Notes under the pieces: generated by a model
What the model was told of the DNA's origin: nothing
Seen by the model: the letters and a program-made list of their open reading frames with translations, nothing else
Database searches by the model: none
Virus record (IMG/VR): IMGVR_UViG_3300013947_000027
Span: 1-64,000 of that record
DNA length: 64,000 nucleotides
Strand: one strand, 5' to 3'
From: a virus
Taxonomy: Duplodnaviria > Caudoviricetes
In this document: positions 1 through 64,000 of the stretch, piece by piece
How positions within the stretch are numbered: position 1 is the stretch's first letter
Layout of the letters: each line of letters begins with the position of its first letter
Made by a program: the position numbers and the translations under genes

Positions 1-299
1 TTTTCAGTGTTTTCTGCGGTTTCTTCACCATTTTTCATGTAATTCAACCACTTTTCAATCTGTTTTTCGGTTCCTTTGAAGAAGATTCCTTCCAAATCAT
101 ACTCAACGATGAGATTCATTGCACGATTTCGTTCTTCTTCAATCTCTTTTTGTGTCATTTCGGAATCAATGTTTGTAATTCTTGCCAAACGAGAAGAAGT
201 GTTGTGATCTTTCTCACAATCAAACATGTACCAAGAAGAGAAGTCGACGAACGGATTGAAAGGATTGTCAAACGTAGTTAACATGAATTGCTCTTCCAT
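1..299 (-). CDS. Small phage protein directly downstream of the RNA polymerase gene (3' end runs off the window)
   Basis: ATG at 299, 3 nt after the RNAP stop; reads MEEQFMLTTFDNPFNPF... and stays open to position 1; missing from the ORF track. Confidence 0.75.
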   Translation of the reverse strand, partial: MEEQFMLTTFDNPFNPFVDFSSWYMFDCEKDHNTSSRLARITNIDSEMTQKEIEEERNRAMNLIVEYDLEGIFFKGTEKQIEKWLNYMKNGEETAENTE

Positions 300-302
300 T
301 AA

Positions 303-3300
303 TTAGTCAACTCCTTTCAAGTACTTTCTGACTGTTGTAGCAGAGATGCCAAGCTGTTCAGCAATCTCAGCAATAGTGTTACCATTAGCACTCAGGCTCT
401 TAATACGATTAGCTTTAGCAGTGCTGATTGTTTTAGTGTCGCGAGGCGTTGCACGCTGACGAAGTTCATCAATGTCAGCATTAGCGAGGATGCGCTTAAG
501 TTTATTCTCAGTGATGGCACCAGCTTGAATAGCTTCCCATTCTCTATCACTAATCTTGATGTTACGATCACGACGAGAGACGGCGCCAACTTCTTGACGA
601 TACTTGGACATGGCCCTCTGGCTTGCCTTTCTAACGTCGCTCTTTTCCATCTCTCTGCCTTCATCAGCGGCTTTCTGCTTCATAGCAGCGACCTCGGCAT
701 TAGCAAGACGACCAGCTTGTCTCTCACGAACACTATTCTTTTCCGCCTCGTTAAGGCGAACCATAAGGGAGTCTACTTCTTTCTGGTACACTTTAGTGGC
801 AGAGGGATCATGCTTAAGATTACCAGTGGCAAGCATCTCTTTACGAGCCTGATTAGCAAGAGCTTTCATGCTATTAGCATAGTCGGCATAGATTAGCTCC
901 ATCGGATGCTGTGCTGCGGATACAAGTTCACGGGCATCCTTAGCCTCGGCCATATTAGTAGTCCACTGGGTCCTAGTCCTAACATTATAGGAGATATCCC
1001 CCGCCTTGTTCTTATAAGATACGGTCCCATCCTCATTGAATGACCGGACCGGCTTGTACTTTTCAGAAGCCACGGGGTCAGAGGGGTCATAGGTGATCTT
1101 CTTACCCTCGGTAGTCCTAATGGTTACGATACCCGTGTTCTTATCCCTCTTACTGTCCACATAATACAGGTCATCCGCCTTGGCCAATTTATATGACTGT
1201 TCACCAGTTTCAGGATCAATAGTTGCCTGACCTCTACGCCTATCGACCTGGAGCTTACCCTTAGCTCTAGAGATGATTGTGCCTGCCCCTCCCCCCTTCA
1301 GGGTGCCATCAGGTCTAACCGTCACCTGGTACTTATCCTTAAGGGCCTGGATGTTATTCTCTACCTCACTGCGCTTATAGTCCAGCTTATGCTTCTCGGC
1401 ATCGATAACCACCATGCTATGTCTAACAGCGCGTGCGATCTCATCATCAGTAGCTCCGCCAGACAAGGTCATGTCAGTAATAAGATTAGAAATGACCCCC
1501 ATTTGCATCTGAGTATCATGCTTGGTCATGATCTTAACTTTCTCACCGCGAGAATTAACTCTTTCGCCGTCCTTGCCAGGCATGGTTCCATATTCAACTT
1601 TGGCGTCGAATCCTTTAAGCTCTTTAAGATATGGCGAGCGTTCGATCTTGATCTTGCCATAGTCAGTAGGAATGCACATGACAGTATCGCCGTCAAAGTC
1701 TGCGCCAGACAGCTGATCAGCAACACGCTTAGTGATACCAACGGCATCGTTAATATCGGTGCCAATCATTTTCTTAGCGTTAGAATTCTTATTGTTTACA
1801 GTAAGAACAGGGATTTCGAAAATGCCAGCATGAGGATATCGAATAAGAGCAAGCTTAGTACCATTAGGATAATCAGGAGCATAGATCTCTGTATCCTTCA
1901 TAAAATTCATCGGAATAATAGCATGGTACTTCTGTCCAGGAAGGGCTGCTGCTTTGAGGTTTACGGCTGCACCATCGCAGTCGTCAGCAAAAGATTTGAG
2001 GAGGTGCTTCTTAATTGTTGGGTTATTAACTTCACAAATGCGATTGTATTCTTCGTAGCGATCGGCTGCTGCAAGACCAAGCTGACGGCGTGCCAAATCC
2101 TTAGACTGTTTAGAAAGGAACTGAGAAGGAAGGGCATCCGCCCATTCAGACCAGTCGCCTTCAGAAGACTTCTTGTTAATAAGGCCAAGCTTTTCTTCGC
2201 CAGTCTTGGGATCCTTGTACCAATACTGGCCACCTTTATCAGCATCCTTAATAAGAGCGCCGAAAGGATTCTCGGGGTCATCTTTCTTGATAGGTTTAAG
2301 AACTGTATTGTCTTTGGGGCCGATAGCAGGTACACCTTTATGCTTATTGGTGTTAAACATTACATCGACACCCTTGGGAAGGTCATCAGAATATACTGCC
2401 ATACCCTTGAGATAATGGGTTCCATCAACAAGAATACGAACCTGAGCATATTTATCGCCATTCAGATCCAGATCAGTACAGCCTCTACGAATTTCGATCA
2501 GACCATCCTTCTCGTCGCCAGTGATTCCATCAGGGCCTTTCTCATCCGCATAGCGAATTTTAAGTCTCTTAGAATCAAGGCTCGCAGGATATGTAAATTT
2601 CTTCTTGAATGAGTCAGTACCTTCCTGATACTTATAATCTTCGATAGTATGAATCTCGTCGAAGCTATAAATGTCTTTATGCTTGGCTCCAGGAGGGCAC
2701 AGAATCATCTGTGTGGTGTAATTACCACGGTTGGTAGGTTGTTCTACTCGGCCCTGGAAAACGCCGTAGCCCTCAGATTCGAGCGCGTAGAGGGCCTGGT
2801 CAAGCTTAGTTCTACTAATACCAAGTTTCGATTCAGCTCCGTCGCCGACATTAATATACCGCTCGACATCCTTGCCAACATCAATCATGCCTTTCTTAGC
2901 GACCTGCTCTTTCAGGAAATCAGCAGTCTGCTTTGCAGCAAGCATCTTAGCTTCAGATCTAGGATCAAGGAGAGAACGAACTGTAGACTCTCGAAGACCC
3001 ATTTCTCGACCAATAGCGCTGTAGCCAAGACCTTTGTCTTTAAGATTCTTAGCCTTAACAACCTGCTGCTCTCTACGAGTGTACTCAGCCCAGTATTTCT
3101 CATTACGATACTCTTCGAGTTTCATACCGAAATGCTTCTGAACCTCTTCAGCAGTTTCTTTAAATCCCTCTTCTTTCTTCAGTCGGTCAATGCGAGTGAG
3201 AAAGTCGCCGTCATGCTGATAAGGATCTTCGCCTGACCCATACGGCCACCGGCCAGAATGATACTTAGTGCCATAGTGCATGAGATAATCAGTGTCGCCA

Positions 3301-3338
3301 TCAAGCACGGCACGCATTTCATCTACAATAGAACTCAC
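303..3338 (-). CDS. Single-polypeptide two-barrel (DPBB) RNA polymerase, YonO/cellular-RdRP-like, with N- and C-terminal HTH domains
   Basis: Catalytic GADFDGD preceded by LIRYP; QVR..LKG, GVISN and HS..VIDAEK resemble cellular RdRP-family motifs; HTH-like segments GLGYSAIGREMGLRESTVRSLL and GNTIAEIAEQLGISATTVRKYL. Confidence 0.85.
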   Translation of the reverse strand: MSSIVDEMRAVLDGDTDYLMHYGTKYHSGRWPYGSGEDPYQHDGDFLTRIDRLKKEEGFKETAEEVQKHFGMKLEEYRNEKYWAEYTRREQQVVKAKNLKDKGLGYSAIGREMGLRESTVRSLLDPRSEAKMLAAKQTADFLKEQVAKKGMIDVGKDVERYINVGDGAESKLGISRTKLDQALYALESEGYGVFQGRVEQPTNRGNYTTQMILCPPGAKHKDIYSFDEIHTIEDYKYQEGTDSFKKKFTYPASLDSKRLKIRYADEKGPDGITGDEKDGLIEIRRGCTDLDLNGDKYAQVRILVDGTHYLKGMAVYSDDLPKGVDVMFNTNKHKGVPAIGPKDNTVLKPIKKDDPENPFGALIKDADKGGQYWYKDPKTGEEKLGLINKKSSEGDWSEWADALPSQFLSKQSKDLARRQLGLAAADRYEEYNRICEVNNPTIKKHLLKSFADDCDGAAVNLKAAALPGQKYHAIIPMNFMKDTEIYAPDYPNGTKLALIRYPHAGIFEIPVLTVNNKNSNAKKMIGTDINDAVGITKRVADQLSGADFDGDTVMCIPTDYGKIKIERSPYLKELKGFDAKVEYGTMPGKDGERVNSRGEKVKIMTKHDTQMQMGVISNLITDMTLSGGATDDEIARAVRHSMVVIDAEKHKLDYKRSEVENNIQALKDKYQVTVRPDGTLKGGGAGTIISRAKGKLQVDRRRGQATIDPETGEQSYKLAKADDLYYVDSKRDKNTGIVTIRTTEGKKITYDPSDPVASEKYKPVRSFNEDGTVSYKNKAGDISYNVRTRTQWTTNMAEAKDARELVSAAQHPMELIYADYANSMKALANQARKEMLATGNLKHDPSATKVYQKEVDSLMVRLNEAEKNSVRERQAGRLANAEVAAMKQKAADEGREMEKSDVRKASQRAMSKYRQEVGAVSRRDRNIKISDREWEAIQAGAITENKLKRILANADIDELRQRATPRDTKTISTAKANRIKSLSANGNTIAEIAEQLGISATTVRKYLKGVD

Positions 3339-3341
3339 ACA

Positions 3342-3908
3342 TTACTCCTCCTCACGATCTAATTTTTCAAGCAACTTATTAAGATGCACGATCTTATCCA
3401 TAATTGGAACAATATCTTCCGCAGTAGGATTCCAGACAACGACTTCATCGCACTTGTAAACTCGCAATTCAATCTTAATGTCCGAAGGTTTAACCTTATA
3501 CTCCAAGCAGAATAAAGCAGTATATACTTCCAGCTGCTCCATATGAGATTCGATCTTTCCTACTTTTCCAGTCTTAAGATCATGAATTCTGAGCATGCCG
3601 TTTTTAAAACAAATAGCATCTGCAGTGCCAAAGAAACGATCGGAATAATATAGCACCACTTCGGTGTCCATGTTGTAGCCAATCGCATCGTTGACATATG
3701 CGCAAATAGTTCTCTTAGATTTAGGCTGCTTCAAGCCTAACTGAATAGTCTCCGCTGCCCACGCATGAAGCCGCGTTCCCATTTCAGCAGCTTTCTTATT
3801 GTTGTAGACTTCAATAACTTTTTCGTCGTCATATCTAAGCCAGCTAGATTGGGATGCAGTGAACGGGGCATGGAGGCCAGATAAATTTTTATGATCGTAG
3901 AATTTCAT
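3342..3908 (-). CDS. PD-(D/E)XK (Cas4/RecB-like) exonuclease
   Basis: GTRLH, FGTADAI, IHDLKTG, QLEVY motifs. Confidence 0.75.
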   Translation of the reverse strand: MKFYDHKNLSGLHAPFTASQSSWLRYDDEKVIEVYNNKKAAEMGTRLHAWAAETIQLGLKQPKSKRTICAYVNDAIGYNMDTEVVLYYSDRFFGTADAICFKNGMLRIHDLKTGKVGKIESHMEQLEVYTALFCLEYKVKPSDIKIELRVYKCDEVVVWNPTAEDIVPIMDKIVHLNKLLEKLDREEE

Positions 3909-4216
3909 TAGCGCCTCCGTTTACGTTTAAAAAATATGTCCAAATCTTCAAATACTTCATCACGATTCTCAGGAAATACAAACCGAGAGAACGACATCTT
4001 ATTAAGCTTATCGACGTAGTATTCTTGATTAGGTTGCTTGTGAGCGCCTCGTTCTTTTTTCATTTCAAGGATGGCCCACTTATCTTCATAGAGTAGAGTC
4101 CAGTCTGGAAAACCCTGAATATATGAGCTATCATTCTTCAAGGCAATGCATCCAGGATATCGTTCTTTCACTTCATCGATGAAATCTTTCTGAAACTTAC
4201 TTTCGAGCTTCGACAA
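3908..4216 (-). CDS. VRR-NUC-type endonuclease / resolvase
   Basis: ESKFQ..GFPD..LEMK..QPNQ pattern. Confidence 0.75.
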   Translation of the reverse strand: MSKLESKFQKDFIDEVKERYPGCIALKNDSSYIQGFPDWTLLYEDKWAILEMKKERGAHKQPNQEYYVDKLNKMSFSRFVFPENRDEVFEDLDIFFKRKRRR

Positions 4217-4250
4217 TAGTGAGCCCTCCTTTCTTTCAAATATCAGGTAA

Positions 4251-4294
4251 AAATAGAAGAGAAAGTGCTAAAAAGGCACATTCTCTTTCTCCCC
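4251..4294 (-). terminator. Hairpin plus U-rich tract immediately after a motif copy (empty cassette or attenuator)
   Basis: AGAAAGAGAATGTGC-CTTTTTA-GCACTTTCTCTTCT-ATTTTT. Confidence 0.6.
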
Positions 4295-4357
4295 TATAAA
4301 AGGGAGTGATTATACCGCGAAAACGCGCTCCCTTTATTGATAGCAAATATATGTAGT

Positions 4358-4840
4358 TTATGCGTACTCAAAGTGGTACCCTTTGACACTAGATCGATTT
4401 CCTGCAAAATATCCAGAAATGTCATTTTGACAGCAGTCAATGGCTCTTGCACAGGATCTGATGGAAGGATATGATTCACCAGTCTCAACCACTCTGATAG
4501 CAATCTGTCTCGGAGGAACTCTTGTACCTCTATCGAACGCCGCTAAAATAGTTTCGCTTCGAGTACGCCATTCGAGATTATCAACACAGCAATCCGAACG
4601 GTCACCATTTTTGTAACTGATATCCAGTCCAGGACATTCACCTAGAAATGTTTCGGCAATAACCTTAGCAACTTTGACTGTGTATTGTTTTCCGTTCTTC
4701 CTAAGGCATACGAGCTTATAACCATGTTCATTGGTGAAAGTTTTGAGAACCCGCTGCGTCTTAATATTCATGATTCGCCCATCAGTACTACCGTCATAGC
4801 TGGGGAAGTTTCTTAGAGGTTTCCAAGTCTCCATATACAA
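4358..4840 (-). CDS. NUMOD4-HNH-NUMOD1 homing endonuclease-like protein with a degenerate active site
   Basis: WKPL..FPSY..STDGRI N-terminus; ISYKNGDRSDCCVDNLEW in place of VNHIDGNKLNNRADNLEW. Confidence 0.75.
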   Translation of the reverse strand: MYMETWKPLRNFPSYDGSTDGRIMNIKTQRVLKTFTNEHGYKLVCLRKNGKQYTVKVAKVIAETFLGECPGLDISYKNGDRSDCCVDNLEWRTRSETILAAFDRGTRVPPRQIAIRVVETGESYPSIRSCARAIDCCQNDISGYFAGNRSSVKGYHFEYA

Positions 4841-4950
4841 TCTGCTCCTTTCGAATATGTAATGCTAAAACATAATGCTGTCGAGTGAGTGCTGAACTTA
4901 CCGAGAAGTCAAAAAGAAGAGTCAGCGTTTAAGCTAACCCTTCTTTTAAG

Positions 4951-5157
4951 TCAATCAGTAAATGCGCTAATAATACCTTTAGCAATAATCACCGGCCACG
5001 ATATAATACTAAGTACTGCTCCAACGCAACATCCGAACACCCAAGCGAAATTGTCATATTCATTAAACGCCGCTGGGAGATCGGGATTATGTTTCGCAAT
5101 CATAAGCATCATAGCACAACCGATAAGAATATAAATTGCCAAGATAGTTAAAAACAT
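4951..5157 (-). CDS. Small membrane protein (cassette payload)
   Basis: Two hydrophobic segments; motif and RBS upstream, terminator at 4911-4947. Confidence 0.7.
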   Translation of the reverse strand: MFLTILAIYILIGCAMMLMIAKHNPDLPAAFNEYDNFAWVFGCCVGAVLSIISWPVIIAKGIISAFTD

Positions 5158-5192
5158 TTAAATCACTCTCCTCATAAAACAGAGTGTTTTTA

Positions 5193-5237
5193 TCGCGAAT
5201 AAAAAAGAAGAGCCAGCGTTTAAGTCAGCCCTTCTTT
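5193..5237 (-). repeat. 45-bp terminator/promoter junction, identical to 10487-10531 and similar to 4911-4947
   Basis: tcgcgaataaaaaagaagagccagcgtttaagtcagcccttcttt is present at both places. Confidence 0.9.
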
Positions 5238-5247
5238 CGATTAATAT

Positions 5248-5388
5248 TCACTTCCTGAGAGTAATTCTGAATAATGCATGGACCATCTGAAAGAAATTTC
5301 CATGGCAAGCAAGATTGCTAGAAATAGTTTTACCTCTGCAACTGTTGATATGCCAGTCTCTCTTCTCAAATAAACGTCCGATCTTCAT
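5248..5388 (-). CDS. 46-aa microprotein (cassette payload)
   Basis: AAAGGAG RBS; MKIGRLFEKRDWHINSCRGK...; lies between motif 5439 and a terminator. Confidence 0.65.
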   Translation of the reverse strand: MKIGRLFEKRDWHINSCRGKTISSNLACHGNFFQMVHALFRITLRK

Positions 5389-5495
5389 AAATTAGATCTC
5401 CTTTCGATTTAGTTTCTCATATAAGAAAGTGTTTTTGACGCGAAACAAAATATAAAAGAAAGAGGCTCTGTTTCCAGAACCCCTAACTTTTAGAA

Positions 5496-5738
5496 TTACT
5501 TCCAACCAAGGAAAAATTGCTTTTCATTCCACTTTCGCTTAAACCGCAAATAATTAAAGAACGATGTCTTAAATCTAAGTGCATATGCAGAACCTTTAAT
5601 TTCATCAGTAAGTTTATCCATGATCTTGACATCATCAAGACGCACAAGATATACTCCCTCGCCAAATTTTTTTCCAGCATAGCGCTTAAAGAAATCCTCG
5701 CTCTCTTTAGTGTGCTTAAACAACCAAGTGAATTTCAT
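5496..5738 (-). CDS. Hypothetical protein (cassette payload)
   Basis: Motif 5788, AAGGAG RBS, terminator at about 5455-5490. Confidence 0.7.
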   Translation of the reverse strand: MKFTWLFKHTKESEDFFKRYAGKKFGEGVYLVRLDDVKIMDKLTDEIKGSAYALRFKTSFFNYLRFKRKWNEKQFFLGWK

Positions 5739-5814
5739 AATTTGTTCTCCTTTTCATAAAGTTTTCCATAAAACAGAGTGTTTTTATCGCGAGACTGAGA
5801 TCACTTTAAAAATA

Positions 5815-6276
5815 TCAATAACCGAGGAGATCACTTGGTGTACAGTCGAGGGCATCGCAAATTTGAAGGAATGCATCAGTACTTGGGAACCTACGATTTC
5901 TAATGCATCGTCTAAACTCAGCATCCATACCATATTCATTGAATTGAAAATTATCCAATTCAAAACCACGTTTCGACAACTCACGCATAAAATAATCAAC
6001 AACACGTTTGGTATCGATGCCTTGATTAAACAGTTCAGTCCTTGGCTCAACATCGACAAATTTGTAACCAAGTAGCTCGTTCACAGTACACTGGAACAGT
6101 TCTGCAATCAAGATAAGACTATCAAGTCTTGGCAGTTTCTTCAGTTTCAAACAAGACCTGAGAAACGCTTCTGAAGTATCTGCATAATATGCAACATACC
6201 AGAGCCGCAAATCATGTTCATCTGCGCCCTGCTTTAAACGTTCAGCAAAATATTCTCTAATCTCATATTTAATCAT
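5815..6276 (-). CDS. Tandem XRE-like HTH DNA-binding protein
   Basis: Two internal repeats ending IAELFQCTVNELLG and ICDALDCTPSDLLG. Confidence 0.7.
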   Translation of the reverse strand: MIKYEIREYFAERLKQGADEHDLRLWYVAYYADTSEAFLRSCLKLKKLPRLDSLILIAELFQCTVNELLGYKFVDVEPRTELFNQGIDTKRVVDYFMRELSKRGFELDNFQFNEYGMDAEFRRCIRNRRFPSTDAFLQICDALDCTPSDLLGY

Positions 6277-6298
6277 TTAGTCTTCTCCTTTCTAAATA

Positions 6299-6712
6299 TT
6301 AACCAATTAAATCCATTACGGTACAGTCAAACGCACGCGAAAGCTTCGTTAATGCATAACCCGATGGTGTGGTGTTACCTTTTAGGTAATTATTAATCGC
6401 GCCTTTGCTTAAACCGGTATACTCAGCCAAGGCTTGCTGAGTAATACGTTTTGTGTTCATGTATTCTGCTAATCGATCAGCGAATATCTCACGCCATTCT
6501 TTTTCGCTAAAAGAATCGTCGTGATGCATAGGACGAGTTTCGACATTTCGAACAGTTTTACTCATGCTATGAAAATCATAGAGTTTTCCGTCATTCGTTT
6601 CTACTCGAATTCCCATGTCGCCTTTGGGCCGCCAATCTTTTATTCCATTTGCCAAGTATGGGTGATACTCTTTGAATTGCTCTAAAATTTCTTCGTAATG
6701 TTTTACGTTCAT
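6299..6712 (-). CDS. XRE-family HTH regulator
   Basis: ITQQALAEYTGLSKGAINNYLKG..TPS. Confidence 0.8.
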   Translation of the reverse strand: MNVKHYEEILEQFKEYHPYLANGIKDWRPKGDMGIRVETNDGKLYDFHSMSKTVRNVETRPMHHDDSFSEKEWREIFADRLAEYMNTKRITQQALAEYTGLSKGAINNYLKGNTTPSGYALTKLSRAFDCTVMDLIG

Positions 6713-6741
6713 ATATAGTCTCCTTTTTGTTAAAAATTCGC

Positions 6742-6883
6742 TGTGGCCAAAAGTGTGGCCATTTTGTGTGTAAAGTTATTTAATTTCTTCGGTCATAATA
6801 CTGAACATTTATAATATTCTAATTCATTATTATGACCACACTTTTAAAATAAATAAGGGGTAAAAAAGTGGGCTTTTGGCCAC
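6742..6883. repeat. Nested inverted repeats in an AT-rich non-coding region (probable replication origin)
   Basis: tgtggccaaaag (6742-6753) pairs with cttttggccaca (6872-6883); inner ggtcataata (6791) pairs with tattatgacc (6828). Confidence 0.6.
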
Positions 6884-6932
6884 AAAACACTTAAAATAGC
6901 TCAAAATAGCTCCAAAAACCGCAAAATAACCT

Positions 6933-7220
6933 ATTTAATGTATTACAATAATTCATCAAGCCCCTAAAATCCAAATCCTTTCAGTTCATTATTCTGAACC
7001 AGAATTCGCGATTTTGCCTCCGAATTATCGTATTACAATAATTAAAAACGGGCATTTAATGTATTACATTAATTCAAAATAGCCAAAAATCGATTTAATG
7101 TAATACAATAAATAGGCTAAAATGATTTAATGTAATACAATAAATAGGCTAAAATGAATTAATGTAATACAATAAATCACCTAGAAAACACTAAAAATGA
7201 ATTAATGTAATACAATAAAT
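6933..7220. repeat. Seven copies of a near-palindromic 21-mer ATTTAATGTA(A/T)TACAATAAAT (iteron/operator array)
   Basis: Copies at about 6933, 7024, 7054, 7093, 7125, 7157, 7200; 32-bp period between 7093 and 7157. Confidence 0.85.
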
Positions 7221-7228
7221 CGACTATT

Positions 7229-7444
7229 TTATAGCTTTCTGAACTTGAAGTTGTAGAACATTCTCACCGCTTTTCGAATAATATCCGAAATATTGATGTC
7301 CATTTCCACCTCAATATGTCGAATCATCGCCTCCTCTTCTTCATCAAATCTTATCGTGTGTGTACTTTTACGTGTGTTATTGAGAGGTGGTCTCCCTCTC
7401 CCACGTTTCATTCTATCCTCCAAACCAGTCACCTCCGTAACCAA
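7229..7444 (-). CDS. AT-hook plus ribbon-helix-helix (CopG-like) DNA-binding protein
   Basis: KRGRGRP followed by HTIRF..ISDIIRKAV. Confidence 0.7.
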   Translation of the reverse strand: MVTEVTGLEDRMKRGRGRPPLNNTRKSTHTIRFDEEEEAMIRHIEVEMDINISDIIRKAVRMFYNFKFRKL

Positions 7445-7629
7445 GTATGAACATTATACATATTATCCAAAGCTTCTCTCATAATATCATTCCTACTCAT
7501 GCCAATCTTCTTAGTAAGAAAGTCCAATTTATCCGCCTGTTCCTGTGTAAGATTCACCTTCACCGGCTGGTCATACTTAGGAGTTTCCTTCTTAGGTCTG
7601 CCTCTCCCACGTTTGATTTCAGTGCTCAT
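7429..7629 (-). CDS. AT-hook plus ribbon-helix-helix (CopG-like) DNA-binding protein
   Basis: KRGRGRP followed by VKVNLT..LDFLT..SRNDIMREAL. Confidence 0.75.
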   Translation of the reverse strand: MSTEIKRGRGRPKKETPKYDQPVKVNLTQEQADKLDFLTKKIGMSRNDIMREALDNMYNVHTWLRR

Positions 7630-7661
7630 TCAATCTCATCCTTTCAAAAAAAAATAAAAAA

Positions 7662-7754
7662 ATAAAAGAAGAAATGTTAGTCTTCTAGATATACATCTAG
7701 ATCTCCTTGCTAGTTTCCTAGGAACGGAATCGAACCGTTTCTTCATTTCTTCTC
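7662..7754 (-). ncRNA. Structured small RNA A (four-way junction with a tRNA T-arm)
   Basis: 10-bp closing stem AGAAGAAATG/CATTTCTTCT; AACGG-TTCGATT-CCGTT; CTAG-GAAA-CTAG; TCTAGAT-GTAT-ATCTAGA; U-tract; starts at motif 7775. Confidence 0.7.
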
Positions 7755-7838
7755 ATAATAGGCAATGTAATTTTCGCGAACCTAAAATATCAAAAAGAAA
7801 GAGGCTCTGAAAACAGAACCTCTAACTTCGTCGAGTTG

Positions 7839-8027
7839 TTAAAGATCGAACATGCTCTTTGTGTCTTGGACACCTGCTACATAAGCCTTATCTTTAAGAA
7901 TTATACATCCAATACTAGCTACAGCACCGATGATAGCACCGGCGGTAACAGTCAGGATATCTTTCTTTGAGATATACTTGCTGCCAAACTGGGTCCCGTC
8001 CTTGAACACAATTACAGATTTCTTCAT
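7839..8027 (-). CDS. Small membrane protein (cassette payload)
   Basis: One TM segment; motif 8062; GGAGG RBS. Confidence 0.7.
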   Translation of the reverse strand: MKKSVIVFKDGTQFGSKYISKKDILTVTAGAIIGAVASIGCIILKDKAYVAGVQDTKSMFDL

Positions 8028-8104
8028 AATTCAACACCTCCATAAAAGCAAGTGTTATTATCGCGAACTAATGGCATCAAAAAGAAGCGCCCTTGTCATA
8101 GGAC

Positions 8105-8338
8105 TCAACTCAAATCATCAAGTAAGTCATCATCAAACTCCGCCTTAACACACGGCGAATCAAAAACCTTCACCCAAAATCTCTTCCAATATGCAACCAT
8201 AACCTCTTCAACAGCAATCTTACGTGACAATTTTTTAACCTGTGTCACATCACATAAATATCTCGCAGCCTCGTTGCGATCCATGCCATAACTCATAAGT
8301 TTCTTAATTGTAGTCTTACGTGTCATTTTTATTCTCAA
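8105..8338 (-). CDS. Hypothetical protein
   Basis: ORF followed by a terminator-like hairpin. Confidence 0.55.
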   Translation of the reverse strand: MRIKMTRKTTIKKLMSYGMDRNEAARYLCDVTQVKKLSRKIAVEEVMVAYWKRFWVKVFDSPCVKAEFDDDLLDDLS

Positions 8339-8416
8339 AACCCCTTTCAGAATATAGTTTCGTCTTGACCAACGGCTTTTCGTCTATGATCAAATCTAAA
8401 AAGAGAAGAGTCCTTG

Positions 8417-8659
8417 TTAGGACCCCTCTCCAACATCAAAGTTTATGAAATCTACAACATCTTCAAATTTTACCATATCAGGATTCCAATCTTTGACCCA
8501 CTGCGGCTTATCTGCATTTAGTAATTCATCAGCATACAGATAACCCTCAGTTTTAAATTTACTAACTAGATCATCTCTTCCAAAAAATTCCAAAAACGCA
8601 ATAAGCTTCTCAGTAGTATCAAGCTGATAAATCCATTTTGGTAATACATGATAATGCAT
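8417..8659 (-). CDS. Hypothetical protein (cassette payload)
   Basis: Motif 8696; start moved to the ATG after AAGGAG. Confidence 0.65.
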   Translation of the reverse strand: MHYHVLPKWIYQLDTTEKLIAFLEFFGRDDLVSKFKTEGYLYADELLNADKPQWVKDWNPDMVKFEDVVDFINFDVGEGS

Positions 8660-8741
8660 AAATATCATCTCCTTCATATAAGAGAATGTTTTCTACGCGA
8701 AAATTAGGAACCCCTGTTATAGGGCTCCTAAGTCTTGAGGG

Positions 8742-8933
8742 TCAACATACCTCACAAGTTTCAAAAATATAATCTGCCTCGTAATCGCTTACTCCGAAGA
8801 TTTGTCCGCTGGCGAGATCCTTAAAGTAGTTAAGCTTCCCACGCCAAGCCTTACAAGCTCCATCGTCGCCAACTCTGTCAATAAGATCCCCAATACAGTC
8901 CATTTCTCCGAGATATACTAATACGTCGCGCAT
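8742..8933 (-). CDS. Hypothetical protein (cassette payload)
   Basis: Variant motif 8994; AAGGAG then MRDVLV. Confidence 0.65.
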   Translation of the reverse strand: MRDVLVYLGEMDCIGDLIDRVGDDGACKAWRGKLNYFKDLASGQIFGVSDYEADYIFETCEVC

Positions 8934-9079
8934 AATAAATACTCCTTCCAAAATATAAAGGTTTAATCTCCTCATAATAGAGCGTGTAAAATTAGCGAGT
9001 TTCAATGCATTCAACGATTTCTTATTGTGTTCAAAACCAAAAAAAAGAAGACCCAGTGTTTCCACCAGGTCTATCTTCG

Positions 9080-9253
9080 TCAGCGGATCTTCTTAATCGT
9101 GATTTCTTCCGTAGTTTCTGTGGGGAAGGTAAACGGTTCCTCATCATCTCTGTGAATCTTAATCCGGCTTCTTCCAACCTTCATACGAGTCACATCGGTG
9201 AAAATATCAACATTTCCTTCTTCGTCAACAATTCGTACTTCAAAGTCATTCAT
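9080..9253 (-). CDS. Hypothetical protein (cassette payload)
   Basis: Motif 9287; GGAGG then MNDFEV. Confidence 0.65.
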   Translation of the reverse strand: MNDFEVRIVDEEGNVDIFTDVTRMKVGRSRIKIHRDDEEPFTFPTETTEEITIKKIR

Positions 9254-9349
9254 AATAATCGCCTCCATAATATAGAATGTTTTTCTCGCGAGTGCATCAT
9301 AAGTGTAACGTAACAATACATATCCAAAACAAAGAGGAAAGGGTATGTT

Positions 9350-9688
9350 TCAACCCTTCCTTTTGTTGCCCACAAATGCCATACATCCGATAGTACGGCC
9401 ATTAATTTTAACCTGCTGAGCGGGCGCAACAAGGTCAGTACGATCTTTGCAACTTTCCAGAACAACATTTGATACAATATACAGAAACCCCTCTCTCGGA
9501 GCAGGCAGATCGACAATCTCGTCGTTCTTTCTACCCAGAAGAGGTATTCCCTGAATATAACCAATGTTTTCATAGTTATTACAAACTCGCGCAACCTTGC
9601 CACTAGCTCTGTAAGTCTTAACAATGCGTCCGTAGCTATCGCAAATATCTACATCATGCGGTGTCAAATTTACAAGATATGTATTCAT
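9350..9688 (-). CDS. Conserved phage protein with an N-terminal NLTPH motif (cassette payload)
   Basis: MNTYLVNLTPH...LPAPREG..YIVS..DRTDLVAP; motif 9752. Confidence 0.7.
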   Translation of the reverse strand: MNTYLVNLTPHDVDICDSYGRIVKTYRASGKVARVCNNYENIGYIQGIPLLGRKNDEIVDLPAPREGFLYIVSNVVLESCKDRTDLVAPAQQVKINGRTIGCMAFVGNKRKG

Positions 9689-9811
9689 AATTCTTTCCTC
9701 TTTTAAATAAAATATTGAGAGTATTCCTCTCATAAGAGGAAGTGTTTTTATCGCGAGATCTAATCTGACCAAAAAGAAAGACCCAGTGTTTCCACCAGGT
9801 CTCCTTTCGGA

Positions 9812-10000
9812 TTAATCCCATCTCATAGATTCCTTGTAATCTCGATACGAATCGAAAATCCTGTCCAAGTTCGTGCGAGGCATGTAGTCGCAGTACTTCC
9901 GAGCATAATACTCGTCATCACTGACAAGCTTCTCTACTCGATAGTAGTGCTTCGTACCGTCTTCATCAACCCAAAACTCTTCTGTAGTAATCCGTTTCAT
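9812..10000 (-). CDS. Hypothetical protein (cassette payload)
   Basis: Motif 10059, GGAGG RBS, terminator at 9771-9802. Confidence 0.65.
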   Translation of the reverse strand: MKRITTEEFWVDEDGTKHYYRVEKLVSDDEYYARKYCDYMPRTNLDRIFDSYRDYKESMRWD

Positions 10001-10126
10001 ATGTATTGTACCTCCATAAAATAATTGGGTATTATTCCATAAAAGGAAGTGTTTTTATCGCGAGTCTTATTGATCAAAAACAAAAAGGAGTGCCAATGCC
10101 ACGTATTAAAAGACTAGGAGACCCTG

Positions 10127-10324
10127 TTACAGATCTCCGATAGTCTTAGTAAGTTTTCTCCTTAAATCCGATAAAGCAATACGCTTCTCCAAATACTCCT
10201 CAGATTTCTCGAGCATCTGTTCATCATACTTGCTTAACGCAACAGTCTGTCTGAACATCCGATCATAGAAATCAATCTCGTCGTCGAGTACCTTTAAAGC
10301 TTTCTTGTATTTCTTATCAAACAT
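10127..10324 (-). CDS. Hypothetical helical protein (cassette payload)
   Basis: Motif 10368, AAAGGAG RBS. Confidence 0.65.
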   Translation of the reverse strand: MFDKKYKKALKVLDDEIDFYDRMFRQTVALSKYDEQMLEKSEEYLEKRIALSDLRRKLTKTIGDL

Positions 10325-10380
10325 AAGTCAACACTCCTTTCTTCTCATATAAGAGAGTGTTTTTTCTCGCGAACCAAAAA

Positions 10381-10467
10381 TAAAAGAGAACGGCTAGATT
10401 AGGCTCACTAGCAATCTATATTTCTATAGATCAGTTTAATTCCTTCGGGCTTAGCCCTCGCTCTCTC
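10381..10467 (-). ncRNA. Structured small RNA B (closing stem plus three hairpins)
   Basis: AGAGAGCG/CGTTCTCT closing stem; GGGC-TAA-GCCC; ATCTATA-GAAA-TATAGAT; GCTAG-N10-CTAGC; U-tract; motif 10488. Confidence 0.7.
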
Positions 10468-10513
10468 ATAATAGAGAGTGTTATTTTCGCGAATAAAAAA
10501 GAAGAGCCAGCGT

Positions 10514-10771
10514 TTAAGTCAGCCCTTCTTTAATAAGGAACAAGTAACCTCCATAGTGATTAAAGTTAAGCCTCAGAAGTCCCAATACGCTAGGCATTGG
10601 CTCGAACAAACAATATAAATATACTTTACCGTCTTCCGAACGAATTAAGTATGGCGGAAATAAATCCGCTAAAGCCTCCAATTCTCTCTGAAATAAAGTT
10701 CCGTATTCGCCATTCATCATAAGTTCATCCCCAATAAGATAACGCACCTTGCACATATCAATAGTTAACAT
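10514..10771 (-). CDS. Hypothetical protein (cassette payload)
   Basis: Motif 10818, RBS. Confidence 0.6.
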   Translation of the reverse strand: MLTIDMCKVRYLIGDELMMNGEYGTLFQRELEALADLFPPYLIRSEDGKVYLYCLFEPMPSVLGLLRLNFNHYGGYLFLIKEGLT

Positions 10772-10862
10772 TTAATAACAACTCCTTTCTGTTCCTCATA
10801 TAAGAGAGTGTTCTTCACGCGAAAATTAGGAGACCCTGTTTAGAGCCTCCTAAAATAAAAAC

Positions 10863-11165
10863 TTAATTCATAACGTCATACTCTCTGATGGAAAAGTAGG
10901 GCAAACCATTGTTTCCTCTATATGGGACCGAATATCTCCTGGATTCAATCTTATCCATCTCTTCTTCGATTTCGCTAGTAATACAGTCCGGATCGCTAGT
11001 GATCTTAACCAGCTCGTTCCAACGTTCTTCGTCATGGCGAATCTGCTTACGAGCATTAGCGATGCACTGTTCGGCTGCTTCTCTCGAACTGCAAATGGCC
11101 CAGATATCCTGGCAATTGTCCTCATAGCTTTCACCATTGCTTGCCCAAACAACCCAAACTTTCAT
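10863..11165 (-). CDS. Hypothetical protein (cassette payload)
   Basis: Motif 11218, AGGAGG RBS. Confidence 0.65.
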   Translation of the reverse strand: MKVWVVWASNGESYEDNCQDIWAICSSREAAEQCIANARKQIRHDEERWNELVKITSDPDCITSEIEEEMDKIESRRYSVPYRGNNGLPYFSIREYDVMN

Positions 11166-11266
11166 AGTATAAACCTCCTATAAAATATAAGTTTTCCATA
11201 AAAGGCACTGTTTTCTACGCGAAAAAAGAAGAGGCCCTGTTTCCAGAGCCCCTAACTTTTAACCTA

Positions 11267-11620
11267 TTATGATTCCGACTTTACTTCATGGCCGAATGCA
11301 ATGATGTTTTCGACACAAAGAATGCCTCCGTCGTCACACTTAATGCACGGATCAATCAGTTTTCCGTCCTTGTCAAACATAGCCCAGATTGCCTTAGGAC
11401 TGGTTTCAGTGTAATATGGGGACTGCCTGCCAATACGATCTGCCGTTTCCAAAAAATCCAAAAAATTCGGATCTAATGAATCGGTAAAATCGGTCAGCTT
11501 AGGCTTACTCCATTTTACGCCAATAACCGCCAAAGCAGCTGCGCCAGCGATTCCAATCGTTCCGCCAATGATCGCGCCTTTGTGTTCCTTCACAAACTTC
11601 TTAATCTTCTCCATACTCAT
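11267..11620 (-). CDS. Membrane-anchored protein (cassette payload)
   Basis: KIKKFVKEHK followed by a TM helix; motif 11685. Confidence 0.65.
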   Translation of the reverse strand: MSMEKIKKFVKEHKGAIIGGTIGIAGAAALAVIGVKWSKPKLTDFTDSLDPNFLDFLETADRIGRQSPYYTETSPKAIWAMFDKDGKLIDPCIKCDDGGILCVENIIAFGHEVKSES

Positions 11621-11694
11621 GTTTCATGTCTCCAAAAATATAAAGTAGTAACCTTGTAGGTTCCATAATAGGCACTGTTTTTACCGCGAACCAC

Positions 11695-11976
11695 TCATCC
11701 CTTACTTCCCATCTCAGTCCGCCGCTTAACATTAATCGCAGAATTCCTGGCTGAAATATCAATTTCTTTAAGAATCTGTCGACGAGCTACGCCATATACG
11801 AAATCCAACTTATCCGCGCAATTCTGACAAAGATGCGGGAACAGCTTCTTAGTATCCCAAGTTTTAGTTCGGCACAACTCTGTAGTTACAATGAAATCCT
11901 CAGGATTAAACTCGTCTTCTACAAGCTTAGTCGGCATCGTCCGATTGCAGAAATCACAAACAGCAACTCTAGTCAT
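11695..11976 (-). CDS. Zn-finger-like hypothetical protein
   Basis: CDFC...HLCQNC. Confidence 0.55.
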   Translation of the reverse strand: MTRVAVCDFCNRTMPTKLVEDEFNPEDFIVTTELCRTKTWDTKKLFPHLCQNCADKLDFVYGVARRQILKEIDISARNSAINVKRRTEMGSKG

Positions 11977-11992
11977 AAAATATCAATCCCCT

Positions 11993-12340
11993 TTACCCTC
12001 TAATCTCCAGTTGCCCAAGCGTGCAATTACAATTCCCACTTCCACCATTCTTAGGGTTGTTTTGGCAAGTCCAGCAAGGAGAATTCGCAAATGCAGGCTC
12101 GCAATACCTTGTCACGTTAAATGTCGTCTGATCACTGAGAATCGGATCGAAATAAGATTCTTCAATGCCAAATTCGTACATATCATCCTTAGACATAAAT
12201 GGAACTCTAGTAATCTCTTCAGGTTCGCCAGTCCAGCTCCAACCGCAGTAAGGGCAGTATTTCTTAGGAACCGGAGGATAGCAAGTCAACACAAAACTGA
12301 CCAAATTATGCTCGCATCTCGGGCAAGTCTCAACAATCAT
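11993..12340 (-). CDS. Cys-rich Zn-ribbon protein
   Basis: CPRC, CPYC, CWTC..CNC. Confidence 0.6.
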   Translation of the reverse strand: MIVETCPRCEHNLVSFVLTCYPPVPKKYCPYCGWSWTGEPEEITRVPFMSKDDMYEFGIEESYFDPILSDQTTFNVTRYCEPAFANSPCWTCQNNPKNGGSGNCNCTLGQLEIRG

Positions 12341-12342
12341 AT

Positions 12343-12717
12343 TTAACCCTCCTCAGCGGCCCCTACTTCGTCCCAGGCCTTATAAATTGCAGACCCCATC
12401 TTCGCGATCCAGTCGACCATTTCCTCATTCAGAGCCCAGCAGTCGCTCTCATGGGCGCATTCATTAAGACCCGATTCAGACAGAAACGCATGCACAATCT
12501 CATGTCTGAGAACCTTCCGCATATACGCATCCATATCGCCAAGGTTGCCATCAATGTCCTTCCGAATCACAATCGTCCTTACCGACCAATCACAATATCC
12601 AGCATTCTCAGCAAGAATAGTATTCTCGGCAGCAGTCTGCTCCTCAATCGCCCACTCGTAACCGAGAATATGTACAATCTTATCCTTAGTCGTAGTCTTC
12701 TTAGTAGCCATAATCAT
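12343..12717 (-). CDS. HExxH metallopeptidase-like phage protein
   Basis: LRHEIVHAFLSESGL..NEEMVDW. Confidence 0.65.
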   Translation of the reverse strand: MIMATKKTTTKDKIVHILGYEWAIEEQTAAENTILAENAGYCDWSVRTIVIRKDIDGNLGDMDAYMRKVLRHEIVHAFLSESGLNECAHESDCWALNEEMVDWIAKMGSAIYKAWDEVGAAEEG

Positions 12718-12745
12718 TTCTCCCTTCTATTAGTAGAGCTCGTCG

Positions 12746-13108
12746 TTAACCGTTCTTGTCTTCTAATACCCAAATTTCTCCGCGCTGTTCAATCACATCA
12801 TACTCTTCCAAAATATCAGTGAAAGATGCATCATCGTCAATCGTACATTCGTATCGATAACAACCAGTAGGAACGTCTTCTTTATGCACAATACCGTAAA
12901 CCACATAACACCATACGAGGTCTGCTAATATAACACAGCACATAATTACGGCTAGCGCTACCGGATGCGACGTTTTATTAGAGATAGCGATCATATATAC
13001 GACACTTACGACAAGAATTATAGCTACTATATACCACCAAATCGGAGTCACATTTTCAAGGATTTCGTATTGATTAAGAATCGTCATTAGCTTCCTCCTT
13101 ATCTTCAC
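12746..13108 (-). CDS. Two-TM membrane protein
   Basis: Two hydrophobic helices. Confidence 0.6.
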   Translation of the reverse strand: MKIRRKLMTILNQYEILENVTPIWWYIVAIILVVSVVYMIAISNKTSHPVALAVIMCCVILADLVWCYVVYGIVHKEDVPTGCYRYECTIDDDASFTDILEEYDVIEQRGEIWVLEDKNG

Positions 13109-13307
13109 TATTAAATATAATGAAATCTCGTAAGGCTTTTCTCATGACAGCCCCACGAGATGTTTCATTAAGCTCGGCTAATCTGTCAAGTTCATCAGAT
13201 TCTTCCTTTGTAAGTCTAACGTCACACTTTGTGTCAAAGACTCCAGACCATCTTGGACGTCCGACTCGCTTTTTATGCTTATTATCGTCCTTCCACAAGC
13301 CATTCAC
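13074..13307 (-). CDS. GRP (AT-hook-like) plus RHH DNA-binding protein
   Basis: RVGRPR..DVRLT..LDRLA..SRGAVMRKAL; resembles the proteins at 7229 and 7429. Confidence 0.65.
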   Translation of the reverse strand: MNGLWKDDNKHKKRVGRPRWSGVFDTKCDVRLTKEESDELDRLAELNETSRGAVMRKALRDFIIFNSEDKEEANDDS

Positions 13308-13308
13308 C

Positions 13309-13809
13309 TCATTTCCAATCTCCTTGAAGTCTTACTGCATACCCAATTTCCAAACTCTTTTTCACATCAATTACACGCTGATTAAACGATCCTCTATAGA
13401 AGAGACTCAAGTTCTTGAGAGACTCGACAAAAGGTCCATCAACCAGCACATCAATATATTGCATCACCGGAAGGTCTTTGTAATCCTCAAAATACCCGCC
13501 AGTCCAGACCCAAATATCTTTGTCAGGGTACAACGATTTAGCAGCCTTACAGAGTTTGTAAACCTCGTCCCTGTTCTCAGGCTCAAAAGGTTCGCCACCA
13601 AGAACACTCAATCCAGCAATATGTTCATCAGAAAGCATGCTGAGAAGCTCTCTACGCGTCTCTGCGGTCCATTCAGTTCCATAGTCAAATGCCTGGGCCT
13701 CTGCGTTGAAGCATCCCTTACAATGCCGCCTACAGCCTGAGACAAAGAGAGAAACACGGCAACCAGGACCATTAGCAATATCGAAATTCTTAATTGCTGC
13801 GTAATTCAA
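13309..13809 (-). CDS. nrdG: Anaerobic ribonucleotide reductase activating enzyme (radical SAM)
   Basis: DIANGPG.RVSLFVSGCRRHCKGCFN; LGGEPF; DVLVDG.F; RGS.NQR. Confidence 0.95.
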   Translation of the reverse strand: MNYAAIKNFDIANGPGCRVSLFVSGCRRHCKGCFNAEAQAFDYGTEWTAETRRELLSMLSDEHIAGLSVLGGEPFEPENRDEVYKLCKAAKSLYPDKDIWVWTGGYFEDYKDLPVMQYIDVLVDGPFVESLKNLSLFYRGSFNQRVIDVKKSLEIGYAVRLQGDWK

Positions 13810-14036
13810 AGCTGCTCTTCCTCCTCATCCCAAAGTTTTTCATTGTCTAGACAATCTTCGCATTGGCATTTCGGCTCTTCAAAATCCTTTCCGCGCTTTT
13901 TATATTCAGAACATTTGGTCGGCTGTGGAATCCCGTATGAGCTAAGCCGAATTTCCTTCTTAAAACAGCGATATTCCGCCCAAGTCGGACACCAACAACT
14001 GTGAATGCATGTAGGGCATAATCCAGTAGTAGCCAT
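13806..14036 (-). CDS. Cys-rich hypothetical protein
   Basis: Multiple CxxC motifs. Confidence 0.55.
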   Translation of the reverse strand: MATTGLCPTCIHSCWCPTWAEYRCFKKEIRLSSYGIPQPTKCSEYKKRGKDFEEPKCQCEDCLDNEKLWDEEEEQL

Positions 14037-14042
14037 AAAATA

Positions 14043-14324
14043 TCAATCCTCCTCAATTCTACGACCATGACGCGAAACATAAAGCTTCTTAATATCGTCA
14101 GGTAATTTCTTAAACTCTTCATCAGTCAATGCTTCATTAATGTTGTATGCTATAACTTTACAGTCCATAGCCTGCCGTTGTTTCTTTGTCAAACTATCAG
14201 AAGGAAATTTAACTCCTCCGCTCTTACCGCAATGAGTTCTCTTATTCCGGCTTCCACGGGCAGTTCGTTTCTTATCTTTGCAATCGGCTATAAAATCCCG
14301 CTGCTCGTCAGTTAGTCGTGGCAT
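14043..14324 (-). CDS. Basic hypothetical protein
   Basis: ORF coupled to its neighbours. Confidence 0.55.
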   Translation of the reverse strand: MPRLTDEQRDFIADCKDKKRTARGSRNKRTHCGKSGGVKFPSDSLTKKQRQAMDCKVIAYNINEALTDEEFKKLPDDIKKLYVSRHGRRIEED

Positions 14325-14884
14325 TAATCTCCATTCCTTTCTCTTAATTTCGGATACTTGTGAATAAGTTTTTCAGGGTAAAAGCCACCAGACTTGTCTC
14401 TATCCCAAAGGAGGTAATCCCACCAAGGATACTCACAGTCGCATGAAGGCGTATTACATTCATACATTCCTGTATAAGCATTAACATTTGAGATAATAAT
14501 CTCCTTATTATTGCAACTTTTACATCCTGAAAGTCTGATTAGAATATCATCGACATATAGTCGTTTAGCCAGACGATTAAGAAAATTATTCAACTCGTGC
14601 AAAGTTTCATTAAACACGCGGTCTCTGAGCGTGCCTTCAAGAATGAGATAATAGCAATCTTGAGTTTCAAAATCGCCTCGACGTACTGGCTCAAGAAATT
14701 CATTAAAGTTAGACGATCCAGAATAACCTTCCTTTTGAACAACATGAACAAACATGTCTTTTTCTGAACCTGTTACTTTTGGAAGGTGCGCCAAAACAGT
14801 TTCAAGAATATAACGCTTTTCTGGCTGAGTGTATCCTGCAGGCAACACCTCGATAAAACCATTAACATAAGTCCACCAGCTCAT
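14324..14884 (-). CDS. Conserved phage hypothetical protein
   Basis: MSWWTYV.G...LP.VTGSE...G.LRDR; AAAGGAG RBS. Confidence 0.65.
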   Translation of the reverse strand: MSWWTYVNGFIEVLPAGYTQPEKRYILETVLAHLPKVTGSEKDMFVHVVQKEGYSGSSNFNEFLEPVRRGDFETQDCYYLILEGTLRDRVFNETLHELNNFLNRLAKRLYVDDILIRLSGCKSCNNKEIIISNVNAYTGMYECNTPSCDCEYPWWDYLLWDRDKSGGFYPEKLIHKYPKLRERNGD

Positions 14885-14964
14885 ATAGATCTCCTTTCAC
14901 AATGTTCAAAGTTAAAAAAATAAGAGAAGGCCTTGCTAAGACCCTCTCTTATCGAGTTAAGTAA

Positions 14965-15096
14965 TTAGATTCGAATTCCCATGTTCTTACGCTCTTCTTC
15001 CGTACAACTCTTGGTGTACATCACGATGCCGGTGGCAGCCATCAGAACCGCAATAGTACTCGAAATGAGTGCCGAAACAATGATAGTAGTAAACAT
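14965..15096 (-). CDS. 43-aa single-TM micropeptide (cassette payload)
   Basis: MFTTIIVSALISSTIAVLMAATGIVMYTK...; motif 15147, AAGGAG RBS, terminator at about 14915-14950. Confidence 0.7.
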   Translation of the reverse strand: MFTTIIVSALISSTIAVLMAATGIVMYTKSCTEEERKNMGIRI

Positions 15097-15139
15097 AGTA
15101 AAGTCTCCTTTTTATTTTAGTTTCTCATAAAAAGGAGTG

Positions 15140-15328
15140 TTATTTTCGCGAATTATGAATAGGTTCGACCCAACCAAATGAAACGTCTGGGTATGCAGTC
15201 TTAAAAATATCTTCGGCTTCAGTCTCGTCATTAGCTTCAATGACAGCAACCCTACGTTTTTCACCTTGAGAACTATAAAAATCGCCTACAAAATAGTAGA
15301 CTTTATATCTATGTAGTCCATTCTTCAT
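15140..15328 (-). CDS. Hypothetical protein
   Basis: ORF overlapping the upstream stop codon. Confidence 0.55.
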   Translation of the reverse strand: MKNGLHRYKVYYFVGDFYSSQGEKRRVAVIEANDETEAEDIFKTAYPDVSFGWVEPIHNSRK

Positions 15329-15534
15329 AAGATTTTACCCTGCTGCGCTTGCCGCTCCAAATATCGTTTGATAGATTCACAGCGTTTAGAGTTCTTGCAA
15401 CGGACAATTGTATCGGTTTGAATGTTCGTTACAGTGTTAATGGCAGTACGGTGTAATTGTCGTTCTGGTTTAATTACATCCGGATCAAAGTCGCAACACT
15501 CTGAACAGTATTCCGAAATATCAAGACGAATCAT
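15325..15534 (-). CDS. Hypothetical Cys-containing protein
   Basis: GGAGG RBS. Confidence 0.55.
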   Translation of the reverse strand: MIRLDISEYCSECCDFDPDVIKPERQLHRTAINTVTNIQTDTIVRCKNSKRCESIKRYLERQAQQGKIL

Positions 15535-15538
15535 TGAG

Positions 15539-15724
15539 TTAATCCTCCTCCTCTTCGGCAGTTGTAAACAGATTAGCCATCATGATTTCCATAAAAGCTG
15601 CTGTATGTGCAAGTGCGTCTTCCTTACTCATGCCCTGGGCGATGAAATTGTTGTTCACAATGCACCAGAGTTCAGTAATAACTCCCATGCCCCGCACAAT
15701 CTTCTCAACATTTTCGTTATTCAT
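15539..15724 (-). CDS. Hypothetical protein
   Basis: AAGGAGG RBS before MNNENV. Confidence 0.55.
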   Translation of the reverse strand: MNNENVEKIVRGMGVITELWCIVNNNFIAQGMSKEDALAHTAAFMEIMMANLFTTAEEEED

Positions 15725-16271
15725 TAGTAGAATCCTCCTTGTTTTCGTCTTCATTGAAAATATCAGGCTCTTCGTCGAGCTTCTCTTTGATCTGACCGAG
15801 AATCTCTTCGACAAGCTCTCTAGTATTATCGCTGAGAATCATATGGGCCTTGTGTGCGTCGTACCAGTCGAAAATTTCATAAAGGTTGCCATTTCTCCAG
15901 CTGAAAGACCACCAGTCGCAGATCATCTCTACAACATACTTGTGCGGAATATCAAGCGCAACAGTGCCTTCTTCCGGATCGTCATTGACCAGAACCCAAT
16001 ATTGCCAATGATGCGGGTTGCTATGAATATGATGCAGCCAGGCGTAGTTGAAAGCGTCCTTAACTTCCTTAGTCCTGATGCCATAAAAGTATTCATCGTA
16101 AGCCTCATACTCTTCGTAATCGTACCTAGAATCGTCGTGGGACCCGATAGCTAATAGAGTAGTGAAGCCTTCATCATTAGTCACTTCGGGCAGGTTTCTT
16201 CTGAGCCAGCTGTAAGCTCGATTTACATCCATAATATGGTTAGTTAAATATTCATTGTATTCAGCGCTCAT
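15717..16271 (-). CDS. HD-like metal-dependent phosphohydrolase (DUF5662-like)
   Basis: H..., HDDS, AWLHHIHSNPHHWQYW, EMICDW. Confidence 0.65.
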   Translation of the reverse strand: MSAEYNEYLTNHIMDVNRAYSWLRRNLPEVTNDEGFTTLLAIGSHDDSRYDYEEYEAYDEYFYGIRTKEVKDAFNYAWLHHIHSNPHHWQYWVLVNDDPEEGTVALDIPHKYVVEMICDWWSFSWRNGNLYEIFDWYDAHKAHMILSDNTRELVEEILGQIKEKLDEEPDIFNEDENKEDSTNE

Positions 16272-16285
16272 ATGTGTTTCTCCTT

Positions 16286-16471
16286 TCATTCATCAAGCAT
16301 AGCAAGTGTTTTAAGCATCATTGAAATTACTTTAGCTACACAAAAAGCAGCAAAGCAAATCCAGTAAACTACTCCTCCATGAATAGCTGCCCCAATAAGA
16401 GCAAATAATGCAATGGCTGTCACGTAACAGGACCTCCTCATAAAAAGAGTGTTTTTAGAGTTGTCAGACAA
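16286..16471 (-). CDS. Small membrane protein behind a degenerate motif copy
   Basis: Two TM segments; cataaaaagagtgtttt at about 16439 lacks the CGCG element. Confidence 0.45.
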   Translation of the reverse strand: MSDNSKNTLFMRRSCYVTAIALFALIGAAIHGGVVYWICFAAFCVAKVISMMLKTLAMLDE

Positions 16472-16523
16472 ATTTTAGAATAAAATGAAGAGACCCAGGT
16501 TACCCCAGGTCTCTTTGGACGGA

Positions 16524-18761
16524 TTATGTTTCTGATAGTTTTTCGAACTTAGCATGTTTTACTCGCATTTCAACTTCTTGTTGCTTACCTTTATTGAAGG
16601 CAGTAGTGTAGTTGCCCGTTAAATATCCTGTCACGCGACGGAGTCTTTGGATTTCTGTTCCTCCACACATCGGACACTCGTCATCGAGTTGGTCAGTATA
16701 TCCACACTTCATGCATGTATCGTTAGGAACATTAATAGCGAAGTATGGAATATCTTTATCCATAGCATAATTGACAATTGTCTCAAGAGCCTCCAGATTA
16801 TACTTACATGCTGCATCAAGTTCAACATATGTAATGCAGCCAGCACTGCTGTAACCGGTCAATTGACTCTCAATATCAATTTTTGTAAACGGATCAACTT
16901 CTACCCAAACAGGAACATGAATCGAGTTGGTGAAGAATTCCTTATCAGAAATATTAGGAATAACACCGTACTTAGCTTTGAACTTTTGCATTGATGTGTA
17001 ACAGAGATTTTCTGCCGGAGTGTAATACACACCGAAATTTAGTTTGTACTGTTCCTTGAATTCAGTGCATCTAGTCTTGAAAAGCTGCTCGATCTTCTTG
17101 GCTAATTTCATACCTTCAGGAGTAGTGTGATCTTTATCAATAAGAATCTTAAGAGTTTCAGCAAGACCAATCTGACCGAGTGCAAGTGTACCATGCTTCA
17201 GAGCAGATCGAATACCTTCTTCCGGAATATAGCCTACCATGGCATTGTTCTCATACATGAACTTGGCTGCATCCGGAGACTGGGAACAGATCCATTCAAA
17301 ACGTTCAATCAGCATGTCTCTGGCTTCATGAATCTTCTGATCGAGAATATCAAGAAAAATGTCCTCTACTCGTTCCTGGCCGTTATACTGTTCTTTAGCT
17401 TCCATAGCTAAAGTTGGCATAATGATTGTAACAGGACAGATATTTCCACGGCCGTCCTTAAGCTGACCGAAGCCATTGATATCAAACCCGTTTGCTGTTC
17501 TGCACCCCATTGTGCTGAAATATGTTCTCGGATCATTCGGATCATACCCAGCATTACCAGACCAATCAACGTTTGCATAGTTGGGATATAGTCTCATTGC
17601 GGTGGATTTGAGTGCGAGTTTGAAAAGATCATAGTTTGGATCTCCAGGTTTACGATTTACTCTTTTCATACACTGGAAGATACCACAGGGGAAAATTGAA
17701 GTTTTGTGAAGTTTACCGACACCCTTGATCGAGGTATCAAGAAGTGCTTTAGTTACCATTCGTCCTTCAGGGAGAGTACAGGTACCGTAATTAATTGAGG
17801 AAAACGGAAGCTGATTCCCGCTGCGGCTTTGAAGTGTATTCAAATTATGATACATTCCTTCCACCGCTTGTTTACACTCAGCCACTGTCAACTCCATAGC
17901 GTAGTCATATACTCTAGAATTGAAGTTGGCGTAACTCTTATCATCAATACTCATCTCCGGAGAAATCCTACCACTGACCACGTATTCGGCAATAGCAGTC
18001 GGATGAGTATTTGCTACGTACTTCAATCCGTCCTTAAAATGCTTGAAGAAGCTTTTCCTCACATAAGGAACCATAGTCCAGTCTAGATGTGTTGCCGACA
18101 CTCCGCCAAACTGCTGAAGAGACTGAATCTGAAATATCACAGCCACCAACTGGAATGCCGTATTGATAGACTGAGCAGGCCTAACATCTGTCTGTCTCGT
18201 GTTAAAGCCCTTAGCGAGAAGATCGTCAAACGGAACCGACAAGCAATTGTGATCACCAACAGCATATGATGCAAGGTCATGAATATAAACTTCATTATTT
18301 TCATGATTAGCTCTTGCCATTGGCGATACGAGATACTCAAGAGCATATCTCTTGGCTACAAGATCTGCCATTTCTCCAATTCTTCCACCAAACGACATCT
18401 CATCAACATTTGCATTCTGGTTCTGGACGTTTTTGGCAGAAAGTTTTTCTTCGACTGACTTCATCAAGTCTTTGTACTGATCTCTAGCTAGGCCGTGAAG
18501 ATATCGATAGTTAGTGTAAGCTTTAGCGACATCCTTATAACGAGTGTTCATAAGCTTTCTCTCTACGATGTCCTGGATTTCCTCAACATGAAGTTCCTTA
18601 TCTTTAGAGAGATTCTCCATATCGTTCGCAATTTTAGTAGCGCAACCCTTCATATATGCATCTACATTTTCATATTGTTCGTGAAAAGCTTTAACAATAG
18701 CAGAAAATATCTTTTGTTTGTCGAAAGGTACTTTGTTACCGTCTCTTTTAATCACCTTCAA
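16524..18761 (-). CDS. nrdD: Class III anaerobic ribonucleoside-triphosphate reductase
   Basis: N-terminal ATP-cone (VIKRDG); HNC; MGCRT; CMKC..CPMC; RRVTGYL glycyl-radical motif. Confidence 0.97.
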   Translation of the reverse strand: MKVIKRDGNKVPFDKQKIFSAIVKAFHEQYENVDAYMKGCATKIANDMENLSKDKELHVEEIQDIVERKLMNTRYKDVAKAYTNYRYLHGLARDQYKDLMKSVEEKLSAKNVQNQNANVDEMSFGGRIGEMADLVAKRYALEYLVSPMARANHENNEVYIHDLASYAVGDHNCLSVPFDDLLAKGFNTRQTDVRPAQSINTAFQLVAVIFQIQSLQQFGGVSATHLDWTMVPYVRKSFFKHFKDGLKYVANTHPTAIAEYVVSGRISPEMSIDDKSYANFNSRVYDYAMELTVAECKQAVEGMYHNLNTLQSRSGNQLPFSSINYGTCTLPEGRMVTKALLDTSIKGVGKLHKTSIFPCGIFQCMKRVNRKPGDPNYDLFKLALKSTAMRLYPNYANVDWSGNAGYDPNDPRTYFSTMGCRTANGFDINGFGQLKDGRGNICPVTIIMPTLAMEAKEQYNGQERVEDIFLDILDQKIHEARDMLIERFEWICSQSPDAAKFMYENNAMVGYIPEEGIRSALKHGTLALGQIGLAETLKILIDKDHTTPEGMKLAKKIEQLFKTRCTEFKEQYKLNFGVYYTPAENLCYTSMQKFKAKYGVIPNISDKEFFTNSIHVPVWVEVDPFTKIDIESQLTGYSSAGCITYVELDAACKYNLEALETIVNYAMDKDIPYFAINVPNDTCMKCGYTDQLDDECPMCGGTEIQRLRRVTGYLTGNYTTAFNKGKQQEVEMRVKHAKFEKLSET

Positions 18762-18776
18762 TACAAACCAACCTCC

Positions 18777-19220
18777 TTATTTTTTACCGCTGCTTCCGAA
18801 TCCGCCACGATCAGGACCATCGAGATAGTCGACCTCTTCAAACTCGAGCTCAGGCTGCTTCTTCTCGATTCTGAACTGGCAGATTCGATCATTCTTATAA
18901 ATCATGGTGTCATGAATAGCAATCGCAGCAAACTTCCAAATATCATTGTCGCCGCAATAACTGTTGTCCACGATACCCATATGATTTGCTTGAATAATAC
19001 CCCAATGCTTGTATGTAGACGATCTCGGGACAATATGAGCCTCATAGCCCTCAGGAAGCTTCATAGAAACCCCGAGCGAAATGAGTCTAAAATCCCCGGC
19101 CTTCATAAAAACATTTTCGGCTGCTCTAAGGTCAATCCAATCGCCATTCTCGTACATGTCAATCGGGAGAATATCATTGTGGTACTTGATCTTAATCGTG
19201 AGCTTTTCATTGTTGGACAT
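18777..19220 (-). CDS. dut: Trimeric dUTPase
   Basis: [30 protein letters not shown]. Confidence 0.93.
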
Positions 19221-19243
19221 TGCTAATTATCCTCCTTAAAATT

Positions 19244-19468
19244 TTAAAGCCAAGATCTAATCTTAGCCTGGATCAACAGTCTGCATAACTGGTCGATTAC
19301 TGCCCTAGGATCTCTATTGGGCTGAGATTCGATTGCCTCTCTGAGTTTTGCTCGCATCTCTGGATCGTTCTTGCTGCAAACACCAAAGTCATCGAGAACC
19401 TTCATCTTTTCGTTGATCATAGCGTTAACCGACTTGCTGAATCGTTCGTTATTTTCCTTAAGCGCCAT
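19244..19468 (-). CDS. Hypothetical protein
   Basis: ORF within the operon. Confidence 0.55.
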   Translation of the reverse strand: MALKENNERFSKSVNAMINEKMKVLDDFGVCSKNDPEMRAKLREAIESQPNRDPRAVIDQLCRLLIQAKIRSWL

Positions 19469-19487
19469 AACACGTCACCCGAATTAC

Positions 19488-20069
19488 TTAGTAAGTGATC
19501 TGAATATCAACGTACTTACTCCAAGGAACATACAGAAGGTCAATCATGTAGCCTTCTTCGTTATATGCAATGAAAGAAGAACCGGGATCTTCCTGGATGT
19601 CCTTGTCAAAGCCACAAGCCTTGCAAGCCTCGACATAACCCTCGTAGTCCTTCAGGGTGGTATAGCCAATCTCGGCCCAGAACATCGTCTCATCGGAAGG
19701 AGAACCATAGAACTGACCTCTATCGGACCAAGTGGGAACAGGAAGATTCGTAGCGATACCATAAGTAGGCCACTCAATTACATCATATTCCTTAGCGTCC
19801 GGAATGAGCAGATCTGCATGACCGAGAGTAGGCGCAGTATTTTCTTCATTTTCGGTAGGTGTTTCAGTAACAGGGTCAGGTTCAGGCTCGGCTTCAGTCT
19901 CAGTCGGATCTTCAGAAGGTTCTTCTGTCTGCTTCATCGATTCGATCTGAGCATTCATAGACTCAATTTGCTTCATAGCTTCTGCATACTCAGTGTTCTT
20001 ATGACTAGAGCAGCCAGCGAACGACACACAAAGAACCAGCGCGATCATGATAGCAACAAACTTTTTCAT
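19488..20069 (-). CDS. Lipoprotein with an acidic Pro/Glu/Thr linker
   Basis: MKK, hydrophobic core and FAGC lipobox. Confidence 0.8.
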   Translation of the reverse strand: MKKFVAIMIALVLCVSFAGCSSHKNTEYAEAMKQIESMNAQIESMKQTEEPSEDPTETEAEPEPDPVTETPTENEENTAPTLGHADLLIPDAKEYDVIEWPTYGIATNLPVPTWSDRGQFYGSPSDETMFWAEIGYTTLKDYEGYVEACKACGFDKDIQEDPGSSFIAYNEEGYMIDLLYVPWSKYVDIQITY

Positions 20070-20101
20070 AATTTCCTCCTTAATAATTTGAAAATATAAA
20101 G

Positions 20102-20842
20102 TTAACCATTTCGAATACTATCTGCATAGTTGAGAACAGACCAGACGTAATTGCTAGTTAGTCCGCTGCTCCACATACTATTAGCATGACCGGGACCACC
20201 GTTATACGCCATGAGAGCCCACTCCATACTACCACTCATATCAACATAGTCAGCAAAGCAATCAATGCCAACTGCAACATTCTGGTAGGGATCAAACAGA
20301 TCATAACACCCGAGTTCATTCATGCGTGCCCCATTATACTCAGGGATGATCTGCATAAGGCCATAAGAGTAACCATAAATTCCGTTATCTCCAACAGCTC
20401 CAGAATTGAAGCCAGACTCTCGGTAAATCATAGCGATGATAATAGCCGGATCGATTCCACGAAGTTCGCAGAGCTCAAAAATATAAGTCTGCAGATCGGT
20501 ACTAAGACCTATGTCATAGTAAACGATCTCAGGTTCAGTGGGTTCCGGCTCGGTTGCTACTTCAGTTGCAGAAGGAATCGTTACATCTGGAAACTCAATA
20601 GCTTCAACCTGTTCCTTCAAAATATCAATCATACTAGTCTTTACAATAGCCGTCTCAGGCTCTGTAGGGCTCTCTGTCACCATTTCCACAACAGGCTGAG
20701 ATTCTACCGTCCTAGGATCGTATGTGTCATAAGCGATAAATAACGAACTAGTAAGTAAGGCGACGCATGCACCAAGTACAAAAATATAAAGGGATGAGAT
20801 GATGCAATCCAAAGTAGCATAAAAGTGATTTTTGTTTTTCAT
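20102..20842 (-). CDS. Membrane-anchored SLT lytic transglycosylase
   Basis: N-terminal TM; AMIYRES, GLMQI, DPYQN, ALMAYNGG. Confidence 0.9.
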   Translation of the reverse strand: MKNKNHFYATLDCIISSLYIFVLGACVALLTSSLFIAYDTYDPRTVESQPVVEMVTESPTEPETAIVKTSMIDILKEQVEAIEFPDVTIPSATEVATEPEPTEPEIVYYDIGLSTDLQTYIFELCELRGIDPAIIIAMIYRESGFNSGAVGDNGIYGYSYGLMQIIPEYNGARMNELGCYDLFDPYQNVAVGIDCFADYVDMSGSMEWALMAYNGGPGHANSMWSSGLTSNYVWSVLNYADSIRNG

Positions 20843-20928
20843 GAGAAATATAGGTTTCCTTTCCTAGCATTGATTATAAGTCGTGCTCGGCAGGCAACAC
20901 CTCCTTTAAGTTATCTTCCTCCAAAACT

Positions 20929-20965
20929 AAAAAAGAGGAGACCTAGTTTTTCACTAAGTCTCCTC
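20929..20965 (-). terminator. Hairpin plus U-tract directly after motif 20986 (empty cassette or attenuator)
   Basis: GAGGAGACTTAG-TGAAAAA-CTAGGTCTCCTC-TTTTTT. Confidence 0.7.
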
Positions 20966-20994
20966 ATAAAAGGGGCTGTTTTTCACGCGAATTA

Positions 20995-21234
20995 TTAAGC
21001 AATGATAAGAAGCCAGATAGAAGCCCCAATAATAAACAAACTTATTGGAAAGAATAGAAATGTACCGTAACCCGCTGCGAGATAATCGAAATAGTCGACG
21101 TTGTGAGGATATGTGTCAAGTTCCTTAGTCATCTTTCTAAATCGACTAACGCTAAAAATAGAAAAGATAAAACTAAGGATCCCAATAATAAGCATAATCC
21201 ACAGCATATGATACCTCCTTAATAAAGCTCGCAA
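20995..21234 (-). CDS. Membrane protein
   Basis: Two TM segments. Confidence 0.6.
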   Translation of the reverse strand: MRALLRRYHMLWIMLIIGILSFIFSIFSVSRFRKMTKELDTYPHNVDYFDYLAAGYGTFLFFPISLFIIGASIWLLIIA

Positions 21235-22179
21235 TGTCTATTAATAATAGACGGCTTATCTTCATGATATCTACAAGATAACTTAATAGCGAAATTTGAA
21301 TTGTCTACCTGCTCAGGGAGCTTCGATAGCAAATCGAGATATTCATTCTTGATGCCGCATACTTCTCTATGTACGCAATGCGCGCACTCAGTTTCCTTTA
21401 CACTGCTCATTATTACTCTCCCTTTCTTCATACTCTGTACTTAAACAGGGAGCTCATGCGTTCACACTGATAGCAAGAGTAATCGGCTTCGTCAAGCGCA
21501 GAGTTTTCATACCAAATATCAGGCGAGTCCTCGATGGGAGTCAGAGGATCGCCATTAATTAGGCTATTAAGAATGCGCCTGGTGATACTAAGACTAAGGC
21601 CGCTGTAATTATCATCCATAAGACTCTTAAAAGCTTTGTATGCACTTTCATAGCATGCAACTCTGTAATCCCAATCGTCTTCTTTTTCGCTAAGTCTGCG
21701 TTCTCGCTCACACGCAATTTCAATTTCTCGCCTAGCCCATTCAGTCATGTTCATTAATATTTCCTCCTGTCTGTTCGATAAGAAAATTGCATTCGTGCGT
21801 GTTACTATCAGATGTGACTTCGTACTTGCCCCAGAATCTAGGACACTCGCCTAGGGCCTTGCTCACCACGCACAACTCATGAAACGGACAATATTCTTCA
21901 TAATATGGCAGACTATCAACTAAGAATTTCATATATACTCCTTTCACTGTTTAAAATTAAATATCAATCGTGCTTAAACTTTCCACAGGAATGTCTCTCT
22001 AATGCTGAGAAACTACCAAGTAAGTCGCAGTTGAAAATGTTCGGACCGTCTTTATAACTCCAGTTATATGATTTGCAGTTCTTACAAAACATACAACAGC
22101 GAGTGACTGAGGTCTCCCCATTTCTTCTTAAGATGCAAATATCATAGTTTTCGCAGGAAGGACAAAGATCTTTAGTCAT
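21219..22179 (-). other. Run of four small Cys-rich or hypothetical CDS (21219-21431, 21428-21754, 21741-21947, 21964-22179)
   Basis: Overlapping start/stop codons and RBSs. Confidence 0.55.
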
Positions 22180-22727
22180 TCTTTTCTACGATACTCTTCT
22201 AGTTCTTTCTGAAACGCTTCGGTTTTATCATAACCGCATCCGAACATCTCAGGACAGAAACCGCGGTAAATACACTCTCGCACCATGCAACTAGCTAATT
22301 CGGGTTCAGTTTTAGATACCTCATCCTTAACTTTCTGCCAAGCAGCTCGAGTTTCAGAAGATGCGCATGAGCACAAACGTTTTCGACTAATATTAATTAA
22401 TGTTTGAGCGTTTGCCTCACAAGCATGATTGACAAGAGCTCCCTGAGGAATATCATTTCTATCAATTCCAGTTCGATCAGTTCGCTGAGTGGTTACCCAG
22501 TGCTCAATACCAATCTTATGGCGAACAAAATGGACGCTAACCCAAGACTTAATGTCTTTCCAGCGCCAATAAAATTTAATCCTTCGAATGGGGGAATGTT
22601 CGGAAAGAAGGAGTTTCTTTTTCCAAACAGAATCGGGGTATGTACCAGTGGTTTTACCGATGGTATTCATCGTGGAATCCTTTACATCTTGCCAATTGTC
22701 TTCGTGTTTGAAAATATCAATATTCAT
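22176..22727 (-). CDS. thyX: ThyX-like flavin-dependent thymidylate synthase (short phage form)
   Basis: EHSPIR, SVHFVRH, QRTDR, RKRLC..AS.ETR. Confidence 0.65.
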   Translation of the reverse strand: MNIDIFKHEDNWQDVKDSTMNTIGKTTGTYPDSVWKKKLLLSEHSPIRRIKFYWRWKDIKSWVSVHFVRHKIGIEHWVTTQRTDRTGIDRNDIPQGALVNHACEANAQTLINISRKRLCSCASSETRAAWQKVKDEVSKTEPELASCMVRECIYRGFCPEMFGCGYDKTEAFQKELEEYRRKE

Positions 22728-22738
22728 TTAATACCTCT

Positions 22739-23228
22739 TTAATCAACGTATCTCCATTTCATTCCTCCGCATGTGGACCTTCTGCCATTACAGCAAGCCA
22801 CGATGTTTGAATGATGAAGACCTAACTCATCAACAGCTTCTTTTATTGAGCTATAGAATTTTCCGGTTGTAATGCATTGAATTTTTTTAAACTTTGCAAT
22901 ACTTGCTTTATCTATAACTTTACTATGGTTCAAGTTATTTAATGGAGTAGACCATCTTAGATTTTCAGCTCTGTTGTCTGTTTTTATTTCATTTTTATGG
23001 TCCACTTGTGGGAGATTATCCGGATTAGGTATGAACGCTTCGGCGACTAATCTATGAATGGAGAATCGCTTATGCTTTGTTGTTTCATTTGATAGGCTTA
23101 CTCTAAGGTATCCATTGCGTGTTTTATCCGGCTTTAATTTCAGTCCTTTTTTTGTTAAATACGTCGCCATCGGAAGTTACCTCATATCTTGGAAAATCCG
23201 GCACTTTCTTTGATTCACTATTCGTTAT
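22739..23228 (-). pseudogene. NUMOD4-HNH-NUMOD1 homing endonuclease, frameshifted at an A7 run
   Basis: The NUMOD4 N-terminus (KKVPDFPRYEVTSDGDVFNKK) is in a different frame from GLKLKP..HRLVAEAF..VDHKN..NRAENL; T7 run at 23147-23153; ATA at the start position after GGAGG. Confidence 0.7.
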
Positions 23229-23284
23229 TTTAACCTCCTATTCTAAATCTTTAGTCATCAATAATACTAGACATTAGTTTTCAC

Positions 23285-23626
23285 CTAGCTCACTTTCCCA
23301 AAGAATTCTTTCATATCAAACCATCTGTTCTCGATGATATTGCCAATCTTAGTTATGTCAGAGCCACAACCGTTATCTTCAAAACGAATATACTTGCCAG
23401 GAAGGTCTTCCCACTTACTAACACCAACCACATCCAAAAGCTCAGATATTGACTCCATGGATTCTGATCTAAAGACTCTAGTTTTAGTTTCCTTATCATA
23501 TTCATCCAGACAATATCCACCGACACCACAAACAAAACTAGCAGTTTTGATATAGATCATCCAGGTCATAATTTCATGGTCTTCTCGTCCAAGCATCGTC
23601 GAAGTGATTATAGCATTACTGATCAT
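23285..23626 (-). CDS. Conserved phage hypothetical protein
   Basis: MISNA..LGREDH..GGY.LD..KWEDLPGKYIR; start revised to follow the RBS. Confidence 0.6.
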   Translation of the reverse strand: MISNAIITSTMLGREDHEIMTWMIYIKTASFVCGVGGYCLDEYDKETKTRVFRSESMESISELLDVVGVSKWEDLPGKYIRFEDNGCGSDITKIGNIIENRWFDMKEFFGKVS

Positions 23627-24538
23627 TATCATCATCCTCCATCTTGATAAACAGACCGTACTCACCACCAACATCACCACCAAGAATTTTACCAGCCAAA
23701 AGGGCTTCAATGTCTTCTCTCATAATGAGAAAATATGAATTACCCCATGCTGTTCGTAACTTGTCAGCTTCCTCCCTAGTATCACAAATTGTAAAGATAT
23801 TCATACCAAATCCTCCACAATTCGAACTCTTGGATCGTTCTTAATATTGCATAGTTCGAACAAGCACTGTCCATAGAACTCCCGCATGTCATAGTCATTC
23901 ATATAACCTAACTCACAGTGTCCTTCAATGCCACACTCGTTATGACACTGATAACGGGTTGTATAAAACATGGGGCATTCATTGCACTTTGTTGGGTACT
24001 TTTCAAGCTCGAGAGCGATTAATTTCTTATACTTAATCATGCATTTTCTCCTTCACATGACGTAAGAATATATTCCACCCGATCTACAAGATCCCAGTAT
24101 TCCATCCCATATAGACAAGCACAATTGCCGTCGTCATGCCTCTCAGCTTCTTCATCCGGGTCAGAACAAGGCACCTCAATACCTTTCTTTGCAAGAAGAT
24201 CATCGAACAAATCAACAATATCTGTTGCTAAATTATGTTTTGTATACATTATTTCAAACCTCCATTAATTCGGATTCATTCATATAGCAAGGAAGTTCCG
24301 CATATGCAAGAACCTCAATTTTTCGTCCTTCATTCCAGTCGATTTCAGTGTCCCAGAAGTTACCAAGATAACTACCATTTGGAGTAGCAATATCAACGTG
24401 ATACCACCATGAGTCATAGTAATCACACATGTTTTCCCTAAATAAAATTAGACACCGCGTTTCTCCATACATGCAGACAGGAATATCAGGAGGATTATCC
24501 TTATCGAATGGGATCCAATTAATCTCTGGAATCTTCAT
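23616..24538 (-). other. Run of four small hypothetical CDS (23616-23804, 23801-24040, 24037-24249, 24254-24538)
   Basis: Translationally coupled ORFs with RBSs. Confidence 0.55.
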
Positions 24539-24836
24539 TTTTCTTCACTTTCTCCTTCTTCTCGACCATGACCAAAACCTTCTCAAGATCATGCTTAAGA
24601 GCGCTGTTTGTGCCATGAACCTTCTTTGCCAGAGCAGCACAATAACCGAGATAGGCATTGTGCGGATCACCTTCAGCTGCTCGAACAATAGTCTTGGTAC
24701 CGTCCATCCAGACGACTACAGTAACACCAGCAGCCTCATCGTAGTAGACATGCTTAGGCTTTCCCGGATGTATGGTAAGCTGCATACCATACATGGAACT
24801 AAGACCGACCTTATAGAGAGCATCGTGAATAGGCAT
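24519..24836 (-). CDS. Conserved phage hypothetical protein
   Basis: TVVVWMDGTKTIVR motif; AGGAGG RBS. Confidence 0.6.
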   Translation of the reverse strand: MPIHDALYKVGLSSMYGMQLTIHPGKPKHVYYDEAAGVTVVVWMDGTKTIVRAAEGDPHNAYLGYCAALAKKVHGTNSALKHDLEKVLVMVEKKEKVKKNEDSRD

Positions 24837-24953
24837 TTAATTGTCCTCCTTATTTTTAAATGAATTACAATAAGAAAATAAACGGTAGAATCAAGGGCAA
24901 AAGACCTAGAATTAGCGGCAGTACAAAAATACAATAGAGAAAATCAGCCATGG

Positions 24954-25523
24954 TTATTCCTCCTCTTCTTCGATACCAAATGGACGCTGCTCTACATCAC
25001 CGCCAGCAACTGTATAGCTCTCCATAACACAGCCTCGCTCCTCATCCCAGTAAAGACTATCCAGGATCCAATCAATCTCTTCCTGAATCTCCGGTTCAGT
25101 CATCTGCATAGTTTCATATTCCTGAAGCCCAACAGTGCTGCGGAGCTTATCCAAAATATCAAATGTCCATAGCTGGAACTTGCGAGCCTCGAGTTTGCGA
25201 CTGGCAAAGAGAGCTTGATAGATACCATGCTGATTAACAGCAAGCATCCAAATTGTATTCTTAACTTTTGCGATGCCGTTTGAACCGGTTTCGCAATTTT
25301 TCTTGTAATGAGTTGGTCTATTCTGTTCAGTTTCTACTGGAACCCGTTCTAACATACTAGGATCAAGTCTCTGCACCACATCATTCGTTCTCAATTTCAG
25401 CGCATCACAAATATCCTTAAGTACAGCCCACCAATGGCCGTCATCAAGACGCACAAAACGTATAGTGTATCCCCGCCAATGTTCGGTCCGCATATTATTC
25501 ATATAGGTGTCCCTCCTTACCAA
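24954..25523 (-). CDS. BRO-N domain antirepressor-like protein
   Basis: WAVLKDICDAL..VNQHGIYQALFASRKLEARKFQLW. Confidence 0.85.
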   Translation of the reverse strand: MVRRDTYMNNMRTEHWRGYTIRFVRLDDGHWWAVLKDICDALKLRTNDVVQRLDPSMLERVPVETEQNRPTHYKKNCETGSNGIAKVKNTIWMLAVNQHGIYQALFASRKLEARKFQLWTFDILDKLRSTVGLQEYETMQMTEPEIQEEIDWILDSLYWDEERGCVMESYTVAGGDVEQRPFGIEEEEE

Positions 25524-25695
25524 ATGTCAATACAATGGGTGATGACCGCGGTCCAGCTAATAGCAAAGAGTATAAAGTGCCACCAATAGATAGCCTCCCC
25601 ACGGATCATTTTACAAGCGATAATAGAGGTAGACCAGATCCCGACCGCAAGCACCAGGCAAAACAGAATAGTTGCTAACATAGTTATTTCTCCTT

Positions 25696-26085
25696 TCAAA
25701 ATGTAGGTTCAGTTTCAGTGGCAATCTTAACATCCGAATATAACTCTGCACCTTTACTCTCAAACAAGAACACTGTAAAGTCATCTTTGACGTAATGGCG
25801 ATCAATAGTAGCGGCTTGAATATTCATAGCCTCCAATACAATCTGAAGATCATCAATTAAGTATTTCTGGTCGCTATACAAGCCATAGTGTTTTAACCTA
25901 GCGATATATTCTGATGTTGAAATCGGAGCAGGAATTACCAAGTTAAGCTCGTTAGCTTTCCGTTCAATGCAATTCGCCATTGCACGAGTGTGTACTACAA
26001 TAGTAGCTTCTGTTTTAGCAGATTCCTTAACTAGCATTTCAATCTTGCCGGTCCCGCGACTCATGGAATAGAATATAGTTGCCAT
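25696..26085 (-). CDS. Hypothetical protein with a degenerate P-loop
   Basis: SRGTGK..LIDD. Confidence 0.5.
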   Translation of the reverse strand: MATIFYSMSRGTGKIEMLVKESAKTEATIVVHTRAMANCIERKANELNLVIPAPISTSEYIARLKHYGLYSDQKYLIDDLQIVLEAMNIQAATIDRHYVKDDFTVFLFESKGAELYSDVKIATETEPTF

Positions 26086-26448
26086 TTCTCCTCCCTAAAT
26101 ATCAATACGACGATTCTGTATAGATCTCTTCCCAGGTCTTAGTTGAGGTCGTCGAGTTGCATTCCTCTTTGCTGTGCTTCAGACCTTCGAGGAGCCCATC
26201 CTCAAAACCGTCTATGTAACCTTGCTGGTAGTCGTTGCTTTTACTAGCTAGCTTTTTCCAAAATGAAAAGATCATATTTCCCTCCTAAGTTTAGTGTTTC
26301 GGTGTGTTCAAATATCTGAAAACGTCCATAAAGTCGTCTTCGTCATAGACTTCTTTCGGATTCTCTTCGCACCATCGTTTAATTCGCTGCCGATCTTTCT
26401 TGTTGGCATATCCAAGTTCAATGCATTGCCGTAGAAACTCATTAAGTG

Positions 26449-26655
26449 TCATTCCTCTGTCTCCTCATAAAGAATCACAATAGAATGGTCGCCATACCGT
26501 ACCCGGTCATATTTAAAATCAATAATGATCGCACGAGGGTGGTCTTCCATCCACTCACCAAAGAGCTGATCCGCACGAGTCCCTCCAGCATTGCCAAAGA
26601 AAATCTTAGCCTTAGGCTTGATATGATTGTCCCGCTGCATCTCATAGAAAGTCAT
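26449..26655 (-). CDS. Hypothetical protein
   Basis: AAAGGAG RBS. Confidence 0.55.
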   Translation of the reverse strand: MTFYEMQRDNHIKPKAKIFFGNAGGTRADQLFGEWMEDHPRAIIIDFKYDRVRYGDHSIVILYEETEE

Positions 26656-26732
26656 AGTTAAATCTCCTTTTCAAAAATAATTATTAAAAATAAAAGAGGA
26701 CCCGATGTTTCAACCGAGTCCTCTTAAAGATA

Positions 26733-26888
26733 AAAAATATACGCTGTGCACCAATAGCCGAATCAACCTCCTATTTCACCAGTGTCTATCCACCACAAAC
26801 TCTGTGCACTTTACGCCGAATCAACCTCCTATTTCACCAGTGTCTATCCACAACAAACGTAACCTTTTAGAATAGTGTATACTCTTTC
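26733..26888 (-). ncRNA. Small RNA C containing two tandem 58-nt repeats
   Basis: Repeats at 26744-26801 and 26802-26859; closing stem GAGTATACACT/AGCGTATATTT; motif 26909 upstream; strong terminator at 26692-26725. Confidence 0.7.
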
Positions 26889-26914
26889 ATAATAGGGTCT
26901 GTATTTTTCGCGAA

Positions 26915-27304
26915 TTAAATGTCTACTACATCTTCAATTTTATAAAGTTTCTGTGCGGCTAAGAACTTGTTTTGTCTTTCTGTGAGAACACTTAATTCAG
27001 AATGAACGCATTCAAGACAATTGCATAAATCTTTTTCGCCCGGATGCGAAAGCAACTGCTTAAGTAGATATCCTTCTCGATCCTTGCGATAGGCAATCTT
27101 TCTTCCAACTGTTGCAAGTGCTTCATCAAACAGACCTTCACTTGCAGCACTCATAAGAGTATTCGTGTCATCAGCAACCCTAACGATCTGGTTATAGCTG
27201 CTAAAATATTTAATTCCAAAATATGCAGCTGCACCAGAGGCAAGAGTTGCAGCAGCGGTAGATGCAACAAGAATGACCTTTTCACGCTTAGTAAGCTTTT
27301 TCAT
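26915..27304 (-). CDS. Membrane-anchored hypothetical protein
   Basis: Basic N-terminus plus a TM helix. Confidence 0.6.
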   Translation of the reverse strand: MKKLTKREKVILVASTAAATLASGAAAYFGIKYFSSYNQIVRVADDTNTLMSAASEGLFDEALATVGRKIAYRKDREGYLLKQLLSHPGEKDLCNCLECVHSELSVLTERQNKFLAAQKLYKIEDVVDI

Positions 27305-27334
27305 ATTTTCTCCTTTCAAAATATAAAAGCACAT

Positions 27335-27829
27335 TTACTTCGTAAAGCTGGGGGAATATTTGTCACCGTTGGCATCGTAATAACGACACCCTTTGCTAGG
27401 AACATAATTACACGGATCGCATTCTTTCGTGCCAAGACATTTACCATCAAAATACGAGGAACAATCGTAGTTGCTGTTAAGCTTGACTGACTCAGAGGTG
27501 CCAGCATTCCCTTGGGCATACTTGCTTCTCTCTTCATTACCGATCAGCCAGATGAAGCGAATATAATTGATGATGTCCTGGCATTTCTCGAGAAGATCAT
27601 CTCTGTCATTGAAATCGTTCTTCTCTACCTTGTCACGTAACGCAACAAGATGTTTAGTCATGTAACCCCATGTGCACTGTGCAGGAGTAGCACCCATGAT
27701 CTCCGCTCCAGCATCAAAGTTATGTAAGCAATCGTCCGGAGAGGCATACTTGGCATTCTTCTGCTTCAGCGTCTCAAGAGAGTTACCGTCCAACTCATCC
27801 AGAAGTTTATTAAAAGTTTCAGAGTTCAT
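27335..27829 (-). CDS. All-alpha NTP-pyrophosphatase-like / nucleotide-modification-associated protein
   Basis: KNAKYA..DCLHNF..KH..EKCQDIINY pattern. Confidence 0.5.
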   Translation of the reverse strand: MNSETFNKLLDELDGNSLETLKQKNAKYASPDDCLHNFDAGAEIMGATPAQCTWGYMTKHLVALRDKVEKNDFNDRDDLLEKCQDIINYIRFIWLIGNEERSKYAQGNAGTSESVKLNSNYDCSSYFDGKCLGTKECDPCNYVPSKGCRYYDANGDKYSPSFTK

Positions 27830-27852
27830 ACAATAGATCCTTTCTTGTAAGT

Positions 27853-28230
27853 TTAAACGTCTACAAAAGCGAACATTCGGTCAGTTTTCCTCATATCTTC
27901 ACGTTCGTCAATCCAGAAGTCAATAACCAGCGAATCGTGGTAAATATAAAAGATCGTCTTACCGAGCTCCTTCGCTTTCTCGACCTCCTGATATACTCCA
28001 GATCCGACAGTGCCATTCAAACTGCTGAAGATCAAAATATCACAGTCTGTAACTGTCTTCAGGCATTCGTCCATAATGATGGCTTCTCCATCCTCTTTAA
28101 TCGATACCAAGTCAGTAGCCGGATTGAAGATGTCAGCATTCGGAAAATATCTTCGAATCAGTTTGAGCTCGTAGTCTTCAGTCTTAGTCCCGTACTTCCA
28201 CTGATGATGAGCATAGTAGATATTCATCAT
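27853..28230 (-). CDS. Nucleoside 2-deoxyribosyltransferase-like protein
   Basis: IYYAH..IFNP..CDILIF..GSGVYQEVEKA..LGK. Confidence 0.55.
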   Translation of the reverse strand: MMNIYYAHHQWKYGTKTEDYELKLIRRYFPNADIFNPATDLVSIKEDGEAIIMDECLKTVTDCDILIFSSLNGTVGSGVYQEVEKAKELGKTIFYIYHDSLVIDFWIDEREDMRKTDRMFAFVDV

Positions 28231-28252
28231 GAGATTCCCTCCAAAATATCAA

Positions 28253-28668
28253 TTAACGCAGAGCAAGTAATTCAGCAAACTTATAACTTTCCTGAATGCC
28301 AGTTTCAAAGAATCGCACAGTGTAGTAGCGATGCGGGTAGTTAACATAAACTACCTTGCAAAGTTCAGGCTCTGCTTTCGGCATGTCACGTTGCTGGACT
28401 GTCATAATTCTTTCTAAAAGAGTTCCAACCCGAGGAGTCCACCGTTCCATTATGTATATCCTCCTTAATTCTTAGATCGAACCGGGACAAGGAAGAAACG
28501 AATTTCCATAAGAATCAGCCAAACGCCGGTGACAATGCTCAGATCAAAAGGTTTTCTAAAACAAAGAGATGCAAGGAAGAGGATACCAGTGCTGAGGGCC
28601 CAAGAGAGGGCAATAACAGTGATGTAAGCCAGAAGCTTGACTCCGAATGAGGTTTCCTTCTTTTTCAT
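28253..28668 (-). other. Two small CDS (28253-28450; 28465-28668, two TM)
   Basis: RBS-led ORFs. Confidence 0.5.
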
Positions 28669-28694
28669 AGTTGTTTCTCCTTTAAAAATATAAA

Positions 28695-29153
28695 TTAAGT
28701 AATGCTGATGAAGACGGGACGGCCTTCTAGCTTCTCAGGAACCTTAAAGAGTGCCTGAATTGCATGGTCAATAACCTCAGGGTGCTCGAGATAACACTCG
28801 AAGGGGACGCTGAGATTCACAGGTTCACGACCATAATCGTACTCGTCATATTCTTCGTGTTCTTTGCATGTGCAGCAATCACATTCGTCTACAGTATCAT
28901 TAAACTGGTCGAACTGAGGCATATACAGTTCATAGCTATATTTGCACTTTTTAATTACTGCATTGTCAAGTGCGTTAAGAGACCAGCCCTTGGCGGTGTC
29001 ATTATAGGTAGAGGTAATCCCACTCAGGTCTTTCAGATCAGCCATTGTCGCCCAGCCATAGTCACTCGCAATTTCATGCATCAAAGACATAACCAGATTT
29101 GCAGCATAGCGATTCGAAAAAGTGCAAATATAAATCATATCGTCATTATTCAT
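28695..29153 (-). CDS. Paralogue of the C-terminal domain of 44692-45336
   Basis: VMSLMHEIASDYGWATMADLKDLSG..DTAKGW versus VLSRMDEMIEQYDAVRVADLYDLVG..DNKYGW. Confidence 0.65.
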   Translation of the reverse strand: MNNDDMIYICTFSNRYAANLVMSLMHEIASDYGWATMADLKDLSGITSTYNDTAKGWSLNALDNAVIKKCKYSYELYMPQFDQFNDTVDECDCCTCKEHEEYDEYDYGREPVNLSVPFECYLEHPEVIDHAIQALFKVPEKLEGRPVFISIT

Positions 29154-29284
29154 AGTTAATTCTCCTTTTAAATTAATTGTAAAGAATTTCAGCAGCTTCA
29201 TTGACTGCCTCAGTATAGCTGTCGGCGGAGCAATAGAATTCCCCGTCAAGATAGACTTCCCAATGGCCACGAACCTGCTTGACC

Positions 29285-29632
29285 TTAATCTTGGGAGTAT
29301 CGTTCTCCATTAAACTCTCCTTTCAGTCGTAATGCCAAGTGAGCATCTCTAGCTACTTGCTGGTACAATTGTCGATTAGCTTTTAAGCGGCTGGTTAAGT
29401 CGAAACCAGTTCCACTTTCAAAGTTATCGAAATACTTACGATATCTGCTTTTGTTGTAAGCTTCAGGTGCTGAGTTTCTTAACTCAAGAAGTTGTCGGGT
29501 GTTTGCGTCGTATTGGAAGTCACTTAAGATGTTTTCATTGAGCTCGTAATATGCGTAGGAATTAACGAGGATACTTCGTTGGAGGAGTTGAATCTTTTGC
29601 TTGTCGGTAAAGTTCTTAGTAGAGAAATCCAT
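29285..29632 (-). CDS. Stand-alone protein resembling NAD-dependent DNA ligase domain Ia
   Basis: NSYAYYELNENILSDFQYD matches the LigA Ia pattern H..YY..D.P.ISD.EYD; no KxDG motif. Confidence 0.6.
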   Translation of the reverse strand: MDFSTKNFTDKQKIQLLQRSILVNSYAYYELNENILSDFQYDANTRQLLELRNSAPEAYNKSRYRKYFDNFESGTGFDLTSRLKANRQLYQQVARDAHLALRLKGEFNGERYSQD

Positions 29633-29637
29633 AGGCT

Positions 29638-30192
29638 TTAGTCAAGTCGAACCACAAAGCCCTTGCTAGAGCTAGAATCCTTTGTGAGCGCTTCTCTGAT
29701 AGAGCCATAGATCTTGGACGTATTGTCAAGATCCTTGTTGAACTTCTCGAGAATATCATCAAGATTGTCGTCGAACTTTTCAAGAGCAGTCTTCTTAGCG
29801 GCTTCCTCAACGTCCTTACGAACCTTAGAAGCATCAATCTTACTAGCAGAGACCGTGATTTCCTTCAGGACAGAATCCTTGATAGAGTCATACTCCTTGT
29901 CGACTTCTCTCTGAACTTTAGTATGAATATCATTCTTAACTTGACCAATAGCTTCTCTCGTGGCAGCCTCCACAGCTCGTCTCGCTTCATTCTTAGCCGC
30001 TTCCTCGACTGCCTTGTCAATCAGCTTCTCGGGAATATCAAATTCCACGTTATCGGCAAGATCATTGATACTTCGATCGAGTCTTTCACTGATTTTAGCC
30101 ATCTTGTTATGAGTTCCGATAGCATAGCCGATACCTACCAGTCCAGCAACGCCGAAGAGAATTCCAAATAGATCGTTCTTAGCCATGTTCAA
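29638..30192 (-). CDS. Membrane-anchored coiled-coil protein
   Basis: N-terminal TM followed by long helical repeats. Confidence 0.65.
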   Translation of the reverse strand: MNMAKNDLFGILFGVAGLVGIGYAIGTHNKMAKISERLDRSINDLADNVEFDIPEKLIDKAVEEAAKNEARRAVEAATREAIGQVKNDIHTKVQREVDKEYDSIKDSVLKEITVSASKIDASKVRKDVEEAAKKTALEKFDDNLDDILEKFNKDLDNTSKIYGSIREALTKDSSSSKGFVVRLD

Positions 30193-30229
30193 TTTCTCCT
30201 TTCATTCGTAAAGATCGAATCCTTTAACT

Positions 30230-30538
30230 TTAGCTGTGTAACATTGTTTCCCATCCTAAACAGTTAACTTCAACGATATGATTTTCCATGTAATCTGTCT
30301 CGAATAGCATCTTTTCAAAAGCTCGCCATTCGTCCATAACATAGATGAACTTCTTTTTGAAGTCCTTCAGAGCTTCTTCTTTTGTTTCGCCATAGCCAGT
30401 AATATCAAAGAAGTTATGACTCCACACGTCATGCTCCATATTATAAAATTCCGGCTCTGTGATACCTACTTCGTGAGATTTACTTTTCTCCTTTCCATCA
30501 TTGTGGTGAGTTAAACTGATCATAGCTGCTCCTTTCAA
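30230..30538 (-). CDS. Hypothetical protein
   Basis: GYGETKEEAL (HicB-like G.T.EEA motif). Confidence 0.5.
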   Translation of the reverse strand: MKGAAMISLTHHNDGKEKSKSHEVGITEPEFYNMEHDVWSHNFFDITGYGETKEEALKDFKKKFIYVMDEWRAFEKMLFETDYMENHIVEVNCLGWETMLHS

Positions 30539-31206
30539 AGTTTGTCGATGTGCATTGCAAGTTTACCTCTATAGCTGATTGGCAGCTCACATTTGATATA
30601 ACCTTCAAAGCCTTCCATGTGTTGGATGAGCTGATTGAAGCCAGATTTATGAATCGGTACATCCGTTTGTGCTTGGCACCCAATACAGATTACCTTGCAG
30701 TTGTCATAGCATCTGGAAAGAATTCGCTTGATGATAGGAATACTCATGTTCTGACATTCGTCAATGATAACAACTTGCCGCTCGAGATTGATGCCTCGCA
30801 TAAAGGTAGCAGAGTGTGCTTCAAGCCAAGCAGTTCCATTCTTATTTGAAATATCGGAAGAGATTGCTTGTGTTGGGATAATGTTGCACTTGACCAAAGC
30901 CTGGTAAAGAGGTCCAAGGTAGTCTGCCTCTTTGTCACTTGTGCTGCCAGGTCTGTAGCCCAGGGACGATTCTTCTATTACCGGAAAGATAAACGTAGCC
31001 GAGTCATATCTATGATCTCGATTGATCAGAAGATTTGCACAAGCAATAGACAGAAGCGTTTTACCAGAACCAGCAGTTGCATCTGCCAGAATGAAATTAT
31101 ACTCATCGCTCATGATCGCATCTACGAATTTCTGCTGATCCTCATTGAGTACAAATCCATAAAAAATATCATCCTTGTTCTTTCTGTTGCCAGCCTTTGC
31201 TGCCAT
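30535..31206 (-). CDS. phoH: PhoH-family ATPase
   Basis: AGSGKT, LGYRPG, FMRGIN, IIDECQN, Q.D. Confidence 0.9.
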   Translation of the reverse strand: MAAKAGNRKNKDDIFYGFVLNEDQQKFVDAIMSDEYNFILADATAGSGKTLLSIACANLLINRDHRYDSATFIFPVIEESSLGYRPGSTSDKEADYLGPLYQALVKCNIIPTQAISSDISNKNGTAWLEAHSATFMRGINLERQVVIIDECQNMSIPIIKRILSRCYDNCKVICIGCQAQTDVPIHKSGFNQLIQHMEGFEGYIKCELPISYRGKLAMHIDKL

Positions 31207-31232
31207 AGTCTTTTCTCCTTTCGTTGTCAGAC

Positions 31233-31272
31233 AAAAATAAAAAGGAAGAGAGACACATAGTATCTCCCCTCC
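31233..31272 (-). terminator. Hairpin plus U-tract directly after motif 31293 (empty cassette or attenuator)
   Basis: GGAGGGGAGATAC-TAT-GTGTCTCTCTTCC-TTTTT. Confidence 0.7.
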
Positions 31273-31445
31273 ATAATATAGCGTGTAAATTTCGCGAATT
31301 ATGCTTCAGATTCTTTTCCCTTTACCGCCAAAGTAATTCTTGCAATGCCACCTGCAATAACTCCGATAACAATTGCCGTTCTGATCGGATGCTCGAGCAG
31401 AGTGTTAATTACTTCTTTCATTTTAGGTCCTCCTTGAAATATAAA

Positions 31446-32672
31446 TTAGGTGATCCATTTATTCAGCCAGCGGCCTTCATTGAATATTTTCTTTTCTTTG
31501 AGAGCTCTGCTAATTGCAATGTCAATGCTGGCTCGTGATTTGAGGTGATAGTAGTAGAGGTCGATGAATTTGGTATTGAGCCTATCCACACGACCTGCCG
31601 CCTGAGTCATAACTTTATAGCTATAATTTTGACTATAAAATATAATTGTGTCTGTAGTTATGCAATTCCAGCCTTCGCAGCCTGAAGTATACTGAGTTAG
31701 ATAGACCCATTTGCTTCCTGTCGGAACAGGCTGATGAGCGTGACCAGACCATTCAGCAATTTTTGTGCCTTCTGCATAGCCAAGGTTTAGAAGAATTTCT
31801 CGTTCATAGTCGAAGTTATAAAATACAATTGCTTTCGGATGGTCTTCCATCAACTCAAGTAGAGCCACTTGCCTAGAATCATCTTCATTGACTATCCTAC
31901 GCAAAACATAGCATAGACTGGATGCTTGCTGAATAGGCTCATCTTTATATGGATTCCAGCGTTTCTTAAAAACATCTTTGTAGAATTGAACATCGTAATT
32001 GCAGTAAACATCTTCATGATGAGGTTTTGTATGACGCTGAACAGTCATGTCGATAAGAATTCTATTACGCAATCGATCAAGGCGCTGTGTCCCGATATAA
32101 CGTTCGATCTGAGGAAATTTTGCAAATCTAGAATATACAACGTGTTCTCTTTGGAATTCTGTTTTGTTTTTGTAGAAACCATTCGCTACAAATACAGCCC
32201 AATAATCCATATAGGTATCACCAGGAGTTGCTGAAAGGATAATCCAATCGTTATTCTTGGCTATTTTGAGAAACGCTTTTACCCAAGCTCCTGAACCTGT
32301 CACACGATCCTCATCTAGGAGAAAGAAAGCCCCTTTGATCTCAGCGTATTTCTTAATATTGTTCCAGCTATCGACAACGACTTTGTTTTTGTAGTAATTT
32401 GTCTCCGGATTAGTGGATAGTCGATAATGTGCTAATTCACCGTCCCATTCGAGAGAATCACGCTTTTTTGCTGTGGTAATGATATAAAGATCTTTTGGAT
32501 TCTTCATAGGAGTATAGTCAGAACCTTCTATCCATCCGCCATTCTCTTTAAAATAGTAGAAGAGTCCGGTACGAGATTTGCCAGATCCGACACTTCCATT
32601 TAATATTGAACCGTTTCTAGCTTTCTTGACCGCTTCCATTTGAAAATCATATAAAAAGGGTTTTGTGCTCAC
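31446..32672 (-). CDS. Superfamily 2 helicase
   Basis: GSGKS, LLDE, LSATPG, QAAGRVDR. Confidence 0.88.
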   Translation of the reverse strand: MSTKPFLYDFQMEAVKKARNGSILNGSVGSGKSRTGLFYYFKENGGWIEGSDYTPMKNPKDLYIITTAKKRDSLEWDGELAHYRLSTNPETNYYKNKVVVDSWNNIKKYAEIKGAFFLLDEDRVTGSGAWVKAFLKIAKNNDWIILSATPGDTYMDYWAVFVANGFYKNKTEFQREHVVYSRFAKFPQIERYIGTQRLDRLRNRILIDMTVQRHTKPHHEDVYCNYDVQFYKDVFKKRWNPYKDEPIQQASSLCYVLRRIVNEDDSRQVALLELMEDHPKAIVFYNFDYEREILLNLGYAEGTKIAEWSGHAHQPVPTGSKWVYLTQYTSGCEGWNCITTDTIIFYSQNYSYKVMTQAAGRVDRLNTKFIDLYYYHLKSRASIDIAISRALKEKKIFNEGRWLNKWIT

Positions 32673-33247
32673 TCATCTTTCACCGGCCATTCATATCCAA
32701 AATCAGTTCTTTTAATTTTACATACTGGTTCGCCATCAAGCCAGAAAACCAGACCCTCCGCTTTATGCTTATTAAGCCAATTAGATACAGATTCAAAAGT
32801 GCGACCTACATCGGCTGTCATTTTACCATGCTGTACAAGCATGTCAGTAAATAAACCATATGGATTGCCTTGGAAATGCGGACCAATCGCCTCATATGTT
32901 CCATCATGGAGACCATACCCAATGGGCATTTCGGTAGTACGCTTCGCTTGCACAAACCATTTATCTGCTGGGTTATTCTCATTAACTTCAACCCAATGCG
33001 GCCAATGACCTGTTACCGGATCTGGATCACAGCAAGGAATCGCTCCTTCAGGTGGTTTCTTTCCTTTCTTAGCATCGTATCTTTTATAGAACCTGCCGTC
33101 GATAATTGCGCAGCAAGCCCCGTCAATCTTTACGGTAGCATCACCTTTCAAAAAAGCTTCTTCGCAGCCTTCCGTGATCACAGGAACAATATCAATAATG
33201 CTATGGTCATAAAAGACACGTTTAAACAATGTAGGAATCTTTTTCAT
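32669..33247 (-). CDS. ATP-dependent RNA ligase-like nucleotidyltransferase (DUF5565-like)
   Basis: ATVKIDG (KxDG), TYEAIG, EGLVF, KIKR. Confidence 0.65.
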   Translation of the reverse strand: MKKIPTLFKRVFYDHSIIDIVPVITEGCEEAFLKGDATVKIDGACCAIIDGRFYKRYDAKKGKKPPEGAIPCCDPDPVTGHWPHWVEVNENNPADKWFVQAKRTTEMPIGYGLHDGTYEAIGPHFQGNPYGLFTDMLVQHGKMTADVGRTFESVSNWLNKHKAEGLVFWLDGEPVCKIKRTDFGYEWPVKDE

Positions 33248-33629
33248 TTTTTATTCTCCTTTTCAAAAATAAAGAGAGGCCGTTAAGCCCCTCACTTTTC
33301 ACGCTGCTCATTTGCAGCATATTTGAGTTTCTTAATATAGTAATCAAGTACATCATTGCAACCTTTTGCATAGCCAGACGTATTAATTTTATACTTTCCT
33401 TCCTCCGCATCCTTGATCCATTCGTCAACATCAATAGTAATTTTTCTCATAGTTGTCCTTCCTTAATAATCAGTTCCTTTAGGAACTTCCAGTATTTTTC
33501 ATATGCGGTTTTAATGTCAATCTCTTGACTATACCCAGCTGTAAAACCAGCGCTATAAATTTCAAATGCCATATGTTTCATACCATTTATTTCATTTGAA
33601 GTTAAATTAGAATACATTTGTAGAACCTC

Positions 33630-35408
33630 CTACATATACAACTTCCCATTATACGGTCGTCGTTCTTCAATCATTTTATACCAGCATGAACTATGAAGAT
33701 ACTGCTTCAGTCCAGTCCTTGTAACGATCATCTCTGCATCGTAATCATCAGGACGAGCCTTGAGAACACCATCAGGAACTTGCTCAACATTTTCTCCACA
33801 TAACGGACATCTAGTTATTACTATCAAGTGTCTTCCCACTTTGAGTCAGCTCCTCGGATTTGTTTACTTGGGCTATTGAATAGCAGCTTGCATCAGTCGT
33901 TACTTCTACATCAAAGTAACTGCCGCCATTTGCAATACAATCATCGATCATTGCTGAAATCTCTTCAAGAAACTTCTCCTTAGTATAGTAAGCGCATCCG
34001 GAACCGTTATCCCAAGTAGACGTAGTTGTGAAAATCATAGGAATCTCCTTTCAGCGATTAAGTCTCTTCTTTACATAAAATCCAGCTGAATCTTCGTATA
34101 AGCAGTAAACATCATAGCCTTCTTCCATGTATTCGTATATTGGATAATCTAGGTTCTGCAGATCACAATTTTCTACATAAATGAAATCTTTCATGGATGG
34201 ATTATTATTACTAGTTGCATATAGAAGTCGCCAGAGTTTGGCTATATTATCCCGCTTAAGAGATTCCAAAAGTTTATTGGAATCGACAGAGCCAATCCAC
34301 AAAATGATTCCCTGATAATTGAGATCCTCACAGAAGTCATTGATATATACTTTACAGCTCATCGTAAATCTCCTTTCAATAATCCAACTGTCTAGCTTCA
34401 AATAAATTACAATAAGACGAGCTATCGGAATAGTCGTCTATGAAGTCTATTGCCGTTTCTTTTGCTATGAACTTCTCCAATCCGATAAGCTCGCCATTAA
34501 TACCTACAAGTTCAACCAAATATAATTGATTGTCCATTAGTCTAGTACAATATATCCAATAGACTCGTCACCATAGGCCATATCGAGTACTGCAGGAATA
34601 GCTTCCTTAGTAGATTTGAATTTCTCTTGGAATAACTCTTTCAACATAATCATGCCACCATCAATTTCAGGAAAGTCTTGCCGAACATTGTAAACTTCAT
34701 AGTAAATATAATCGACGTAGCCTTGATCAATATCATCGTCAGTTAAATTGTCTCTAGATCCCTCATCGATTCTGATAATTTGTTTCCTAGTTTGCACATA
34801 AATGAAAATCGCATCAAATTTATCATTAAACATAGTTCAGTCTCCTTTTTACTTGAATGGATTTGTTTTAACCCATTTAGTTAATTTATTCATTTCCTCA
34901 TCACTAACCATGAAAGAAATATGAACCAAGTCATAAGCCTCACTTGGTTCAAAGTAAATATCATTCTCTTTAAAGTATTGTTTGTAGATCTCAGCAGTTC
35001 GTTTATCTACTTGGCAACCCCAGCGTTTCTTCATTTAGTAACATTCATTTCTACAAGTCTTGTATGAGTTAATTCATAATCCCAACTAGTGCCCCAACGA
35101 CGTACTGCCCAAATATAAATGTCAAGATTCTCGTTATAAAACACTAATTCATCTGTATACTCTTTAAGAAATTTGTAGCCATATTCGGAAACGATGTAAT
35201 CTGACATTACCATTTCGTCAAAATCGCCAGCTACGATTTCCCAATCTGATAAAGTACGATCTCGTAGAGTATTGTTTAAAATGCAATCTTCTATAATGTT
35301 TGCTAGAGCTTTGAAATCTAAATATCCTTTCTCCAGACCGTAATCCGATACTGCTATTCCATAAATCTTTCCTCCATACATTTCAATGCTCTTCTCCATA
35401 ATGTCCAC
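33630..35408 (-). other. Run of small hypothetical CDS (33630-33839, 33811-34038, 34051-34401, 34537-34833, 34849-35034, 35031-35408)
   Basis: Co-oriented RBS-led ORFs. Confidence 0.55.
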
Positions 35409-35427
35409 TCCTTGTGGGTTTAGTTTT

Positions 35428-35553
35428 TGGTGTCAGAGGCAGGACTCGAACCTGCAATATCTTCTATGGCGCCCTCTTCGTTTGAAGTTCGGACCGAAAC
35501 CACGTACGAAGCACCTATTGTCTTAGCGTCTCTACCAATTCGACTACTCTGAC
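35428..35553 (-). ncRNA. 126-nt tRNA-like RNA (Leu-like acceptor, D and T arms, CCA) with the anticodon/variable region replaced by about 70 nt
   Basis: GTCAGAG/CTCTGAC-ACCA; GTC-GAATTGGTAGA-GAC; GCAGG-TTCGAGT-CCTGC. Confidence 0.8.
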
Positions 35554-35572
35554 GGAAATATAAAAATAGATT

Positions 35573-35833
35573 TCAGAGAAGCTTTTGGATTTTGTCGAGA
35601 ATCATTTTTCTACAATTCTCATCCGACAGCTTATCTTCAATAAGTTCTACAATGTACTGTTCGACAATATGAGAATTAATATTAATATCCTTGATCGGAA
35701 CGACCTACATAAGCCTACAATCTTGATCGACGAATGTTCTCGTGAAAATAAAGTGAATAGAATCGTCGAACTTCCAATAACCGAAATGACACCGGATGTC
35801 ACGTTCTTTGCAGAGTTCAAAAATCTTTTCCAT
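35573..35833 (-). pseudogene. 86-codon ORF interrupted by an in-frame TAG at codon 43
   Basis: AAAGGAG RBS; MEKIFELC..CRLM*VVPIKD..KIQKLL; TAG at 35705-35707. Confidence 0.55.
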
Positions 35834-35935
35834 AAAAATCTCCTTTCAATTCCATATAAAATTCGCCATCCTGAAGCTAAGGGAATGTAAATAACGCTAC
35901 CTATACGAACTCACTATGATGGCAAGTTCTAATAA

Positions 35936-36012
35936 TGGTGCCGGATAAGGAATTCGAATCCTTACTGTACGGAGCTTAAATCCGTTGCCTCTTCCGATTG
36001 GGCTAATCCGGC
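35936..36012 (-). tRNA. tRNA-Leu(TAA) with a short variable region
   Basis: GCCGGAT/ATCCGGC-ACCA; anticodon arm ACGGA-TTTAAGC-TCCGT; T-arm AAGGA-TTCGAAT-TCCTT. Confidence 0.85.
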
Positions 36013-36058
36013 AAATATAAAAGCCGCTATTTATATACATAGGGCGGCTAGTCCTATA

Positions 36059-36134
36059 TGGCAGAGATGGCAGGATTTGAACCTACGAATACTAGAGTCA
36101 AAGTCTAGTGCCTTAACCACTTGGCAACATCTCT
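36059..36134 (-). tRNA. tRNA-Gln(TTG)
   Basis: AGAGATG/CATCTCT-GCCA; CTAGA-CTTTGAC-TCTAG. Confidence 0.9.
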
Positions 36135-36137
36135 ATC

Positions 36138-36214
36138 TGGTGGGCCCTCTGGTACTCGAAACCAGAACCGTCCGGTTATGAGCCGGGTGCTCTAACCAAT
36201 TGAGCTAAGGGCCC
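36138..36214 (-). tRNA. tRNA with CAT anticodon (Ile2-like; elongator Met not excluded)
   Basis: GGGCCCT/AGGGCCC-ACCA; CCGG-CTCATAA-CCGG; the 5' half resembles bacterial lysidine tRNA-Ile2. Confidence 0.85.
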
Positions 36215-36220
36215 AAATAT

Positions 36221-36305
36221 AAAAAGAAGAGTATGGGTTGCGGCCCAACGGTGCCGAACTCAACCGATTCGATTTTACTCGAATTCCGTATATCATACTC
36301 TTCTC
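36221..36305 (-). ncRNA. Structured small RNA D at the head of the tRNA cluster
   Basis: 11-bp closing stem AGAAGAGTATG/CATACTCTTCT; ATTCGA-GTAAAA-TCGAAT; CGGT-N10-ACCG; U-tract; motif 36326. Confidence 0.7.
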
Positions 36306-36331
36306 ATAATAGGGACTGTGAATTTCGCGAA

Positions 36332-36374
36332 TGGTCCGAGTGACAGGTCTTGAACCAATCTGAGCTACACCCGG
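36332..36374 (-). pseudogene. Internally deleted tRNA (Pro-like), D-loop fused to T-loop
   Basis: CCGGGTG-TAGCTCAGATTGG|TTCAAGACCTGT-CACTCGG-ACCA (43 nt). Confidence 0.7.
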
Positions 36375-36421
36375 AAATATAAAGAGGACCCGAGCAATTA
36401 AGCCCGAGCCCTCTTACAGGT

Positions 36422-36643
36422 TTACTTCTTCATACGATCCTGAAGATCATACACCATATCTTCAAAAACTGCCTGATCCTTACGGACAAGATCTCTATGA
36501 GTCTTGCAAGCTTCTTTGTCGATATAGCGATTAGTGAGACTGGCTTCCATGTCGTCCAGATTAAGAACCGCACCAAAAGATGCAATTCTATTCTCATCAA
36601 CGATGCTGTCAGCTACAATAGTCATTCTCATACTAGCGAGCAT
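36422..36643 (-). CDS. Hypothetical protein
   Basis: AAGGAGG RBS; terminator downstream. Confidence 0.6.
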   Translation of the reverse strand: MLASMRMTIVADSIVDENRIASFGAVLNLDDMEASLTNRYIDKEACKTHRDLVRKDQAVFEDMVYDLQDRMKK

Positions 36644-36655
36644 TTTTATACCTCC

Positions 36656-37147
36656 TTAGAACGGAACAGTCTCATCCGACATTGCATGACGAGCAGCAAA
36701 GCGGTCGATTCGCTGGACAACTTCCATAGACTGCAGGTATGCCGTACGACCAGTTCGGCCATTGACATCCCAGTCGTAAGGACGAATATCCATATCGACA
36801 GATTCGATCTCGATATTGTCCAGGCAGGCGATACTTTCTTCGTTGAGTTCATTCACACGGTCGCCAGTGCGCAGATACACATTGGGGCCATAGTTGGTAA
36901 ACTTGACCTTGACGGGAAGTCTCATGAAAGGACCTTCATCCTCATCACGACCCTCCTTGATTCTGACATTCCAACCCTCCTTAACCAGAGCGTCGGCAGT
37001 GTCTTCGTTGTCAATTCTCAGAGAGAAGTTACGATCACCTTCGCGGTTAAACTTGTCGCCTCTACCTTCAAAGTTCTTGAAAATAATCTGACGGCCGTCA
37101 ATGTCATCAATCTGAAGAATGCCCTTAGGCGCAAAAGTCACATGCAT
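36656..37147 (-). CDS. Single-stranded DNA-binding protein (phage type)
   Basis: Follows the polymerase; OB-like beta-rich body; acidic C-terminal tail DETVPF. Confidence 0.75.
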   Translation of the reverse strand: MHVTFAPKGILQIDDIDGRQIIFKNFEGRGDKFNREGDRNFSLRIDNEDTADALVKEGWNVRIKEGRDEDEGPFMRLPVKVKFTNYGPNVYLRTGDRVNELNEESIACLDNIEIESVDMDIRPYDWDVNGRTGRTAYLQSMEVVQRIDRFAARHAMSDETVPF

Positions 37148-37201
37148 AGTTAATAATCTCCTTTTAAATAATAAATTTTGTAGGTTAATAGTTTGTTGGG
37201 G

Positions 37202-38497
37202 TTAGCGTTTTCTGAAGGCGTCGTCATGTTCCGACGTCGTTGCTTGAAGTTCTTCATCGGTATACCAAGGAGGATCTTCATCAGGGGGAAAGTCGATTCC
37301 TGCGACGGAGGTGTAAGGTTCGTCTGCTACAAAACGTTCGAAGTCGCCATATTGAGAAATGAAATCGACCGCCTTATCAACAAGAGCTCGATGATAGCTC
37401 TTATCAATATCGTCTTCCTTACCAAGTGTCTTTACTGCTTCAGCTTCAAGCCAGCGATATGGAGTCTTATCAGCTCTAAGAGTACCAGTGACAGAATCAT
37501 ACTTGAGACTTCCATCTTTAGCTTTGCTTTCTCGAACAAGTACCCCACCGCCACAGCCAGGTTTGATTGGGCAGAAGTTACCTACTTTTCCAACAAAGTG
37601 ATAATCATGTTCGCCTTCAGGAAGGTCTTCATTCATGTCAACATAGATAGACGTCTTAACTTCCTTAGCTTCACAGAGATCCTCAAACTCGATTGGTTCT
37701 TTGCTGAACAAAGTCTTGAAGACATATGGAATTTGGAACTGCTTACCAGTCGCAGTCCACATCATGCCTTTCTTTTCAGCCTTGGCATTATCGCTAGGAA
37801 CATATCCATACACGGATTCGCACCATTTTGAGTCTGCGTATTTCGCAATGTAGTCAGCGTCGTTGATCTGACAAATTCGCTCATAGGTGCATTCGTGATC
37901 AAATTTATAAGAATACTTCTCAGCGAATTTCATGCAGAAATCAACGATCTCCTTGTCTGCATTAGCAATTTTGATTGAATCCGTCTTGATCGCTACAATC
38001 TGATAGCCACGACTTTCAACCTCGTCCTGAAGAGTTCGCATAAAGAGAGCCCCCCTCAGGGCTACAATATTATTCTTATTACGAATATCCCTGAACGGAT
38101 TATCAAAGCTTGCAGCAGTAAGACCATAGACGCTGTTGATAGCTATTTTGAGGGCTTGAGCAAGATCCTTCGCAGTAGACTCATCTTCTAGATATGGAGC
38201 AAGTCTACCATTAAGCATCGTACGAGCAGTATCGTAATCACCATGTTTGATTGCTACACGAGCGTCCAGAATATCAGTGAAATTTTTCGTATAGTCGCCA
38301 AAGCAATTCATAGCTCTAATAGAGTTTGGATGAAGTGAGTTTACATCCAACATGGCAACCTTCGTGTAAATACCAGGGAAGGATATAATATAGCCTCCGA
38401 ATCCCATATCTGTTCCGCGATACATATTATGTGACTTTCCATCTTCACCGAATTGCACAAATTCATATCCTGGGAATGCATTAATTACGTCAGCCAT
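37202..38497 (-). CDS. Family B-type DNA polymerase catalytic domain (second piece of the replicase)
   Basis: LDVNSLHP, KIAINSVYG, IKTDS; own RBS (GCGGTGA) and ATG at 38497. Confidence 0.85.
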   Translation of the reverse strand: MADVINAFPGYEFVQFGEDGKSHNMYRGTDMGFGGYIISFPGIYTKVAMLDVNSLHPNSIRAMNCFGDYTKNFTDILDARVAIKHGDYDTARTMLNGRLAPYLEDESTAKDLAQALKIAINSVYGLTAASFDNPFRDIRNKNNIVALRGALFMRTLQDEVESRGYQIVAIKTDSIKIANADKEIVDFCMKFAEKYSYKFDHECTYERICQINDADYIAKYADSKWCESVYGYVPSDNAKAEKKGMMWTATGKQFQIPYVFKTLFSKEPIEFEDLCEAKEVKTSIYVDMNEDLPEGEHDYHFVGKVGNFCPIKPGCGGGVLVRESKAKDGSLKYDSVTGTLRADKTPYRWLEAEAVKTLGKEDDIDKSYHRALVDKAVDFISQYGDFERFVADEPYTSVAGIDFPPDEDPPWYTDEELQATTSEHDDAFRKR

Positions 38498-39008
38498 TAG
38501 CATCACCGCTTTCTACGTATTTGAAATGATAGCCATGATGAGTATGTCTTCTACCGTGCAAGCACTCATGTATATGACCAGGATTTCCATGTATCTTCCT
38601 AGCACAGTCACCGATGCCATCAAATACTTCACCAGTTTCTACTATCATAATCGGCCGCATAGTTTTTTGAATATAATTTGGTGATCTTAGACCCATTTTA
38701 TAGGCGTGCTCCTGATTTTCACTAGAAGTAACCCATTCCAAGTTATCAGCTCGATTGTTCAACTTATTACCATCAATATGATTTACGTATCGTTTATTAA
38801 ATGGATCGGGATTTTCTACAAAAGTTTCTGCGACTAAGCTATGAACACACTGCGAGACATCTTTTTCGGTGCAACCGATCCGCATATATCCTCTCGCATT
38901 CATATATTGATTTAATTCATGCCATTTTCCTCTTTTGCGTCTAAGAATATTTCCTTCATCTGAAATCAAAAAATTATCATGATTTGGATGCTGTTTCCAT
39001 CTACTCAT
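38490..39008 (-). mobile_element. Intact NUMOD4-HNH-NUMOD1 homing endonuclease between the two replicase pieces
   Basis: VHSLVAETF..VNHIDGNKLNNRADNLEW; AAGGAGG RBS. Confidence 0.9.
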
Positions 39009-39027
39009 TTTTAGTCCTCCTTTCTTA

Positions 39028-41796
39028 TTAGTATTGTTCACCTGTAGCAAGATCAGTGTAAACAAGCTTTGGTTTGCGTTCTTTACCAAACACAATTTTA
39101 GTAGTGAGGTTATTTGTAGTATCGTTGACTGTGCCTCCAGCTAAATCTGCAAGAATCTGACGAGCAGTAAAGTCGCCCTTGAGATGATTAAAGACTTTTT
39201 CCGTGGAAATTACATCCCAGTCACAATAAGCAGCTACTTCTTCCCATTTTTCTTCAGGAACGGGTTTGTCCCATGGGAGCCCGAGTTCCTTATGTCCAAT
39301 GTTGAGTTCGATTTCCCATTTTTTAAGAGACATTTTCTTAGCAGCGAAATCGTAAATATCAGTGTAAGAAAGATTATATGCTTCACTGAAGAATGCTTTG
39401 TTGCGATCGCCTTTCTCCGCATTGATGATACTTTGAGACAAATTATATAGCTGTCCGTTGTCATAACCAAGTAGACACGCATACAACATATGATTGTCGT
39501 ATCTTCTGCAATTGTATCCGACTAGCTTAAACTTAAGAAGCTCTTCAATATCCTTAGGTTTCGGATTGATCATTCGAACAACAGGCTTCCCTTCGCCAGC
39601 GACTTTCCAGTTAACCAAGAATAGATTAGAAAATACTTCGCAGTCGAAGAAGACCAACTCATCCTTCTCAGCATCAACTGCCGCCGAAGGTTCTTCTGAC
39701 TTGAACTTCATCTTATTAGCAAGCTTAATGCAGTAATCCGCCTGATTTGTGCTTCCAGCAGCAAAGGCAAAGATCTCATTCTTAAGATCGCTGACATCAT
39801 AGCCAATACCGCTGCTATACGCATCATCAAGTAGTTTCGCAATATAATCTACACTGGGCTTTGTTGCAGCATGATACTCTTTGTTAAGATTTCTCTTAAT
39901 CATTGTGCGCAACATTTTTTCATTTTTAATACCATCCCAATTAATCAAACTCTTATCATCTCCTTTCAACGGCAATCCAGAGCTGATCGTCGCAATAGGA
40001 AGATTGTTACACTTGGTCAACATTCTTCTAAGCGAGCTCTTGCCGGTGAATACTTTGATCTCAATGTCATCATCATAAATGCGACTTAACTTAGTAGGAT
40101 CTCCACTATAAATATAATGGAGATGAATGCCTGCTCCACTCTTGCTCAATTCCGCATATGTAGGAGGCCACTTCTCAGCCGCTTCGAGATTCTTCTGAAA
40201 AGATTTATTGCCAGTTTCATCCCGAATATCAAAGTCAATGACAATATGATTCTCAGGGACCTTAACATAATGCAGTTTCGAAGTGTCCAGTTTAGCAAGA
40301 GTAGACTTTACGTCATCCCATTTCCGAGATGGAGTTTCCTTGGAAGAAGCTTTCTGAGCAAGACAATCAGCGCATTCCTTGTCAAATACGGAAGGCTGAA
40401 CTTCCATTTTGAGCCACTCAGGAATAGGCTTCTCGTCCGTAGCCTCTTTAGTCTCTCCTTCGGATTCCGCAAATTCTTCCGATTTACTCTCACCAGTCTC
40501 AAACTTCTCAGTTCTGAAACCACTGTAATAGCTACGAGCACGCTCACCACTATCGCTAGTAAACCGTTCGTTGAACTCTCGGAAATAGTTCATCAACTCA
40601 GATCTGAAGTGCATCTTCGAGAGCGAATAAGGAACCTTCGCCTCGTCAACGTAGGTCTTATACATCTCCCAAGCAGCCTTCAGTGTCGTTCCGTCATCTC
40701 TCTTGAAAATATGATACGAATCTATCATGAAGTTATAGAAATCGTTGGATGCGCTCATCATCGATGTAGGAATATATTCATCGTACCGGCCGGGATCAGA
40801 CAAATATACTTCCTTACAATGCCAAGCAATCGGACCCAACTCAAACTGAACATGCTTCATGAGCTTGTTATACTCTCGAATAGGAATCTTATTACCAGAC
40901 GGAGTAACATCAATCAGTCGTCTCAAAATACCAGACTTACCATCTGTAATCTTGACAGGCTTATTCGTACCCATAAACAAGAAACAAACGAAACGATTCT
41001 CATACTGAGATTTATGCTTTTCGTTCACGCTCATCCATTCGTGAGAAACCACACTGTTAAGACGAGTATTATCCTCAATCTTAGACAGATCGCCATCATG
41101 CTGAATAGCAACCAGTGGGTTCTTTTTAAATGGTTCAAGCGCAAATTGAGCACTGGCGGAACCAAGAGCCTTAGCATCGAATACTGCATGGTAACCGTCA
41201 AACAGATCCTGAATAATATTCAGAATTGTCGACTTACCTGTACCAGGGCCACCATAGAGAACCAAGAACTTCTGCAGAGTCTTGGAATCTCCAGTAACAA
41301 TGGCGCCGATAGCCCATTCGATCTTATGCCGCTCTTCTTCGGTGTAAAGTGTAGAGATAATTTTCTCATAAGCAGGACAATCGCCAGGCTCAAGAGGGTA
41401 GCTAAGCCTCTTGCTGGAATAATCCTTCTTATTCGTGCCGTCATTAGCAAACAGGAGCTTCTCGTCCAACATATGATAAGAATCTCGAAGCTGCTTCTGA
41501 CAATACTTATGCCAGCCATCAATCACTCCGGTTTCGGCATCTCGCATATAGCAAATCCGTACACTTCCGTCGATTTCGCCCTTATGCTCATCGGCGTACT
41601 TAGTAAGCTCACGGTCTACCAGCTGCACAACGTCCTGCTCGTCCGTAGACCACAAGCCTCGATCTTCGACCCACACAGCATAGAAGTCTCCGCCTCTGAT
41701 CATGAGATCATCCACATGCTTAATTAAGAATTTGGGATAAATTTCTGTATACCCAGGCTTTTTAATGCGAGTCGATACTGTGAAAAAATCGAGCAT
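39028..41796 (-). CDS. SF3 helicase - primase (AEP/prim-pol) - 3'-5' exonuclease fusion
   Basis: GGPGTGKST; VIDFD..SKSGAGIHLHY; FFDCE, GYN..YD, YCDWD. Confidence 0.88.
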   Translation of the reverse strand: MLDFFTVSTRIKKPGYTEIYPKFLIKHVDDLMIRGGDFYAVWVEDRGLWSTDEQDVVQLVDRELTKYADEHKGEIDGSVRICYMRDAETGVIDGWHKYCQKQLRDSYHMLDEKLLFANDGTNKKDYSSKRLSYPLEPGDCPAYEKIISTLYTEEERHKIEWAIGAIVTGDSKTLQKFLVLYGGPGTGKSTILNIIQDLFDGYHAVFDAKALGSASAQFALEPFKKNPLVAIQHDGDLSKIEDNTRLNSVVSHEWMSVNEKHKSQYENRFVCFLFMGTNKPVKITDGKSGILRRLIDVTPSGNKIPIREYNKLMKHVQFELGPIAWHCKEVYLSDPGRYDEYIPTSMMSASNDFYNFMIDSYHIFKRDDGTTLKAAWEMYKTYVDEAKVPYSLSKMHFRSELMNYFREFNERFTSDSGERARSYYSGFRTEKFETGESKSEEFAESEGETKEATDEKPIPEWLKMEVQPSVFDKECADCLAQKASSKETPSRKWDDVKSTLAKLDTSKLHYVKVPENHIVIDFDIRDETGNKSFQKNLEAAEKWPPTYAELSKSGAGIHLHYIYSGDPTKLSRIYDDDIEIKVFTGKSSLRRMLTKCNNLPIATISSGLPLKGDDKSLINWDGIKNEKMLRTMIKRNLNKEYHAATKPSVDYIAKLLDDAYSSGIGYDVSDLKNEIFAFAAGSTNQADYCIKLANKMKFKSEEPSAAVDAEKDELVFFDCEVFSNLFLVNWKVAGEGKPVVRMINPKPKDIEELLKFKLVGYNCRRYDNHMLYACLLGYDNGQLYNLSQSIINAEKGDRNKAFFSEAYNLSYTDIYDFAAKKMSLKKWEIELNIGHKELGLPWDKPVPEEKWEEVAAYCDWDVISTEKVFNHLKGDFTARQILADLAGGTVNDTTNNLTTKIVFGKERKPKLVYTDLATGEQY

Positions 41797-41825
41797 TACA
41801 TTCTGTAGCCTCCTTTCTTATTAGT

Positions 41826-42368
41826 TCACTCTAGACTATTCAAGTACGCCATGAGCTGGTGCCAAATTTCAGCTTCTCTTGCATTGCGTCTCCAACCTCG
41901 AATCGTAAATAACCCGCCTTTACCGTTTCGATCGTACGTACGATTCAACAACCTCCAGATCGCTTCATCGACAGTTCTCTTATTGAAATTGTAATCACTC
42001 ATGGAACTCAGACCTAAACTGCTCACCATATCCCAAAACCATTGAGCAGTTCGATCTCCTTTCTCAGGATTGCACATGATGCGTTCCTCGCATTTAATCG
42101 CTAATGCGACCATCATCTCAAGAACACTGCAGGGCCCATCTAGACAGTATTCCATGCTTTCACAATTATGATAGACGCAATAGCGATATCTGAGTGCAAT
42201 ACCATCTCCTGCTCTGTTCTCATCATATGGAACAAAATAGGTGAACTCAGCATCATGGAGGGATGCAAACAGCTTTCTATACGTGATAGATGGCGCAAAG
42301 CGTCCTCTGCACATAAGCTGATACATCCACTCAAAATAATCAGACTTTATCTGATCTTCAATTCTCAT
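41826..42368 (-). CDS. Conserved phage protein upstream of the replicase
   Basis: DENRA.DG..LR; CSVLEMMVALA; GKGGLF. Confidence 0.7.
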   Translation of the reverse strand: MRIEDQIKSDYFEWMYQLMCRGRFAPSITYRKLFASLHDAEFTYFVPYDENRAGDGIALRYRYCVYHNCESMEYCLDGPCSVLEMMVALAIKCEERIMCNPEKGDRTAQWFWDMVSSLGLSSMSDYNFNKRTVDEAIWRLLNRTYDRNGKGGLFTIRGWRRNAREAEIWHQLMAYLNSLE

Positions 42369-43065
42369 AACGTCCGTAATACGGGTTAGGATTCATCCGA
42401 CGGACTTCCTCATATGTTCGAGGATCTCTTGTGACTTCGTAGTCGATCTCGTTACGCTCGTTTCGAACATAGATGATATCGTCCTGCTCTTCTCCGAAAT
42501 GATCCAGAGCTTCTTCACCGATAGTCTCTTCAATGTCAAGCTGGACGCCCCAACCATCTGCCAACACACCATCGGCGAAATAGTCAAGAGGCTGAGCATT
42601 ATAACCAGGAGGGCTACTGTTGAAATCTTCAGCGGAAATCACATAAGGTCCATCAATGTATGGGAAACCAAGATCGTCCTCATCCCCGTTACCTCCTTCT
42701 TCAGTATTTTCCTCCTTATCATCTGCTTCGTCCTTAGACTCTTCATCTTCAGACTTGCAATACTTGCTCGTAATCTTGTAATACTCAATCATTTCCTTCT
42801 CATGATCGGTAAAGTCACGTTCATCATCGTCAGGATATTCGTCATCTTCCTGTTCAACCTCAGGCTCGTCTTCCTCATCAGCAACGCTGGCCTTGAGCAT
42901 ATCTCTCGTCTTCCTCATCAGGTTCGCATACTCATCCTTAACAGAATCGATCTCTTCCTGAGCAATCTGTTCGTACTTAGTCTTCACGAACTTCCAAGTA
43001 ACTGCGGAGCCAACAGCGGCTCCAACAGCAAACATGAGAATCTTGCATAATGCACTACGATTCAT
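42358..43065 (-). CDS. Membrane-anchored acidic protein
   Basis: N-terminal TM, D/E-rich linker, C-terminal PYVIS..YVRNE domain. Confidence 0.7.
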   Translation of the reverse strand: MNRSALCKILMFAVGAAVGSAVTWKFVKTKYEQIAQEEIDSVKDEYANLMRKTRDMLKASVADEEDEPEVEQEDDEYPDDDERDFTDHEKEMIEYYKITSKYCKSEDEESKDEADDKEENTEEGGNGDEDDLGFPYIDGPYVISAEDFNSSPPGYNAQPLDYFADGVLADGWGVQLDIEETIGEEALDHFGEEQDDIIYVRNERNEIDYEVTRDPRTYEEVRRMNPNPYYGRYEN

Positions 43066-43356
43066 GTTTTCCTCCATTTCATTCAAGATAGATTTGGTCA
43101 TATTCGTCTTTCTCTTCGACTCTAGTTGACAGAACTGTCACCGCTAAGCCTCCTAAAAATATAGAAGTACTTAGCAATATTCCGCCAACTATATGCCTTT
43201 TACTTCTGGTAGCAACTAAATGCTCAATTGTCTGTAACAATCTCTTTGTACGTTCCATTATTAGCTGAGCTCCCTTCGCTTGTTAGAAGGGCCATGCCTG
43301 TAACGAAGCACACGCCCGCTAAAGATGCTAATACACAAGAAACTACAGTTGACTTA

Positions 43357-43602
43357 TTAGTCATATTTATCATCCTTTTTTCGTGGATCACTCGTATTTC
43401 TCAAAAAATATAAGTGATCGCCGATTTTTGTACCACTGAGCATTCCGCACATATACCATGCTCTAATTGTTGCTAAACCAACACCAAACTTAACCGCAGC
43501 CTCTTCTTCATTCATGAGCCAAACAAAAATGCCATCTTTGACGACAATTTCGTTCTCAAGATCATTTTGAAGAATATAGAGTATCAGTTCCTTGCCAGTC
43601 AT
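43357..43602 (-). CDS. Excisionase/MerR-like HTH protein
   Basis: EEAAVKFGVGLATIRAW..G.L. Confidence 0.6.
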   Translation of the reverse strand: MTGKELILYILQNDLENEIVVKDGIFVWLMNEEEAAVKFGVGLATIRAWYMCGMLSGTKIGDHLYFLRNTSDPRKKDDKYD

Positions 43603-43717
43603 CAGATCTCCTCCTTATTTTGACTATCCCGAGGTTTTAAATTGGGAATAACCACGGGAAGTCATACACATCTTGCATCGTGCCTGTTAGACCGAGATTC
43701 GACAGGCGCGGTGAACT

Positions 43718-44656
43718 TCAAATGTAATCGAGGATATTGCCGATGCAGTTGAAGTCAAGAATGATACTCTTCTCACGACCATTGACAAAGTCACATGCCT
43801 TTTCGTTATTCACGTCGAAGATACCGAAGTCGACAAAGTTATCACCGATGGAGTTATCATCAGTGTAAACCCAGCCTGCGATCTGACCATATGCGGTTCT
43901 AGGTGCACCAACCATGTCATAGACTTCATTCAGAGTAAGGATACCGTTCATTTTGAGCTTGTCATTAGCCCAGTTCTGCTGCTGAATCAGGAAGACCTTG
44001 TTCAGTTCAGCGTTTCTAGTCCAACCAGTGTTGCCTTCACAGAACACAATAGAATACATGCTATGTGCTGTATTAGGATCGACTACCTCGACAGTCTTCT
44101 TAACAGTGGTTTCCTTGCCATCTTCGTCAACAACAGTTTCTTCGACTTCCTTAGCCTTAATGCCGAAACGAAGCTCGCGATCAAGATCTTTACCGAATCT
44201 ATCAACTAGGCGACCGCGGTACTCCTTGAAGCTAGTAGCTACATTCGTGAGTGCAGCAGCCAGTGCAATGTTACGCTTACGTAGGATATGGTTGGAGCCA
44301 AGCATACAGCCAATAGAAGCAACACCAAGAGCAACAGACGGACCATAAAGCTTAACGAACTTCAGACCAGTCTGCACATAGGTAATCGTCAGATCCTTCT
44401 TAGCAATTTCCTCAGTATATTCTTCTCCGTCAGAAGTATGGAGACCCTTGCCAACGCTCTCATGGATCTTGTCGATAGTATCCTTGGCTTCATCAACAAT
44501 ATCGTTTACCTTAGTAGTAGCCTTACATGCCATAACTGCACTCGTCACAATACCGACGACGCCAGTAACAGCCAGAATTTCAGGGCTATGCTTCTTGAAC
44601 TTGAAGCCAGCCTTATGGAAAGATCTACTTACCTTGCTAATAAGTTCAGTTTTCAT
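43718..44656 (-). CDS. DUF6353-like membrane-anchored protein, paralogue 1
   Basis: HSPEIL..G.VG..AT.K; LAAA..YR; LNEVY..GW..LDF. Confidence 0.7.
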   Translation of the reverse strand: MKTELISKVSRSFHKAGFKFKKHSPEILAVTGVVGIVTSAVMACKATTKVNDIVDEAKDTIDKIHESVGKGLHTSDGEEYTEEIAKKDLTITYVQTGLKFVKLYGPSVALGVASIGCMLGSNHILRKRNIALAAALTNVATSFKEYRGRLVDRFGKDLDRELRFGIKAKEVEETVVDEDGKETTVKKTVEVVDPNTAHSMYSIVFCEGNTGWTRNAELNKVFLIQQQNWANDKLKMNGILTLNEVYDMVGAPRTAYGQIAGWVYTDDNSIGDNFVDFGIFDVNNEKACDFVNGREKSIILDFNCIGNILDYI

Positions 44657-44691
44657 ATATTTTAATTCTCCTTCTTAATAGATTTAGTTAA

Positions 44692-45336
44692 TCAAAGCGG
44701 CAATGCTCTAGGCATTTCAATCTTGTAGCCATCTCGAGTTCTAACAACTCTTGCATTGCGAATGTTCGTCCAACCATACTTGTTATCTGTGTAGTCACCG
44801 GTGATGCCTACCAGATCGTACAGGTCAGCAACTCGAACTGCGTCATACTGCTCAATCATTTCGTCCATACGAGATAGGACAGACTCTGCTTCTCCACGAG
44901 ATTCAAGAACAATATCATCATAGCTGTAACCAGTTGTAGTTCTGGTATTGCCATAGGACCGTTCGTCTCGTCTACTGATGCTGTTGTAGTCTCTGTAAGA
45001 GACCTTATCAGAAGTGGGGCGCTTACTGCCAGAACCGCCACGACCTCCAAACAGAGTCATATCGAGAGCGCCCACAACAAGGTCGTACAGAGCCTTCTTG
45101 ATGGATGGGACGATCACATCAAATACTACATAATTCTTGACATTAGCTGCGTCTTCCGTGATGAAAACGTCTGTCAGCTTACGTGTATTATTTTTCTTAG
45201 TCTTTACTTTTCCGTGAATGATCTTCTCCGCTCGCTTTCCCTCAGCCAGAGACTGCTTATCGTCACGCTTATTTCGGCTTCCATGGGAGTTGTCAGGCAA
45301 GTTATCATACAGCTTGGTAACATCGGGTTCACCCAT
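44692..45336 (-). CDS. Conserved phage protein
   Basis: C-terminal VADLYDLVG..DNKYGW domain. Confidence 0.7.
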   Translation of the reverse strand: MGEPDVTKLYDNLPDNSHGSRNKRDDKQSLAEGKRAEKIIHGKVKTKKNNTRKLTDVFITEDAANVKNYVVFDVIVPSIKKALYDLVVGALDMTLFGGRGGSGSKRPTSDKVSYRDYNSISRRDERSYGNTRTTTGYSYDDIVLESRGEAESVLSRMDEMIEQYDAVRVADLYDLVGITGDYTDNKYGWTNIRNARVVRTRDGYKIEMPRALPL

Positions 45337-45341
45337 TAAAT

Positions 45342-45539
45342 TTATCCTCCTTCAACAATTTTCAACTTTCCAGGAATAGTAATCTTTGATCTAGGCATTC
45401 TTCCAGTTTCCATTTTGAATTGATATGCCAGATTAGAGCGAGCTTTCTTTTCGGTCGGTGCACGAGTAGAAGCCGACCAACGATCTGCAATGATCCTTTC
45501 AAACTCTAAAACAGGACCATTGTAGTAATATAGGTTCAT
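45342..45539 (-). CDS. Hypothetical protein
   Basis: AGGAG RBS. Confidence 0.6.
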   Translation of the reverse strand: MNLYYYNGPVLEFERIIADRWSASTRAPTEKKARSNLAYQFKMETGRMPRSKITIPGKLKIVEGG

Positions 45540-45666
45540 ATGTCGCTTTCTCCTACAACAAAAAAAGAAAAAGAGGAGAACACCCTGTTACGGATGCTCT
45601 CCACTTGCCGAATTCCAAATAACTTACTGCTCAAAGTAGGTTATCCTTGGAACGCTCTCACGGCTA

Positions 45667-45909
45667 TTACTCGTCAACTACCACGTAGTCTTCTTCCGCC
45701 TCGGCCTTCTGTGCTTCCTTCTTGGCCTTGTACTTGCTGACAAGCTTCTTGCCCAGCTTGATCAGACCGCCAGTAGCGATCGTCAGGCCGGCACCAATCA
45801 GCATTGCCACGCCAGTACTCATGCCAGAGTTCTGCACCTCTTCGACCTCGTCGTTGTTCTCGACTTCCTCGATAGCAGTCTCGTCATAGTTCATGATCTC
45901 GTTTTCCAT
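45667..45909 (-). CDS. Single-TM protein (cassette payload)
   Basis: Motif 45975, RBS, terminator at about 45560-45602. Confidence 0.7.
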   Translation of the reverse strand: MENEIMNYDETAIEEVENNDEVEEVQNSGMSTGVAMLIGAGLTIATGGLIKLGKKLVSKYKAKKEAQKAEAEEDYVVVDE

Positions 45910-45980
45910 AGTTTTTAACTCCTTTTAGAAATAATAATTATTGGTATTTCTGCCATAATAGGGCCTGTAAATTTCGCGAA

Positions 45981-46769
45981 TTATCTACAGCTATTAAATC
46001 CGCGTTTCGGAGCAACCGCATAGTCAATGACAATACAAGGCACACCGTCCGTATCAAGTTGCGCACTAAAATCAAGCTCGATCAATCCACGAGCAACATT
46101 CCAACCAAGATCATCACCAATGCTCACACCATCTAGATCAAGAGCATAGTAGAATTCGTTAAGAGAAATATAATCCTCACCGTTGACCATTTGTCGATTA
46201 AGCTCATTAACATTTCTCTTAATTGTCTCGATGTCAGATACGAATCTTCGCTTAGTGATAGTGTCAAAGCATCGAGTCTTACCGTTCCCACTCACAATAA
46301 TTGTGGAAGGATTTGCAGGTTCTTTCTCGATACGATCCTTAGCAAGCTTCTCACGGATTGTCTGCTCTTTCTTCTCGCCAACAGTCTCAATAACCTTCTG
46401 CTTATACTCTGCAAGCGCAGTTGTGGACAGGTTGTATGCTGTAGCAAGAGCAGCATTGCGCTTAGAATGCACCGAGCTCGCACCAATCAGGCATGCAACA
46501 GAGGTGACACCCGTAATTGCTGCAGGAATGTAGGGTTTCCATGCTGCCTTAACCGTTTCAAGCTTAGTGAGATGATCGTTATGTTCGTTTTCAGCTTTCT
46601 TATCTTCAGCCTCAGCAATAAGATCCAAAGCCTTCGGTGTAGCAGAAACTGCCAGGATTGTTGTGGTGATCATGCCAGCGATACCGAGTCCAGTTAAAAT
46701 CTCTGGACTATGGTTAGATAAAACTGTTTTAACGCTTTTAAACAGTGCTGCCATGTTGGGTTTATTCAT
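45981..46769 (-). CDS. DUF6353-like membrane-anchored protein, paralogue 2
   Basis: HSPEILTGLG..ATPKA..YIP..LNEFY..GW. Confidence 0.7.
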   Translation of the reverse strand: MNKPNMAALFKSVKTVLSNHSPEILTGLGIAGMITTTILAVSATPKALDLIAEAEDKKAENEHNDHLTKLETVKAAWKPYIPAAITGVTSVACLIGASSVHSKRNAALATAYNLSTTALAEYKQKVIETVGEKKEQTIREKLAKDRIEKEPANPSTIIVSGNGKTRCFDTITKRRFVSDIETIKRNVNELNRQMVNGEDYISLNEFYYALDLDGVSIGDDLGWNVARGLIELDFSAQLDTDGVPCIVIDYAVAPKRGFNSCR

Positions 46770-46807
46770 ATACTTTCCTCCTTAAAATTAAAAGTAAAAG
46801 AGCCCGA

Positions 46808-46969
46808 TTAGGACCCTTTTACCTGTTTAGTAGTGACTTCCTTCACTTCTTTAGCGACAGCTTCTTTCATCTCATCGCTAGATATCTTGCTATTGATGAG
46901 GGTAGCAACCCCCGCCAACACAAGTGCTCCAAGCTTAAGACCTGTCTTGATAGCCTTCGTTTTATCCAT
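46808..46969 (-). CDS. 53-aa micropeptide (cassette payload)
   Basis: MDKTKAIKTGLKLGALVLAGVATLINSK...; motif 47010, AAAGGAG RBS. Confidence 0.7.
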   Translation of the reverse strand: MDKTKAIKTGLKLGALVLAGVATLINSKISSDEMKEAVAKEVKEVTTKQVKGS

Positions 46970-47015
46970 GATAGAACACACTCCTTTCCATAATAGTGGC
47001 TGTGAATCTCGCGAA

Positions 47016-47774
47016 CTAGTATTCGAGGTAGCCTATGACTGGTTCCATTGGAAAATGAATAATCGTGCATTCTAATCCTTGACTTTCTTCAGATTCCTCG
47101 TCAATGACTATCTCCTCGTAGTCAAATTCGATCCATGGATGCCAGTACATTTCCTCGATCTGACCGCAAGCCCATCCTACATTTTCATACTCTGGCTTCT
47201 GCTCCAAACCAAGAAGTTCGTAATATTCGTTGAGACAAACAGCGCCATTAACGTACATAGCTCTATTAGCCTCATACTGAGCCCACATGACAGTCTCTTT
47301 GGTTGATTCGAAGTATCTTCCTGAATAGAAATCGTAGAATAGTTCTTTGTTATTGTCAGATAAATCTACGTCACCCGCATACTTGTCTTTAGCGATCTCG
47401 CCACGAATGTTCTTGCCAGCTTCTTCTCCATACAATTCGTCCGTTTTCTTCTTATACTCCTTATAAGAATTGTCAAGTAACGCATACGCACTCATAAGAG
47501 ACGCCTGCTGACGTTTACTAATAACGTTAGATCCGAATATGCACACAATTGTAGCAGCTCCAGTAATTATAGATGGGATGTAAACTGGGCCGGCTATTTT
47601 GATTTTTTCCCATTTGGTTAATTCTTCTCCTTTCTTCTCTTTTGCATCTTCAAGTAACGATAATGCTTTCGGTGTTTCTTTGGCTACCATAACTGCTGTA
47701 GTTACTACTCCAGTTGCACCTATACAAGTTAATATTGTAGATGCGTTACGTTTAATGAATTGTTGTAAATCCAT
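47016..47774 (-). CDS. DUF6353-like membrane-anchored protein, paralogue 3
   Basis: NASTILT..G..TPKA..YIP..LNEYY..GW; start revised to MDLQQF. Confidence 0.7.
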   Translation of the reverse strand: MDLQQFIKRNASTILTCIGATGVVTTAVMVAKETPKALSLLEDAKEKKGEELTKWEKIKIAGPVYIPSIITGAATIVCIFGSNVISKRQQASLMSAYALLDNSYKEYKKKTDELYGEEAGKNIRGEIAKDKYAGDVDLSDNNKELFYDFYSGRYFESTKETVMWAQYEANRAMYVNGAVCLNEYYELLGLEQKPEYENVGWACGQIEEMYWHPWIEFDYEEIVIDEESEESQGLECTIIHFPMEPVIGYLEY

Positions 47775-47812
47775 TTCTTTCCACTCCTCGGGTTTAGGGT
47801 ATGTGTCAAAAA

Positions 47813-48006
47813 TAAAAGAGAGAATCAATCATTCCACTCGAAGGACGCCGATATTTCCCTCAGGCTCATGGTCAATCTTTCGATTGAGCTCATCTTTTCA
47901 GATCTAGCCTCGTTCATAATCTTTCGATTATTATCTCCTTCCCGATGCGGTACCAATGATTGTTGGCCCTCCAACTTCACTGCCCTTTCGAGTGTTATAT
48001 TCTCTC
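47813..48006 (-). ncRNA. About 190-nt highly structured RNA E (three GAAA tetraloops, possible pseudoknot)
   Basis: GAGAGAAT/ATTCTCTC; CACTCGA/TCGAGTG; AGGGC/GTCCT; ATAATC-GAAA-GATTAT; ATCT-GAAA-AGAT; TCAATC-GAAA-GATTGA; AGGCT/AGCCT; motif 48027. Confidence 0.8.
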
Positions 48007-48068
48007 ATATTAGGGCCTGTAAATTTCGCGAACCGTTGATTAGGCGAAAATAAAAAAGAAGGAGCTCA

Positions 48069-48257
48069 TTACTGAGCTTCCTCCTTCTCGTCAGAACTTG
48101 CAATGAGGTTCTCCATCTTCTTACTGTTGTACTTGAACCATGCAACTTCTGCGCCGACGATGGCCGCATTCAACAGGATCGCACCTTTCCAATGCTTCTT
48201 GTAGAATCGGCCAGTCTCCTTACAGAGTTCACCATAGTCCTTCCAAAACTGTTTCAT
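48069..48257 (-). CDS. Small membrane protein (cassette payload)
   Basis: Motif 48305, AAGGAGG RBS. Confidence 0.7.
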   Translation of the reverse strand: MKQFWKDYGELCKETGRFYKKHWKGAILLNAAIVGAEVAWFKYNSKKMENLIASSDEKEEAQ

Positions 48258-48343
48258 TTTGAATTCCTCCTTTAATATTCTTCCATAATAGGAGCTGTAA
48301 ATCTCGCGAAAAAAATAAAGAGAAGGAGTCCCTGTTATAGGAC

Positions 48344-48517
48344 TCACTTCTTCTTTCTAAGTCGCTTGACAATCGTAATGATCAGCCACACGATTAAGCC
48401 GAATACGATAAAGTCGCCAAACACGATGATAAACCAGTTTCCTGCTGCAATAGAAGCAAACAAGCCAACCACCGCAACGGCGATTAACGCAACGAGCAAA
48501 ATAATAAATGTGATCAT
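48344..48517 (-). CDS. 57-aa two-TM micropeptide (cassette payload)
   Basis: MITFIILLVALIAVAVVGLF...KRLRKKK; motif 48556. Confidence 0.75.
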   Translation of the reverse strand: MITFIILLVALIAVAVVGLFASIAAGNWFIIVFGDFIVFGLIVWLIITIVKRLRKKK

Positions 48518-48563
48518 TATTAATCAACTCCTTCCATAATAGGAGCTGTTAATGTCGCGAATT

Positions 48564-48923
48564 TTATATAAGCCGTCTATCAAAAGATGTTTCCCAGCGT
48601 TCTTTTGGCAATGGTTTCATCTTAAGACCCCACATAATTTGCCTAATAGAGACCGTAGGATATAAGTTGTCAATACATTCTCCAGCACGTTCGTTAAAAA
48701 ACTCCTCAAACCTGTTATGTAAATACAAGTCGTCAACTAACCACGGATCTATGTCCGTCCAATACGTCGATTTAGTCTCTTCGTCATATCTTTGCTGGAT
48801 TACTGCAAGACCTTTCTCGTTTATTTTGAATAACGTGCATGTATTATACACAGAATGATCACAAATATATGTGTCGCCATATATAGTTGAATAGATTTCA
48901 GGTTTCTTGTAGTGGTATCTCAC
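48564..48923 (-). CDS. Hypothetical protein
   Basis: AAAGGAG RBS, GTG start. Confidence 0.6.
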   Translation of the reverse strand: MRYHYKKPEIYSTIYGDTYICDHSVYNTCTLFKINEKGLAVIQQRYDEETKSTYWTDIDPWLVDDLYLHNRFEEFFNERAGECIDNLYPTVSIRQIMWGLKMKPLPKERWETSFDRRLI

Positions 48924-48972
48924 ACTAGAGGGCTCCTTTCTGGAAAAATAGAAGGGGCCGAAGCCCCCGCTA

Positions 48973-49038
48973 TTACTTAGAACTCTTGCCGATCAAAAAT
49001 ACTCCGACCAACACTAATGTGATTCCAATCCACAGCAT
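48973..49038 (-). CDS. 21-aa single-TM micropeptide (cassette payload)
   Basis: AAGGAGG RBS; MLWIGITLVLVGVFLIGKSSK; motif 49092; GGGGC-TTCG-GCCCC terminator. Confidence 0.7.
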   Translation of the reverse strand: MLWIGITLVLVGVFLIGKSSK

Positions 49039-49107
49039 TATATCATCCTCCTTGATTCTACATTCCGTTCCATAATAGGGCCTGTGAATCTCGCGAAATG
49101 CAAAATT

Positions 49108-49250
49108 AAAAGAAAGAGAGGCGGCTCACCTGTTAACCATTAAGTCACTCCGTACCTCGATAGCCGTCAGCTAAACCTTCAAGGGTGACACCTTATTTCA
49201 ACGTCGCCGTTTGCACATTTATAACGGTTGTTTCCGTAACGTCTCTTTCT
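49108..49250 (-). ncRNA. About 140-nt small RNA F
   Basis: 9-bp closing stem AGAAAGAGA/TCTCTTTCT plus U-tract; ACGG-AAACAA-CCGT; GTCAC/GTGAC; variant motif 49271; no RBS-led ORF. Confidence 0.6.
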
Positions 49251-49335
49251 ATAATAGGGGCTGCTAATATCGTGAATTGAATGCTCGGAGCAAAAAAGAA
49301 GAGGCCATGTTTCCACAGCCTCTGTCTTTCGTACG

Positions 49336-49695
49336 TCAGTTCCTACTTCTAAAGTTGAATAACTTATCCATGAACTTCCGTCCCACAGTCGTGGTAACCG
49401 TGTTCTCATCCTCGAAGTACAAACTTGCCTTCACGCCCCACAAGGTTACGCCGAGCGGCAGAACAATCGCACCAACGTCGATAAGATTCCTAATCAACCG
49501 AGCCTTGCGTTCCTCTTTCATCTGTTTCTCGTTCTGAGATTCAGACGATTCGAGTTTCTCAATCTCGATTGCTCGATCCATCAACTTAGTGACACTGTTC
49601 ACCACAGCTTCGTATTCCTTACTGGTAGGATCCAGCTCGTTTGCAGCATCAAGTCTTTCCTCGATTTCCATCTGCAGCTTCGTAGTCATACTCAT
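49336..49695 (-). CDS. Coiled-coil plus TM protein (cassette payload)
   Basis: Motif 49756, RBS. Confidence 0.7.
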   Translation of the reverse strand: MSMTTKLQMEIEERLDAANELDPTSKEYEAVVNSVTKLMDRAIEIEKLESSESQNEKQMKEERKARLIRNLIDVGAIVLPLGVTLWGVKASLYFEDENTVTTTVGRKFMDKLFNFRSRN

Positions 49696-49748
49696 ATCGA
49701 TTCACTCCTTTAATTTCGTCGAACTTATACGTCCCATAATAGAGCCTG

Positions 49749-50006
49749 TTAATCGCGCGAAAGATAGTTCTTATCCACAACTTTGAGCATAACAACATTC
49801 TTCTTAGAAATAGAATCAATTGTAGCTCCTTGAAGTTCCAAGAACGGTCTCGGCGGCTCGTCGGGTTCTGAGCGATCAATTCTGAGATAGCCAACTGATT
49901 GTTCCTCGACTGTTTTCCTCATTCGTCCCATGCTAATAAAGATACCGACGAATACTCCGATGATTGCTCCGACCAGCAGAGCGATTCCAATTGCCAAATA
50001 CTCCAT
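49749..50006 (-). CDS. Membrane-anchored small protein
   Basis: N-terminal TM; G.LRID.S. Confidence 0.65.
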   Translation of the reverse strand: MEYLAIGIALLVGAIIGVFVGIFISMGRMRKTVEEQSVGYLRIDRSEPDEPPRPFLELQGATIDSISKKNVVMLKVVDKNYLSRD

Positions 50007-50224
50007 ACTTTCTCCTTTCGAAAATTGAAATGTTTTTCAAAAATTCCTTGGCGGGAAATTTTCGCCTTATAAAAGTAGCATTGTTTTCCGTAACCTACAT
50101 TCGGATTTTCTAAGCTAGAATAAAAGCGTCTAATCTAGGTTAGACGAGCAAAGAGAAGAAAAAACTAAAAGACCTTGATGTAATCTCAATCTTTTAGTCT
50201 ATTTTGTGTTTGCGTGCATTTGCA

Positions 50225-50344
50225 TTAGCCGATATGTACGTCATTAGTTTCATCCTCCATTTTCTTCAGCTCTTCCTTTTTGGTGAGCTTTTCAACGAAA
50301 GATAAACCAACATATATCGTAGCTAAAAAAGCAATATACATCAT
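50225..50344 (-). CDS. 39-aa micropeptide (cassette payload)
   Basis: MMYIAFLATIYVGLSFVEK...; motif 50388. Confidence 0.6.
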   Translation of the reverse strand: MMYIAFLATIYVGLSFVEKLTKKEELKKMEDETNDVHIG

Positions 50345-50466
50345 AGTAAACACACTCCTTTCTTCTCATAATATGGAGTGTTAATTTCGCGAATTGTAAC
50401 TAAAAAAGAAAAGGGAATCTGTTAAGACTCCCTAATCTTTGGTTAGTGGTTGAATTTATGCTAATT

Positions 50467-50547
50467 TTAGAAAATGAATTCGATCGACTGGACACAGCCG
50501 TATTCGTCAACAGTGGTAATCTGTTCCGGATAGCTAATGCTAGTCAT
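50467..50547 (-). CDS. 26-aa micropeptide (cassette payload)
   Basis: GGAGGAG RBS; MTSISYPEQITTVDEYGCVQSIEFIF; motif 50622; terminator at about 50402-50432. Confidence 0.6.
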   Translation of the reverse strand: MTSISYPEQITTVDEYGCVQSIEFIF

Positions 50548-50633
50548 AGTTAACTCCTCCATATGTAAAATTTAGTTTTTAAATTCCAACCATTTCTTCC
50601 CATAATATGGAGTGTTAATTTCGCGAATTCAGC

Positions 50634-50852
50634 TTAATTAATTCTAGGTTTCTTTCTGTCGCAATAGAATACAGATTCTATTTTAGTCTTTCCTACAAAA
50701 TATCTATAATCGAAATCGTACTTAGCAGGATTGAAAGTCCATATTCTTTCACGGCTACCGTCCTCATATATTACGACAATCTCTGCTGTGTCGAATCGTT
50801 TATTATTTATAAAACATTTTGAAACAATGTCATATAATTTAGGATCCATCAA
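50634..50852 (-). CDS. Hypothetical protein
   Basis: Coupled to the upstream gene. Confidence 0.55.
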   Translation of the reverse strand: MMDPKLYDIVSKCFINNKRFDTAEIVVIYEDGSRERIWTFNPAKYDFDYRYFVGKTKIESVFYCDRKKPRIN

Positions 50853-51283
50853 ATATTCCGCTCCCTTGTTTCATTTAGCAGCCAAAAGAACCTTCTGTAT
50901 CTGTCATAGTACATGTCTTTTCCGCAAGGTATTCCCATTGCAGTTCTTAAATAAATGTAAGACCGTTCCTCTGTCACTCCTTTTACAATATAGTCGTGCA
51001 AGTATGGGTCTGCCTCAAGCGCAGTCTTTTCAATTAACTTAATGCGATCTGAATAAAATACTTTCATCATAGCTCTTTGAGCGATTGGATCACTATCGTT
51101 AGGGAAATTATTTGTAGGCGTTGCGTCAACCATTGACAGTGGTGGATTCTCATTGGAAAGATCCGAGTAAATCTTTTTCCATTCGGGGTATTGTAAGCAG
51201 AAGTGCTTTAATTCGTAATATCGGTGCTTGCTGATCCAGTATTTGTTCTTTGGCGAAATTTCAGCTCTTATCACAGTTGCCAT
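50849..51283 (-). CDS. ArpU/RinA-like transcriptional regulator
   Basis: ISKHRYYELKHFCLQY..C-terminal HTH-like YYDRYRRFFWLL. Confidence 0.6.
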   Translation of the reverse strand: MATVIRAEISPKNKYWISKHRYYELKHFCLQYPEWKKIYSDLSNENPPLSMVDATPTNNFPNDSDPIAQRAMMKVFYSDRIKLIEKTALEADPYLHDYIVKGVTEERSYIYLRTAMGIPCGKDMYYDRYRRFFWLLNETRERNI

Positions 51284-51440
51284 TTTGACTTTTCTCCTTC
51301 GTTTTATTCTTTCTACATTTCTCTGCTTTCTTTAAGAAAATAATAGTGGCTTCTTCAATCTTTGTTCGATCAACTTCGCCACGTATTCGAACAATCGCAT
51401 TCTCATATCTGTATTCTTCTATAAATGTCACCCTCTAAAG

Positions 51441-51792
51441 TTGCATTCAACGCAATGGCTAAAATAAGAAAATCTCAAGTGCTTCTTCATCTGTAAGTTC
51501 AAGTACGTCTTTCATCTGAATCGCTTCTCCGATTGTTATCTTTAGTGGAGCTCGGAGCTTACGATATAACGTTGGACCAGTCATCCCAATAATTTCAGCT
51601 AACTGCTCCACATTCATTTCTCGTTCAACGATTTTTGCTTTAAGTTTGTTCATGTTCATTTATGTCACCTCTTTCCGTTGCGTTCCGTGCAACACATACA
51701 AGATAGCATCGTTTTACTTTTTATGTCAATATTTTTTTGCGTAAAATGCAACGTGTTTTATTCTCAGTTTTAAATAATTTGCATACTTGCAA
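51441..51792. promoter_or_regulatory. Immunity switch: TTGC-N7-GCAA operators and divergent sigmaA-type promoters
   Basis: Operators at 51441, 51678, 51737 (N7) and 51779 (N6); minus-strand TTGACA-N18-TATCTT (51729-51700); plus-strand TGnTATACT near 51799-51807. Confidence 0.7.
51459..51659 (-). CDS. Cro-like HTH repressor
   Basis: KLKAKIVE..VEQLAEIIGM..TLYRKL; divergent from cI. Confidence 0.85.
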   Translation of the reverse strand: MNMNKLKAKIVEREMNVEQLAEIIGMTGPTLYRKLRAPLKITIGEAIQMKDVLELTDEEALEIFLF

Positions 51793-51827
51793 TTCTTAGT
51801 GTTATACTATCAACTGAAAGAAAGGAA

Positions 51828-52394
51828 GTGCATGATATGAACATAGGAAATCGAATAAAAGAAAGAAGAAAAGAACTAAATATGTCAGTTGAGGAATTAG
51901 CTAAAAGACTGAATAAAAATCGAACAACCGTTTATCGCTATGAGAAAGGAGATATAGAAAACCTTCCAATCGACATTCTTGATCCACTAGCAAAAGCATT
52001 AGAGACAACTCCGGCGTACTTAATGGGTTGGGATAATAAGCCAAATAAAGACACTGCTACAATTGGCGAGTTGCTTAAGATGATGAGAACTAATCGAAAC
52101 ATGACTATCGAGGAATATTCACGAGAGATAGGTATATCTGCTGAGGATTTACGTATGTATGAATCCGGAGAAAAATACATACCTCTTTCTGTAATCCACA
52201 CAATTGCGGAATACTATCGTCTTTCACTGGAGAGTGTCAGAGTAGGTAACCCTGAGGTTAATAAAGAAGGAAATATTCGCCTCGAACGCTTTAAGACTTG
52301 GGCTGAAAATTTTGGTGACCTGGAACTTACTGATGAGGAGCATGACAAGATTGTTGAGTACACGAAATTCCTAATCTACATAAGAGAAAAATAA
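51828..52394 (+). CDS. CI-like immunity repressor with two XRE HTH domains
   Basis: IGNRIKERRKEL.MS.EELA..YRYEKG; second HTH IGELLK..YESG. Confidence 0.88.
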   Translation: MHDMNIGNRIKERRKELNMSVEELAKRLNKNRTTVYRYEKGDIENLPIDILDPLAKALETTPAYLMGWDNKPNKDTATIGELLKMMRTNRNMTIEEYSREIGISAEDLRMYESGEKYIPLSVIHTIAEYYRLSLESVRVGNPEVNKEGNIRLERFKTWAENFGDLELTDEEHDKIVEYTKFLIYIREK

Positions 52395-52521
52395 AAGAGA
52401 ATGTGTAGTCTTGTACAGTTCATTTCCTGTCCGAGAGTCGCTCGGTCTTATTTCTTATATGACGGCATCTCAGCCGACGGGACTTTCACCCGTAACTCAT
52501 TACTGCTACTTCATTTTCTCC
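52393..52521 (-). ncRNA. Structured small RNA G, antisense in the cI-integrase intergenic region
   Basis: Imperfect closing stem; ACGGG-TGAAAGT-CCCGT; CGGC-TGAGAT-GCCG; CCGAG-N5-CTCGG; ACAG-N8-CTGT; U-tract; motif 52542. Confidence 0.7.
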
Positions 52522-52610
52522 ATAATAGAAGCTGTTATTTACGCGAAGGGAGGTGATGCCTATGTAATCACAGCGCCGCAACGAGAGTAAACTAACAGGA
52601 GGAATAGAAA

Positions 52611-54191
52611 GTGACAATATTCGAAAAGAACGGGATAATCGATAACTCTATGCCTACCCGCATGGATAAATATGTGATTTATTTGCGCAAATCTCGTGCA
52701 GATGTAGAAGCCGAGAAACTAGGCGAAGGAGAAACCTTAGCTCGGCATAAAAAGATACTTACAGAGCTTGCTGCAAGAAAAGGCTTGTATATCGAGAAAA
52801 TATACGAAGAAATTGTCTCTGGGGAAACCATCGAGGCTAGACCTGAGATCCAGAAGATGATCAAAGAATGCTATGAGGGCAAATATAAAGGAATAATTAT
52901 TGTCGAGGTAACTCGTCTGTCTCGTGGTAACCAGGGTGATGCTCAGACTATTCTAGATTGCTTGAAATATTCGAATCGTAATAATGGGGTGTTAGTAATC
53001 ACACCGACTAAAACATACGACGTTGCTCACTCTCAAGAAGATGAAGAATACATGGAGTTTGAATTGTTTATGTCTCGTAGAGAATATAAGATGATTCAGA
53101 AGCGTATGGATCGTGGTCGTAAGCAAGCAGTTGTAGAAGGAAATTTTATGGGAAGCTACAGACCATATGGATATGATATTGTCAAAACTAAAACAAGCAG
53201 AACACTTATACCCAATGAAAATGAAGCACCGATTGTTAAACAAATGTTTGACTGGTCTGCTAATGAAAATTTGACACCATATAAGATTGCTCAGCGATTA
53301 GAGAATATGGGTATTCCTACTTATTATGGAGATGGCGAATGGTCGAAAGATACTGTTAAAACTATTTTGACGAATCCTACGTATATGGGGAAAGTTAAGT
53401 GGAACGATCGTATGCAAATCAAAACTATGGTTGACGGAGAGCTTGTAACATCAAGACCTCGATCGAATCATACTGATCACTACATGGAATATGATGGTAA
53501 ACATAAGAAGTATGCACTAATAGACGAAGAGACTTTTAATAAAGTAAGATCTCGATTCGGAGTTGATAGAACAAAGTCAGGGCTTAAGTTAACAAATATA
53601 TTGGCTGGAATATTCAGGTGCAAAAACTGTGGACGTGCAATGGGCTATCAATCATATAAACAACGTAAAACGCCAACTGCTCCAAGATACTTACATGCCG
53701 AGTCTCAAAAATGTAAAGTGAAATCAGTTGTAGCCGATGATGTTTATAAAGCTCTGATTCATGCTCTTAAAATGTATATAGAAGACTTCGAGGTTAAACT
53801 TGACAATCTTCCAGAGACAAATGAAAATGAAATAGATAAGCAGATAGAGATATTGAATCGAGAGACAGCTAAAATAAAAAGGAAGCTATCTAAACTCTTT
53901 GATTCCTGGGAGGATGAGGCTATTACAGACAACGAATTTGTCGAACGTAAAGCAGTGCATAATAATCGTATTGAGAAAATTAAGCAACAGATTGAAGATT
54001 TGGAATACTCAATTCCAGAAAAAGAAGAATATCAAGAAAAGATCATTCTTCTATCTGAAGCTCTTAAAGCTATCAGAGACGACTCATTGGATGCTGATAT
54101 CAAGAACGAGTATCTTAAGAGAATCATTGATACAATAGAGTTTAGTAGAGAAAATAACTCGGAATTTATACTTGATATAACCCTACACTAA
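52611..54191 (+). CDS. Large serine recombinase (integrase)
   Basis: YLRKS catalytic motif; RLSRG; PYGY; TNPTYMG; Zn-ribbon C..C; coiled coil. Confidence 0.93.
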   Translation: MTIFEKNGIIDNSMPTRMDKYVIYLRKSRADVEAEKLGEGETLARHKKILTELAARKGLYIEKIYEEIVSGETIEARPEIQKMIKECYEGKYKGIIIVEVTRLSRGNQGDAQTILDCLKYSNRNNGVLVITPTKTYDVAHSQEDEEYMEFELFMSRREYKMIQKRMDRGRKQAVVEGNFMGSYRPYGYDIVKTKTSRTLIPNENEAPIVKQMFDWSANENLTPYKIAQRLENMGIPTYYGDGEWSKDTVKTILTNPTYMGKVKWNDRMQIKTMVDGELVTSRPRSNHTDHYMEYDGKHKKYALIDEETFNKVRSRFGVDRTKSGLKLTNILAGIFRCKNCGRAMGYQSYKQRKTPTAPRYLHAESQKCKVKSVVADDVYKALIHALKMYIEDFEVKLDNLPETNENEIDKQIEILNRETAKIKRKLSKLFDSWEDEAITDNEFVERKAVHNNRIEKIKQQIEDLEYSIPEKEEYQEKIILLSEALKAIRDDSLDADIKNEYLKRIIDTIEFSRENNSEFILDITLH

Positions 54192-54216
54192 AATTGTGTG
54201 GGATAATTTTTGCCTG

Positions 54217-54268
54217 TGATGTTCATCATGAGTGTGTTACTTTTATAGCGCACCCTTGATGCACATCA
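54217..54268. other. Candidate attP site
   Basis: 52-bp imperfect inverted repeat tgatgttcatca...tgatgcacatca, 25 bp after the integrase stop. Confidence 0.6.
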
Positions 54269-54292
54269 TGGGGTTAATAGGAGGAAATATAA

Positions 54293-54544
54293 ATGAGAAT
54301 TGTATGGAAAGATAGTTCGCCTCACACTAAACCTTGGATAACCCTACAGTACAGAGACCATGTTGTGAGCCAATACGGAAAAGGATGGATAACGAATGTA
54401 CCAGGAGATGACAACATTTACTTTCCTAGAGAATGCGCTCTAAACGCAATCGACGAAATGCTAGGCGGCAAGACTCGTAAAGCTAATTCAAAGAGACATG
54501 AGCTTGGAATAAAAATAATTGGGAGAAAGGACGATGCGTCATGA
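54293..54544 (+). CDS. Hypothetical protein, tandem paralogue A
   Basis: MRIVWKDS..GW..DDNIY..CA.NAIDE. Confidence 0.7.
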   Translation: MRIVWKDSSPHTKPWITLQYRDHVVSQYGKGWITNVPGDDNIYFPRECALNAIDEMLGGKTRKANSKRHELGIKIIGRKDDAS

Positions 54545-54798
54545 GAATAATTTGGAGAGATAGTTGCACACCTAGAGAATATGAACCAATCAAATACAGA
54601 AATATTTACATTTTTGGATCTCCTGACGGTTGGGAAGTAAATATAAAAGAAGATGATAATCTATATAAAAATCATTATTGCGCTAAAAATGCTATAGATG
54701 AATATTATGGAGATTTCGGTGAGCATGGTGATAAAAAGCGTAAGTCATATGGAATCCAAATCATAGGAGCAAAAGATAGCACGAGGATGAGTTTATGA
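54541..54798 (+). CDS. Hypothetical protein, tandem paralogue B
   Basis: MRIIWRDS..GW..DDNLY..CA.NAIDE. Confidence 0.7.
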   Translation: MRIIWRDSCTPREYEPIKYRNIYIFGSPDGWEVNIKEDDNLYKNHYCAKNAIDEYYGDFGEHGDKKRKSYGIQIIGAKDSTRMSL

Positions 54799-54917
54799 AT
54801 AAGAAACTAGAAAAGCAAATACAAGAATATTTGAAGCAAACGCAGTACTGCAAAACAAAGGAACGAATACTGAGACAAAAAGAAGAGGCCCTGTCGTAAT
54901 TGACAGAGCCTTTTCCT

Positions 54918-55085
54918 TTACTTCTTCGAAAACTTGGCCTCGATATTCTTCTTAGCTTTCTTTGCTGTCGTTACAACCGCATTGCGAGCTTCAGGCACGA
55001 GTGCGACTACCGTAACAATCGGCAGTACAATCTGCGTAAGCCATAAGCGAGCTTCCCGACTAGCTTCAATATGCTTATATATCAT
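54918..55085 (-). CDS. Small membrane protein (cassette payload)
   Basis: Motif 55122, AAGGAGG RBS, terminator at about 54877-54912. Confidence 0.7.
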   Translation of the reverse strand: MIYKHIEASREARLWLTQIVLPIVTVVALVPEARNAVVTTAKKAKKNIEAKFSKK

Positions 55086-55127
55086 AACAATTCCTCCTTC
55101 CATTAAAGGAGGTGTTAAATTCGCGAA

Positions 55128-55562
55128 TTAGAGGAATGAGTTTTCATTCAAGCATTTGGTATATGTAGTTTCAACATTCTTGATCGCAAGTTTTGCAATA
55201 TTGTTCTTGAAGTCCGGGTGCTTTGCACAATACAGCTCGTAATCAGAAATATCAGTTATGATCTGATCGAAGTGCTCTTTGCTATGCCGTTGTTTATGAA
55301 GAATCTCATCGCTGAAACGCAAAATTCTGGTTCTGCAATCATTCATTGCTTTCTCGTCACAAGACTTCTGCAATGTTGTAAGACCTTCCTCGAGTTTTGT
55401 AACTTTTGTAGACAAATCTTCATTCATCATTTTCCCGATTTTCTTAAGAATAGATGACCAAGGATTCCATTTGATCGGGGAAATCTGGATAAGTGACAGC
55501 AGTACAATAAGGATACCACATCCTCCGCCTGCAATAGTGGTTACCATTTCGGACGCACTCAT
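55128..55562 (-). CDS. Lysis-module membrane protein (holin-associated)
   Basis: N-terminal TM, IQISPIKWNPWS..RTRILRF; adjacent to the holin. Confidence 0.6.
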   Translation of the reverse strand: MSASEMVTTIAGGGCGILIVLLSLIQISPIKWNPWSSILKKIGKMMNEDLSTKVTKLEEGLTTLQKSCDEKAMNDCRTRILRFSDEILHKQRHSKEHFDQIITDISDYELYCAKHPDFKNNIAKLAIKNVETTYTKCLNENSFL

Positions 55563-55584
55563 TCAAGTCACCTCCGAAATATGA

Positions 55585-55857
55585 TTACTCTTCTGTATTG
55601 CTGCCCTCTACGAATCTCTTAAAGCCCTGGTGCAGACCTGTGGAAGCCAGACCCATAACGGCCCCGTAGACAAAAGATTCAATAGAGAGACCGCTAACAG
55701 CAAGATTCAGACCTGCGCCAACAACTGCCAGAATGACAGGAATATCATTGTTAGGCAGCCACTTCATAAAACTCGCATGCTTGATAATGTAGCCCAAAAT
55801 CAGGCATGCCACGATTACCACGAGAACAAAATGTTCACTCAATACCGTAAAATCCAT
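55585..55857 (-). CDS. Phage holin
   Basis: Three TM segments; IP.ILAV.G..GLASTGLHQ. Confidence 0.8.
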   Translation of the reverse strand: MDFTVLSEHFVLVVIVACLILGYIIKHASFMKWLPNNDIPVILAVVGAGLNLAVSGLSIESFVYGAVMGLASTGLHQGFKRFVEGSNTEE

Positions 55858-55891
55858 AATAAAATCCTCCTTCGATTAAATAAAATATATT

Positions 55892-56419
55892 TTAGTCATT
55901 GACTACTTCCACATAGATGCCGACAAGCTCACTCAGTGCATTATAAACCGGATTAATGGTGTCACGGGTACACTTATAGAGAATCTCGGTTTCGCTATAG
56001 TACTTCCCGTTCTCCAACGCCATGTTGCCGTTGTATGGAATCGGGTCATACTTCGTACCTTCATGCTCTTCGTCAATGCGGGTGTAGAGGCTTTCCGTGC
56101 CGGTAGCACCAGGGACCCGTGTAGACTGAGAGGTATGGTTTTGCAGGACTTTGTAGAGACTACCAGCAGAGACAAACTTCTCACCAGCTTTATATTCGTG
56201 GTCGACTTCATACTCCGGATAAAATGCAATCATCCGCAGCGCTGTCTGATCATCCACCGTCAGTGCATTGATCTGCTGTTTAATAAGCATTGCGCTCACT
56301 TCTCCAACTGTCAGTGGTCGACGCTTCTCTGCTGCCTCAATACGAAGCTTTGCTTCTTCCAGTTCCGCGATTTCTGATTCAGTCATGTCAACGTATTCGC
56401 CATTCATGTATTTTTTCAT
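55892..56419 (-). CDS. Tail-associated protein with CBM5/12-like carbohydrate-binding modules
   Basis: YKAGEKF..LYKVLQNHTSQ..PG; LYKCTRDT. Confidence 0.65.
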   Translation of the reverse strand: MKKYMNGEYVDMTESEIAELEEAKLRIEAAEKRRPLTVGEVSAMLIKQQINALTVDDQTALRMIAFYPEYEVDHEYKAGEKFVSAGSLYKVLQNHTSQSTRVPGATGTESLYTRIDEEHEGTKYDPIPYNGNMALENGKYYSETEILYKCTRDTINPVYNALSELVGIYVEVVND

Positions 56420-56432
56420 ATTAATCTCCTTA

Positions 56433-57347
56433 TCATGTACGTACTCCATAAACAACAATCCTAATTCCTTCGACACTTGCAGACAGAGTTAGTTCGAATG
56501 TGTTGGACATAGCGCCTGCTTTGAGAGTGTTGTAGTTCACAAACATATTTGTGCTCGTAAATCCAAATATATTCGTATTATTGTAAGCATATGAGATGTC
56601 ATAGAATTTTCCGTCGTGTAAACAGTACGTATTTCTTACGAACGATTCTGCTAATTTCTCGCATATAAATGTGATACTACCAGTAGGATACGCACTACTT
56701 GTTTTGTTTAAAAAAGTTTGGTAGTAACATAAGTCTGCCATATTGTTACCTAAATTAAGATAGGCTTTCTGTACTATAACTTTTGATTCTATTTTAGTGC
56801 CACCTATAGTTATAAAAAACATATTATTGTCGCCTAAATCAAAGTCTACTGCGACATTACTGACCGCTTCCGTCAATTGGACCTCGTACAGTTTTGTTAA
56901 AGCAGAAGACCCTCCCCCTCCACTCGGAATGTTCACAGTAACATTTTCTGTGCCATCATAATATGCGTCGACAGCACCAGTAAAAGTAAGAGGCGCATTG
57001 TTAGGAGTCGCATAAAGCGAATCCACGTACTTCTTATTAGTTGCTTCATAGGGTCGGGTTGGTGTCTCGACATTGAAAATAGTGACTGGTTGATCTGCAT
57101 TAGATCCATAGAGTGAAAGAACAGGTTTGTTAATGCCGTCAGTCTCGGTAGACTCAGAATACATCAAAACGCCATCAATATTCCCAGTCTTGAGTTCTAT
57201 TTGTTCTGTCAAAAGCGTTTTGCCAGGCATATTAATATTACCAGTAACCGTGCCGCCAGTTTTGTCAAGTTTTTTGTTCATCTCAGCTGCCGCTGGGTTA
57301 AATTCGTCATAAGTTTTTCCACCTATAGTTAGACTTTTCATTTCCAT
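56433..57347 (-). CDS. Tail fibre / receptor-binding protein
   Basis: KLDKTGGTVTG, ATNKKYVD, LTFTGAV..YDG fibre motifs. Confidence 0.7.
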   Translation of the reverse strand: MEMKSLTIGGKTYDEFNPAAAEMNKKLDKTGGTVTGNINMPGKTLLTEQIELKTGNIDGVLMYSESTETDGINKPVLSLYGSNADQPVTIFNVETPTRPYEATNKKYVDSLYATPNNAPLTFTGAVDAYYDGTENVTVNIPSGGGGSSALTKLYEVQLTEAVSNVAVDFDLGDNNMFFITIGGTKIESKVIVQKAYLNLGNNMADLCYYQTFLNKTSSAYPTGSITFICEKLAESFVRNTYCLHDGKFYDISYAYNNTNIFGFTSTNMFVNYNTLKAGAMSNTFELTLSASVEGIRIVVYGVRT

Positions 57348-57473
57348 TTTGAACTATCACCTCTTAATCTTTAACTATAGTTGCCGGGAGAACAGCCGTA
57401 CCTAGACTAGATATATAATTAGCATCGTTCCCTAACTCAGAAGTCTTAGTAGGAATGATGAAATTTTCAAAAA

Positions 57474-59579
57474 TTAATATGCAGTGTCGGTTCCGTCTGG
57501 AATATTTCGAATCTGGCTCCATTGGATAGTGAAACCTGCAGGTAAAGGACCAGATCCTTTTCCAGAGAGGTATAGAGCATCGTTTTGCAGTTCAGAAACT
57601 TTGGTAGGAACATCTGCGCTTGTAATATATCCAGAATCATTTGTTAATTGCGAGGTTTTAGTCGGGAGTTCTGTTTTCTTAGCATAGTTGCTAAGAACAT
57701 CGGCAGTAAGTACTTCATTTGCTTTTACATACCCAGCATCATTCTCAAGCTGGGAAACTTTAGTAGGAAGATCTGACTTCTTAGCGTAATCAGTCAAGGA
57801 AGGATCGGTAGAGGCACCAGAGCTGTCGGTTTCAAATGTGCAAACCCAGGCGCTCCATTCGTAAAGGCCAGATGTATCTAATCCTCGGATTCGCTCAAAT
57901 ACTTGAGTTCGAGCTGGAATAAATGTGTTAGTTATTGTCAGCCTCTGTTTTACTTCGTGAGAGCCACTTTTGAATACCTCAATGCAGAAGCCATTGCTAG
58001 CACTTGAACTAATTGGAAAGTTTGAGAAATTAGCTGGCACACCATTTCCATAATAGAAATTCGGAAGCACTACATCGTTAAGATCCGTACCACTCTCAAT
58101 AAGAATAGGAGTAATACCACCGGTGAACTTGGTGCTCATACCAATGTCAAGCGTATCATCAAGCTCAGCAGCTTTGCCAATGCCAAGACCCTTTCCGTTT
58201 GCCTTCCAATGCATAATTGAATAGGCAGTCGCAACTTGGGCTATAGCAGTGGCCGTATTAAATCCATCATAGACAGTCAGTTTGATCTCATAAGAGGTTT
58301 CTGTGTCTGCCTGGAATGTCGCCTCGGCCTTAATACTATCATCTGTAACAAGCGAGTTAGGGAAATACTTTTGGGCTTCGATTGAAAACAGCTCTGTCCA
58401 TGCAGAGTTACCATGCTTTCTGTAATAGGCTTTGGTCATCGCAGGCTTACCATCGTCGTAACCATAATCAGTATTCCAGAAGCCGGACTCATACGCAGGA
58501 TGCACTCGAATATAAGATCCGCGATCATTTGCCGTACCATCACTATCGCATCTCTCGCCGACAAGTTTAGTAATCTTGCACAACGGACATTTAAGAACAC
58601 TAATAGTCTGAGTCACAGTTCCAGTTCGGCCACGCTTGTCAACTACAGTAGCAGTAACTGTGACGTTGCCGTATGAAGTAGGAGCGCTCATAGTTACACT
58701 CTGACCACTATAGCTGGCATTACCCATTTTGACTGTAGACGTTGCAATTGTAGAACCATATGCTCCAGTAAAGGCAACGTTCGCTTTTACCTTTGTAACA
58801 TTCTGGATGTACACGGGATGCTGATTCCACCACGTAGAATCGTAGTAGTTGGTAATCATAGGAACACTTTCAAGGATGATTCTGCAGCTAGGGGCAACAG
58901 TATCAGGAATAGAGTAAAATACTGTCTTAGTCGAGTTTCCAATATTCGTGTCACCAGAATATGTAGTGATAGCGAAAGTCAGAGAAACTACTGTACCTGT
59001 AGTATTCTCACTAGCCAATGTCAGTGGAGGAGTCCAACTAATACTTGTTGAAGAAGACTTCGTAACCACGGTTCCGGTCGTTAATCCGCAAGTATACGTG
59101 ATTGTATGCGTAAAGCTACTGCTCTGTCTTGTAACGGTCAATGTCTGTGCTTTTCCAAGTATGCCATCGCTTGCACTAAGAGTAGAGATACGAGGAATTC
59201 TATCAAGCTGGAATGTACCAGACCCAGTCTTATTAGGTGTCCAGTCATAAATTCCCGCGGTCACAGATACAGAAAACGACTTGTTGCCATCCGAATTATG
59301 CGCAATAGTCAAACTACCGCTGCCGACAACAGTTCCGTTATAAAGCTTAACTTCAGAACTATCTCCTTGCGAGTTAAGCACAGTAACACCATTGATAACT
59401 ACTGTGAAGTTTCTAGCATAACAATATGAGAAAGAAGCCGAACCAGCACCTTTCAGTGTCCAAGAAATTGTCGTAGTGTTATTAGCAATACTCTGAGAAA
59501 CCTGTGACCAGGAGAGGACTAAATGGCGTCCACTATAACCGGTCGTACTTACACTTCCACTAGAAGCCATATTAGCCAC
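57474..59579 (-). CDS. Siphovirus minor tail protein (DUF859-like) with PTKxSxLxND repeats
   Basis: QSIANNTT, I.HNSDG.K, IPR.S, RCD..G, G.GK.AE; three C-terminal repeats. Confidence 0.75.
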   Translation of the reverse strand: MANMASSGSVSTTGYSGRHLVLSWSQVSQSIANNTTTISWTLKGAGSASFSYCYARNFTVVINGVTVLNSQGDSSEVKLYNGTVVGSGSLTIAHNSDGNKSFSVSVTAGIYDWTPNKTGSGTFQLDRIPRISTLSASDGILGKAQTLTVTRQSSSFTHTITYTCGLTTGTVVTKSSSTSISWTPPLTLASENTTGTVVSLTFAITTYSGDTNIGNSTKTVFYSIPDTVAPSCRIILESVPMITNYYDSTWWNQHPVYIQNVTKVKANVAFTGAYGSTIATSTVKMGNASYSGQSVTMSAPTSYGNVTVTATVVDKRGRTGTVTQTISVLKCPLCKITKLVGERCDSDGTANDRGSYIRVHPAYESGFWNTDYGYDDGKPAMTKAYYRKHGNSAWTELFSIEAQKYFPNSLVTDDSIKAEATFQADTETSYEIKLTVYDGFNTATAIAQVATAYSIMHWKANGKGLGIGKAAELDDTLDIGMSTKFTGGITPILIESGTDLNDVVLPNFYYGNGVPANFSNFPISSSASNGFCIEVFKSGSHEVKQRLTITNTFIPARTQVFERIRGLDTSGLYEWSAWVCTFETDSSGASTDPSLTDYAKKSDLPTKVSQLENDAGYVKANEVLTADVLSNYAKKTELPTKTSQLTNDSGYITSADVPTKVSELQNDALYLSGKGSGPLPAGFTIQWSQIRNIPDGTDTAY

Positions 59580-61248
59580 CCACCTTTACAAATGATAGCG
59601 ATCCATCCGAGTTCGGAAGGAAAGCAAAATTACCAAACTGAGCTCTCTCGTTCACGTCGACAACGATATTGCCAGTATGGAAATTGTTGCCATCCCAAGA
59701 TCCAAATGTGACATCATCTTTAGTGAAGAGAATCTGGTCATTGTCAAGAATAAGCTTAATTGAGCTATCAGAAGAGCCAATTGTAATCGCATTTTCACCA
59801 GAAAACGTGATGTACTTATAAAGTTCATTAAACTTCGTCTGCATATCACCATCAACATCAGTTACTTGCTGACTAACGGTGCTGAACGTCATCGTGATAC
59901 GGTCTGCAAGAAGCTCCAACTGAGAACTAACAGTCTGCTTAAACTCGTCATACTCTCCAGATTCAACATAAGTCTTAAGAGCGCTAAGAATAATAGACTT
60001 GCAATCCGAGATGATCTCAGTTTTCTGAGTTGTCATCGATTCACGGATATCAGAAATAGCATTCTCAGTATCTTCAGGAGAAGGAGTAAAGTCCGTTTCC
60101 TGATTTCCTTTTTCTATTTTGAGGTACGAGAAGTTAATTGTAATTCCCTTCTCATTTGCATCCATGCTGCTCATGGCAATCTTAACTGCTACAAGATTGT
60201 TAGTCTTTTCGCTAATGTTCATCGTGCAACTATGACGTTTGCCGTCGATACTACGCTCGTTTTCAGTTGTGAGAATCGTTCCAACCGCATTGTCAGCACC
60301 AACATTATAAGCGCTCACAACGTACGCACCAGTACGAGAAGACAACGACGCGTCATAAGCTGAACTGACAGATACAGTCAAGTCATTAGCATCACCGGAA
60401 TCGACAATAAAATATTTGTAAGTGACGTCGCCAGTAGTTTCGGTCTCGCCGCTCGAACTAGCAATAGCAACTGTGACGTTTCCGTTACCATCATCAGTGA
60501 TCCCCATGCCAGTAGAATCTACAACTGTAACATTGCCACTACCGTCATCAGTAATAGCGCCTTCATTTCGGTTAATAATCGCAATATTACCCTTACCGTC
60601 ATCTGTGTAACTAACTTCATTGCCAGATGTGGAAAGAGTAAAGTCATATTCGCTCACAAGGTTACGTCCACCAATGTCCACGCTGTCAAGAGTACTACTG
60701 ACAGAATAAGACGTGGATGTAGTATCATCGGTGTAAGTAATAACAGTGCGAGTCCAGAGATACGGTTTCTCGGAGGTTGTTTCGGGGATAGATTTCGTCC
60801 ACGTTCCTTCGGGAGGCGTAGTTCCAGACTCGCCAATCTGATAAGTAATTTCTGCAGTTTTTATACCTTTGCCATCCGCTCCATCACTACCTTGGATCGC
60901 CACAGAGAATGTGAACTTTTTAGTGATTGTTATCTCGTCAACCACAATGTGAATAGTCGCTTGAGTCGTCTCTGTGATTGTGTCATTAGTTGTAAAAGTG
61001 ATAACAGGAGAAGATGTGCCATTATTATTTATGATTGCAGAAATGCCGCTCGGGCATTGAACAGCTACAACTCTGACTTCTTCACACTGCTGAGAGCCAC
61101 AGTAAGCTGTTACTTGAGTCGTACAAGTTAGGCCAGAGGGTGCACCCGTCGAATCGCCAACAAAGGTGTACCCTTCACTGGACAAAAGTGCAGAATAGGC
61201 ATCGGTAACATCTACAATCGTAATCTGACCAGATGCTTTAATGCCCAT
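59572..61248 (-). CDS. Minor tail protein
   Basis: IGGRNL, KIEKGN..TD..P.PED, C-terminal FGNFAF.P..DG.L. Confidence 0.75.
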   Translation of the reverse strand: MGIKASGQITIVDVTDAYSALLSSEGYTFVGDSTGAPSGLTCTTQVTAYCGSQQCEEVRVVAVQCPSGISAIINNNGTSSPVITFTTNDTITETTQATIHIVVDEITITKKFTFSVAIQGSDGADGKGIKTAEITYQIGESGTTPPEGTWTKSIPETTSEKPYLWTRTVITYTDDTTSTSYSVSSTLDSVDIGGRNLVSEYDFTLSTSGNEVSYTDDGKGNIAIINRNEGAITDDGSGNVTVVDSTGMGITDDGNGNVTVAIASSSGETETTGDVTYKYFIVDSGDANDLTVSVSSAYDASLSSRTGAYVVSAYNVGADNAVGTILTTENERSIDGKRHSCTMNISEKTNNLVAVKIAMSSMDANEKGITINFSYLKIEKGNQETDFTPSPEDTENAISDIRESMTTQKTEIISDCKSIILSALKTYVESGEYDEFKQTVSSQLELLADRITMTFSTVSQQVTDVDGDMQTKFNELYKYITFSGENAITIGSSDSSIKLILDNDQILFTKDDVTFGSWDGNNFHTGNIVVDVNERAQFGNFAFLPNSDGSLSFVKVGG

Positions 61249-61322
61249 TAATGTTGTAAACCTCTCTTGCCTTCAAAATTGTGTTATGCCACATATATTA
61301 AATCACTCTCCTTTTATCATTT

Positions 61323-63191
61323 TTAAACTCCTATGACATATCTGAGAACAAAGCGATTATTGGTGTATTTGATACCAGTAGTACCAGTTCCGGTAAGAGC
61401 ATTATTCGCATGGCCAGTAAGTTTATCATCACTGATATACAAGTATTTAGTACCTGCGTAGCCAAAATTGCTAGTGAACAAAACAAATGAATGCCCTTTT
61501 CCGGGGTGAGTAGTTACTAGTTTCTTAGAGATGAAAAACGAAATAAATGACTGGTTCTTGGCCTCACTGTCGTAATACTCTGAAAATACTAAGCATATTC
61601 CACTCGGTTGTATACTTACTTTTTCAGAAAACGTTGCAGTTTGGTTAGCATTCATATACCAAGCCCCAGACCAAAGAATGGTACCTGGCATATCGTATAC
61701 GCATTTCCAATCGCCCCATGCCGACGTGTAATAGAACCTTTCCCAAACTCTAGCTTTATTTTTGTCGCAAACTGTTGCGGTTTGTTTTGTCTGTCCGTTA
61801 GGTCCTGCTCCTTCAACTCTAAGAGTAAATGACCCACTAGTGAAAGGAGCATTAGTATACGCGTTATCTGTTATATTTCTTCCACTGTAGACGTTTGGGG
61901 TTAGGATTGTATTCAGGTCCGTGCCTGCTGCTAATATAAGCTGAAGTATTCCACCAGTGAACTTAGCTTGGTAACCAAACTCTGCAAGGTTAGCCGTTTC
62001 AGCCGTCTTGCCGAATGCAACACCAGTACCACCAGATTTAAAATCAATAGGAAATTTAGTGGTGCCAAGAGTTTTTGTTACTGTTGTAGTGCCATTTTTG
62101 GTATCAGTCACTTTAATCGTGTACGCATAAGACTTATCTTGACTGATCGATCCACCAACGATTTTGGATGCCGAACCACTATTTCCAGATGCAGTGACAG
62201 TAACTGTTGAAGATCCTTGGGTTATTGTAATAGTCTTTACAGGATTGGTCCCTGTTATCTGACAACAAGACCAATCAAAAGTGATTTTACAATAAGATCC
62301 GGTCTCTAAAGCAGTTCCATTTTGATCGCAACGAGCTAATTTTATGTTAGTGATTGTCGGCTTAGTGTACGCCAACTCCCAAACAGCATACAAAGCAATA
62401 GCCGCATTGGCTGTATAGTTTGCGCCGGCTACATAAGCAACAGTTCCAGTAGCAGTCTTGGACCAACCTTTAAAATTGTAATTTGTTCTGGTTGGTTTAG
62501 TTGTAGATAGTTTCAGGGTAACTCCGTATTTCTTTGTCTGCTGACCAGGAGCTCCAGAGCCTCCATTTGCATTGTAGGTAACCTTATAAGTCACTGCTGC
62601 CCACACAGCATATAGAGTAACTGCTGCATTTGCTGTATAGCTCGCTCCTGAACCATATGTAACAGAGCCACTTGCGGATGTTGCCCAACCTTTGAAGGTA
62701 TAGCCAGTTCTAGTCGGCTTAGTACTAGACAAAGTTATGTTCGTGCCATGCCACTTTGTCTGTTGAGATGGTGCGCCAGAACCTCCATTTGCGTTGTACG
62801 TGATCTTGTATGACGTCTTTGCCGCAACGGATATAGACCCACTAGCGCTTTTAGTTCCGCCATAAACATTCTTCCAAGTGAAGTTCATGACAAAAGTCAA
62901 AGCTAGCGCAATACTTTTTGTTGAGGTTCCTTTGTTTATTGTAACAGTGCCAGTTGCAATGTTTTGAGTGGTCTTCCCACCTATTGCGAAAGTGCCTGTC
63001 TTTACGGTGTTACCATCTATTTTGACCGTATAATCCTTATTTAAGCTTGAGTTAACGGTGTAGCCATGAGTGACCCATTTCAAGGTCCAAGAAAGAGTTG
63101 AGGTGGTCGCTGTACTGCTACTCTCTGTCACGATTAGTTGTGCTTGTGGACAAGTTGAACTACCAAACTGAGGAGTGCTAATTGTAGCCAC
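61323..63191 (-). CDS. Minor tail protein (DUF859-like) with two Listeria-Bacteroides (InlB B-type) repeats
   Basis: Two copies of Y..TYNANGGSGAP..PTRT.Y.FKGW..LYAVW; RCD..G; GVAFGK.AE. Confidence 0.8.
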   Translation of the reverse strand: MATISTPQFGSSTCPQAQLIVTESSSTATTSTLSWTLKWVTHGYTVNSSLNKDYTVKIDGNTVKTGTFAIGGKTTQNIATGTVTINKGTSTKSIALALTFVMNFTWKNVYGGTKSASGSISVAAKTSYKITYNANGGSGAPSQQTKWHGTNITLSSTKPTRTGYTFKGWATSASGSVTYGSGASYTANAAVTLYAVWAAVTYKVTYNANGGSGAPGQQTKKYGVTLKLSTTKPTRTNYNFKGWSKTATGTVAYVAGANYTANAAIALYAVWELAYTKPTITNIKLARCDQNGTALETGSYCKITFDWSCCQITGTNPVKTITITQGSSTVTVTASGNSGSASKIVGGSISQDKSYAYTIKVTDTKNGTTTVTKTLGTTKFPIDFKSGGTGVAFGKTAETANLAEFGYQAKFTGGILQLILAAGTDLNTILTPNVYSGRNITDNAYTNAPFTSGSFTLRVEGAGPNGQTKQTATVCDKNKARVWERFYYTSAWGDWKCVYDMPGTILWSGAWYMNANQTATFSEKVSIQPSGICLVFSEYYDSEAKNQSFISFFISKKLVTTHPGKGHSFVLFTSNFGYAGTKYLYISDDKLTGHANNALTGTGTTGIKYTNNRFVLRYVIGV

Positions 63192-63196
63192 CGACC

Positions 63197-64000
63197 TCAC
63201 TCTCCTTTCCAAATGAGACCCATGTTGCCATTGGCGCGTTCGGCGAAAGCAAATCCGCCAAACACCAATTCATCTTCAACTTCTGCTCTGCCAATTTTTA
63301 ACGATTGATTAGTTACATATGCCGGGATGCTAGTGCCATCCATAAACTTAATTGCAGTATTCGTGATGATGACTTTGAACGACCCCTCATTGCCAAGTTC
63401 GATCTGAGGTTCTTCTCCGTCAGTGCTAATACGTATATAGCTCGTCAGAGTCTCAAGACTCTTTACGACATTCTGCAAGGCTTCAATATTACCACCAGTT
63501 TCAGCGAGATCACTTTCTAAAGTTTTAAGATCATCTGTGGCTGTCTGTAACTGAGCAAGAGTTTCACCCATTGAAAAGACCCAACCATCGGAGGTCTGTT
63601 TCATCAACGAGCCACCGTTCTCGTCGACTACTAGAGTGGATATGAGTCCTTCTATCGCGCTGATATTCATTTCAGCAGTTTCTAGGCGTGCGCTCATTGC
63701 ATCAGATAATTCATCCATAGCATCGTTTGCTGCATCGAGACCATCTGCTGTATTAGCAGCGACGTCAATGTATTTCTTGGCGGCGATCTCATTAATAACA
63801 TCTTCAGTCATCGTTCTAGGCGTTGGAGCATTCCAGTAATATGTTGGATCATCTGCCGTTCCTCCAGACCACCCAATACGATCACTGTTATAACAGACCA
63901 TCGGAGATGTCCCATTAACTTGAGTCGCCACAAGAGGCTGATCGCTGTAAATATGATACAGTGCTCCCGTATCGCCGCCACCTCGGAGGAAAATATAGAA
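63197..64000 (-). CDS. Tail protein, C-terminal part (5' end outside the window)
   Basis: Frame open to 64000; coiled coil followed by FGGFAF.E..NGNMGL. Confidence 0.7.
   Translation of the reverse strand, partial: FYIFLRGGGDTGALYHIYSDQPLVATQVNGTSPMVCYNSDRIGWSGGTADDPTYYWNAPTPRTMTEDVINEIAAKKYIDVAANTADGLDAANDAMDELSDAMSARLETAEMNISAIEGLISTLVVDENGGSLMKQTSDGWVFSMGETLAQLQTATDDLKTLESDLAETGGNIEALQNVVKSLETLTSYIRISTDGEEPQIELGNEGSFKVIITNTAIKFMDGTSIPAYVTNQSLKIGRAEVEDELVFGGFAFAERANGNMGLIWKGE

Follow-up and report, generated by a model that had tools for sequence, protein, structure and literature searches.

The genome of this 102-kb gut phage (a 102,032-nt record, the first 64,000 nt of which form the window) contains 33 co-oriented copies of a 27-base motif, TTCGCG-N6-ACA-N5-TATTATG, that probably serves as cognate promoter for the single-chain two-barrel RNA polymerase which the phage itself encodes (303–3338), with transcription starting at motif position 27 (G or A). 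The enzyme would recognise ~27 bp upstream of +1, with TTCGCG at −26 to −21, ACA at −14 to −12 and TATTAT at −6 to −1, and would initiate into a purine-rich G-R-R-R sequence without host sigma. From the sequence we infer that the polymerase is the reader of the motif and that its fused HTH domains have a role.

Exact matches to the motif number 15, all on the minus strand, with none expected (100 shuffles); tolerating as many as three mismatches raises the count to 33, whereas chance predicts 0.68±0.79. A PWM derived from the copies yields 32 sites scoring 33–48 that are set apart from the rest of the record, and the total of 33 given in the first-pass annotation stands because a copy with a 7-nt rather than a 6-nt spacer (10346–10373) is added to these. 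One further match (25152–25178) lies within an ORF, has a sub-threshold PWM score and is probably due to chance. As also stated there, all copies are on the minus strand and the tail operon has none: the PWM scan found no copy on the plus strand of the 102,032 nt, and PWM and pattern scans found none in the ~47 kb holin, tail and structural part (55,128–102,032). Most copies have a hairpin and T-run upstream and, as previously described, either an ORF with an SD or a structured RNA lacking an ORF downstream. Motif positions 28–30 are purines in 31–32 of the 32 ungapped copies. The 27-mers at 50627 and 50393 are identical, as are the upstream flanks of the copies at 5199 and 10493. The copies, with PWM scores, are as follows.

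4295–4321, minus: before the nuclease-polymerase operon, 33.1; deviant (TTTTATA, A at position 27)
5173–5199, minus: motif copy, 44.3; SD from +2, terminator immediately upstream
5418–5444, minus: motif copy, 38.1
5767–5793, minus: motif copy, 41.0
7754–7780, minus: motif and ORF-less structured RNA, 44.4; 11-bp closing helix from +1, abutting the U-tract
8041–8067, minus: motif copy, 38.6; SD GGAGGTG at +1 to +7
8675–8701, minus: motif copy, 35.4; SD +2 to +7
8973–8999, minus: motif copy, 35.9
9266–9292, minus: motif copy, 37.2; SD +1 to +5
9731–9757, minus: motif copy, 40.9
10038–10064, minus: motif copy, 35.9
10346–10373, minus: motif with 7-nt spacer, 12.4 in shifted register; missed by the ungapped pattern
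10467–10493, minus: motif and ORF-less structured RNA, 48.1; 9-bp closing helix from +1
10797–10823, minus: motif copy, 38.1
11197–11223, minus: motif copy, 39.4
11664–11690, minus: motif copy, 33.0
15126–15152, minus: motif copy, 46.7
20965–20991, minus: motif, then 13-bp hairpin and U-tract at +1 (fold), 45.2
26888–26914, minus: motif and ORF-less RNA, 44.1; closing helix from +2
31272–31298, minus: motif, then 13-bp hairpin and U-tract at +1 (fold), 42.3
36305–36331, minus: motif, then structured leader and tRNA-Met/Gln/Leu cluster, 43.0; helix from +1
45954–45980, minus: motif copy, 42.1
46989–47015, minus: motif copy, 41.4; SD +4 to +9
48006–48032, minus: motif and ORF-less RNA of ~190 nt, 43.9; 8-bp closing helix from +1, abutting the U-tract
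48284–48310, minus: motif copy, 43.5
48535–48561, minus: motif copy, 47.5; SD +3 to +8
49071–49097, minus: motif copy, 44.4
49250–49276, minus: motif (TTCACG, AGCA, A at position 27) and ORF-less RNA, 33.7; helix from +1
49735–49761, minus: motif copy, 42.3
50367–50393, minus: motif copy, 48.2; SD at +8, terminator T-run immediately upstream
50601–50627, minus: motif of the first cassette past the cro-like operon, 47.8
52521–52547, minus: motif and ORF-less RNA (fold), between the repressor-like and integrase genes, 40.6
55101–55127, minus: first motif in the direction of transcription, right behind the lysis/late module, 40.1

Transcription most likely starts at motif position 27, abutting TATTAT rather than lying 7 nt past a sigma-A −10, because SDs and RNA closing helices begin there. 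SDs start within +1 to +9 at eight copies, several immediately behind a terminator, and the first base of the closing helix is exactly the G of TATTATG in seven of ten payloads or leaders that lack an ORF. Closing helices of 8–13 bp starting at +1 abut the U-tract, and helices from +1 are also present in the operon leaders of five other lineages. These positions and boundaries, from which we infer the start, support the earlier suggestions that closing stems begin at this G and that +1 abuts the motif.

The two hexamers are 14 nt apart, a poor match to sigma-A geometry, and a sigma-70 scan listed no site with the motif TATTAT as second hexamer, in keeping with the non-sigma-A spacing noted before. 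The downstream element is itself near the sigma-A −10 and is TATAAT in actinophages. A sigma-A-like promoter had been described at the cro/cI switch, and one was found between the repressor-like and cro-like genes (51729–51700). A six-frame search (E≤1) that was positive in 11 of 14 control genomes detected no Sigma70_r2, in line with the earlier proposal that the enzyme works without a sigma factor. Landmarks at the switch and beyond are:

51459–51659: cro-like ORF, matching phrog_3
51700–51729, minus: sigma-A-like promoter candidate before the cro-like gene (TTGACA-18-TG-n-TATCTT; consensus scan 10/12 plus TG)
51828–52394: repressor-like ORF
52611–54191: integrase
55585–55857: holin gene

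It is rather unlikely that the motif works through host sigma-A, with TATWAT as the −10 and a phage activator on TCGCR/ACA replacing the −35, as at T4 MotA/AsiA middle promoters, while the polymerase-like protein transcribes the promoter-less late module from one unrecognised promoter (as YonO of SPbeta does) or is merely a DNA-binding activator. TATAAT/TATTAT is near the universal −10 consensus, YonO drives late genes as a single operon, and the motif units adjoin the lysogeny switch, the expected site of host-driven early genes; such a scheme would account for expression on induction without a virion enzyme, and a genome note on Gordonia phage Vardy takes the motif as a sigma-70 promoter. 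However, the second base of the TATTAT element is A in 19 of 32 copies, such that the key second −10 A is absent from 13, and the bases at +1 to +4 are conserved purines. A start 6–8 nt downstream would delete the SD in eight units and strip 6–7 bp off the +1 closing helices of at least 12 independent RNAs.

That the motif is not a promoter, and is instead a repeated 'stoperator'-like operator bound by a repressor or regulator of the phage, or else a cassette-shuffling recombination junction, is highly improbable. The many co-oriented intergenic copies resemble Cluster A and CA actinophage stoperators, and flanks recur around unrelated payloads, as in the identical 27-mers and upstream flanks given above. 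But the copies have a terminator on one side and an SD or RNA 5′ helix on the other, at a constant 0–2 nt from the RNA's first paired base, nothing else resembling a promoter accompanies the ORF-less RNAs or the tRNA cluster, information content is unbroken from −26 to +5, and the motif is also present in lytic relatives without repressor or integrase (Gravy and Circum, from annotation tables, and DJ phage Vardy, from its genome note). Least credible is a hairpin-type (N4-like) promoter, in which the ACA-to-TATTATG sequence would pair with the start of the transcribed region and the enzyme would see the extruded DNA hairpin instead of boxes in duplex form: complementarity across TATTATG reaches 6–7 bp at 55127, 50393, 9757, 10493 and 5199, and the mean best stem is 4.03 versus 3.76±0.15 when upstream and downstream halves are exchanged between copies (4.03 is attained in 86 of 2000 permutations), but this excess is marginal and comes largely from pyrimidine-rich −11 to −7 lying opposite purine-rich +1 to +6, most copies have only 3–4 bp, and the boxes farthest upstream are conserved although they have nothing to pair with.

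The putative reader of the motif, the phage polymerase, is a 1011-aa ORF identified from sequence and a predicted structure as a two-barrel RNA polymerase belonging to the predicted 'phage 1706/YonO-like' family, with homologues in 250 phage records (tblastn). Its SGADFDGD catalytic loop (residues 544–551) is invariant in 64 diverse homologues and includes the DFDGD recognised earlier, at 547–551. The top Foldseek matches to its AlphaFold2 model (pLDDT 87.4, pTM 0.82) are QDE-1 (E 4e-8), RDR2, P74-26 gp62 and P23-45 gp64, with beta-prime subunits next. Terminal HTH domains had been claimed; the C-terminal one (~985–1008) passes several Pfam cut-offs, with Pfam HTH matches at 971–1008, and the N-terminal motifs (~50–125) come only from weak profile matches and the literature. 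The operon is organized as follows.

1–299, minus: small conserved ORF immediately 3′ of the polymerase gene (phrog_4303, E 2.7e-25), extending past the record end
303–3338, minus: single-chain two-barrel RNA polymerase, 1011 aa, phage 1706 orf75/YonO-like family
3342–3908, minus: Cas4/RecB-like PD-(D/E)XK exonuclease, immediately 5′ of the polymerase gene and co-transcribed with it (Pfam DUF2800 and PDDEXK_1)
4249–4294, minus: leader hairpin and U-tract right behind the operon promoter, a candidate attenuator (folds)

The exonuclease-polymerase gene order is the same in all annotated relatives, and a small ORF also follows the polymerase gene in Gravy, Circum, DrGrey, Pepy6, 1706, FP_oengus, L159 and L161. 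Every relative examined has the motif ~0.9–1 kb upstream of the polymerase gene, and an equivalent leader terminator begins at +1 in FP_oengus, L013, L016, L159 and L160; in this phage and L161 it begins near +6.

Relatives were scanned for the motif by de novo EM or pattern, and register and polymerase strand were compared. These scans recovered the motif, in identical register and on the strand of the polymerase gene, from IMG/VR relatives (94–47% RNAP identity), FP_oengus, Gordonia phage Gravy, Lactococcus phages P1046 and 1706, Arthrobacter phages Circum, Stayer, Brunswick, Zeina, Qui and Loretta, Streptomyces phages DrGrey and RavenPuff, Rhodococcus phage Pepy6, Microbacterium phage Camille and Curtobacterium phage Serenabean. 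All RNAP-bearing lineages examined, with hosts among Gordonia, Rhodococcus, Arthrobacter, Streptomyces, Microbacterium, Curtobacterium, Lactococcus and Faecalibacterium, keep the motif in register (C3, C5, ACA13–15, T26, R27), a conservation seen in sequence comparison that is new in this analysis. When 50,697 phage records were searched with the 44-nt Gravy motif, matches were confined to RNAP-bearing genera and to the plus strand (Gordonia 55, Streptomyces 42, Arthrobacter 13, Rhodococcus 4, Caudovirus 1), and motif counts equal RNAP tblastn counts exactly for the host labels G. rubripertincta (36), G. terrae (15) and S. griseus (18). Four bacterial assemblies (2–6 Mb) with related RNAP genes contain the motif solely as short same-strand clusters, which in G006 and G007 share contig and strand with an RNAP gene; a reversed-pattern control gave 0–1 matches.

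Motif and RNAP thus travel together in phages of two bacterial phyla, a co-occurrence that the first-pass annotation had proposed to test, and because such distant hosts have phages with this pairing the polymerase most likely reads the motif itself. With the same boxes and register in Actinomycetota and Bacillota phages, a sigma-A activator would have to suit very different host polymerases, and the supercluster-shared gene set has no other DNA-binding protein: Koert et al. report about ten genes common to the whole supercluster, with the polymerase as their sole DNA-binding/transcription protein. Because motif and polymerase co-occur by phage cluster, this pattern alone does not distinguish the polymerase from other genes specific to those clusters. 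A co-variation rule between HTH and boxes held in 18 lineages and failed in two of the three lineages then fetched to test it.

The motifs would drive some 33 short promoter-payload-terminator units for small proteins (often membrane proteins), structured RNAs, tRNAs and the replication genes, with no motif promoters for the structural and lysis module. The polymerase operon is placed last, adjoining the late genes, behind a motif and leader terminator. Lying behind a copy of its own promoter, it requires a first source of enzyme, for example on prophage induction, and the proposal of a fully self-contained system is therefore not supported. The enzyme would probably be packaged in the virion and then injected, and the motif units would therefore be early genes. 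Such injection may be suggested by a depositor's label, because the 1706 homologue (orf75) is a 'structural protein' in the original record; the note for Pepy6 gp106 repeats the label. Virion delivery does not appear in the first-pass annotation, whose overall interpretation is supported for the motif-polymerase pairing, the non-sigma-A geometry and the start at G, but not for terminal HTHs as the reader or for self-containment.

Its caveat about novelty was justified. The polymerase family is not new, having been predicted in 2010 and 2021, and the motif has appeared in one genome note, that of Vardy; a library search of limited extent found no paper connecting the motif with the polymerase family. 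The polymerase has a family resemblance to phage 1706 orf75 and to YonO, its sole characterised relative. YonO transcribes one late operon of SPbeta, whereas here the late module is the motif-free part of the genome.

The 102,032-nt record that holds the window as its first 64 kb is rated complete by CheckV, and the motif (TTCGCG-N6-ACA-N5-TATTATG) is strongly over-represented in it. The exact pattern matches 15 times (0 expected from shuffles), and with up to three mismatches there are 33 matches, minus strand throughout (0.68 expected). A position weight matrix (PWM) built from the copies gives scores of 33–48 for 32 of them and no more than 12.4 for the rest of the whole record on both strands. 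One pattern match, at 25152, has a low PWM score and lies inside an ORF, and is probably a chance match; a copy at 10346–10373 carries a 7-nt spacer, and the total stays at 33. Both the number of copies claimed in the first-pass annotation (32 by PWM plus the 7-nt-spacer copy) and their restriction to the minus strand thus hold in pattern and PWM scans of the whole record. Information content is unbroken from motif position 1 to about position 32. Positions T2, C3, C5, C14, A15, T21, A25, and T26 are invariant in the 32 copies, the G directly after TATTAT (G27) is present in 30 of the 32, and positions 28–30 are purines.

The genome layout, drawn from PHROG and Pfam matches, is as follows in the direction of transcription:

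102,032 to 55,128: structural, tail, and holin genes, without the motif
55127: first motif copy
other strand: integrase gene and repressor-like gene, with a motif-driven RNA between the two
51729–51700: sigma-A-like promoter ahead of a cro-like gene
between 52547 and 45954: twelve motif copies in succession
replication and nucleotide genes (primase-polymerase, helicase, NrdD, tRNAs) with scattered motif copies
second dense motif array, of sixteen copies
last block: motif copy (4295–4321, minus; the operon promoter), nuclease, Cas4-like exonuclease (3342–3908, minus), 1011-aa ORF (303–3338, minus; the polymerase), and a small conserved ORF (1–299, minus)

The reported absence of the motif from the tail genes extends to the entire span from 102,032 to 55,128, which contains 0 copies. 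Terminator-like hairpins in the 12-kb array occur at three times the shuffle frequency, mostly on the minus strand. An Rfam search returns tRNAs only, and the promoter-driven RNAs match no known family. One of the tRNA matches (35431–35553, minus) is 123 nt long with 41.8 bits, adjoins tRNA-Leu, Gln, and Met genes, and is not called by ARAGORN; it resembles a tRNA that carries a long insert. The primase-polymerase gene (phrog_4210; 37202–41796, minus) is split into a 922-aa ORF (profile positions 1–923) and a 434-aa ORF (919–1293), with the ORF at 38490–39095 overlapping the junction, which could reflect an inserted element or an intein-like interruption.

Several motif copies are duplicated with different contents. 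The promoter copies at 50367–50393 and 50601–50627 are identical and their payloads unrelated, and the same is true of 5173–5224 and 10467–10518, where the promoter and the upstream terminator flank are identical; this is consistent with cassette exchange via recombination at the promoters. Three phrog_2152 paralogues (DUF6353 family in relatives) lie on the minus strand at 43718–44656, 45981–46769, and 47016–47828, two of which stop exactly at the start of a motif copy, and Faecalibacterium phage FP_oengus likewise has three copies. A second CGCG box (GCGCGTTTTCGCG) is situated ahead of the operon promoter at 4322–4335 and in the same place in the compared loci L012, L013, L014, and L018, and in a further locus, L016, AAAAACACGCGT is present twice at the operon promoter; the extra box could be an additional binding site for autoregulation.

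The 1011-aa protein has 16 Pfam matches, all to helix-turn-helix (HTH) families at its C-terminal end, with Sigma70_r4_2, HTH_23, and GerE among those passing their cut-offs; an N-terminal HTH gives weak profile matches. Sequence and profile searches against PDB sequences find HTH proteins only, plus a weak touch on P23-45 gp96, and a fold search was therefore needed. An AlphaFold2 model built on an alignment of 64 homologues (pLDDT 87.4, pTM 0.82) is matched by Foldseek with probability 1.00 to QDE-1 (E 4e-8), plant RDR2, P74-26 gp62, and P23-45 gp64, followed by the largest-subunit (beta-prime/Rpb1) chains of cellular and viral polymerases. The segment S544-G-A-D-F-D-G-D551, which answers to the metal-binding DxDGD loop of the superfamily (NADFDGD in beta-prime), is invariant or nearly so in the 64 homologues, which are 42–55% identical, and in 19 phage lineages. 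Alignment of the 64 members also shows an invariant R500-x-P502, 45 residues ahead of D547, and places invariant K311, D325, and K348 in the N-terminal barrel region; these may correspond to the R-x-P and to the second-barrel Asp and two Lys that are invariant in the superfamily. Given the invariant SGADFDGD, the confident model, and the Foldseek ranking, the protein is identified from its predicted structure as a two-barrel (double-psi beta-barrel) RNA polymerase, and template-dependent RNA synthesis is predicted. A T7-like single-subunit enzyme (right-hand Pol I-like fold, Pfam RNA_pol) is ruled out, as the Pfam matches are to HTH families only and the fold is two-barrel.

The family is very large: grouping at 50% identity (E≤0.001) gives at least 2,153 clusters, and grouping at 90% no fewer than 8,000. 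In tblastn searches the protein is 34–43% identical over 87–100% of its length to proteins of Lactococcus phages P1046, P118, and P162 and of actinophages of Gordonia, Arthrobacter, Streptomyces, Rhodococcus, and Microbacterium. Full-length homology and the presence of an HTH at both ends place it in the phage 1706 orf75 family of YonO-like proteins. Among five YonO-like families, Ruprich-Robert and Thuriaux (PMC2919709) counted that of the phage 1706 protein, and Koert et al. (bioRxiv 10.1101/842583) described the protein with HTH motifs at both ends and a DxDGD loop and called its gene a supercluster signature gene. Their supercluster includes Streptomyces BI, Arthrobacter AM/AU/AW, Gordonia DJ, Rhodococcus CC, and Microbacterium EL on the actinophage side, and Lactococcus 1706-like phages and FP_oengus on the other (bioRxiv 10.1101/842583). 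Neither publication (PMC2919709; bioRxiv 10.1101/842583) mentions a promoter for the protein. Residues 13–43 hold a near-invariant peptide, H-Y-G-x4-S-G-R-Y-P-W-G-S-G, that is predicted to be disordered (pLDDT below 50) and is kept from Lactococcus to Streptomyces phages; a signal for packaging, ejection, or partner binding is a possible role.

The motif accompanies the polymerase gene across phages. Eleven IMG/VR loci with polymerase homologues were scanned using the window matrix, and all of those at 94–47% polymerase identity have motif copies on the polymerase strand, one of them always about 0.9–1 kb upstream of the polymerase gene. More distant relatives were searched with a small EM motif finder, which had first recovered the window motif from unannotated sequence, or with a degenerate pattern; k-mer enrichment under a maximal-order Markov model did not recover the motifs that the EM finder did. 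The forms found are as follows:

Faecalibacterium phage FP_oengus: rCGCG-AAAAAW-nCA-N5-CTTTATGG
Gordonia phage Gravy: TCGCAGAAATTACACGTCCTATAATGAGACCCC, ten strong copies
Lactococcus phages P1046 and 1706: TTCACAWGTTTTACAYAYRCTATAGTAGAAAG
Arthrobacter phage Circum, Streptomyces phage DrGrey, and Rhodococcus phage Pepy6: motif in register
Microbacterium phage Camille, Curtobacterium phage Serenabean, and Arthrobacter phages Stayer, Brunswick, Zeina, Qui (25 copies), and Loretta: forward strand throughout, reversed-pattern controls zero
Streptomyces phage RavenPuff: four copies with one mismatch, of which three carry ACG or ACC for ACA

Under a strict pattern RavenPuff appeared to have the polymerase without the motif, a reading ruled out by the four one-mismatch copies. 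When the lineages are aligned on the start purine, C3, C5, (A)CA13–15, T26, and R27 are common to all of them at the same positions, with polymerases only 34–57% identical and hosts in two phyla. The co-occurrence proposed as a check in the first-pass annotation is therefore seen in every polymerase-bearing lineage examined, in register and in both phyla. A 44-nt Gravy copy compared with 50,697 phage records matches 716 places in 115 records, plus strand throughout, and all are in polymerase-bearing genera (Gordonia 55, Streptomyces 42, Arthrobacter 13, Rhodococcus 4, Caudovirus 1). Motif and polymerase tblastn counts, taken per host label and not per accession, are equal for three labels (G. 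rubripertincta 36, G. terrae 3612 15, and S. griseus 18).

Bacterial sequences give the same picture. Four bacterial assemblies (2.0–6.1 Mb) with related polymerase genes have all of their motif matches in short same-strand clusters, and the reversed-pattern control yields 0–1 matches, so the motif is not a promoter class of these four hosts; in the assemblies G006 and G007 the matches share contig and strand with the polymerase gene. A broader exact-pattern scan of bacterial genome contigs specifies 16 bases, for which ~280 chance matches are expected in the collection; 82 of its 120 loci fall under the PWM cut-off and only the 15 multi-copy loci are informative. The polymerase is present in seven of ten assemblies checked, and the other three motif loci are contigs of 24–89 kb in draft assemblies, where the gene may have been missed. 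Dense motif arrays also occur on contigs binned in MAGs labelled Bacteroidaceae, Collinsella, and Saccharibacteria (loci L109, L131, and L136), which are probably mis-binned phage; Clostridia are more credible hosts, namely a Lachnospiraceae isolate (G005), Christensenella (G006), and Oscillospiraceae (G007).

We place the probable transcription +1 site at motif position 27, directly after the hexamer, from the positions of ribosome sites, helix boundaries, the composition of the hexamer, and the spacing of the boxes. In eight units a Shine-Dalgarno (SD) sequence begins within +1 to +9 of the G after TATTAT, and at least three of these (the copies at 5199, 8067, and 50393) have a terminator directly upstream, so that read-through cannot supply the ribosome site. 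The suggestion that the closing stem of the RNA payloads begins at or within 1–2 nt of this G stands in its exact form for seven of ten ORF-less units, in which the closing helix (8–13 bp, its 3′ strand abutting the U-tract) starts precisely at G27; this persists when 20 nt of upstream sequence is offered to the folding program. Closing helices in the operon leaders of five other lineages likewise start at +1. With a start 6–8 nt further on, as for sigma-A, the ribosome sites and most of each helix would be lost. Given a +1 at position 27, the motif would consist of an unbroken recognition region of 26 bp followed by a G-R-R-R start.

The most serious rival reading is a host sigma-A promoter of the T4 middle type, in which the -35 is replaced by the box of a phage activator and the polymerase serves the late genes as YonO does. 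It keeps a small but real chance, about that of a single throw of a die, because the -10-like hexamer is genuine and a published note read the motif in this way (PMC9671010). Set against it is the 14-nt distance from TTCGCG to TATTAT in all ungapped copies (sigma-A, 17±1), which agrees with the spacing first described. Position 26 is T in all 32 copies, but position 22, the second of the hexamer, varies (19 A, 12 T, and 1 C), so that 13 of the 32 depart from the A (second) and T (sixth) that sigma-A requires of a -10. A sigma-70 scan of 1–12000 lists no site that uses a motif TATTAT as its second hexamer, and at E≤1 a six-frame search of the phage reveals no Sigma70 region 2, whereas 11 of 14 control genomes were matched by the same search. 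That the motif is an operator or a recombination site is unlikely, since its register to RNA 5′ ends is fixed, its payloads include tRNAs and ORF-less RNAs, and lytic relatives have it too. An N4-like hairpin promoter is favored only marginally by complementarity across TATTATG (4.03 versus 3.76 in re-paired controls, with 86 of 2000 reaching the observed value).

If the polymerase itself recognizes the motif, its terminal HTH domains are natural candidates from their conservation: the N-terminal HTH has a near-invariant E-S-S/T-V-R helix, which may read the conserved box, and the C-terminal helix is more variable and may read the variable box. Co-variation with the polymerase was put forward as a check in the first-pass annotation, and between HTH and box it did not bear this out. 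A rule proposed after ten lineages, in which the charge of the residue at the second position after S-T-[VIL] in the C-terminal recognition helix goes with G or A at motif position 6 (charged with CGCG; uncharged with CGCA or CACA), held in eight further phage lineages; this 18/18 represents only 3–4 independent contrasts on the polymerase tree (sign test p 0.25). It was broken in two of three metagenomic lineages chosen to challenge it, each judged on a single promoter copy, and was dropped as evidence.

Because the polymerase operon is itself preceded by a copy of its promoter, the enzyme must first come from elsewhere. In the original GenBank entry for phage 1706 the homologue, orf75, is labelled a ‘structural protein’ and its neighbors ‘unknown’, and the Pepy6 annotation repeats ‘structural protein’ for its homologue. 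Packaging of the enzyme in the virion and its injection, which the depositor's label suggests, are an evenly balanced proposition. An injected enzyme would make the motif units early genes; the location of the polymerase gene at the end of the early region, adjoining the structural genes, would fit, and a late module without motifs would be expected. For temperate members, this phage and FP_oengus among them, virion delivery does not account for prophage induction.

A second conserved feature is a hairpin with a U-tract within the first few transcribed bases of the operon promoter, present in the window, FP_oengus, and five other Bacillota-side loci (L013, L016, L159, L160, and L161, at about 9000–9200); its position in locus L021 is about 27700. 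The leader terminator at the polymerase operon is thus kept in distant relatives. Three window promoters have such early hairpins, as follows:

4249–4294: hairpin and U-tract starting about +6 of the operon promoter (4321)
20925–20964: hairpin and U-tract starting at +1 of the copy at 20991
31232–31271: hairpin and U-tract starting at +1 of the copy at 31298

The early hairpin and U-tract give a transcript of about 31–47 nt ahead of the downstream genes. Judged from its sequence, the leader hairpin is possibly an attenuator or antitermination switch that times polymerase expression, and such an attenuator might also time promoter-less late genes downstream.

Some of these loci contain other repeats. 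L160 has about seven tandem copies of GGGTCTATATTTAG at 13300–13420, downstream of the polymerase gene and between its operon and the terminase genes, with a series of ATTGATATTTT-containing units ahead of them; these could be a packaging or replication site. The gap ahead of the primase-polymerase gene is full of short direct repeats, such as GGGCC(A)AAAATGGGCC and CACCTTTTT, in L159 (2650–3100), L161 (2850–3100), and L160 (3190–3470), and these iteron-like repeats could mark an origin.

The components can be combined in one tentative proposal, to which we give somewhat less than an even chance. A very large polymerase family (2,153 clusters or more at the 50% identity level) with sigma-like HTH modules would be virion-borne and read a 27-bp promoter kept in register between Actinomycetota and Bacillota, providing host-independent early transcription, with the leader terminator as an early-to-late switch. 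If true, it would explain the spread of these phages across phyla and their host-atypical G+C content, and the system could be put to use as a compact orthogonal expression tool.

Phage polymerases with cognate promoters are a known kind, as in T7 and N4, and phiKZ/AR9 and P23-45 provide further examples. The earlier caution about novelty was justified, in that the polymerase family had already been predicted and the motif glimpsed once. The literature searched contains no link between motif and polymerase, no cross-phylum in-register conservation of the motif, no start-site placement for it, no combination of these with a conserved leader terminator and a possible place in the virion, and no description of a two-barrel RNA polymerase with built-in HTH promoter-recognition modules. 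On the question of how minimal two-barrel polymerases locate promoters when neither sigma nor general transcription factors assist them, the motif offers a concrete promoter consensus and a predicted +1 for a sister family far larger than that of YonO. Members are cultivable on Lactococcus, Gordonia, Arthrobacter, and Streptomyces, so that the promoter question is testable in phages already available. Should the 27-mer be read by the enzyme on its own, this would be a two-barrel polymerase with promoter-recognition modules of just that built-in kind, and Gram-positive hosts would gain a compact orthogonal transcription unit that is not related to T7; such an enzyme would provide one explanation of how the supercluster crossed phylum boundaries, and hundreds of SEA-PHAGES ‘helix-turn-helix DNA-binding’ genes and small membrane-protein arrays would be re-annotated.

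The closest published observation of the motif is from Gordonia phage Vardy (Cluster DJ), in which a 50-bp motif with five intergenic copies among small membrane-protein genes was described and taken for a sigma-70 promoter (PMC9671010). In all likelihood this is the element seen here in its Gravy/DJ form; that description neither connected it with the gene for the polymerase-like protein at the end of the genome nor followed it beyond the Vardy genome.

Among known systems, T4 middle promoters similarly combine a good -10-like hexamer with a phage-specific upstream box replacing the -35. They are used by host holoenzyme with a MotA box and AsiA and start about 7 nt past the -10, whereas the SD sequences and helix boundaries here would put the start directly after the hexamer. 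The non-virion multisubunit polymerases of AR9 and phiKZ are two-barrel phage enzymes with a sigma-independent late promoter, 5′-AACA-N6-T-A/G(+1), and the motif, numbered from the predicted start, likewise has (A)ACA at -15 to -12 and T-G/A at -1/+1. However, the distance from ACA to the predicted start is 4 nt longer here, the TTCGCG box is without counterpart, and the AR9 enzyme has five subunits and acts on uracil-containing template-strand DNA.

The T7, T3, and SP6 systems (23-bp promoters) would share with this one a single polypeptide, a contiguous promoter of ~23–27 bp ending at -1, a G-then-purine start, many co-oriented copies, and hairpin-U terminators. The T7 enzyme has a right-hand polymerase fold, unrelated to the two-barrel fold, and no T7-type Pfam family is among the 16 matches. 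The host enzyme produces T7 RNA polymerase early in infection, and it then transcribes middle and late genes, whereas the late genes here are without the promoter.

YonO of Bacillus prophage SPbeta is, by family description, also a phage polypeptide of ~100 kDa with a DxDGD loop and two double-psi barrels, and it was shown to be the processive RNA polymerase of its phage. It drives one late operon, and its promoter and any need for accessory factors were stated to remain to be determined; the SPbeta yonN–yonK gap at the start region of YonO has no match to the motif. Here, in contrast, a consensus is visible in 33 copies and on non-structural genes.

Thermus phage P23-45 is, like the phages described here, a siphovirus with single-chain two-barrel polymerases (gp96, virion and tape-measure-fused; gp64, non-virion), and P23-45 gp64 and P74-26 gp62 are among the best structural matches to the 1011-aa protein. 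There is no sequence homology beyond the catalytic loop, the promoter sequences differ, and the P23-45 description as consulted mentions no HTH domains; the virion enzyme of P23-45 belongs to the tape measure, in contrast to the separate 1011-aa protein. The P23-45 promoters have conserved motifs, AT-rich as well as GC-rich, upstream of mapped starts, and the gp96 motif, which is AT-rich, co-occurs with the polymerase–tape measure fusion across relatives, which is the same logic as that applied here to the motif and the polymerase.

Follow-up and report, generated by a model that had tools for sequence, protein, structure and literature searches.

The seven RNA elements described here (R1 to R7) lie in the 102-kb genome of a temperate siphovirus of gut bacteria, an Oengusvirus-like phage of gut Clostridia (Oscillospiraceae/Lachnospiraceae), of which we analysed one stretch of 64,000 nt (the window). 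Each element follows a copy of a 27-nt promoter-like motif, TTCGCG-N6-ACA-N5-TATTATG. The strict pattern occurs 28 times, always on the minus strand and never in the structural half of the genome, while the reversed control gave zero; a looser scan yields about 33 copies between 4321 and 55127, again all on the minus strand and in the non-structural half, and the 15-nt core has 20 matches versus 0.9 expected by chance. Terminator-like sites are enriched (18 versus 7.7 expected) and sigma-70-like sites are not (24 versus 29 expected). Related genomes carry 8-37 promoter copies each, nearly all on one strand. Most copies are followed by a ribosome-binding site (RBS) and a start codon within 10-40 nt. 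Behind all seven copies that a sequence-only reading had singled out (7775, 10488, 26909, 36326, 48027, 49271 and 52542), which are indeed minus-strand copies of the 27-nt element, there is instead a stretch of 84-193 nt with no credible conserved ORF, as had been claimed. In our scan their first bases are 7780, 10493, 26914, 36331, 48032, 49276 and 52547, the 5-nt offset being a different choice of motif start. Three further copies (20991, 31298 and 4321), missed by that reading, are followed by a bare hairpin and U tract and then a gene. All features are listed in Table 1.

Table 1. Coordinates of the RNA elements, their promoter-like motifs and associated features in the window (z, fold z-score).
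Feature	Coordinates	Strand	Remarks
R1, 91 nt	7664..7754	-	MFE -25.3, z -3.1
R2, 86 nt	10382..10467	-	z -3.7
R3	26680..26888	-	two ~58-nt tandem units, weak closing stem and U run
R4, 84 nt	36222..36305	-	z -5.1
R5, 193 nt	47814..48006	-	z -4.1
R6, 143 nt	49108..49250	-	z -1.9
R7, ~131 nt	52391..52521	-	15 distinct homologues
Promoter-like motif of R1	7754..7780	-	motif scan
Promoter-like motif of R2	10467..10493	-	motif scan
Promoter-like motif of R3	26888..26914	-	motif scan
Promoter-like motif of R4	36305..36331	-	motif scan; abuts 43-nt tRNA remnant at 36332-36374
Promoter-like motif of R5	48006..48032	-	motif scan
Promoter-like motif of R6	49250..49276	-	variant TTCACG...TATTATA
Promoter-like motif of R7	52521..52547	-	overlaps integrase RBS region, other strand
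'Empty' chassis	20931..20991	-	13-bp hairpin at +1, U tract, RBS of next gene; z -6.9
'Empty' chassis	31240..31298	-	before helicase-region genes; z -5.4
'Empty' chassis	4250..4321	-	before operon ending in RNA polymerase gene
YonO/RdRP-like single-chain RNA polymerase, HTH-flanked, 1011 aa	303..3338	-	phrog_4291 at E=0

The same reading described a purine-rich 5' end paired with the 3' end just before the U tract, and this holds for the set, in which the 3' ends are pyrimidine-rich, although the closure of R3 is degenerate here. A closing stem of 8-12 bp is part of the minimum free energy fold of R1, R2, R4, R5 and R6; that of R7 is bulged and supported by covariation; and R3 in the window has a degenerate stem with a separate hairpin terminator (ending near 26680), while its homologues show a clean 14-bp closure. 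The 5' and 3' ends of an element pair better with each other than with the ends of others (own-end rank 0-7 of 68 for the window RNAs), with means of -12.8 versus -8.0 kcal/mol, the former being inflated as the set was chosen by a cut-off on the same energy and the latter implying that part of the complementarity is generic to purine-rich starts and pyrimidine-rich ends. Judged by comparison of homologues, this closing helix (P1) is structural, in that it covaries and is retained in those R7 homologues that use a separate terminator. The interiors share nothing longer than 8-mers, a search of Rfam with E up to 5 matched none of the seven, and the GAAA tetraloops (R1, R5), the canonical T-arm (R1) and the tandem repeat (R3) are all present, in agreement with the earlier description of unrelated folds. 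Fold z-scores range from -1.9 to -5.1.

Covariation among homologues, a test proposed at the outset, is present: strong in R7, R3 and R5, modest in R2, and thin in R4 and R6. R7 (P1, then P2, a junction with two 7-nt-loop hairpins, then hairpins P3 and P4) has 33 pairs across 15 sequences, 18 of them compensatory, with 98.6% paired versus 36-51% in slid controls. All eight members of the R3 family have two units, which evolve concertedly and are joined by long-range pairs; 12 of its 21 pairs are compensatory (98.2% paired versus 23-43% slid). R5 is a multi-domain RNA with four GAAA-type loops, a conserved core and variable peripheral hairpins; its family numbers six, with a short and a long variant among them, and 12 of its 30 pairs are compensatory (91.5% paired versus 35-45% slid). 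For each of these three families, none of 500 shuffles scored as high, and the G-U pairs fit the promoter strand only. R2 has three hairpins inside its closing stem, and its 10-nt loop UGAGCCUAAU is invariant; comparison with its homologues in L268/G003 (93%) and L098/G008 (74%) reveals compensatory changes at three pairs and the insertion of one GAAA hairpin. The single homologue of R4, in L073/G004 (83%), carries compensatory changes in the 12-bp closing stem and in GGUUG/CAACC. Compared with G006 and G009, R6 (9-bp closing stem) is an insertion; its homologues in L275/G041 (87%) and L276/G092 (90%; first hairpin cleanly deleted) provide one compensatory pair (ACGG/CCGU to AUGG/CCAU). The sequences of both R4 and R6 vary too little to test covariation properly.

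From these patterns, the seven elements are very probably genuine structured non-coding RNA genes. That they are instead non-functional as RNAs, being spacer left by cassette recombination or, in the case of R1, a small protein gene, we consider very improbable. The region has clearly been shuffled by recombination, the homologues of R6 and R4 are few and near-identical, and R1, an 11-bp closing stem around three hairpins (one T-arm-like, ACGG-UUCGAUU-CCGU, one a CUAG stem capped by GAAA, and one of 7 bp), is a singleton with no homologue in 130 related records or GenBank phages and is overlapped by a 36-codon ORF (7636-7746) that comparison leaves as a candidate gene. However, that ORF has its start codon buried in the closing stem, lacks a spaced RBS and runs through R1's own U tract, and the compensatory changes in R7, R3, R5 and R2 show selection on the fold. 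Furthermore, the ORF in R5 is frameshifted in homologues and that in R4 is read in a different frame in its homologue.

The proposal that promoter, paired ends and U tract form a reusable frame with exchangeable RNA cargo is supported by syntenic swaps. At the site before a conserved RHH gene, which is that of R1 in the window, three unrelated RNAs occupy the same frame in G000, G003 and G009, and upstream of DUF6353 genes the same position is taken by R5 in some phages and by R7 in others. Among the sampled relatives we counted 114 closed non-coding cargos in about 71 families, of which 25 are tRNA-like; those tested score 44-60 bits on the Rfam tRNA model but have aberrant anticodon loops. 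This raises the question of whether the cargos are diverged, truncated or permuted tRNA genes rather than unrelated inventions, retained as substrates of, or competitors for, the enzymes that process, modify or target tRNAs. R1 carries its T-arm at an unusual 5' position, as does a permuted tRNA-like RNA of G004; in each of the two genomes that carry R4, it is next to tRNA or tRNA-like genes, its U tract leading directly into tRNA-Met (36214), tRNA-Gln and tRNA-Leu here, while in G004 a further promoter and then a tRNA-like RNA come after its homologue; and close by there are the 43-nt tRNA remnant and an expanded tRNA-like RNA of 123 nt. We nevertheless regard a tRNA origin of the cargos as improbable: neither ARAGORN nor Rfam calls any of the seven a tRNA, R2, R3, R5, R6 and R7 lack a D or T arm, and the covarying folds are not cloverleaves.

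A stronger competitor, though still an unlikely one, is that the elements are cis-acting leaders or conditional terminators, in which a hairpin and U tract at +1, whether or not a fold is inserted, attenuate transcription of the next gene. Relief would come from a phage antiterminator, from a ligand or from the polymerase type. Models for such an arrangement are the lambda PR'-tR' 6S transcript and riboswitches whose P1 is the terminator stem. Genes or tRNAs without a promoter of their own lie directly behind R1, R3, R4 and R5 (the U tract of R1, for example, is followed by the RBS of an RHH gene at 7429-7629), the three bare hairpins precede genes that need to be expressed, including the polymerase operon, where the same arrangement is found in FP_oengus, and RNA cassettes recur upstream of DUF6353 genes (47016-47828 downstream of R5). 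Since these four RNAs and the three empty hairpins precede promoterless genes or tRNAs, read-through must occur, and for them a leader function in cis is no less economical than one in trans. This read-through, like the separate terminator of some R7 homologues, leaves the closing stem a candidate terminator, as the sequence-only reading had proposed it to be. Against leaders in general, R2 and R6 here (next promoters at 10373 and 49097) and the homologues of R2 and R5 are directly followed by another promoter, R7 converges on a repressor gene and has unrelated downstream genes elsewhere, the gene downstream of R3 (a 68-aa ORF here, 26449-26655) differs in every family member, and three unrelated folds before the same gene are hard to reconcile with a gene-specific sensor. 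The promoters behind R2 and R5 homologues and the varied contexts of R7 speak for stand-alone genes.

R7 calls for separate consideration, as it lies on the opposite strand between a cI-like repressor gene with two HTH_3 domains (51828-52394, plus strand) and a serine integrase gene (52611-54191, plus strand). It could thus regulate the lysogeny module as a cis-antisense RNA, being complementary to the spacer between cI and int, with transcription from its phage-type promoter opposing a cI-int transcript: there is overlap between its promoter and the RBS region of the integrase gene, the stop codon of the repressor gene directly adjoins its U tract, and the arrangement is the same in L234 and L236. 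Such a role is doubtful at best, given that most homologues are found in several other contexts, in cassette arrays or before DUF6353 genes, and that the fold is conserved with strand-specific G-U pairs, which points to a function of the RNA itself.

Overall, we favour, with moderate confidence, separate small-RNA genes in a shared frame whose cargos act in trans, a judgement that is a compromise between the high confidence that these are structured RNA genes and the more tentative one in their effector role. Under this explanation, each RNA would start at the last base (G/A) of a phage-specific 27-nt promoter, and its purine-rich first 8-12 nt would pair with the pyrimidine-rich last nucleotides to form P1 around the cargo fold, followed by the U tract. 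P1 would sequester both ends from the 5' and 3' exonucleases of Firmicutes and, together with the U tract, cause partial termination, giving a stable short RNA and some read-through. Promoter, P1 and U tract would constitute a recombination-friendly frame through which RNA cargos are exchanged between related phages, and which is also used for single small protein genes of the same region. The RNAs themselves could be protein-binding accessory effectors for host takeover or counter-defence, a suggestion made because relatives carry anticodon-defective tRNA-like cargo in the same frame; a trans-acting role is plausible while falling a little short of probable. A search for complementary targets of the RNAs within the phage genome found none. 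CsrA sponging, which the sequence-only reading had floated, is not supported, as each RNA has 1-5 GGA, about the number expected by chance, and not many repeated GGA loops.

Small stable RNAs are familiar from other phages, including the T4 species 1 and 2 RNAs (RNA C and RNA D) in the tRNA cluster, lambda 6S (PR'-tR') and oop, and phi29 pRNA. These are short and non-coding, with a dedicated promoter and a nearby terminator, and some adjoin tRNA genes, as R4 does; lambda 6S is moreover a promoter-proximal terminated leader, like the empty chassis copies. Unlike them, the present system has up to seven unrelated RNAs per genome behind one non-sigma-70 promoter, in a paired-ends frame whose cargo is exchanged, and R1-R7 have no sequence or Rfam similarity to the T4, lambda or phi29 RNAs. 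The helix that pairs 5' and 3' ends around an inner fold also recalls tRNA and the synthetic 'tRNA scaffold' used to stabilise recombinant RNAs, as do the tRNA-like cargos of relatives and the T-arm of R1, but R1-R7 lack a CCA end and run into a U tract. Like the candidate structured RNAs that comparative genomics has drawn from metagenomes and that are curated in Rfam, they are conserved, covarying and derived from gut phage sequence; they match none of those families at any threshold tried and, unlike most such motifs, have a defined promoter and a predicted 3' end. R3 resembles the antitoxins of type III toxin-antitoxin systems (ToxI, CptI, TenpI) in combining a promoter, a tandem-repeat RNA, a terminator and a downstream gene, but it has two ~58-nt units tied by long-range pairs. 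A ToxI-like reading was rejected given two units only, differing downstream genes and no match to ToxI in Rfam, and the 68-aa protein downstream has no Pfam or PADLOC match.

The likeliest reader of the 27-nt promoter is the HTH-flanked YonO/RdRP-like polymerase that the phage itself encodes, a class known from the literature (bioRxiv 10.1101/842583), whose C-terminus here is a sigma-70 region-4-like HTH. The polymerase is encoded in 16/16 sampled promoter-bearing records of at least 90% completeness, a co-occurrence without negative control because all sampled relatives were found via the promoter or the RNAs behind it. It is encoded at the far end of the region that carries the promoters, which counts against this reading as regards the source of the first polymerase, and a host polymerase redirected by a phage factor may serve the promoter instead. 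For YonO of SPbeta, the sole mapped start site is upstream of an unannotated non-coding RNA, and the promoter sequence is undefined, so that a comparison with our motif is not possible (PMC5467207). As in T7-type units, a contiguous motif of about 27 bp ends at the presumed start and is followed by a GA-rich start, and the promoter is strand-specific, confined to one genome module and co-occurs with a single-chain phage polymerase; from its sequence, however, the enzyme is a two-barrel RdRP/YonO-like protein with an HTH at both ends and not a member of the T7 family. The same system is present in the cultured relative FP_oengus.

Seven copies of a 27-nt promoter-like motif in the window lead into stretches of 84-193 nt (R1 to R7) that start with 8-12 nt pairing with the bases immediately ahead of a U tract, and whose interiors have no sequence in common beyond 8-mers. 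A sequence-only reading had already noticed these paired ends and unrelated interiors; the observation holds and can be extended by three 'empty' frames which that reading did not list. The window copy of R3 is an exception, having a degenerate closure and then a separate terminator, whereas its homologues close cleanly. In six of the RNAs, the closing stem (P1; 8-12 bp, -11 to -17 kcal/mol) leads directly into a run of four or more U, which gives the stem and U tract of an intrinsic terminator with a folded insert of 60-170 nt as its 'loop'. The 5' ends pair with their own 3' ends at a mean of -12.8 kcal/mol, a figure inflated by the selection of the set, versus -8.0 kcal/mol with the ends of other cargos (the RNAs inside the frame), and the pairing is generic purine/pyrimidine complementarity plus a specific extension.

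The motif reads TTCGCG-N6-ACA-N5-TATTATG on the minus strand, which carries nearly all genes of the window, and runs into purine-rich sequence, for example GAGAAGA or GGAAGG. Its 15-nt core has 20 matches against 0.9 expected, and the strict 27-nt pattern occurs 28 times, on the minus strand only (reversed control, 0); relaxed matching raises this to about 33 copies, spread from 4321 to 55127, while the structural module, whose siphovirus genes begin at about 55.9 kb, contains none. Most copies are followed within 10-40 nt by a ribosome-binding site and start codon, and a hairpin-U terminator separates the gene from the motif that comes after it, making these units single-gene cassettes; hairpin-U terminators number 18 in the region against 7.7 expected. 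We rejected a sigma-70 reading of the motif, given a TTCGCG-TATTAT spacing of 14 nt and no enrichment of sigma-70-like sites in the region. It was likewise rejected for the promoter at 4321, in which a perfect TATAAT has no -35 hexamer at usable spacing.

Features of the window and of related phages (positions in nucleotides; G000, the genome of the window; L numbers, stretches of relatives)
Feature	Sequence	Position	Strand	Remarks
1011-aa polymerase	G000	303-3338	-	phrog_4291 ('RNA-dependent RNA polymerase'), E=0; C-terminal sigma-70 region-4-like HTH
Polymerase-operon leader	G000	4250-4321	-	phage promoter and hairpin-U
HNH/NUMOD4 homing-endonuclease-like gene	G000	4358-4840	-	free-standing, within the cassette array
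'Empty' frames	G000	20991, 31298, 4321	-	perfect hairpin from +1 and U tract ahead of a gene
RHH gene	G000	7429-7629		preceded by R1
R1	G000	7664-7754	-
R2	G000	10382-10467	-
R3	G000	26680-26888	-
R4	G000	36222-36305	-
R5	G000	47814-48006	-
R6	G000	49108-49250	-
R7	G000	52391-52521	-
tRNA-like element, 123 nt	G000	35431-35553	-	41.8 bits on Rfam tRNA; no ARAGORN call
Three tRNA genes	G000	35936-36214		the only ARAGORN calls in the whole window
tRNA remnant, 43 nt	G000	36332-36374	-	between a terminator and the R4 promoter
Three paralogous DUF6353 genes	G000	43718-47828	-	in a row, as in FP_oengus
Conserved non-coding stretch	G000	about 49900-50150	-	after hairpin CGTCTAACCTAGATTAGACG
144-aa ORF	G000	50849-51283	-
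Sigma-70-like site	G000	51700-51729	-	among the best of the region
Sigma-70-like site	G000	about 51770-51805	+	among the best of the region
cI-like protein gene	G000	51828-52394	+	two HTH_3 domains
Large serine recombinase	G000	52611-54191	+
Variant motifs	FP_oengus (L278, NC_047916)	2284-8270, 22538, 27682
RNA cassette, about 120 nt	FP_oengus (L278)	2515-2632		unannotated, in a gap of the GenBank annotation
tRNA-like cassette	FP_oengus (L278)	2935-3010		in a gap of the GenBank annotation
Polymerase-operon leader	FP_oengus (L278)	27682-27760		phage promoter and hairpin-U
Permuted tRNA-like cargo, 77 nt	G004 (L073)	11526-11600

A candidate reader of the motif is encoded by the phage itself. By tblastn and comparison with published work, the 1011-aa protein is the HTH-flanked RdRP/YonO-like putative polymerase described as a signature of a large supercluster that takes in actinobacterial, lactococcal and Faecalibacterium phages (bioRxiv 10.1101/842583). 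Among named phages, FP_oengus of Faecalibacterium is the nearest relative. An IMG/VR scan found the motif in at least 118 stretches, and 20 related contigs taken whole carry 8-37 motifs each, with nearly all copies of a contig on the same strand. All 16 related records that are at least 90% complete have the polymerase, and it is absent only from four of estimated completeness 52-84%, a co-occurrence without a negative control, since relatives were found via the motif or the RNAs behind it. In FP_oengus, whose polymerase is diverged, the same module contains a variant motif, GACGCG-N6-ACA-N5-CTTTATG, at least 14 times. Like promoters of single-chain phage polymerases, the motif is long and contiguous, strand-specific and repeated, co-occurs with a polymerase gene and ends at the presumed start, with covariation of P1 beginning 2-4 nt past the motif end. 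From these sequence features, we infer that the motif is the promoter of the phage polymerase. For YonO, one start site has been reported, upstream of an unannotated ncRNA, and the promoter was left undefined (PMC5467207), while promoters, terminators and ncRNAs are not mentioned in the supercluster paper (bioRxiv 10.1101/842583). In a non-exhaustive literature search, we found no earlier description of this promoter or these RNAs, and the shared frame (motif, paired ends and U tract) offers the first sequence-level candidate promoter for HTH-flanked RdRP/YonO-like polymerases.

None of the seven RNAs belongs to a known family in Rfam 15, whether at gathering score or at E up to 5; the only Rfam matches in the window are four to tRNA, at 35431-36214. 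Comparative evidence is richest for R7, for which IMG/VR holds 15 distinct homologues, each directly behind the motif. Compensatory double changes occur in 18 of its 33 predicted pairs and 98.6% of cells are paired, against 36-51% with slid partners, values reached in none of 500 column shuffles; the strand is fixed by a pair that is G-U in eight of the 15 sequences. The eight members of R3 each consist of two units of about 58-61 nt which change in concert (12 of 21 pairs compensatory, 98.2% paired), and because the palindromic unit tails pair with one another, each RNA is a single fold rather than two independent units. Across the six members of R5 (12 of 30 pairs compensatory, 91.5% paired) the core is conserved and hairpins are swapped, lost or enlarged. 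R2 is represented by three sequences; these show three compensatory pairs, one insertion of a GAAA hairpin and a 10-nt loop that does not vary, and a pattern scan of IMG/VR returned mostly chance matches and two real homologues. R4 has a single homologue, showing compensatory changes, and R6 has two near-identical ones, among which one pair is compensatory and one hairpin is cleanly deleted (no match in GenBank phages).

The covariation expected of the sequence-only reading was therefore borne out in part: comparative support extends to six of the seven RNAs, being strong for R7, R3 and R5, modest for R2 and thin for R4 and R6, with R1 proposed from its architecture. R1 has no homologue among 130 related virus records (50 plus 80) or in GenBank phages. 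Non-function of the RNAs, or a coding role for R1, is an improbable rival reading. R1 does contain an ORF of 36 codons; this runs through its own U tract and has its start codon inside the closing stem, and its translation is unlikely. For the longest ORFs, which lie in R5 and R4, the reading frame differs between homologues.

Comparison with relatives supports the frame as a chassis with exchangeable cargo, as had been proposed from the window. Before the RHH gene, R1 stands in our phage, and two mutually unrelated RNAs of about 195 nt, both different from R1, stand in the related genomes G003 and G009; all three genomes share the upstream terminator, the 'gatattttagg' spacer, the motif, the U tract and the 'GAAAGGA' ribosome-binding site. 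The slot upstream of a DUF6353 gene holds R5 here and R7 in the related genome G007 and in an Oscillospiraceae MAG, and the site upstream of the first DUF6353 gene is a recurrent RNA-cassette position. R5 and R6 are absent or located elsewhere in close relatives. Counting cargos that are closed, non-coding and 55 nt or longer, we found 114 distinct ones across the sampled sequence, in about 71 BLAST families. One of the RNAs was also found as prophage copies in Oscillospiraceae and Lachnospiraceae MAGs.

How such units might work bears on a rival reading of them as cis-acting attenuators. The genes or tRNAs downstream of R1, R3, R4 and R5 have no other promoter, and the same is true of the genes after the empty hairpins; for this reason termination at the closing stem would be partial, with transcription presumably starting at the last base of the motif. 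On the other side, a riboswitch or cis-regulatory leader class was rejected because R2, R3, R5 and R7 do not keep the same downstream surroundings in relatives (every member of the R3 family has a different downstream gene) and unrelated folds occur before the same gene. Another promoter follows directly after homologues of R2 and R5, and after R2 and R6 in our phage. A separate hairpin terminator has been added in the window copy of R3 and in some R7 homologues, and since those R7 homologues that lack a U tract keep P1, P1 would be foremost a structural, end-sequestering helix and only sometimes a terminator. We tentatively favour a role of the RNAs as trans-acting accessory effectors, since they are stand-alone units, their neighbours are small accessory genes in an array that has been shuffled, and tRNA mimics occupy the same frame in relatives.

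Several specific identities were considered and set aside. A 6S-like or riboswitch identity finds no support in Rfam or in context. R3 shares with ToxI-like type III antitoxins the tandem direct repeats in a promoter-driven RNA (eight of eight members), but no ToxN/AbiQ/CptN-type gene accompanies it, the downstream ORF being 68 aa without a Pfam or PADLOC match. The suggestion that the RNAs act as CsrA sponges, offered earlier as a weak possibility, did not survive: each has 1-5 GGA, about chance for its length and purine content, and as read from the sequences these do not lie in the repeated loop contexts of a CsrB/RsmZ-type sponge. For R7 only, its position invites a rival reading as an antisense RNA at the cI-int spacer. 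When the rest of the phage genome was scanned for antisense targets of the conserved loops (R2, R3, R5 and R7), their reverse complements gave one-mismatch matches at a near-chance level and nothing better. Compared with other phage small stable RNAs and T7-type transcription units, the cassettes would work similarly, yet they fall in no described RNA family.

A further rival reading, that the cargos are tRNA-derived elements, draws on the 25 of 114 that are tRNA-like. Among the listed loci (L097, L105, L107, L120, L014, L037, L047, L054, L076, L077, L080 and the FP_oengus cassette), ten match Rfam tRNA at 44-60 bits, the range of those tested, L107 and L076 come from ARAGORN, and the FP_oengus cassette was assigned by reading its sequence. 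No listed cargo encodes CCA, and the anticodon loops measure 3-6 nt, form GNRA tetraloops or have no U33; because of these aberrant loops, decoding is unlikely. The 77-nt cargo of the related genome G004 reads as a circularly permuted tRNA, with the closing stem as anticodon stem followed by variable loop, T-arm, loop-capped acceptor-like stem and D-arm, and the T-arm of R1 has the same unusual 5' position. As for the seven RNAs themselves, none matches tRNA (RF00005) in Rfam, R1 having a T-arm only, and ARAGORN finds no tRNA in R1, R2, R4 or R6 given as extracted cargos.

Tentatively, and with doubts about the reading as a whole, we suggest that Oengusvirus-like phages of gut Clostridia may keep, across their pan-genome, a library of structured small RNAs shuffled by recombination (70 or more families in a small sample, including anticodon-defective tRNA mimics and permuted tRNA-likes), read by their own HTH-fused two-barrel polymerase from a standard frame. 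They would serve as RNA-based decoys or inhibitors against the host's tRNA- or RNA-directed defence and housekeeping enzymes, a role elsewhere played by small anti-defence proteins. Known phage genomes that encode small RNAs mostly have one or two of them, against seven in this phage and dozens of further families in its relatives. If these are counter-defence or host-takeover effectors, RNA would stand beside proteins as a major accessory currency of gut phages. With their start and end predicted and good covariation in several, these new RNA classes can go straight into structural and functional study, and the cultured pair of FP_oengus and F. prausnitzii, which carries the system, makes expression, termination and function directly testable. 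As a natural and portable design, the frame would also lend itself to stable RNA expression in Firmicutes.

Our analysis also yielded observations on the phage at large. CheckV rates as complete the 102,032-bp IMG/VR virus record of which the window forms the first 64 kb. The genome also encodes a DNA polymerase/primase, a helicase and NrdD, together with three canonical tRNAs and one 123-nt tRNA-like element. This element has normal acceptor, D and T arms, with an insert of about 50 nt replacing the anticodon region. The spacer UUUAUAUUU precedes each tRNA of the cluster. The 43-nt tRNA remnant has a 7-bp acceptor stem, an encoded ACCA and no anticodon arm; its D-arm is reduced to the 5' half, which is fused to a 3' T-loop half. 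The conserved stretch after the hairpin near 50 kb has neither promoter motif nor ORF and recurs in an Oscillospiraceae contig (L273). Among the listed public runs, none of RNA holds the phage; DNA of the 45.5-55.2 kb stretch is 68-99% present in four public runs of one isolate organism. The promoter and hairpin-U leader upstream of the endonuclease-exonuclease-polymerase operon, found in our phage and in FP_oengus, may provide autoregulatory attenuation. Finally, the divergent sigma-70-like sites lie between the cI-like gene and the 144-aa minus-strand ORF and are probably a host-read lysis/lysogeny switch, with the phage polymerase gene 48 kb downstream.

What the first reader, a model, noticed from the sequence alone, without database searches (positions are those of the whole stretch)
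26733..26888. RNA C: promoter-driven tandem 58-nt repeat RNA, possible antitoxin mimic
Seen: two adjacent copies of GTTTGT(T/G)GTGGATAGACACTGGTGAAATAGGAGGTTGATTCGGC-N5-GTGCACAG that differ almost only in a 5-nt window. They lie between a motif copy and a strong terminator and contain no credible ORF. Established: type III toxin-antitoxin antitoxins (ToxI, CptI, TenpI, AbiQ) are tandem-repeat RNAs, and phages can escape such systems with repeat mimics. Inference: a stand-alone antitoxin mimic or multivalent protein sponge; no toxin gene is adjacent.
Basis: partly seen in the sequence, partly recalled or inferred. Interest (0 to 1): 0.75.

Follow-up and report, generated by a model that had tools for sequence, protein, structure and literature searches.

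The report
Two-headed structured phage RNA gene
The "tandem repeat" is a conserved, uncatalogued non-coding RNA gene of large gut Clostridia phages that folds into one Y-shaped molecule with two near-identical heads. It is not an array of antitoxin repeats, and its target is still unknown.

Summary
Two 58-nt units lie head to tail on the minus strand (26858-26801 and 26800-26743), between a phage promoter motif and a terminator, with no conserved ORF.

It is not a recent neutral duplication. About 18 related RNAs from a dozen phage contigs all carry the units in pairs (2, 4 or more per RNA).

Compensatory changes support one global fold:
- a closing stem between the 5' end and the tail;
- stem S1 around head 1;
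- stem S2 around head 2;
- one hairpin in each head.

Overall, 98.5% of cells are paired, 18 of 27 pairs show double changes, and 0 of 500 shuffles reach this.

The two heads evolve in concert: 97% identity within an RNA against 86% between RNAs. There is no Rfam match, no ToxN-type toxin, and no host copy in the roughly 550 Clostridia-class genomes searched (399 by BLAST, 151 by the model). A gene for a small membrane-anchored helical protein (F0) adjoins the RNA in 13 of 16 loci.

Best reading: a stable trans-acting RNA that binds a partner bivalently. The target is unknown, and membership of the type III antitoxins is not supported.

The scan held no look-alike sequence elsewhere, only analogous modular phage RNAs of unrelated sequence.

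The parts
26888..26914 (-). Phage promoter motif (TTCGCGAA at 26914-26907, TATTATG at 26894-26888). The transcript probably starts at or just after the final G.
   Evidence: It is one of more than 25 co-oriented copies in the window. A related motif precedes the RNA in all relatives that have upstream sequence. The start site is inferred, because the closing stem always begins at that G.
26877..26887 (-). P0, 5' strand of the closing stem
   Evidence: It pairs with 26742-26732 over 11 bp. An equivalent 5'-end/tail duplex of different sequence is present in 14 of 14 RNAs and always starts at tail position 1-2.
26856..26862 (-). S1, 5' strand (linker plus first 3 nt of unit 1)
   Evidence: It pairs with 26817-26811. 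This is helix 1: 7 pairs, 5 with changes on both sides, 97% of cells paired.
26838..26853 (-). P1a hairpin of head 1 (5 bp, loop GAUAGA)
   Evidence: Predicted by RNAalifold. Helix 2: U-A to C-G and G-U to U-A switches.
26818..26837 (-). Conserved purine-rich junction strand of head 1 (GAAA turn at 26835-26832, GGAGG at 26829-26825, then UUGAUUC)
   Evidence: These are the most conserved columns of alignment A1. In two divergent members the GAAA is the tetraloop of a real inserted hairpin.
26811..26817 (-). S1, 3' strand.
   Evidence: The window covaries with the linker upstream of unit 1.
26804..26809 (-). S2, 5' strand (X, GUGCAC)
   Evidence: It pairs with 26751-26746. There are 6 pairs, 5 with double changes, and none broken in the 18 rows of A1; in A3 one cell of the 22 rows is unpaired (99.2% paired).
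26801..26803 (-). AGA side of a conserved asymmetric internal loop at the base of head 2
   Evidence: AGA (or AGG) is conserved in all members and lies opposite UAUUG at 26756-26752.
26780..26795 (-). P1b hairpin of head 2
   Evidence: helix 6: 5 pairs, 4 with double changes.
26760..26779 (-). Conserved junction strand of head 2 (same sequence as in head 1)
   Evidence: Within-RNA head identity is 97% against 86% between RNAs.
26752..26756 (-). UAUUG: the 'variable window' of unit 2, in fact a conserved loop strand (UAUUG, UAUCG or CAUCG in all members)
   Evidence: Its first base pairs with the last A of AGA (columns 69-114).
26746..26751 (-). S2, 3' strand (X')
26732..26742 (-). P0, 3' strand of the closing stem (runs into a U-tract)
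26684..26725 (-). Intrinsic terminator hairpin plus U-run. It is an extra terminator present only in the window's lineage and its closest kin.
   Evidence: It is absent in L032-L034, L043 and L056, where the closing stem plus U-run ends the RNA.
26915..27334 (-). F0 gene (139 aa, or 129 aa from the second ATG): membrane anchor plus helical hairpin. It is the conserved neighbour of the RNA.
   Evidence: Homologues lie directly upstream and/or downstream of the RNA in 13 of 16 loci. AF2 gives an all-helical model. There are no Pfam, PHROG or PDB matches.

Best explanation
This is a self-standing gene for a structured non-coding RNA of about 160-200 nt. Transcription starts at a phage-specific promoter. 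The first 11 nt pair with the 11 nt that follow unit 2 (closing stem P0). Inside P0 sit two arms. Arm 1 is stem S1 capped by head 1. Arm 2 is stem S2 plus a conserved AGA/UAUUG internal loop, capped by head 2. Each 44-nt head is a small junction with three features: a 5-bp hairpin with loop RAUNGA; a GAAA turn, which is a real GNRA hairpin in divergent members; and an exposed conserved purine-rich strand (GAGG...GA.UC). The '58-nt tandem repeat' is simply the two heads with their non-equivalent flanks. The fold and the RNA-gene status are shown (about 0.9). The mechanism is inferred (about 0.35-0.4): the RNA acts in trans as a stable bivalent binder, that is a decoy, sponge or scaffold, presenting two identical heads to one partner. 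The partner is most likely a dimeric or doubly bound host or phage factor. The RNA belongs to an accessory early-region module together with the F0 membrane protein. It is dispensable, because some relatives have lost it.
For: The pair is conserved. nhmmer finds units only in pairs in all intact loci, and 4-unit RNAs are two dimers inside one closing stem.

Structure:
- RNAalifold independently finds both head hairpins and S2; 13 of its 20 pairs show double changes.
- On the model-fitted alignment of 22 RNAs, 98.5% of cells pair and 18 of 27 pairs carry compensatory changes. 0 of 500 shuffles reach this, and slid controls give 26-43%.
- The closing stem is present in 14 of 14 RNAs with unrelated sequences and always in the same register.
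- Many G-U pairs make the fold strand-specific, which points to RNA rather than a DNA site.

Selection: the RNA is 90% identical between the window and L035, while the adjacent F0 proteins are 48% identical.

Heads are homogenised: 97.1% identity within an RNA against 85.8% between RNAs, and 0 of 10000 random pairings reach this. Where the heads do differ (L059, L036a) the hairpin changes are compensatory.

Stand-alone status: the downstream context varies (a 68-aa gene, a promoter plus tRNA genes, or F0).

Accessory status: sister lineages have none, or a promoter-less one-unit remnant overrun by the upstream ORF.
Against: - There is no expression evidence. No RNA-seq holder was available, so the transcript, its ends and its stability are inferred.
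- The target is unknown and nothing shows binding.
- The two-headed design could serve dosage or processing into two small RNAs rather than bivalency.
- Concerted evolution of the heads could be plain gene conversion without functional meaning.
- Single-sequence folding energies are not better than shuffles.
- The alignment used for pair counts was fitted to the model.
- Many rows are close relatives, so the independent events are fewer than the cells.
- One short contig of a wastewater run joins the leader directly to unit 2. This could be a one-headed variant or an assembly collapse.
Confidence: 0.55

Rival explanations
1. RNA-protein pair with F0. The RNA is the cognate partner of the adjacent membrane-anchored F0 protein, as an antidote, regulator or RNP subunit. 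This would be type III-TA-like in locus logic but with a non-nuclease, all-helical protein.
For: F0 homologues adjoin the RNA in 13 of 16 loci, upstream and/or downstream, down to 37% protein identity. F0 paralogues and RNA copies multiply together: L041 has 4 F0 paralogues with 5 RNA dimers by the model plus a more distant tandem pair, and L036 has 3 with 3. In L043, L044 and L056 the order is promoter, two units, U-run, RBS, F0 gene. That order meets the formal locus criteria of Blower et al. 2012 (PMC3401426). Head sequences drift between phages, as expected for a co-evolving phage partner.
Against: The soluble domain of F0 is acidic (pI about 5 in 21 of 23 members). It is an antiparallel helical hairpin behind a membrane helix and is unlike any known RNA-binding toxin. 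L054 keeps the RNA without F0 within the 14.9 kb held. F0 copies outnumber or are outnumbered by RNAs. Only weak PADLOC AbiEi hits were found (4 of 23, best E 1.4e-4).
Confidence: 0.2
2. Shine-Dalgarno or rRNA/tRNA-directed decoy. Each head displays GGAGG plus flanks to titrate the 30S anti-SD tail or another translation component, or the heads dock tRNA.
For: GAGG is invariant and sits in an apparently unpaired strand in both heads. The strand GGAGGU-U-GAUUC can be drawn against the 16S 3' tail with one bulge, by my own inspection. In five loci the RNA sits directly in front of the phage tRNA array. GGUGAAA fits the GNUG/UG..A T-loop box of tRNA-elbow-docking modules (PMC3664808).
Against: The other invariant positions (UGA.AUA, GA.UCG, and the RAUNGA loop) are not explained by anti-SD pairing. 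Local alignment of a unit to three Clostridia-class 16S genes scores at the shuffled mean. The second T-loop lacks the invariant AG..A. In divergent members the GGUGAAA box is replaced by an ordinary GNRA hairpin, which a double T-loop could not tolerate.
Confidence: 0.12
3. Cis-acting leader: a tandem riboswitch or attenuator controlling the downstream gene through the terminator.
For: In the window the order is promoter, two similar domains, terminator, RBS, 68-aa gene. In L043, L044 and L056 an F0 gene follows the U-run.
Against: The downstream gene is not conserved: the 68-aa gene follows only in the window lineage and L054, and a new promoter plus tRNAs follows in L032-L034, L042 and L052. 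The 68-aa gene family exists without the RNA in two sister lineages. No alternative antiterminator pairing is seen. No Rfam riboswitch hit is found even at E of 10 or less.
Confidence: 0.07
4. Type III antitoxin or pseudo-antitoxin mimic: repeats that neutralise a host ToxN/CptN/TenpN/AbiF-type nuclease.
For: The layout is promoter, 2.0 repeats of 58 nt, terminator, gene, and the repeat length and number fall within published ranges (31-62 nt, 1.9-5.6 copies; PMC3401426). The hosts are gut Clostridia, where cptIN and toxIN are common (same paper).
Against: The units are integrated in one fold with non-equivalent flanks. Copy number is fixed at pairs. No PF13958 match occurs in the phage, although that search also rang in no control genome. 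No PADLOC or PDB hit was found for the 68-aa gene. No host locus carries the core: 1 hit in 185,579 species genomes, and that hit is a phage contig. Nothing was found in 151 and 399 sampled genomes. There is no Rfam hit, including the abiF motif.
Confidence: 0.05
5. Functionless recent tandem duplication, or a DNA-level repeat such as a protein-binding site or recombination scar.
For: One sister lineage (L003-L011) has a single unit. Assemblies break at the repeat.
Against: The pair is conserved across phages whose neighbouring proteins are only 37-48% identical. There are compensatory changes in five helices and frequent G-U pairs. The single-unit lineage lacks the promoter and the closing stem, so it is a decayed remnant.
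Confidence: 0.02

Closest known systems
Type III antitoxin RNAs (ToxI, CptI, TenpI, AntiQ) and the phage PhiTE pseudo-ToxI
   Same: A promoter-driven, ORF-less RNA with tandem similar units, followed by a terminator and a small gene. Unit length and number fall within the published ranges (PMC3401426). It is phage-borne and sits in an accessory region.
   Different: The units are two arms of one global fold with different flanking stems. The copy number is fixed at two or multiples of two. There is no ToxN-like nuclease, and the neighbouring conserved protein is a membrane-anchored helical hairpin. No host counterpart of the repeat was found.
Pseudo-dimeric or tandem-domain structured RNAs (tandem glycine riboswitch, class I NAD+ riboswitch nadA motif, guanidine-II mini-ykkC). 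Comparison recalled from my own knowledge, not tested beyond Rfam.
   Same: Two similar structured domains in one transcript. A GNRA-type element and a conserved internal loop suggest a compact tertiary fold.
   Different: Those are cis-acting 5' leaders with expression platforms and conserved downstream genes. This RNA is stand-alone with variable neighbours. Its two domains are kept 97% identical. No Rfam model matches it.
Small stable RNAs and large ornate RNAs of phages that sit by tRNA genes (T4 RNA C/D, ROOL, GOLLD). Recalled; ROOL and GOLLD structures in bioRxiv 10.1101/2024.12.08.627333.
   Same: Phage-encoded and structured, often next to tRNA arrays, with unknown function and the 5' and 3' ends paired.
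   Different: Unrelated sequence and size. The two-headed design and the linkage to the F0 gene family are specific to this RNA.
Multivalent protein-sponge sRNAs (CsrB/RsmZ type)
   Same: A repeated purine-rich motif containing GGA/GAGG is presented several times on one stable RNA.
   Different: Common variants read UGAGG and lack the GGA that CsrA needs. There are only two sites, embedded in elaborate heads. No evidence of CsrA binding exists.

Membership tests
Type III toxin-antitoxin antitoxin RNA | Tandem array of nucleotide repeats preceded by a promoter (Blower et al. 2012, PMC3401426) | tested here: met
   Two 58-nt units lie behind the promoter motif. Length and number fall within the published ranges.
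Type III toxin-antitoxin antitoxin RNA | Terminator, then a ToxN/AbiQ, CptN or TenpN-type endoribonuclease gene next to the repeats | tested here: not met
   A terminator is present. The next gene (68 aa) has no Pfam, PADLOC or PDB match, and it occurs without the RNA in sister phages. No PF13958 match is found in the whole phage, but the control genomes also gave none. F0 is all-helical.
Type III toxin-antitoxin antitoxin RNA | Equivalent units that each fold on their own and are cut to unit length by the toxin | tested here: not met
   The flanks of the two units differ and form S1, S2 and P0 of a single fold. The processing itself is not testable here.
Phage pseudo-antitoxin or repeat mimic of a host RNA | Sequence likeness to a host-encoded repeat RNA; copy number expands under selection | tested here: not met
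   The core pattern gave 1 hit in 185,579 species genomes, and that hit is a phage contig. The covariance model over 151 genomes and BLAST over 399 genomes of the MAG's order and class found only that contig. Copy number is always in pairs.
RNA anti-CRISPR / CRISPR repeat mimic | Unit resembles a host CRISPR repeat; repeat-spacer periodicity with differing spacers | tested here: not met
   The 'spacer-like' half is as conserved as the hairpin half. No repeated match was found in the 399 genomes. The sensitivity of that BLAST for 28-nt repeats is limited.
Riboswitch / cis-regulatory leader (any Rfam class) | Match to a curated model; conserved downstream gene and expression platform | tested here: not met
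   No relevant Rfam 15 hit was found at E of 10 or less on the locus, or at E of 1 or less on five relatives. The downstream genes vary.
[quoted passage not shown] | Two interdigitated T-loops with invariant AG..A and UG..A cores (PMC3664808) | tested here: inconclusive
   GGUGAAA fits GNUG/UG..A. The other loop, however, reads AU.GA rather than AG..A, and divergent members replace the UG..A box with a GNRA hairpin.

The most novel reading that the evidence does not exclude
The RNA and the F0 membrane protein form a new kind of phage-borne RNA-protein module. A two-headed structured RNA would restrain, guide or sense a membrane-anchored helical protein. The module diversifies by paralogue expansion, with up to four F0 genes and at least ten heads (five model-detected dimers, plus a more distant tandem pair) in one phage. 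It would serve in inter-phage exclusion or counter-defence. That would extend RNA-antidote (type III-like) logic to a non-nuclease effector.
Probability: 0.2. Interest if true: 0.85.

Novelty: categorically new. Interest (0 to 1): 0.62.

Why it matters
It adds a well-supported, uncatalogued RNA class to the small set of phage non-coding RNAs whose fold is backed by covariation. Its design is unusual: two heads kept nearly identical inside one fold, multiplied up to at least ten heads per genome, and tied to an unknown membrane-protein family in the hypervariable early region, where phages keep host-takeover and anti-defence genes. Sister phages with and without the RNA exist and the architecture is simple, so the function can be tested directly by pull-down, by head deletion, and by co-expression with F0. 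A caveat: large unsupervised catalogues of candidate phage and gut RNAs (PMC10690425, PMC8040213) may already contain it unnamed, and I could not check them.

Tried and rejected
- **Tandem Repeats Finder:** it found nothing at its thresholds; the repeat finder did find the pair.
- **Near relatives:** BLAST of the locus against 50,697 phage records gave no match. Two exact-pattern scans of IMG/VR gave nothing before a shorter degenerate core worked.
- **Upstream protein:** The search for related loci gave nothing in IMG/VR.
- **Single-sequence folding:** z-scores were not significant, and the MFE structures were misled by inter-unit pairing.
- **Expression:** no RNA holder is listed. Laid contigs of three runs show only assembly breaks at the repeat, plus one 151-nt contig joining the leader to unit 2, which is ambiguous.
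- **16S rRNA mimicry (h23 GGUGAAAU...AGGAGG):** alignment scores equal the shuffled mean, so this was rejected.
- **AAUAG/CUAUU pairing inside unit 2:** no compensatory support and it conflicts with the G1-C44 pair, so it was rejected.
- **Hammerhead-like core (UGAU.. and GAAA):** the order is wrong and there is no Rfam hit, so it was rejected.
- **CsrA sponge:** common variants lack GGA.
- **F0 annotation:**
  - No Pfam, PHROG or PDB hit by sequence.
  - Foldseek gave only generic helical hairpins, with the tRNA-binding arms of FemA and SerRS at the top but E of 0.15 or more.
  - The ESM Atlas gave nothing usable.
  - PADLOC AbiEi hits were weak, in 4 of 23 members.
- **Antisense ORF:** not conserved.
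- **Earlier scan notes:** no look-alike sequence.

Full report
**What is there.** The window is the first 64 kb of a complete 102-kb IMG/VR phage record. The genes in this region run on the minus strand.

On that strand, 26858-26801 and 26800-26743 are two head-to-tail 58-nt units, 88% identical. A 25-nt core occurs twice in the window against 0 expected.

Directly upstream lies one of more than 25 co-oriented copies of a phage promoter motif, TTCGCGAA at 26914-26907 and TATTATG at 26894-26888. Downstream lies a 13-bp terminator (26725-26694), then an RBS and a 68-aa gene (26655-26449).

There is no sense-strand ORF, and the antisense ORF is not conserved. Rfam 15 gives nothing relevant, even at E of 10 or less.

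**Relatives.** I used the 68-aa protein as a handle.
- Identical phages (L022, L023) carry the same two units.
- A sister lineage (L003-L011; protein 88% identical) has one diverged unit. It has no promoter, and the upstream 154-aa ORF runs into it.
- Two further lineages have no unit at all.

Taken alone, this could have suggested a young duplication. A degenerate 23-nt core pattern then found more distant carriers: three IMG/VR contigs, one 5-kb contig binned in a Clostridia MAG, and ten metagenome contigs. The remaining pattern hits were chance matches in a marine protein gene.

In every intact locus the units come in pairs. Some RNAs hold four units, as two pairs, and L036 and L041 carry three to six pairs.

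The single-unit lineage is a decayed remnant. It lacks the promoter, the leader and the 5' strand of the closing stem. L054 shows the intermediate state: the 164-aa gene is fused to the last codons of the lost F0 gene, with the promoter and RNA intact.

**The fold.** Comparing members shows that the two units are not equivalent repeats. They are two arms of one structure.
- **P0.** The first nucleotides after TATTATG pair with the nucleotides that directly follow unit 2, and a U-run follows. This holds in 14 of 14 RNAs with quite different sequences, always in the same register. In four-unit RNAs P0 encloses both pairs.
- **S1.** The linker just before unit 1 pairs with the '5-nt variable window' of unit 1. 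The helix continues into the unit as G1-C44, U2-G43 and U3-G42.
- **S2.** The 6-7 nt after that window pair with the 6-7 nt after the UAUUG of unit 2. In the window both strands read GUGCAC, which hid the pairing.
- **Internal loop.** Between S2 and head 2 lies a conserved asymmetric loop, AGA opposite UAUUG.
- **Head hairpins.** Each head has a 5-bp hairpin with loop RAUNGA.

RNAalifold, run without guidance, recovered both hairpins and S2 with its extension. Thirteen of its 20 pairs show double changes.

A covariance model built with the full structure aligned 22 RNAs. On that alignment:
- 98.5% of cells form pairs;
- 18 of 27 pairs have compensatory changes;
- no shuffle out of 500 reaches these values;
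- sliding the partners by 1-3 columns drops pairing to 26-43%.

The alignment is fitted to the model and many rows are kin, so the numbers overstate the independent events. However, the switches are plain by eye in unrelated contigs, for example UGGUG/CACUG against UUGCG/CGCAA. The abundant G-U pairs mean the fold exists only on this strand, so it is an RNA fold.

**The heads.** After the hairpin comes GUGAAAU and then an invariant purine-rich strand (GAGG, GA.UC) that returns to S1 or S2. Two divergent pairs in L041 replace GUGAAAU with real hairpins capped by GAAA or GUAA. The GAAA is therefore best read as a GNRA-type turn of a minimal third helix, and each head as a small three-way junction.

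The heads of one RNA are 97.1% identical, while heads of different RNAs are 85.8% identical. None of 10000 random pairings reaches the observed value. Where the two heads do differ (L059, L036a), the hairpin changes are compensatory.

The heads are thus homogenised, by conversion or by selection for sameness, while their flanking stems stay distinct.

**Context.** A gene for a 130-160-aa protein family (F0; in the window 27334-26915) lies directly upstream and/or downstream of the RNA in 13 of 16 loci, down to 37% identity. It multiplies along with the RNA in L036 and L041.

F0 has an N-terminal membrane helix and a confidently modelled antiparallel helical hairpin. It has no Pfam, PHROG, PDB or meaningful Foldseek relative. 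Its soluble part is acidic.

What follows the RNA varies: the 68-aa gene only in the window's lineage and L054; a new promoter with tRNA genes in five loci; and an F0 gene in three. The RNA is therefore a stand-alone gene in an accessory module, not the leader of a particular gene.

**Comparison with known systems.** By the formal locus criteria for type III toxin-antitoxin systems, the layout fits. Those criteria are promoter, tandem repeats, terminator and gene, with repeats of 31-62 nt in 1.9-5.6 copies (PMC3401426). The defining content does not fit.
- There is no ToxN-type gene. No PF13958 match was found, although that search also rang in no control genome. The neighbours have no PADLOC or PDB match.
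- The units are non-equivalent and locked in one fold.
- Copy number is fixed in pairs.
- No host-encoded counterpart was found. The core pattern hit only a phage contig among 185,579 species genomes. The model and BLAST found nothing else in 151 and 399 genomes of that MAG's order and class.

A CRISPR-repeat mimic, a riboswitch, a hammerhead-like core, a CsrA sponge, a 16S h23 mimic and a double T-loop tRNA-docking module were each considered. Each was either not met or left inconclusive.

**Verdict.** It marks a previously uncatalogued, covariation-supported phage ncRNA family with a two-headed architecture. The most likely mode of action is a stable trans-acting bivalent binder, a decoy or scaffold. 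Direct partnership with F0 is the most interesting rival, at about 0.2.

Function and expression remain untested, since no RNA-seq holder was available. The scan's earlier notes hold no look-alike sequence. They do describe analogous modular phage RNAs next to small protein genes in other genomes.

Noticed in passing
L036:10712-10905 and L041:5440-5620: Further RNAs in the same chassis (promoter, closing stem, U-run), each holding two tandem near-identical bodies of different sequence. The L041 one keeps the AAUAGA hairpin loop and a GGAGG..GAUUC strand, so it looks like a distant member with a larger inserted hairpin. The L036 one is more remote (loop AACUGA). Two-headed RNAs seem to be a recurrent design in these phages.
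   Followed up: partly
L012-L021, about 60-100 nt upstream of the 66-aa gene: In this sister lineage the promoter motif is followed at once by the terminator hairpin, so transcripts from it would begin inside or just before the hairpin. This is the reverse of the usual terminator-then-promoter order seen elsewhere in the window.
   Followed up: no
window 6927-7226: Seven copies of a 23-nt AT-rich repeat at about 32-nt spacing (families D8 and D11). It looks iteron-like and could be a replication origin or a protein-binding array.
   Followed up: no
window 35431-35553 (-): An Rfam tRNA hit of 123 nt (41.8 bits) next to three normal tRNAs. It is a tRNA-like gene with a long insertion.
   Followed up: no
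window 26915-27334 and L036, L041, L043: The F0 protein family (membrane helix plus helical hairpin, conserved motif around AASEGLFEEA) is phage-restricted, unannotated, and present in 2-4 paralogues in some phages. The top Foldseek rows are the tRNA-binding coiled-coil arms of FemA and seryl-tRNA synthetase, but they are not significant (E of 0.15 or more).
   Followed up: partly
window 26800 junction, run X1: One 151-nt contig of a wastewater cDNA library joins unit 2 directly to the leader that precedes unit 1 in the window. This is either a natural one-headed variant or an assembly collapse across the repeat.
   Followed up: no
L054:6088-6160: A natural recombinant in which the 164-aa gene is fused in frame to the last five codons of the F0 gene. 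F0 is deleted, but the promoter and the RNA are intact, so the RNA can persist without an adjacent F0 gene.
   Followed up: partly
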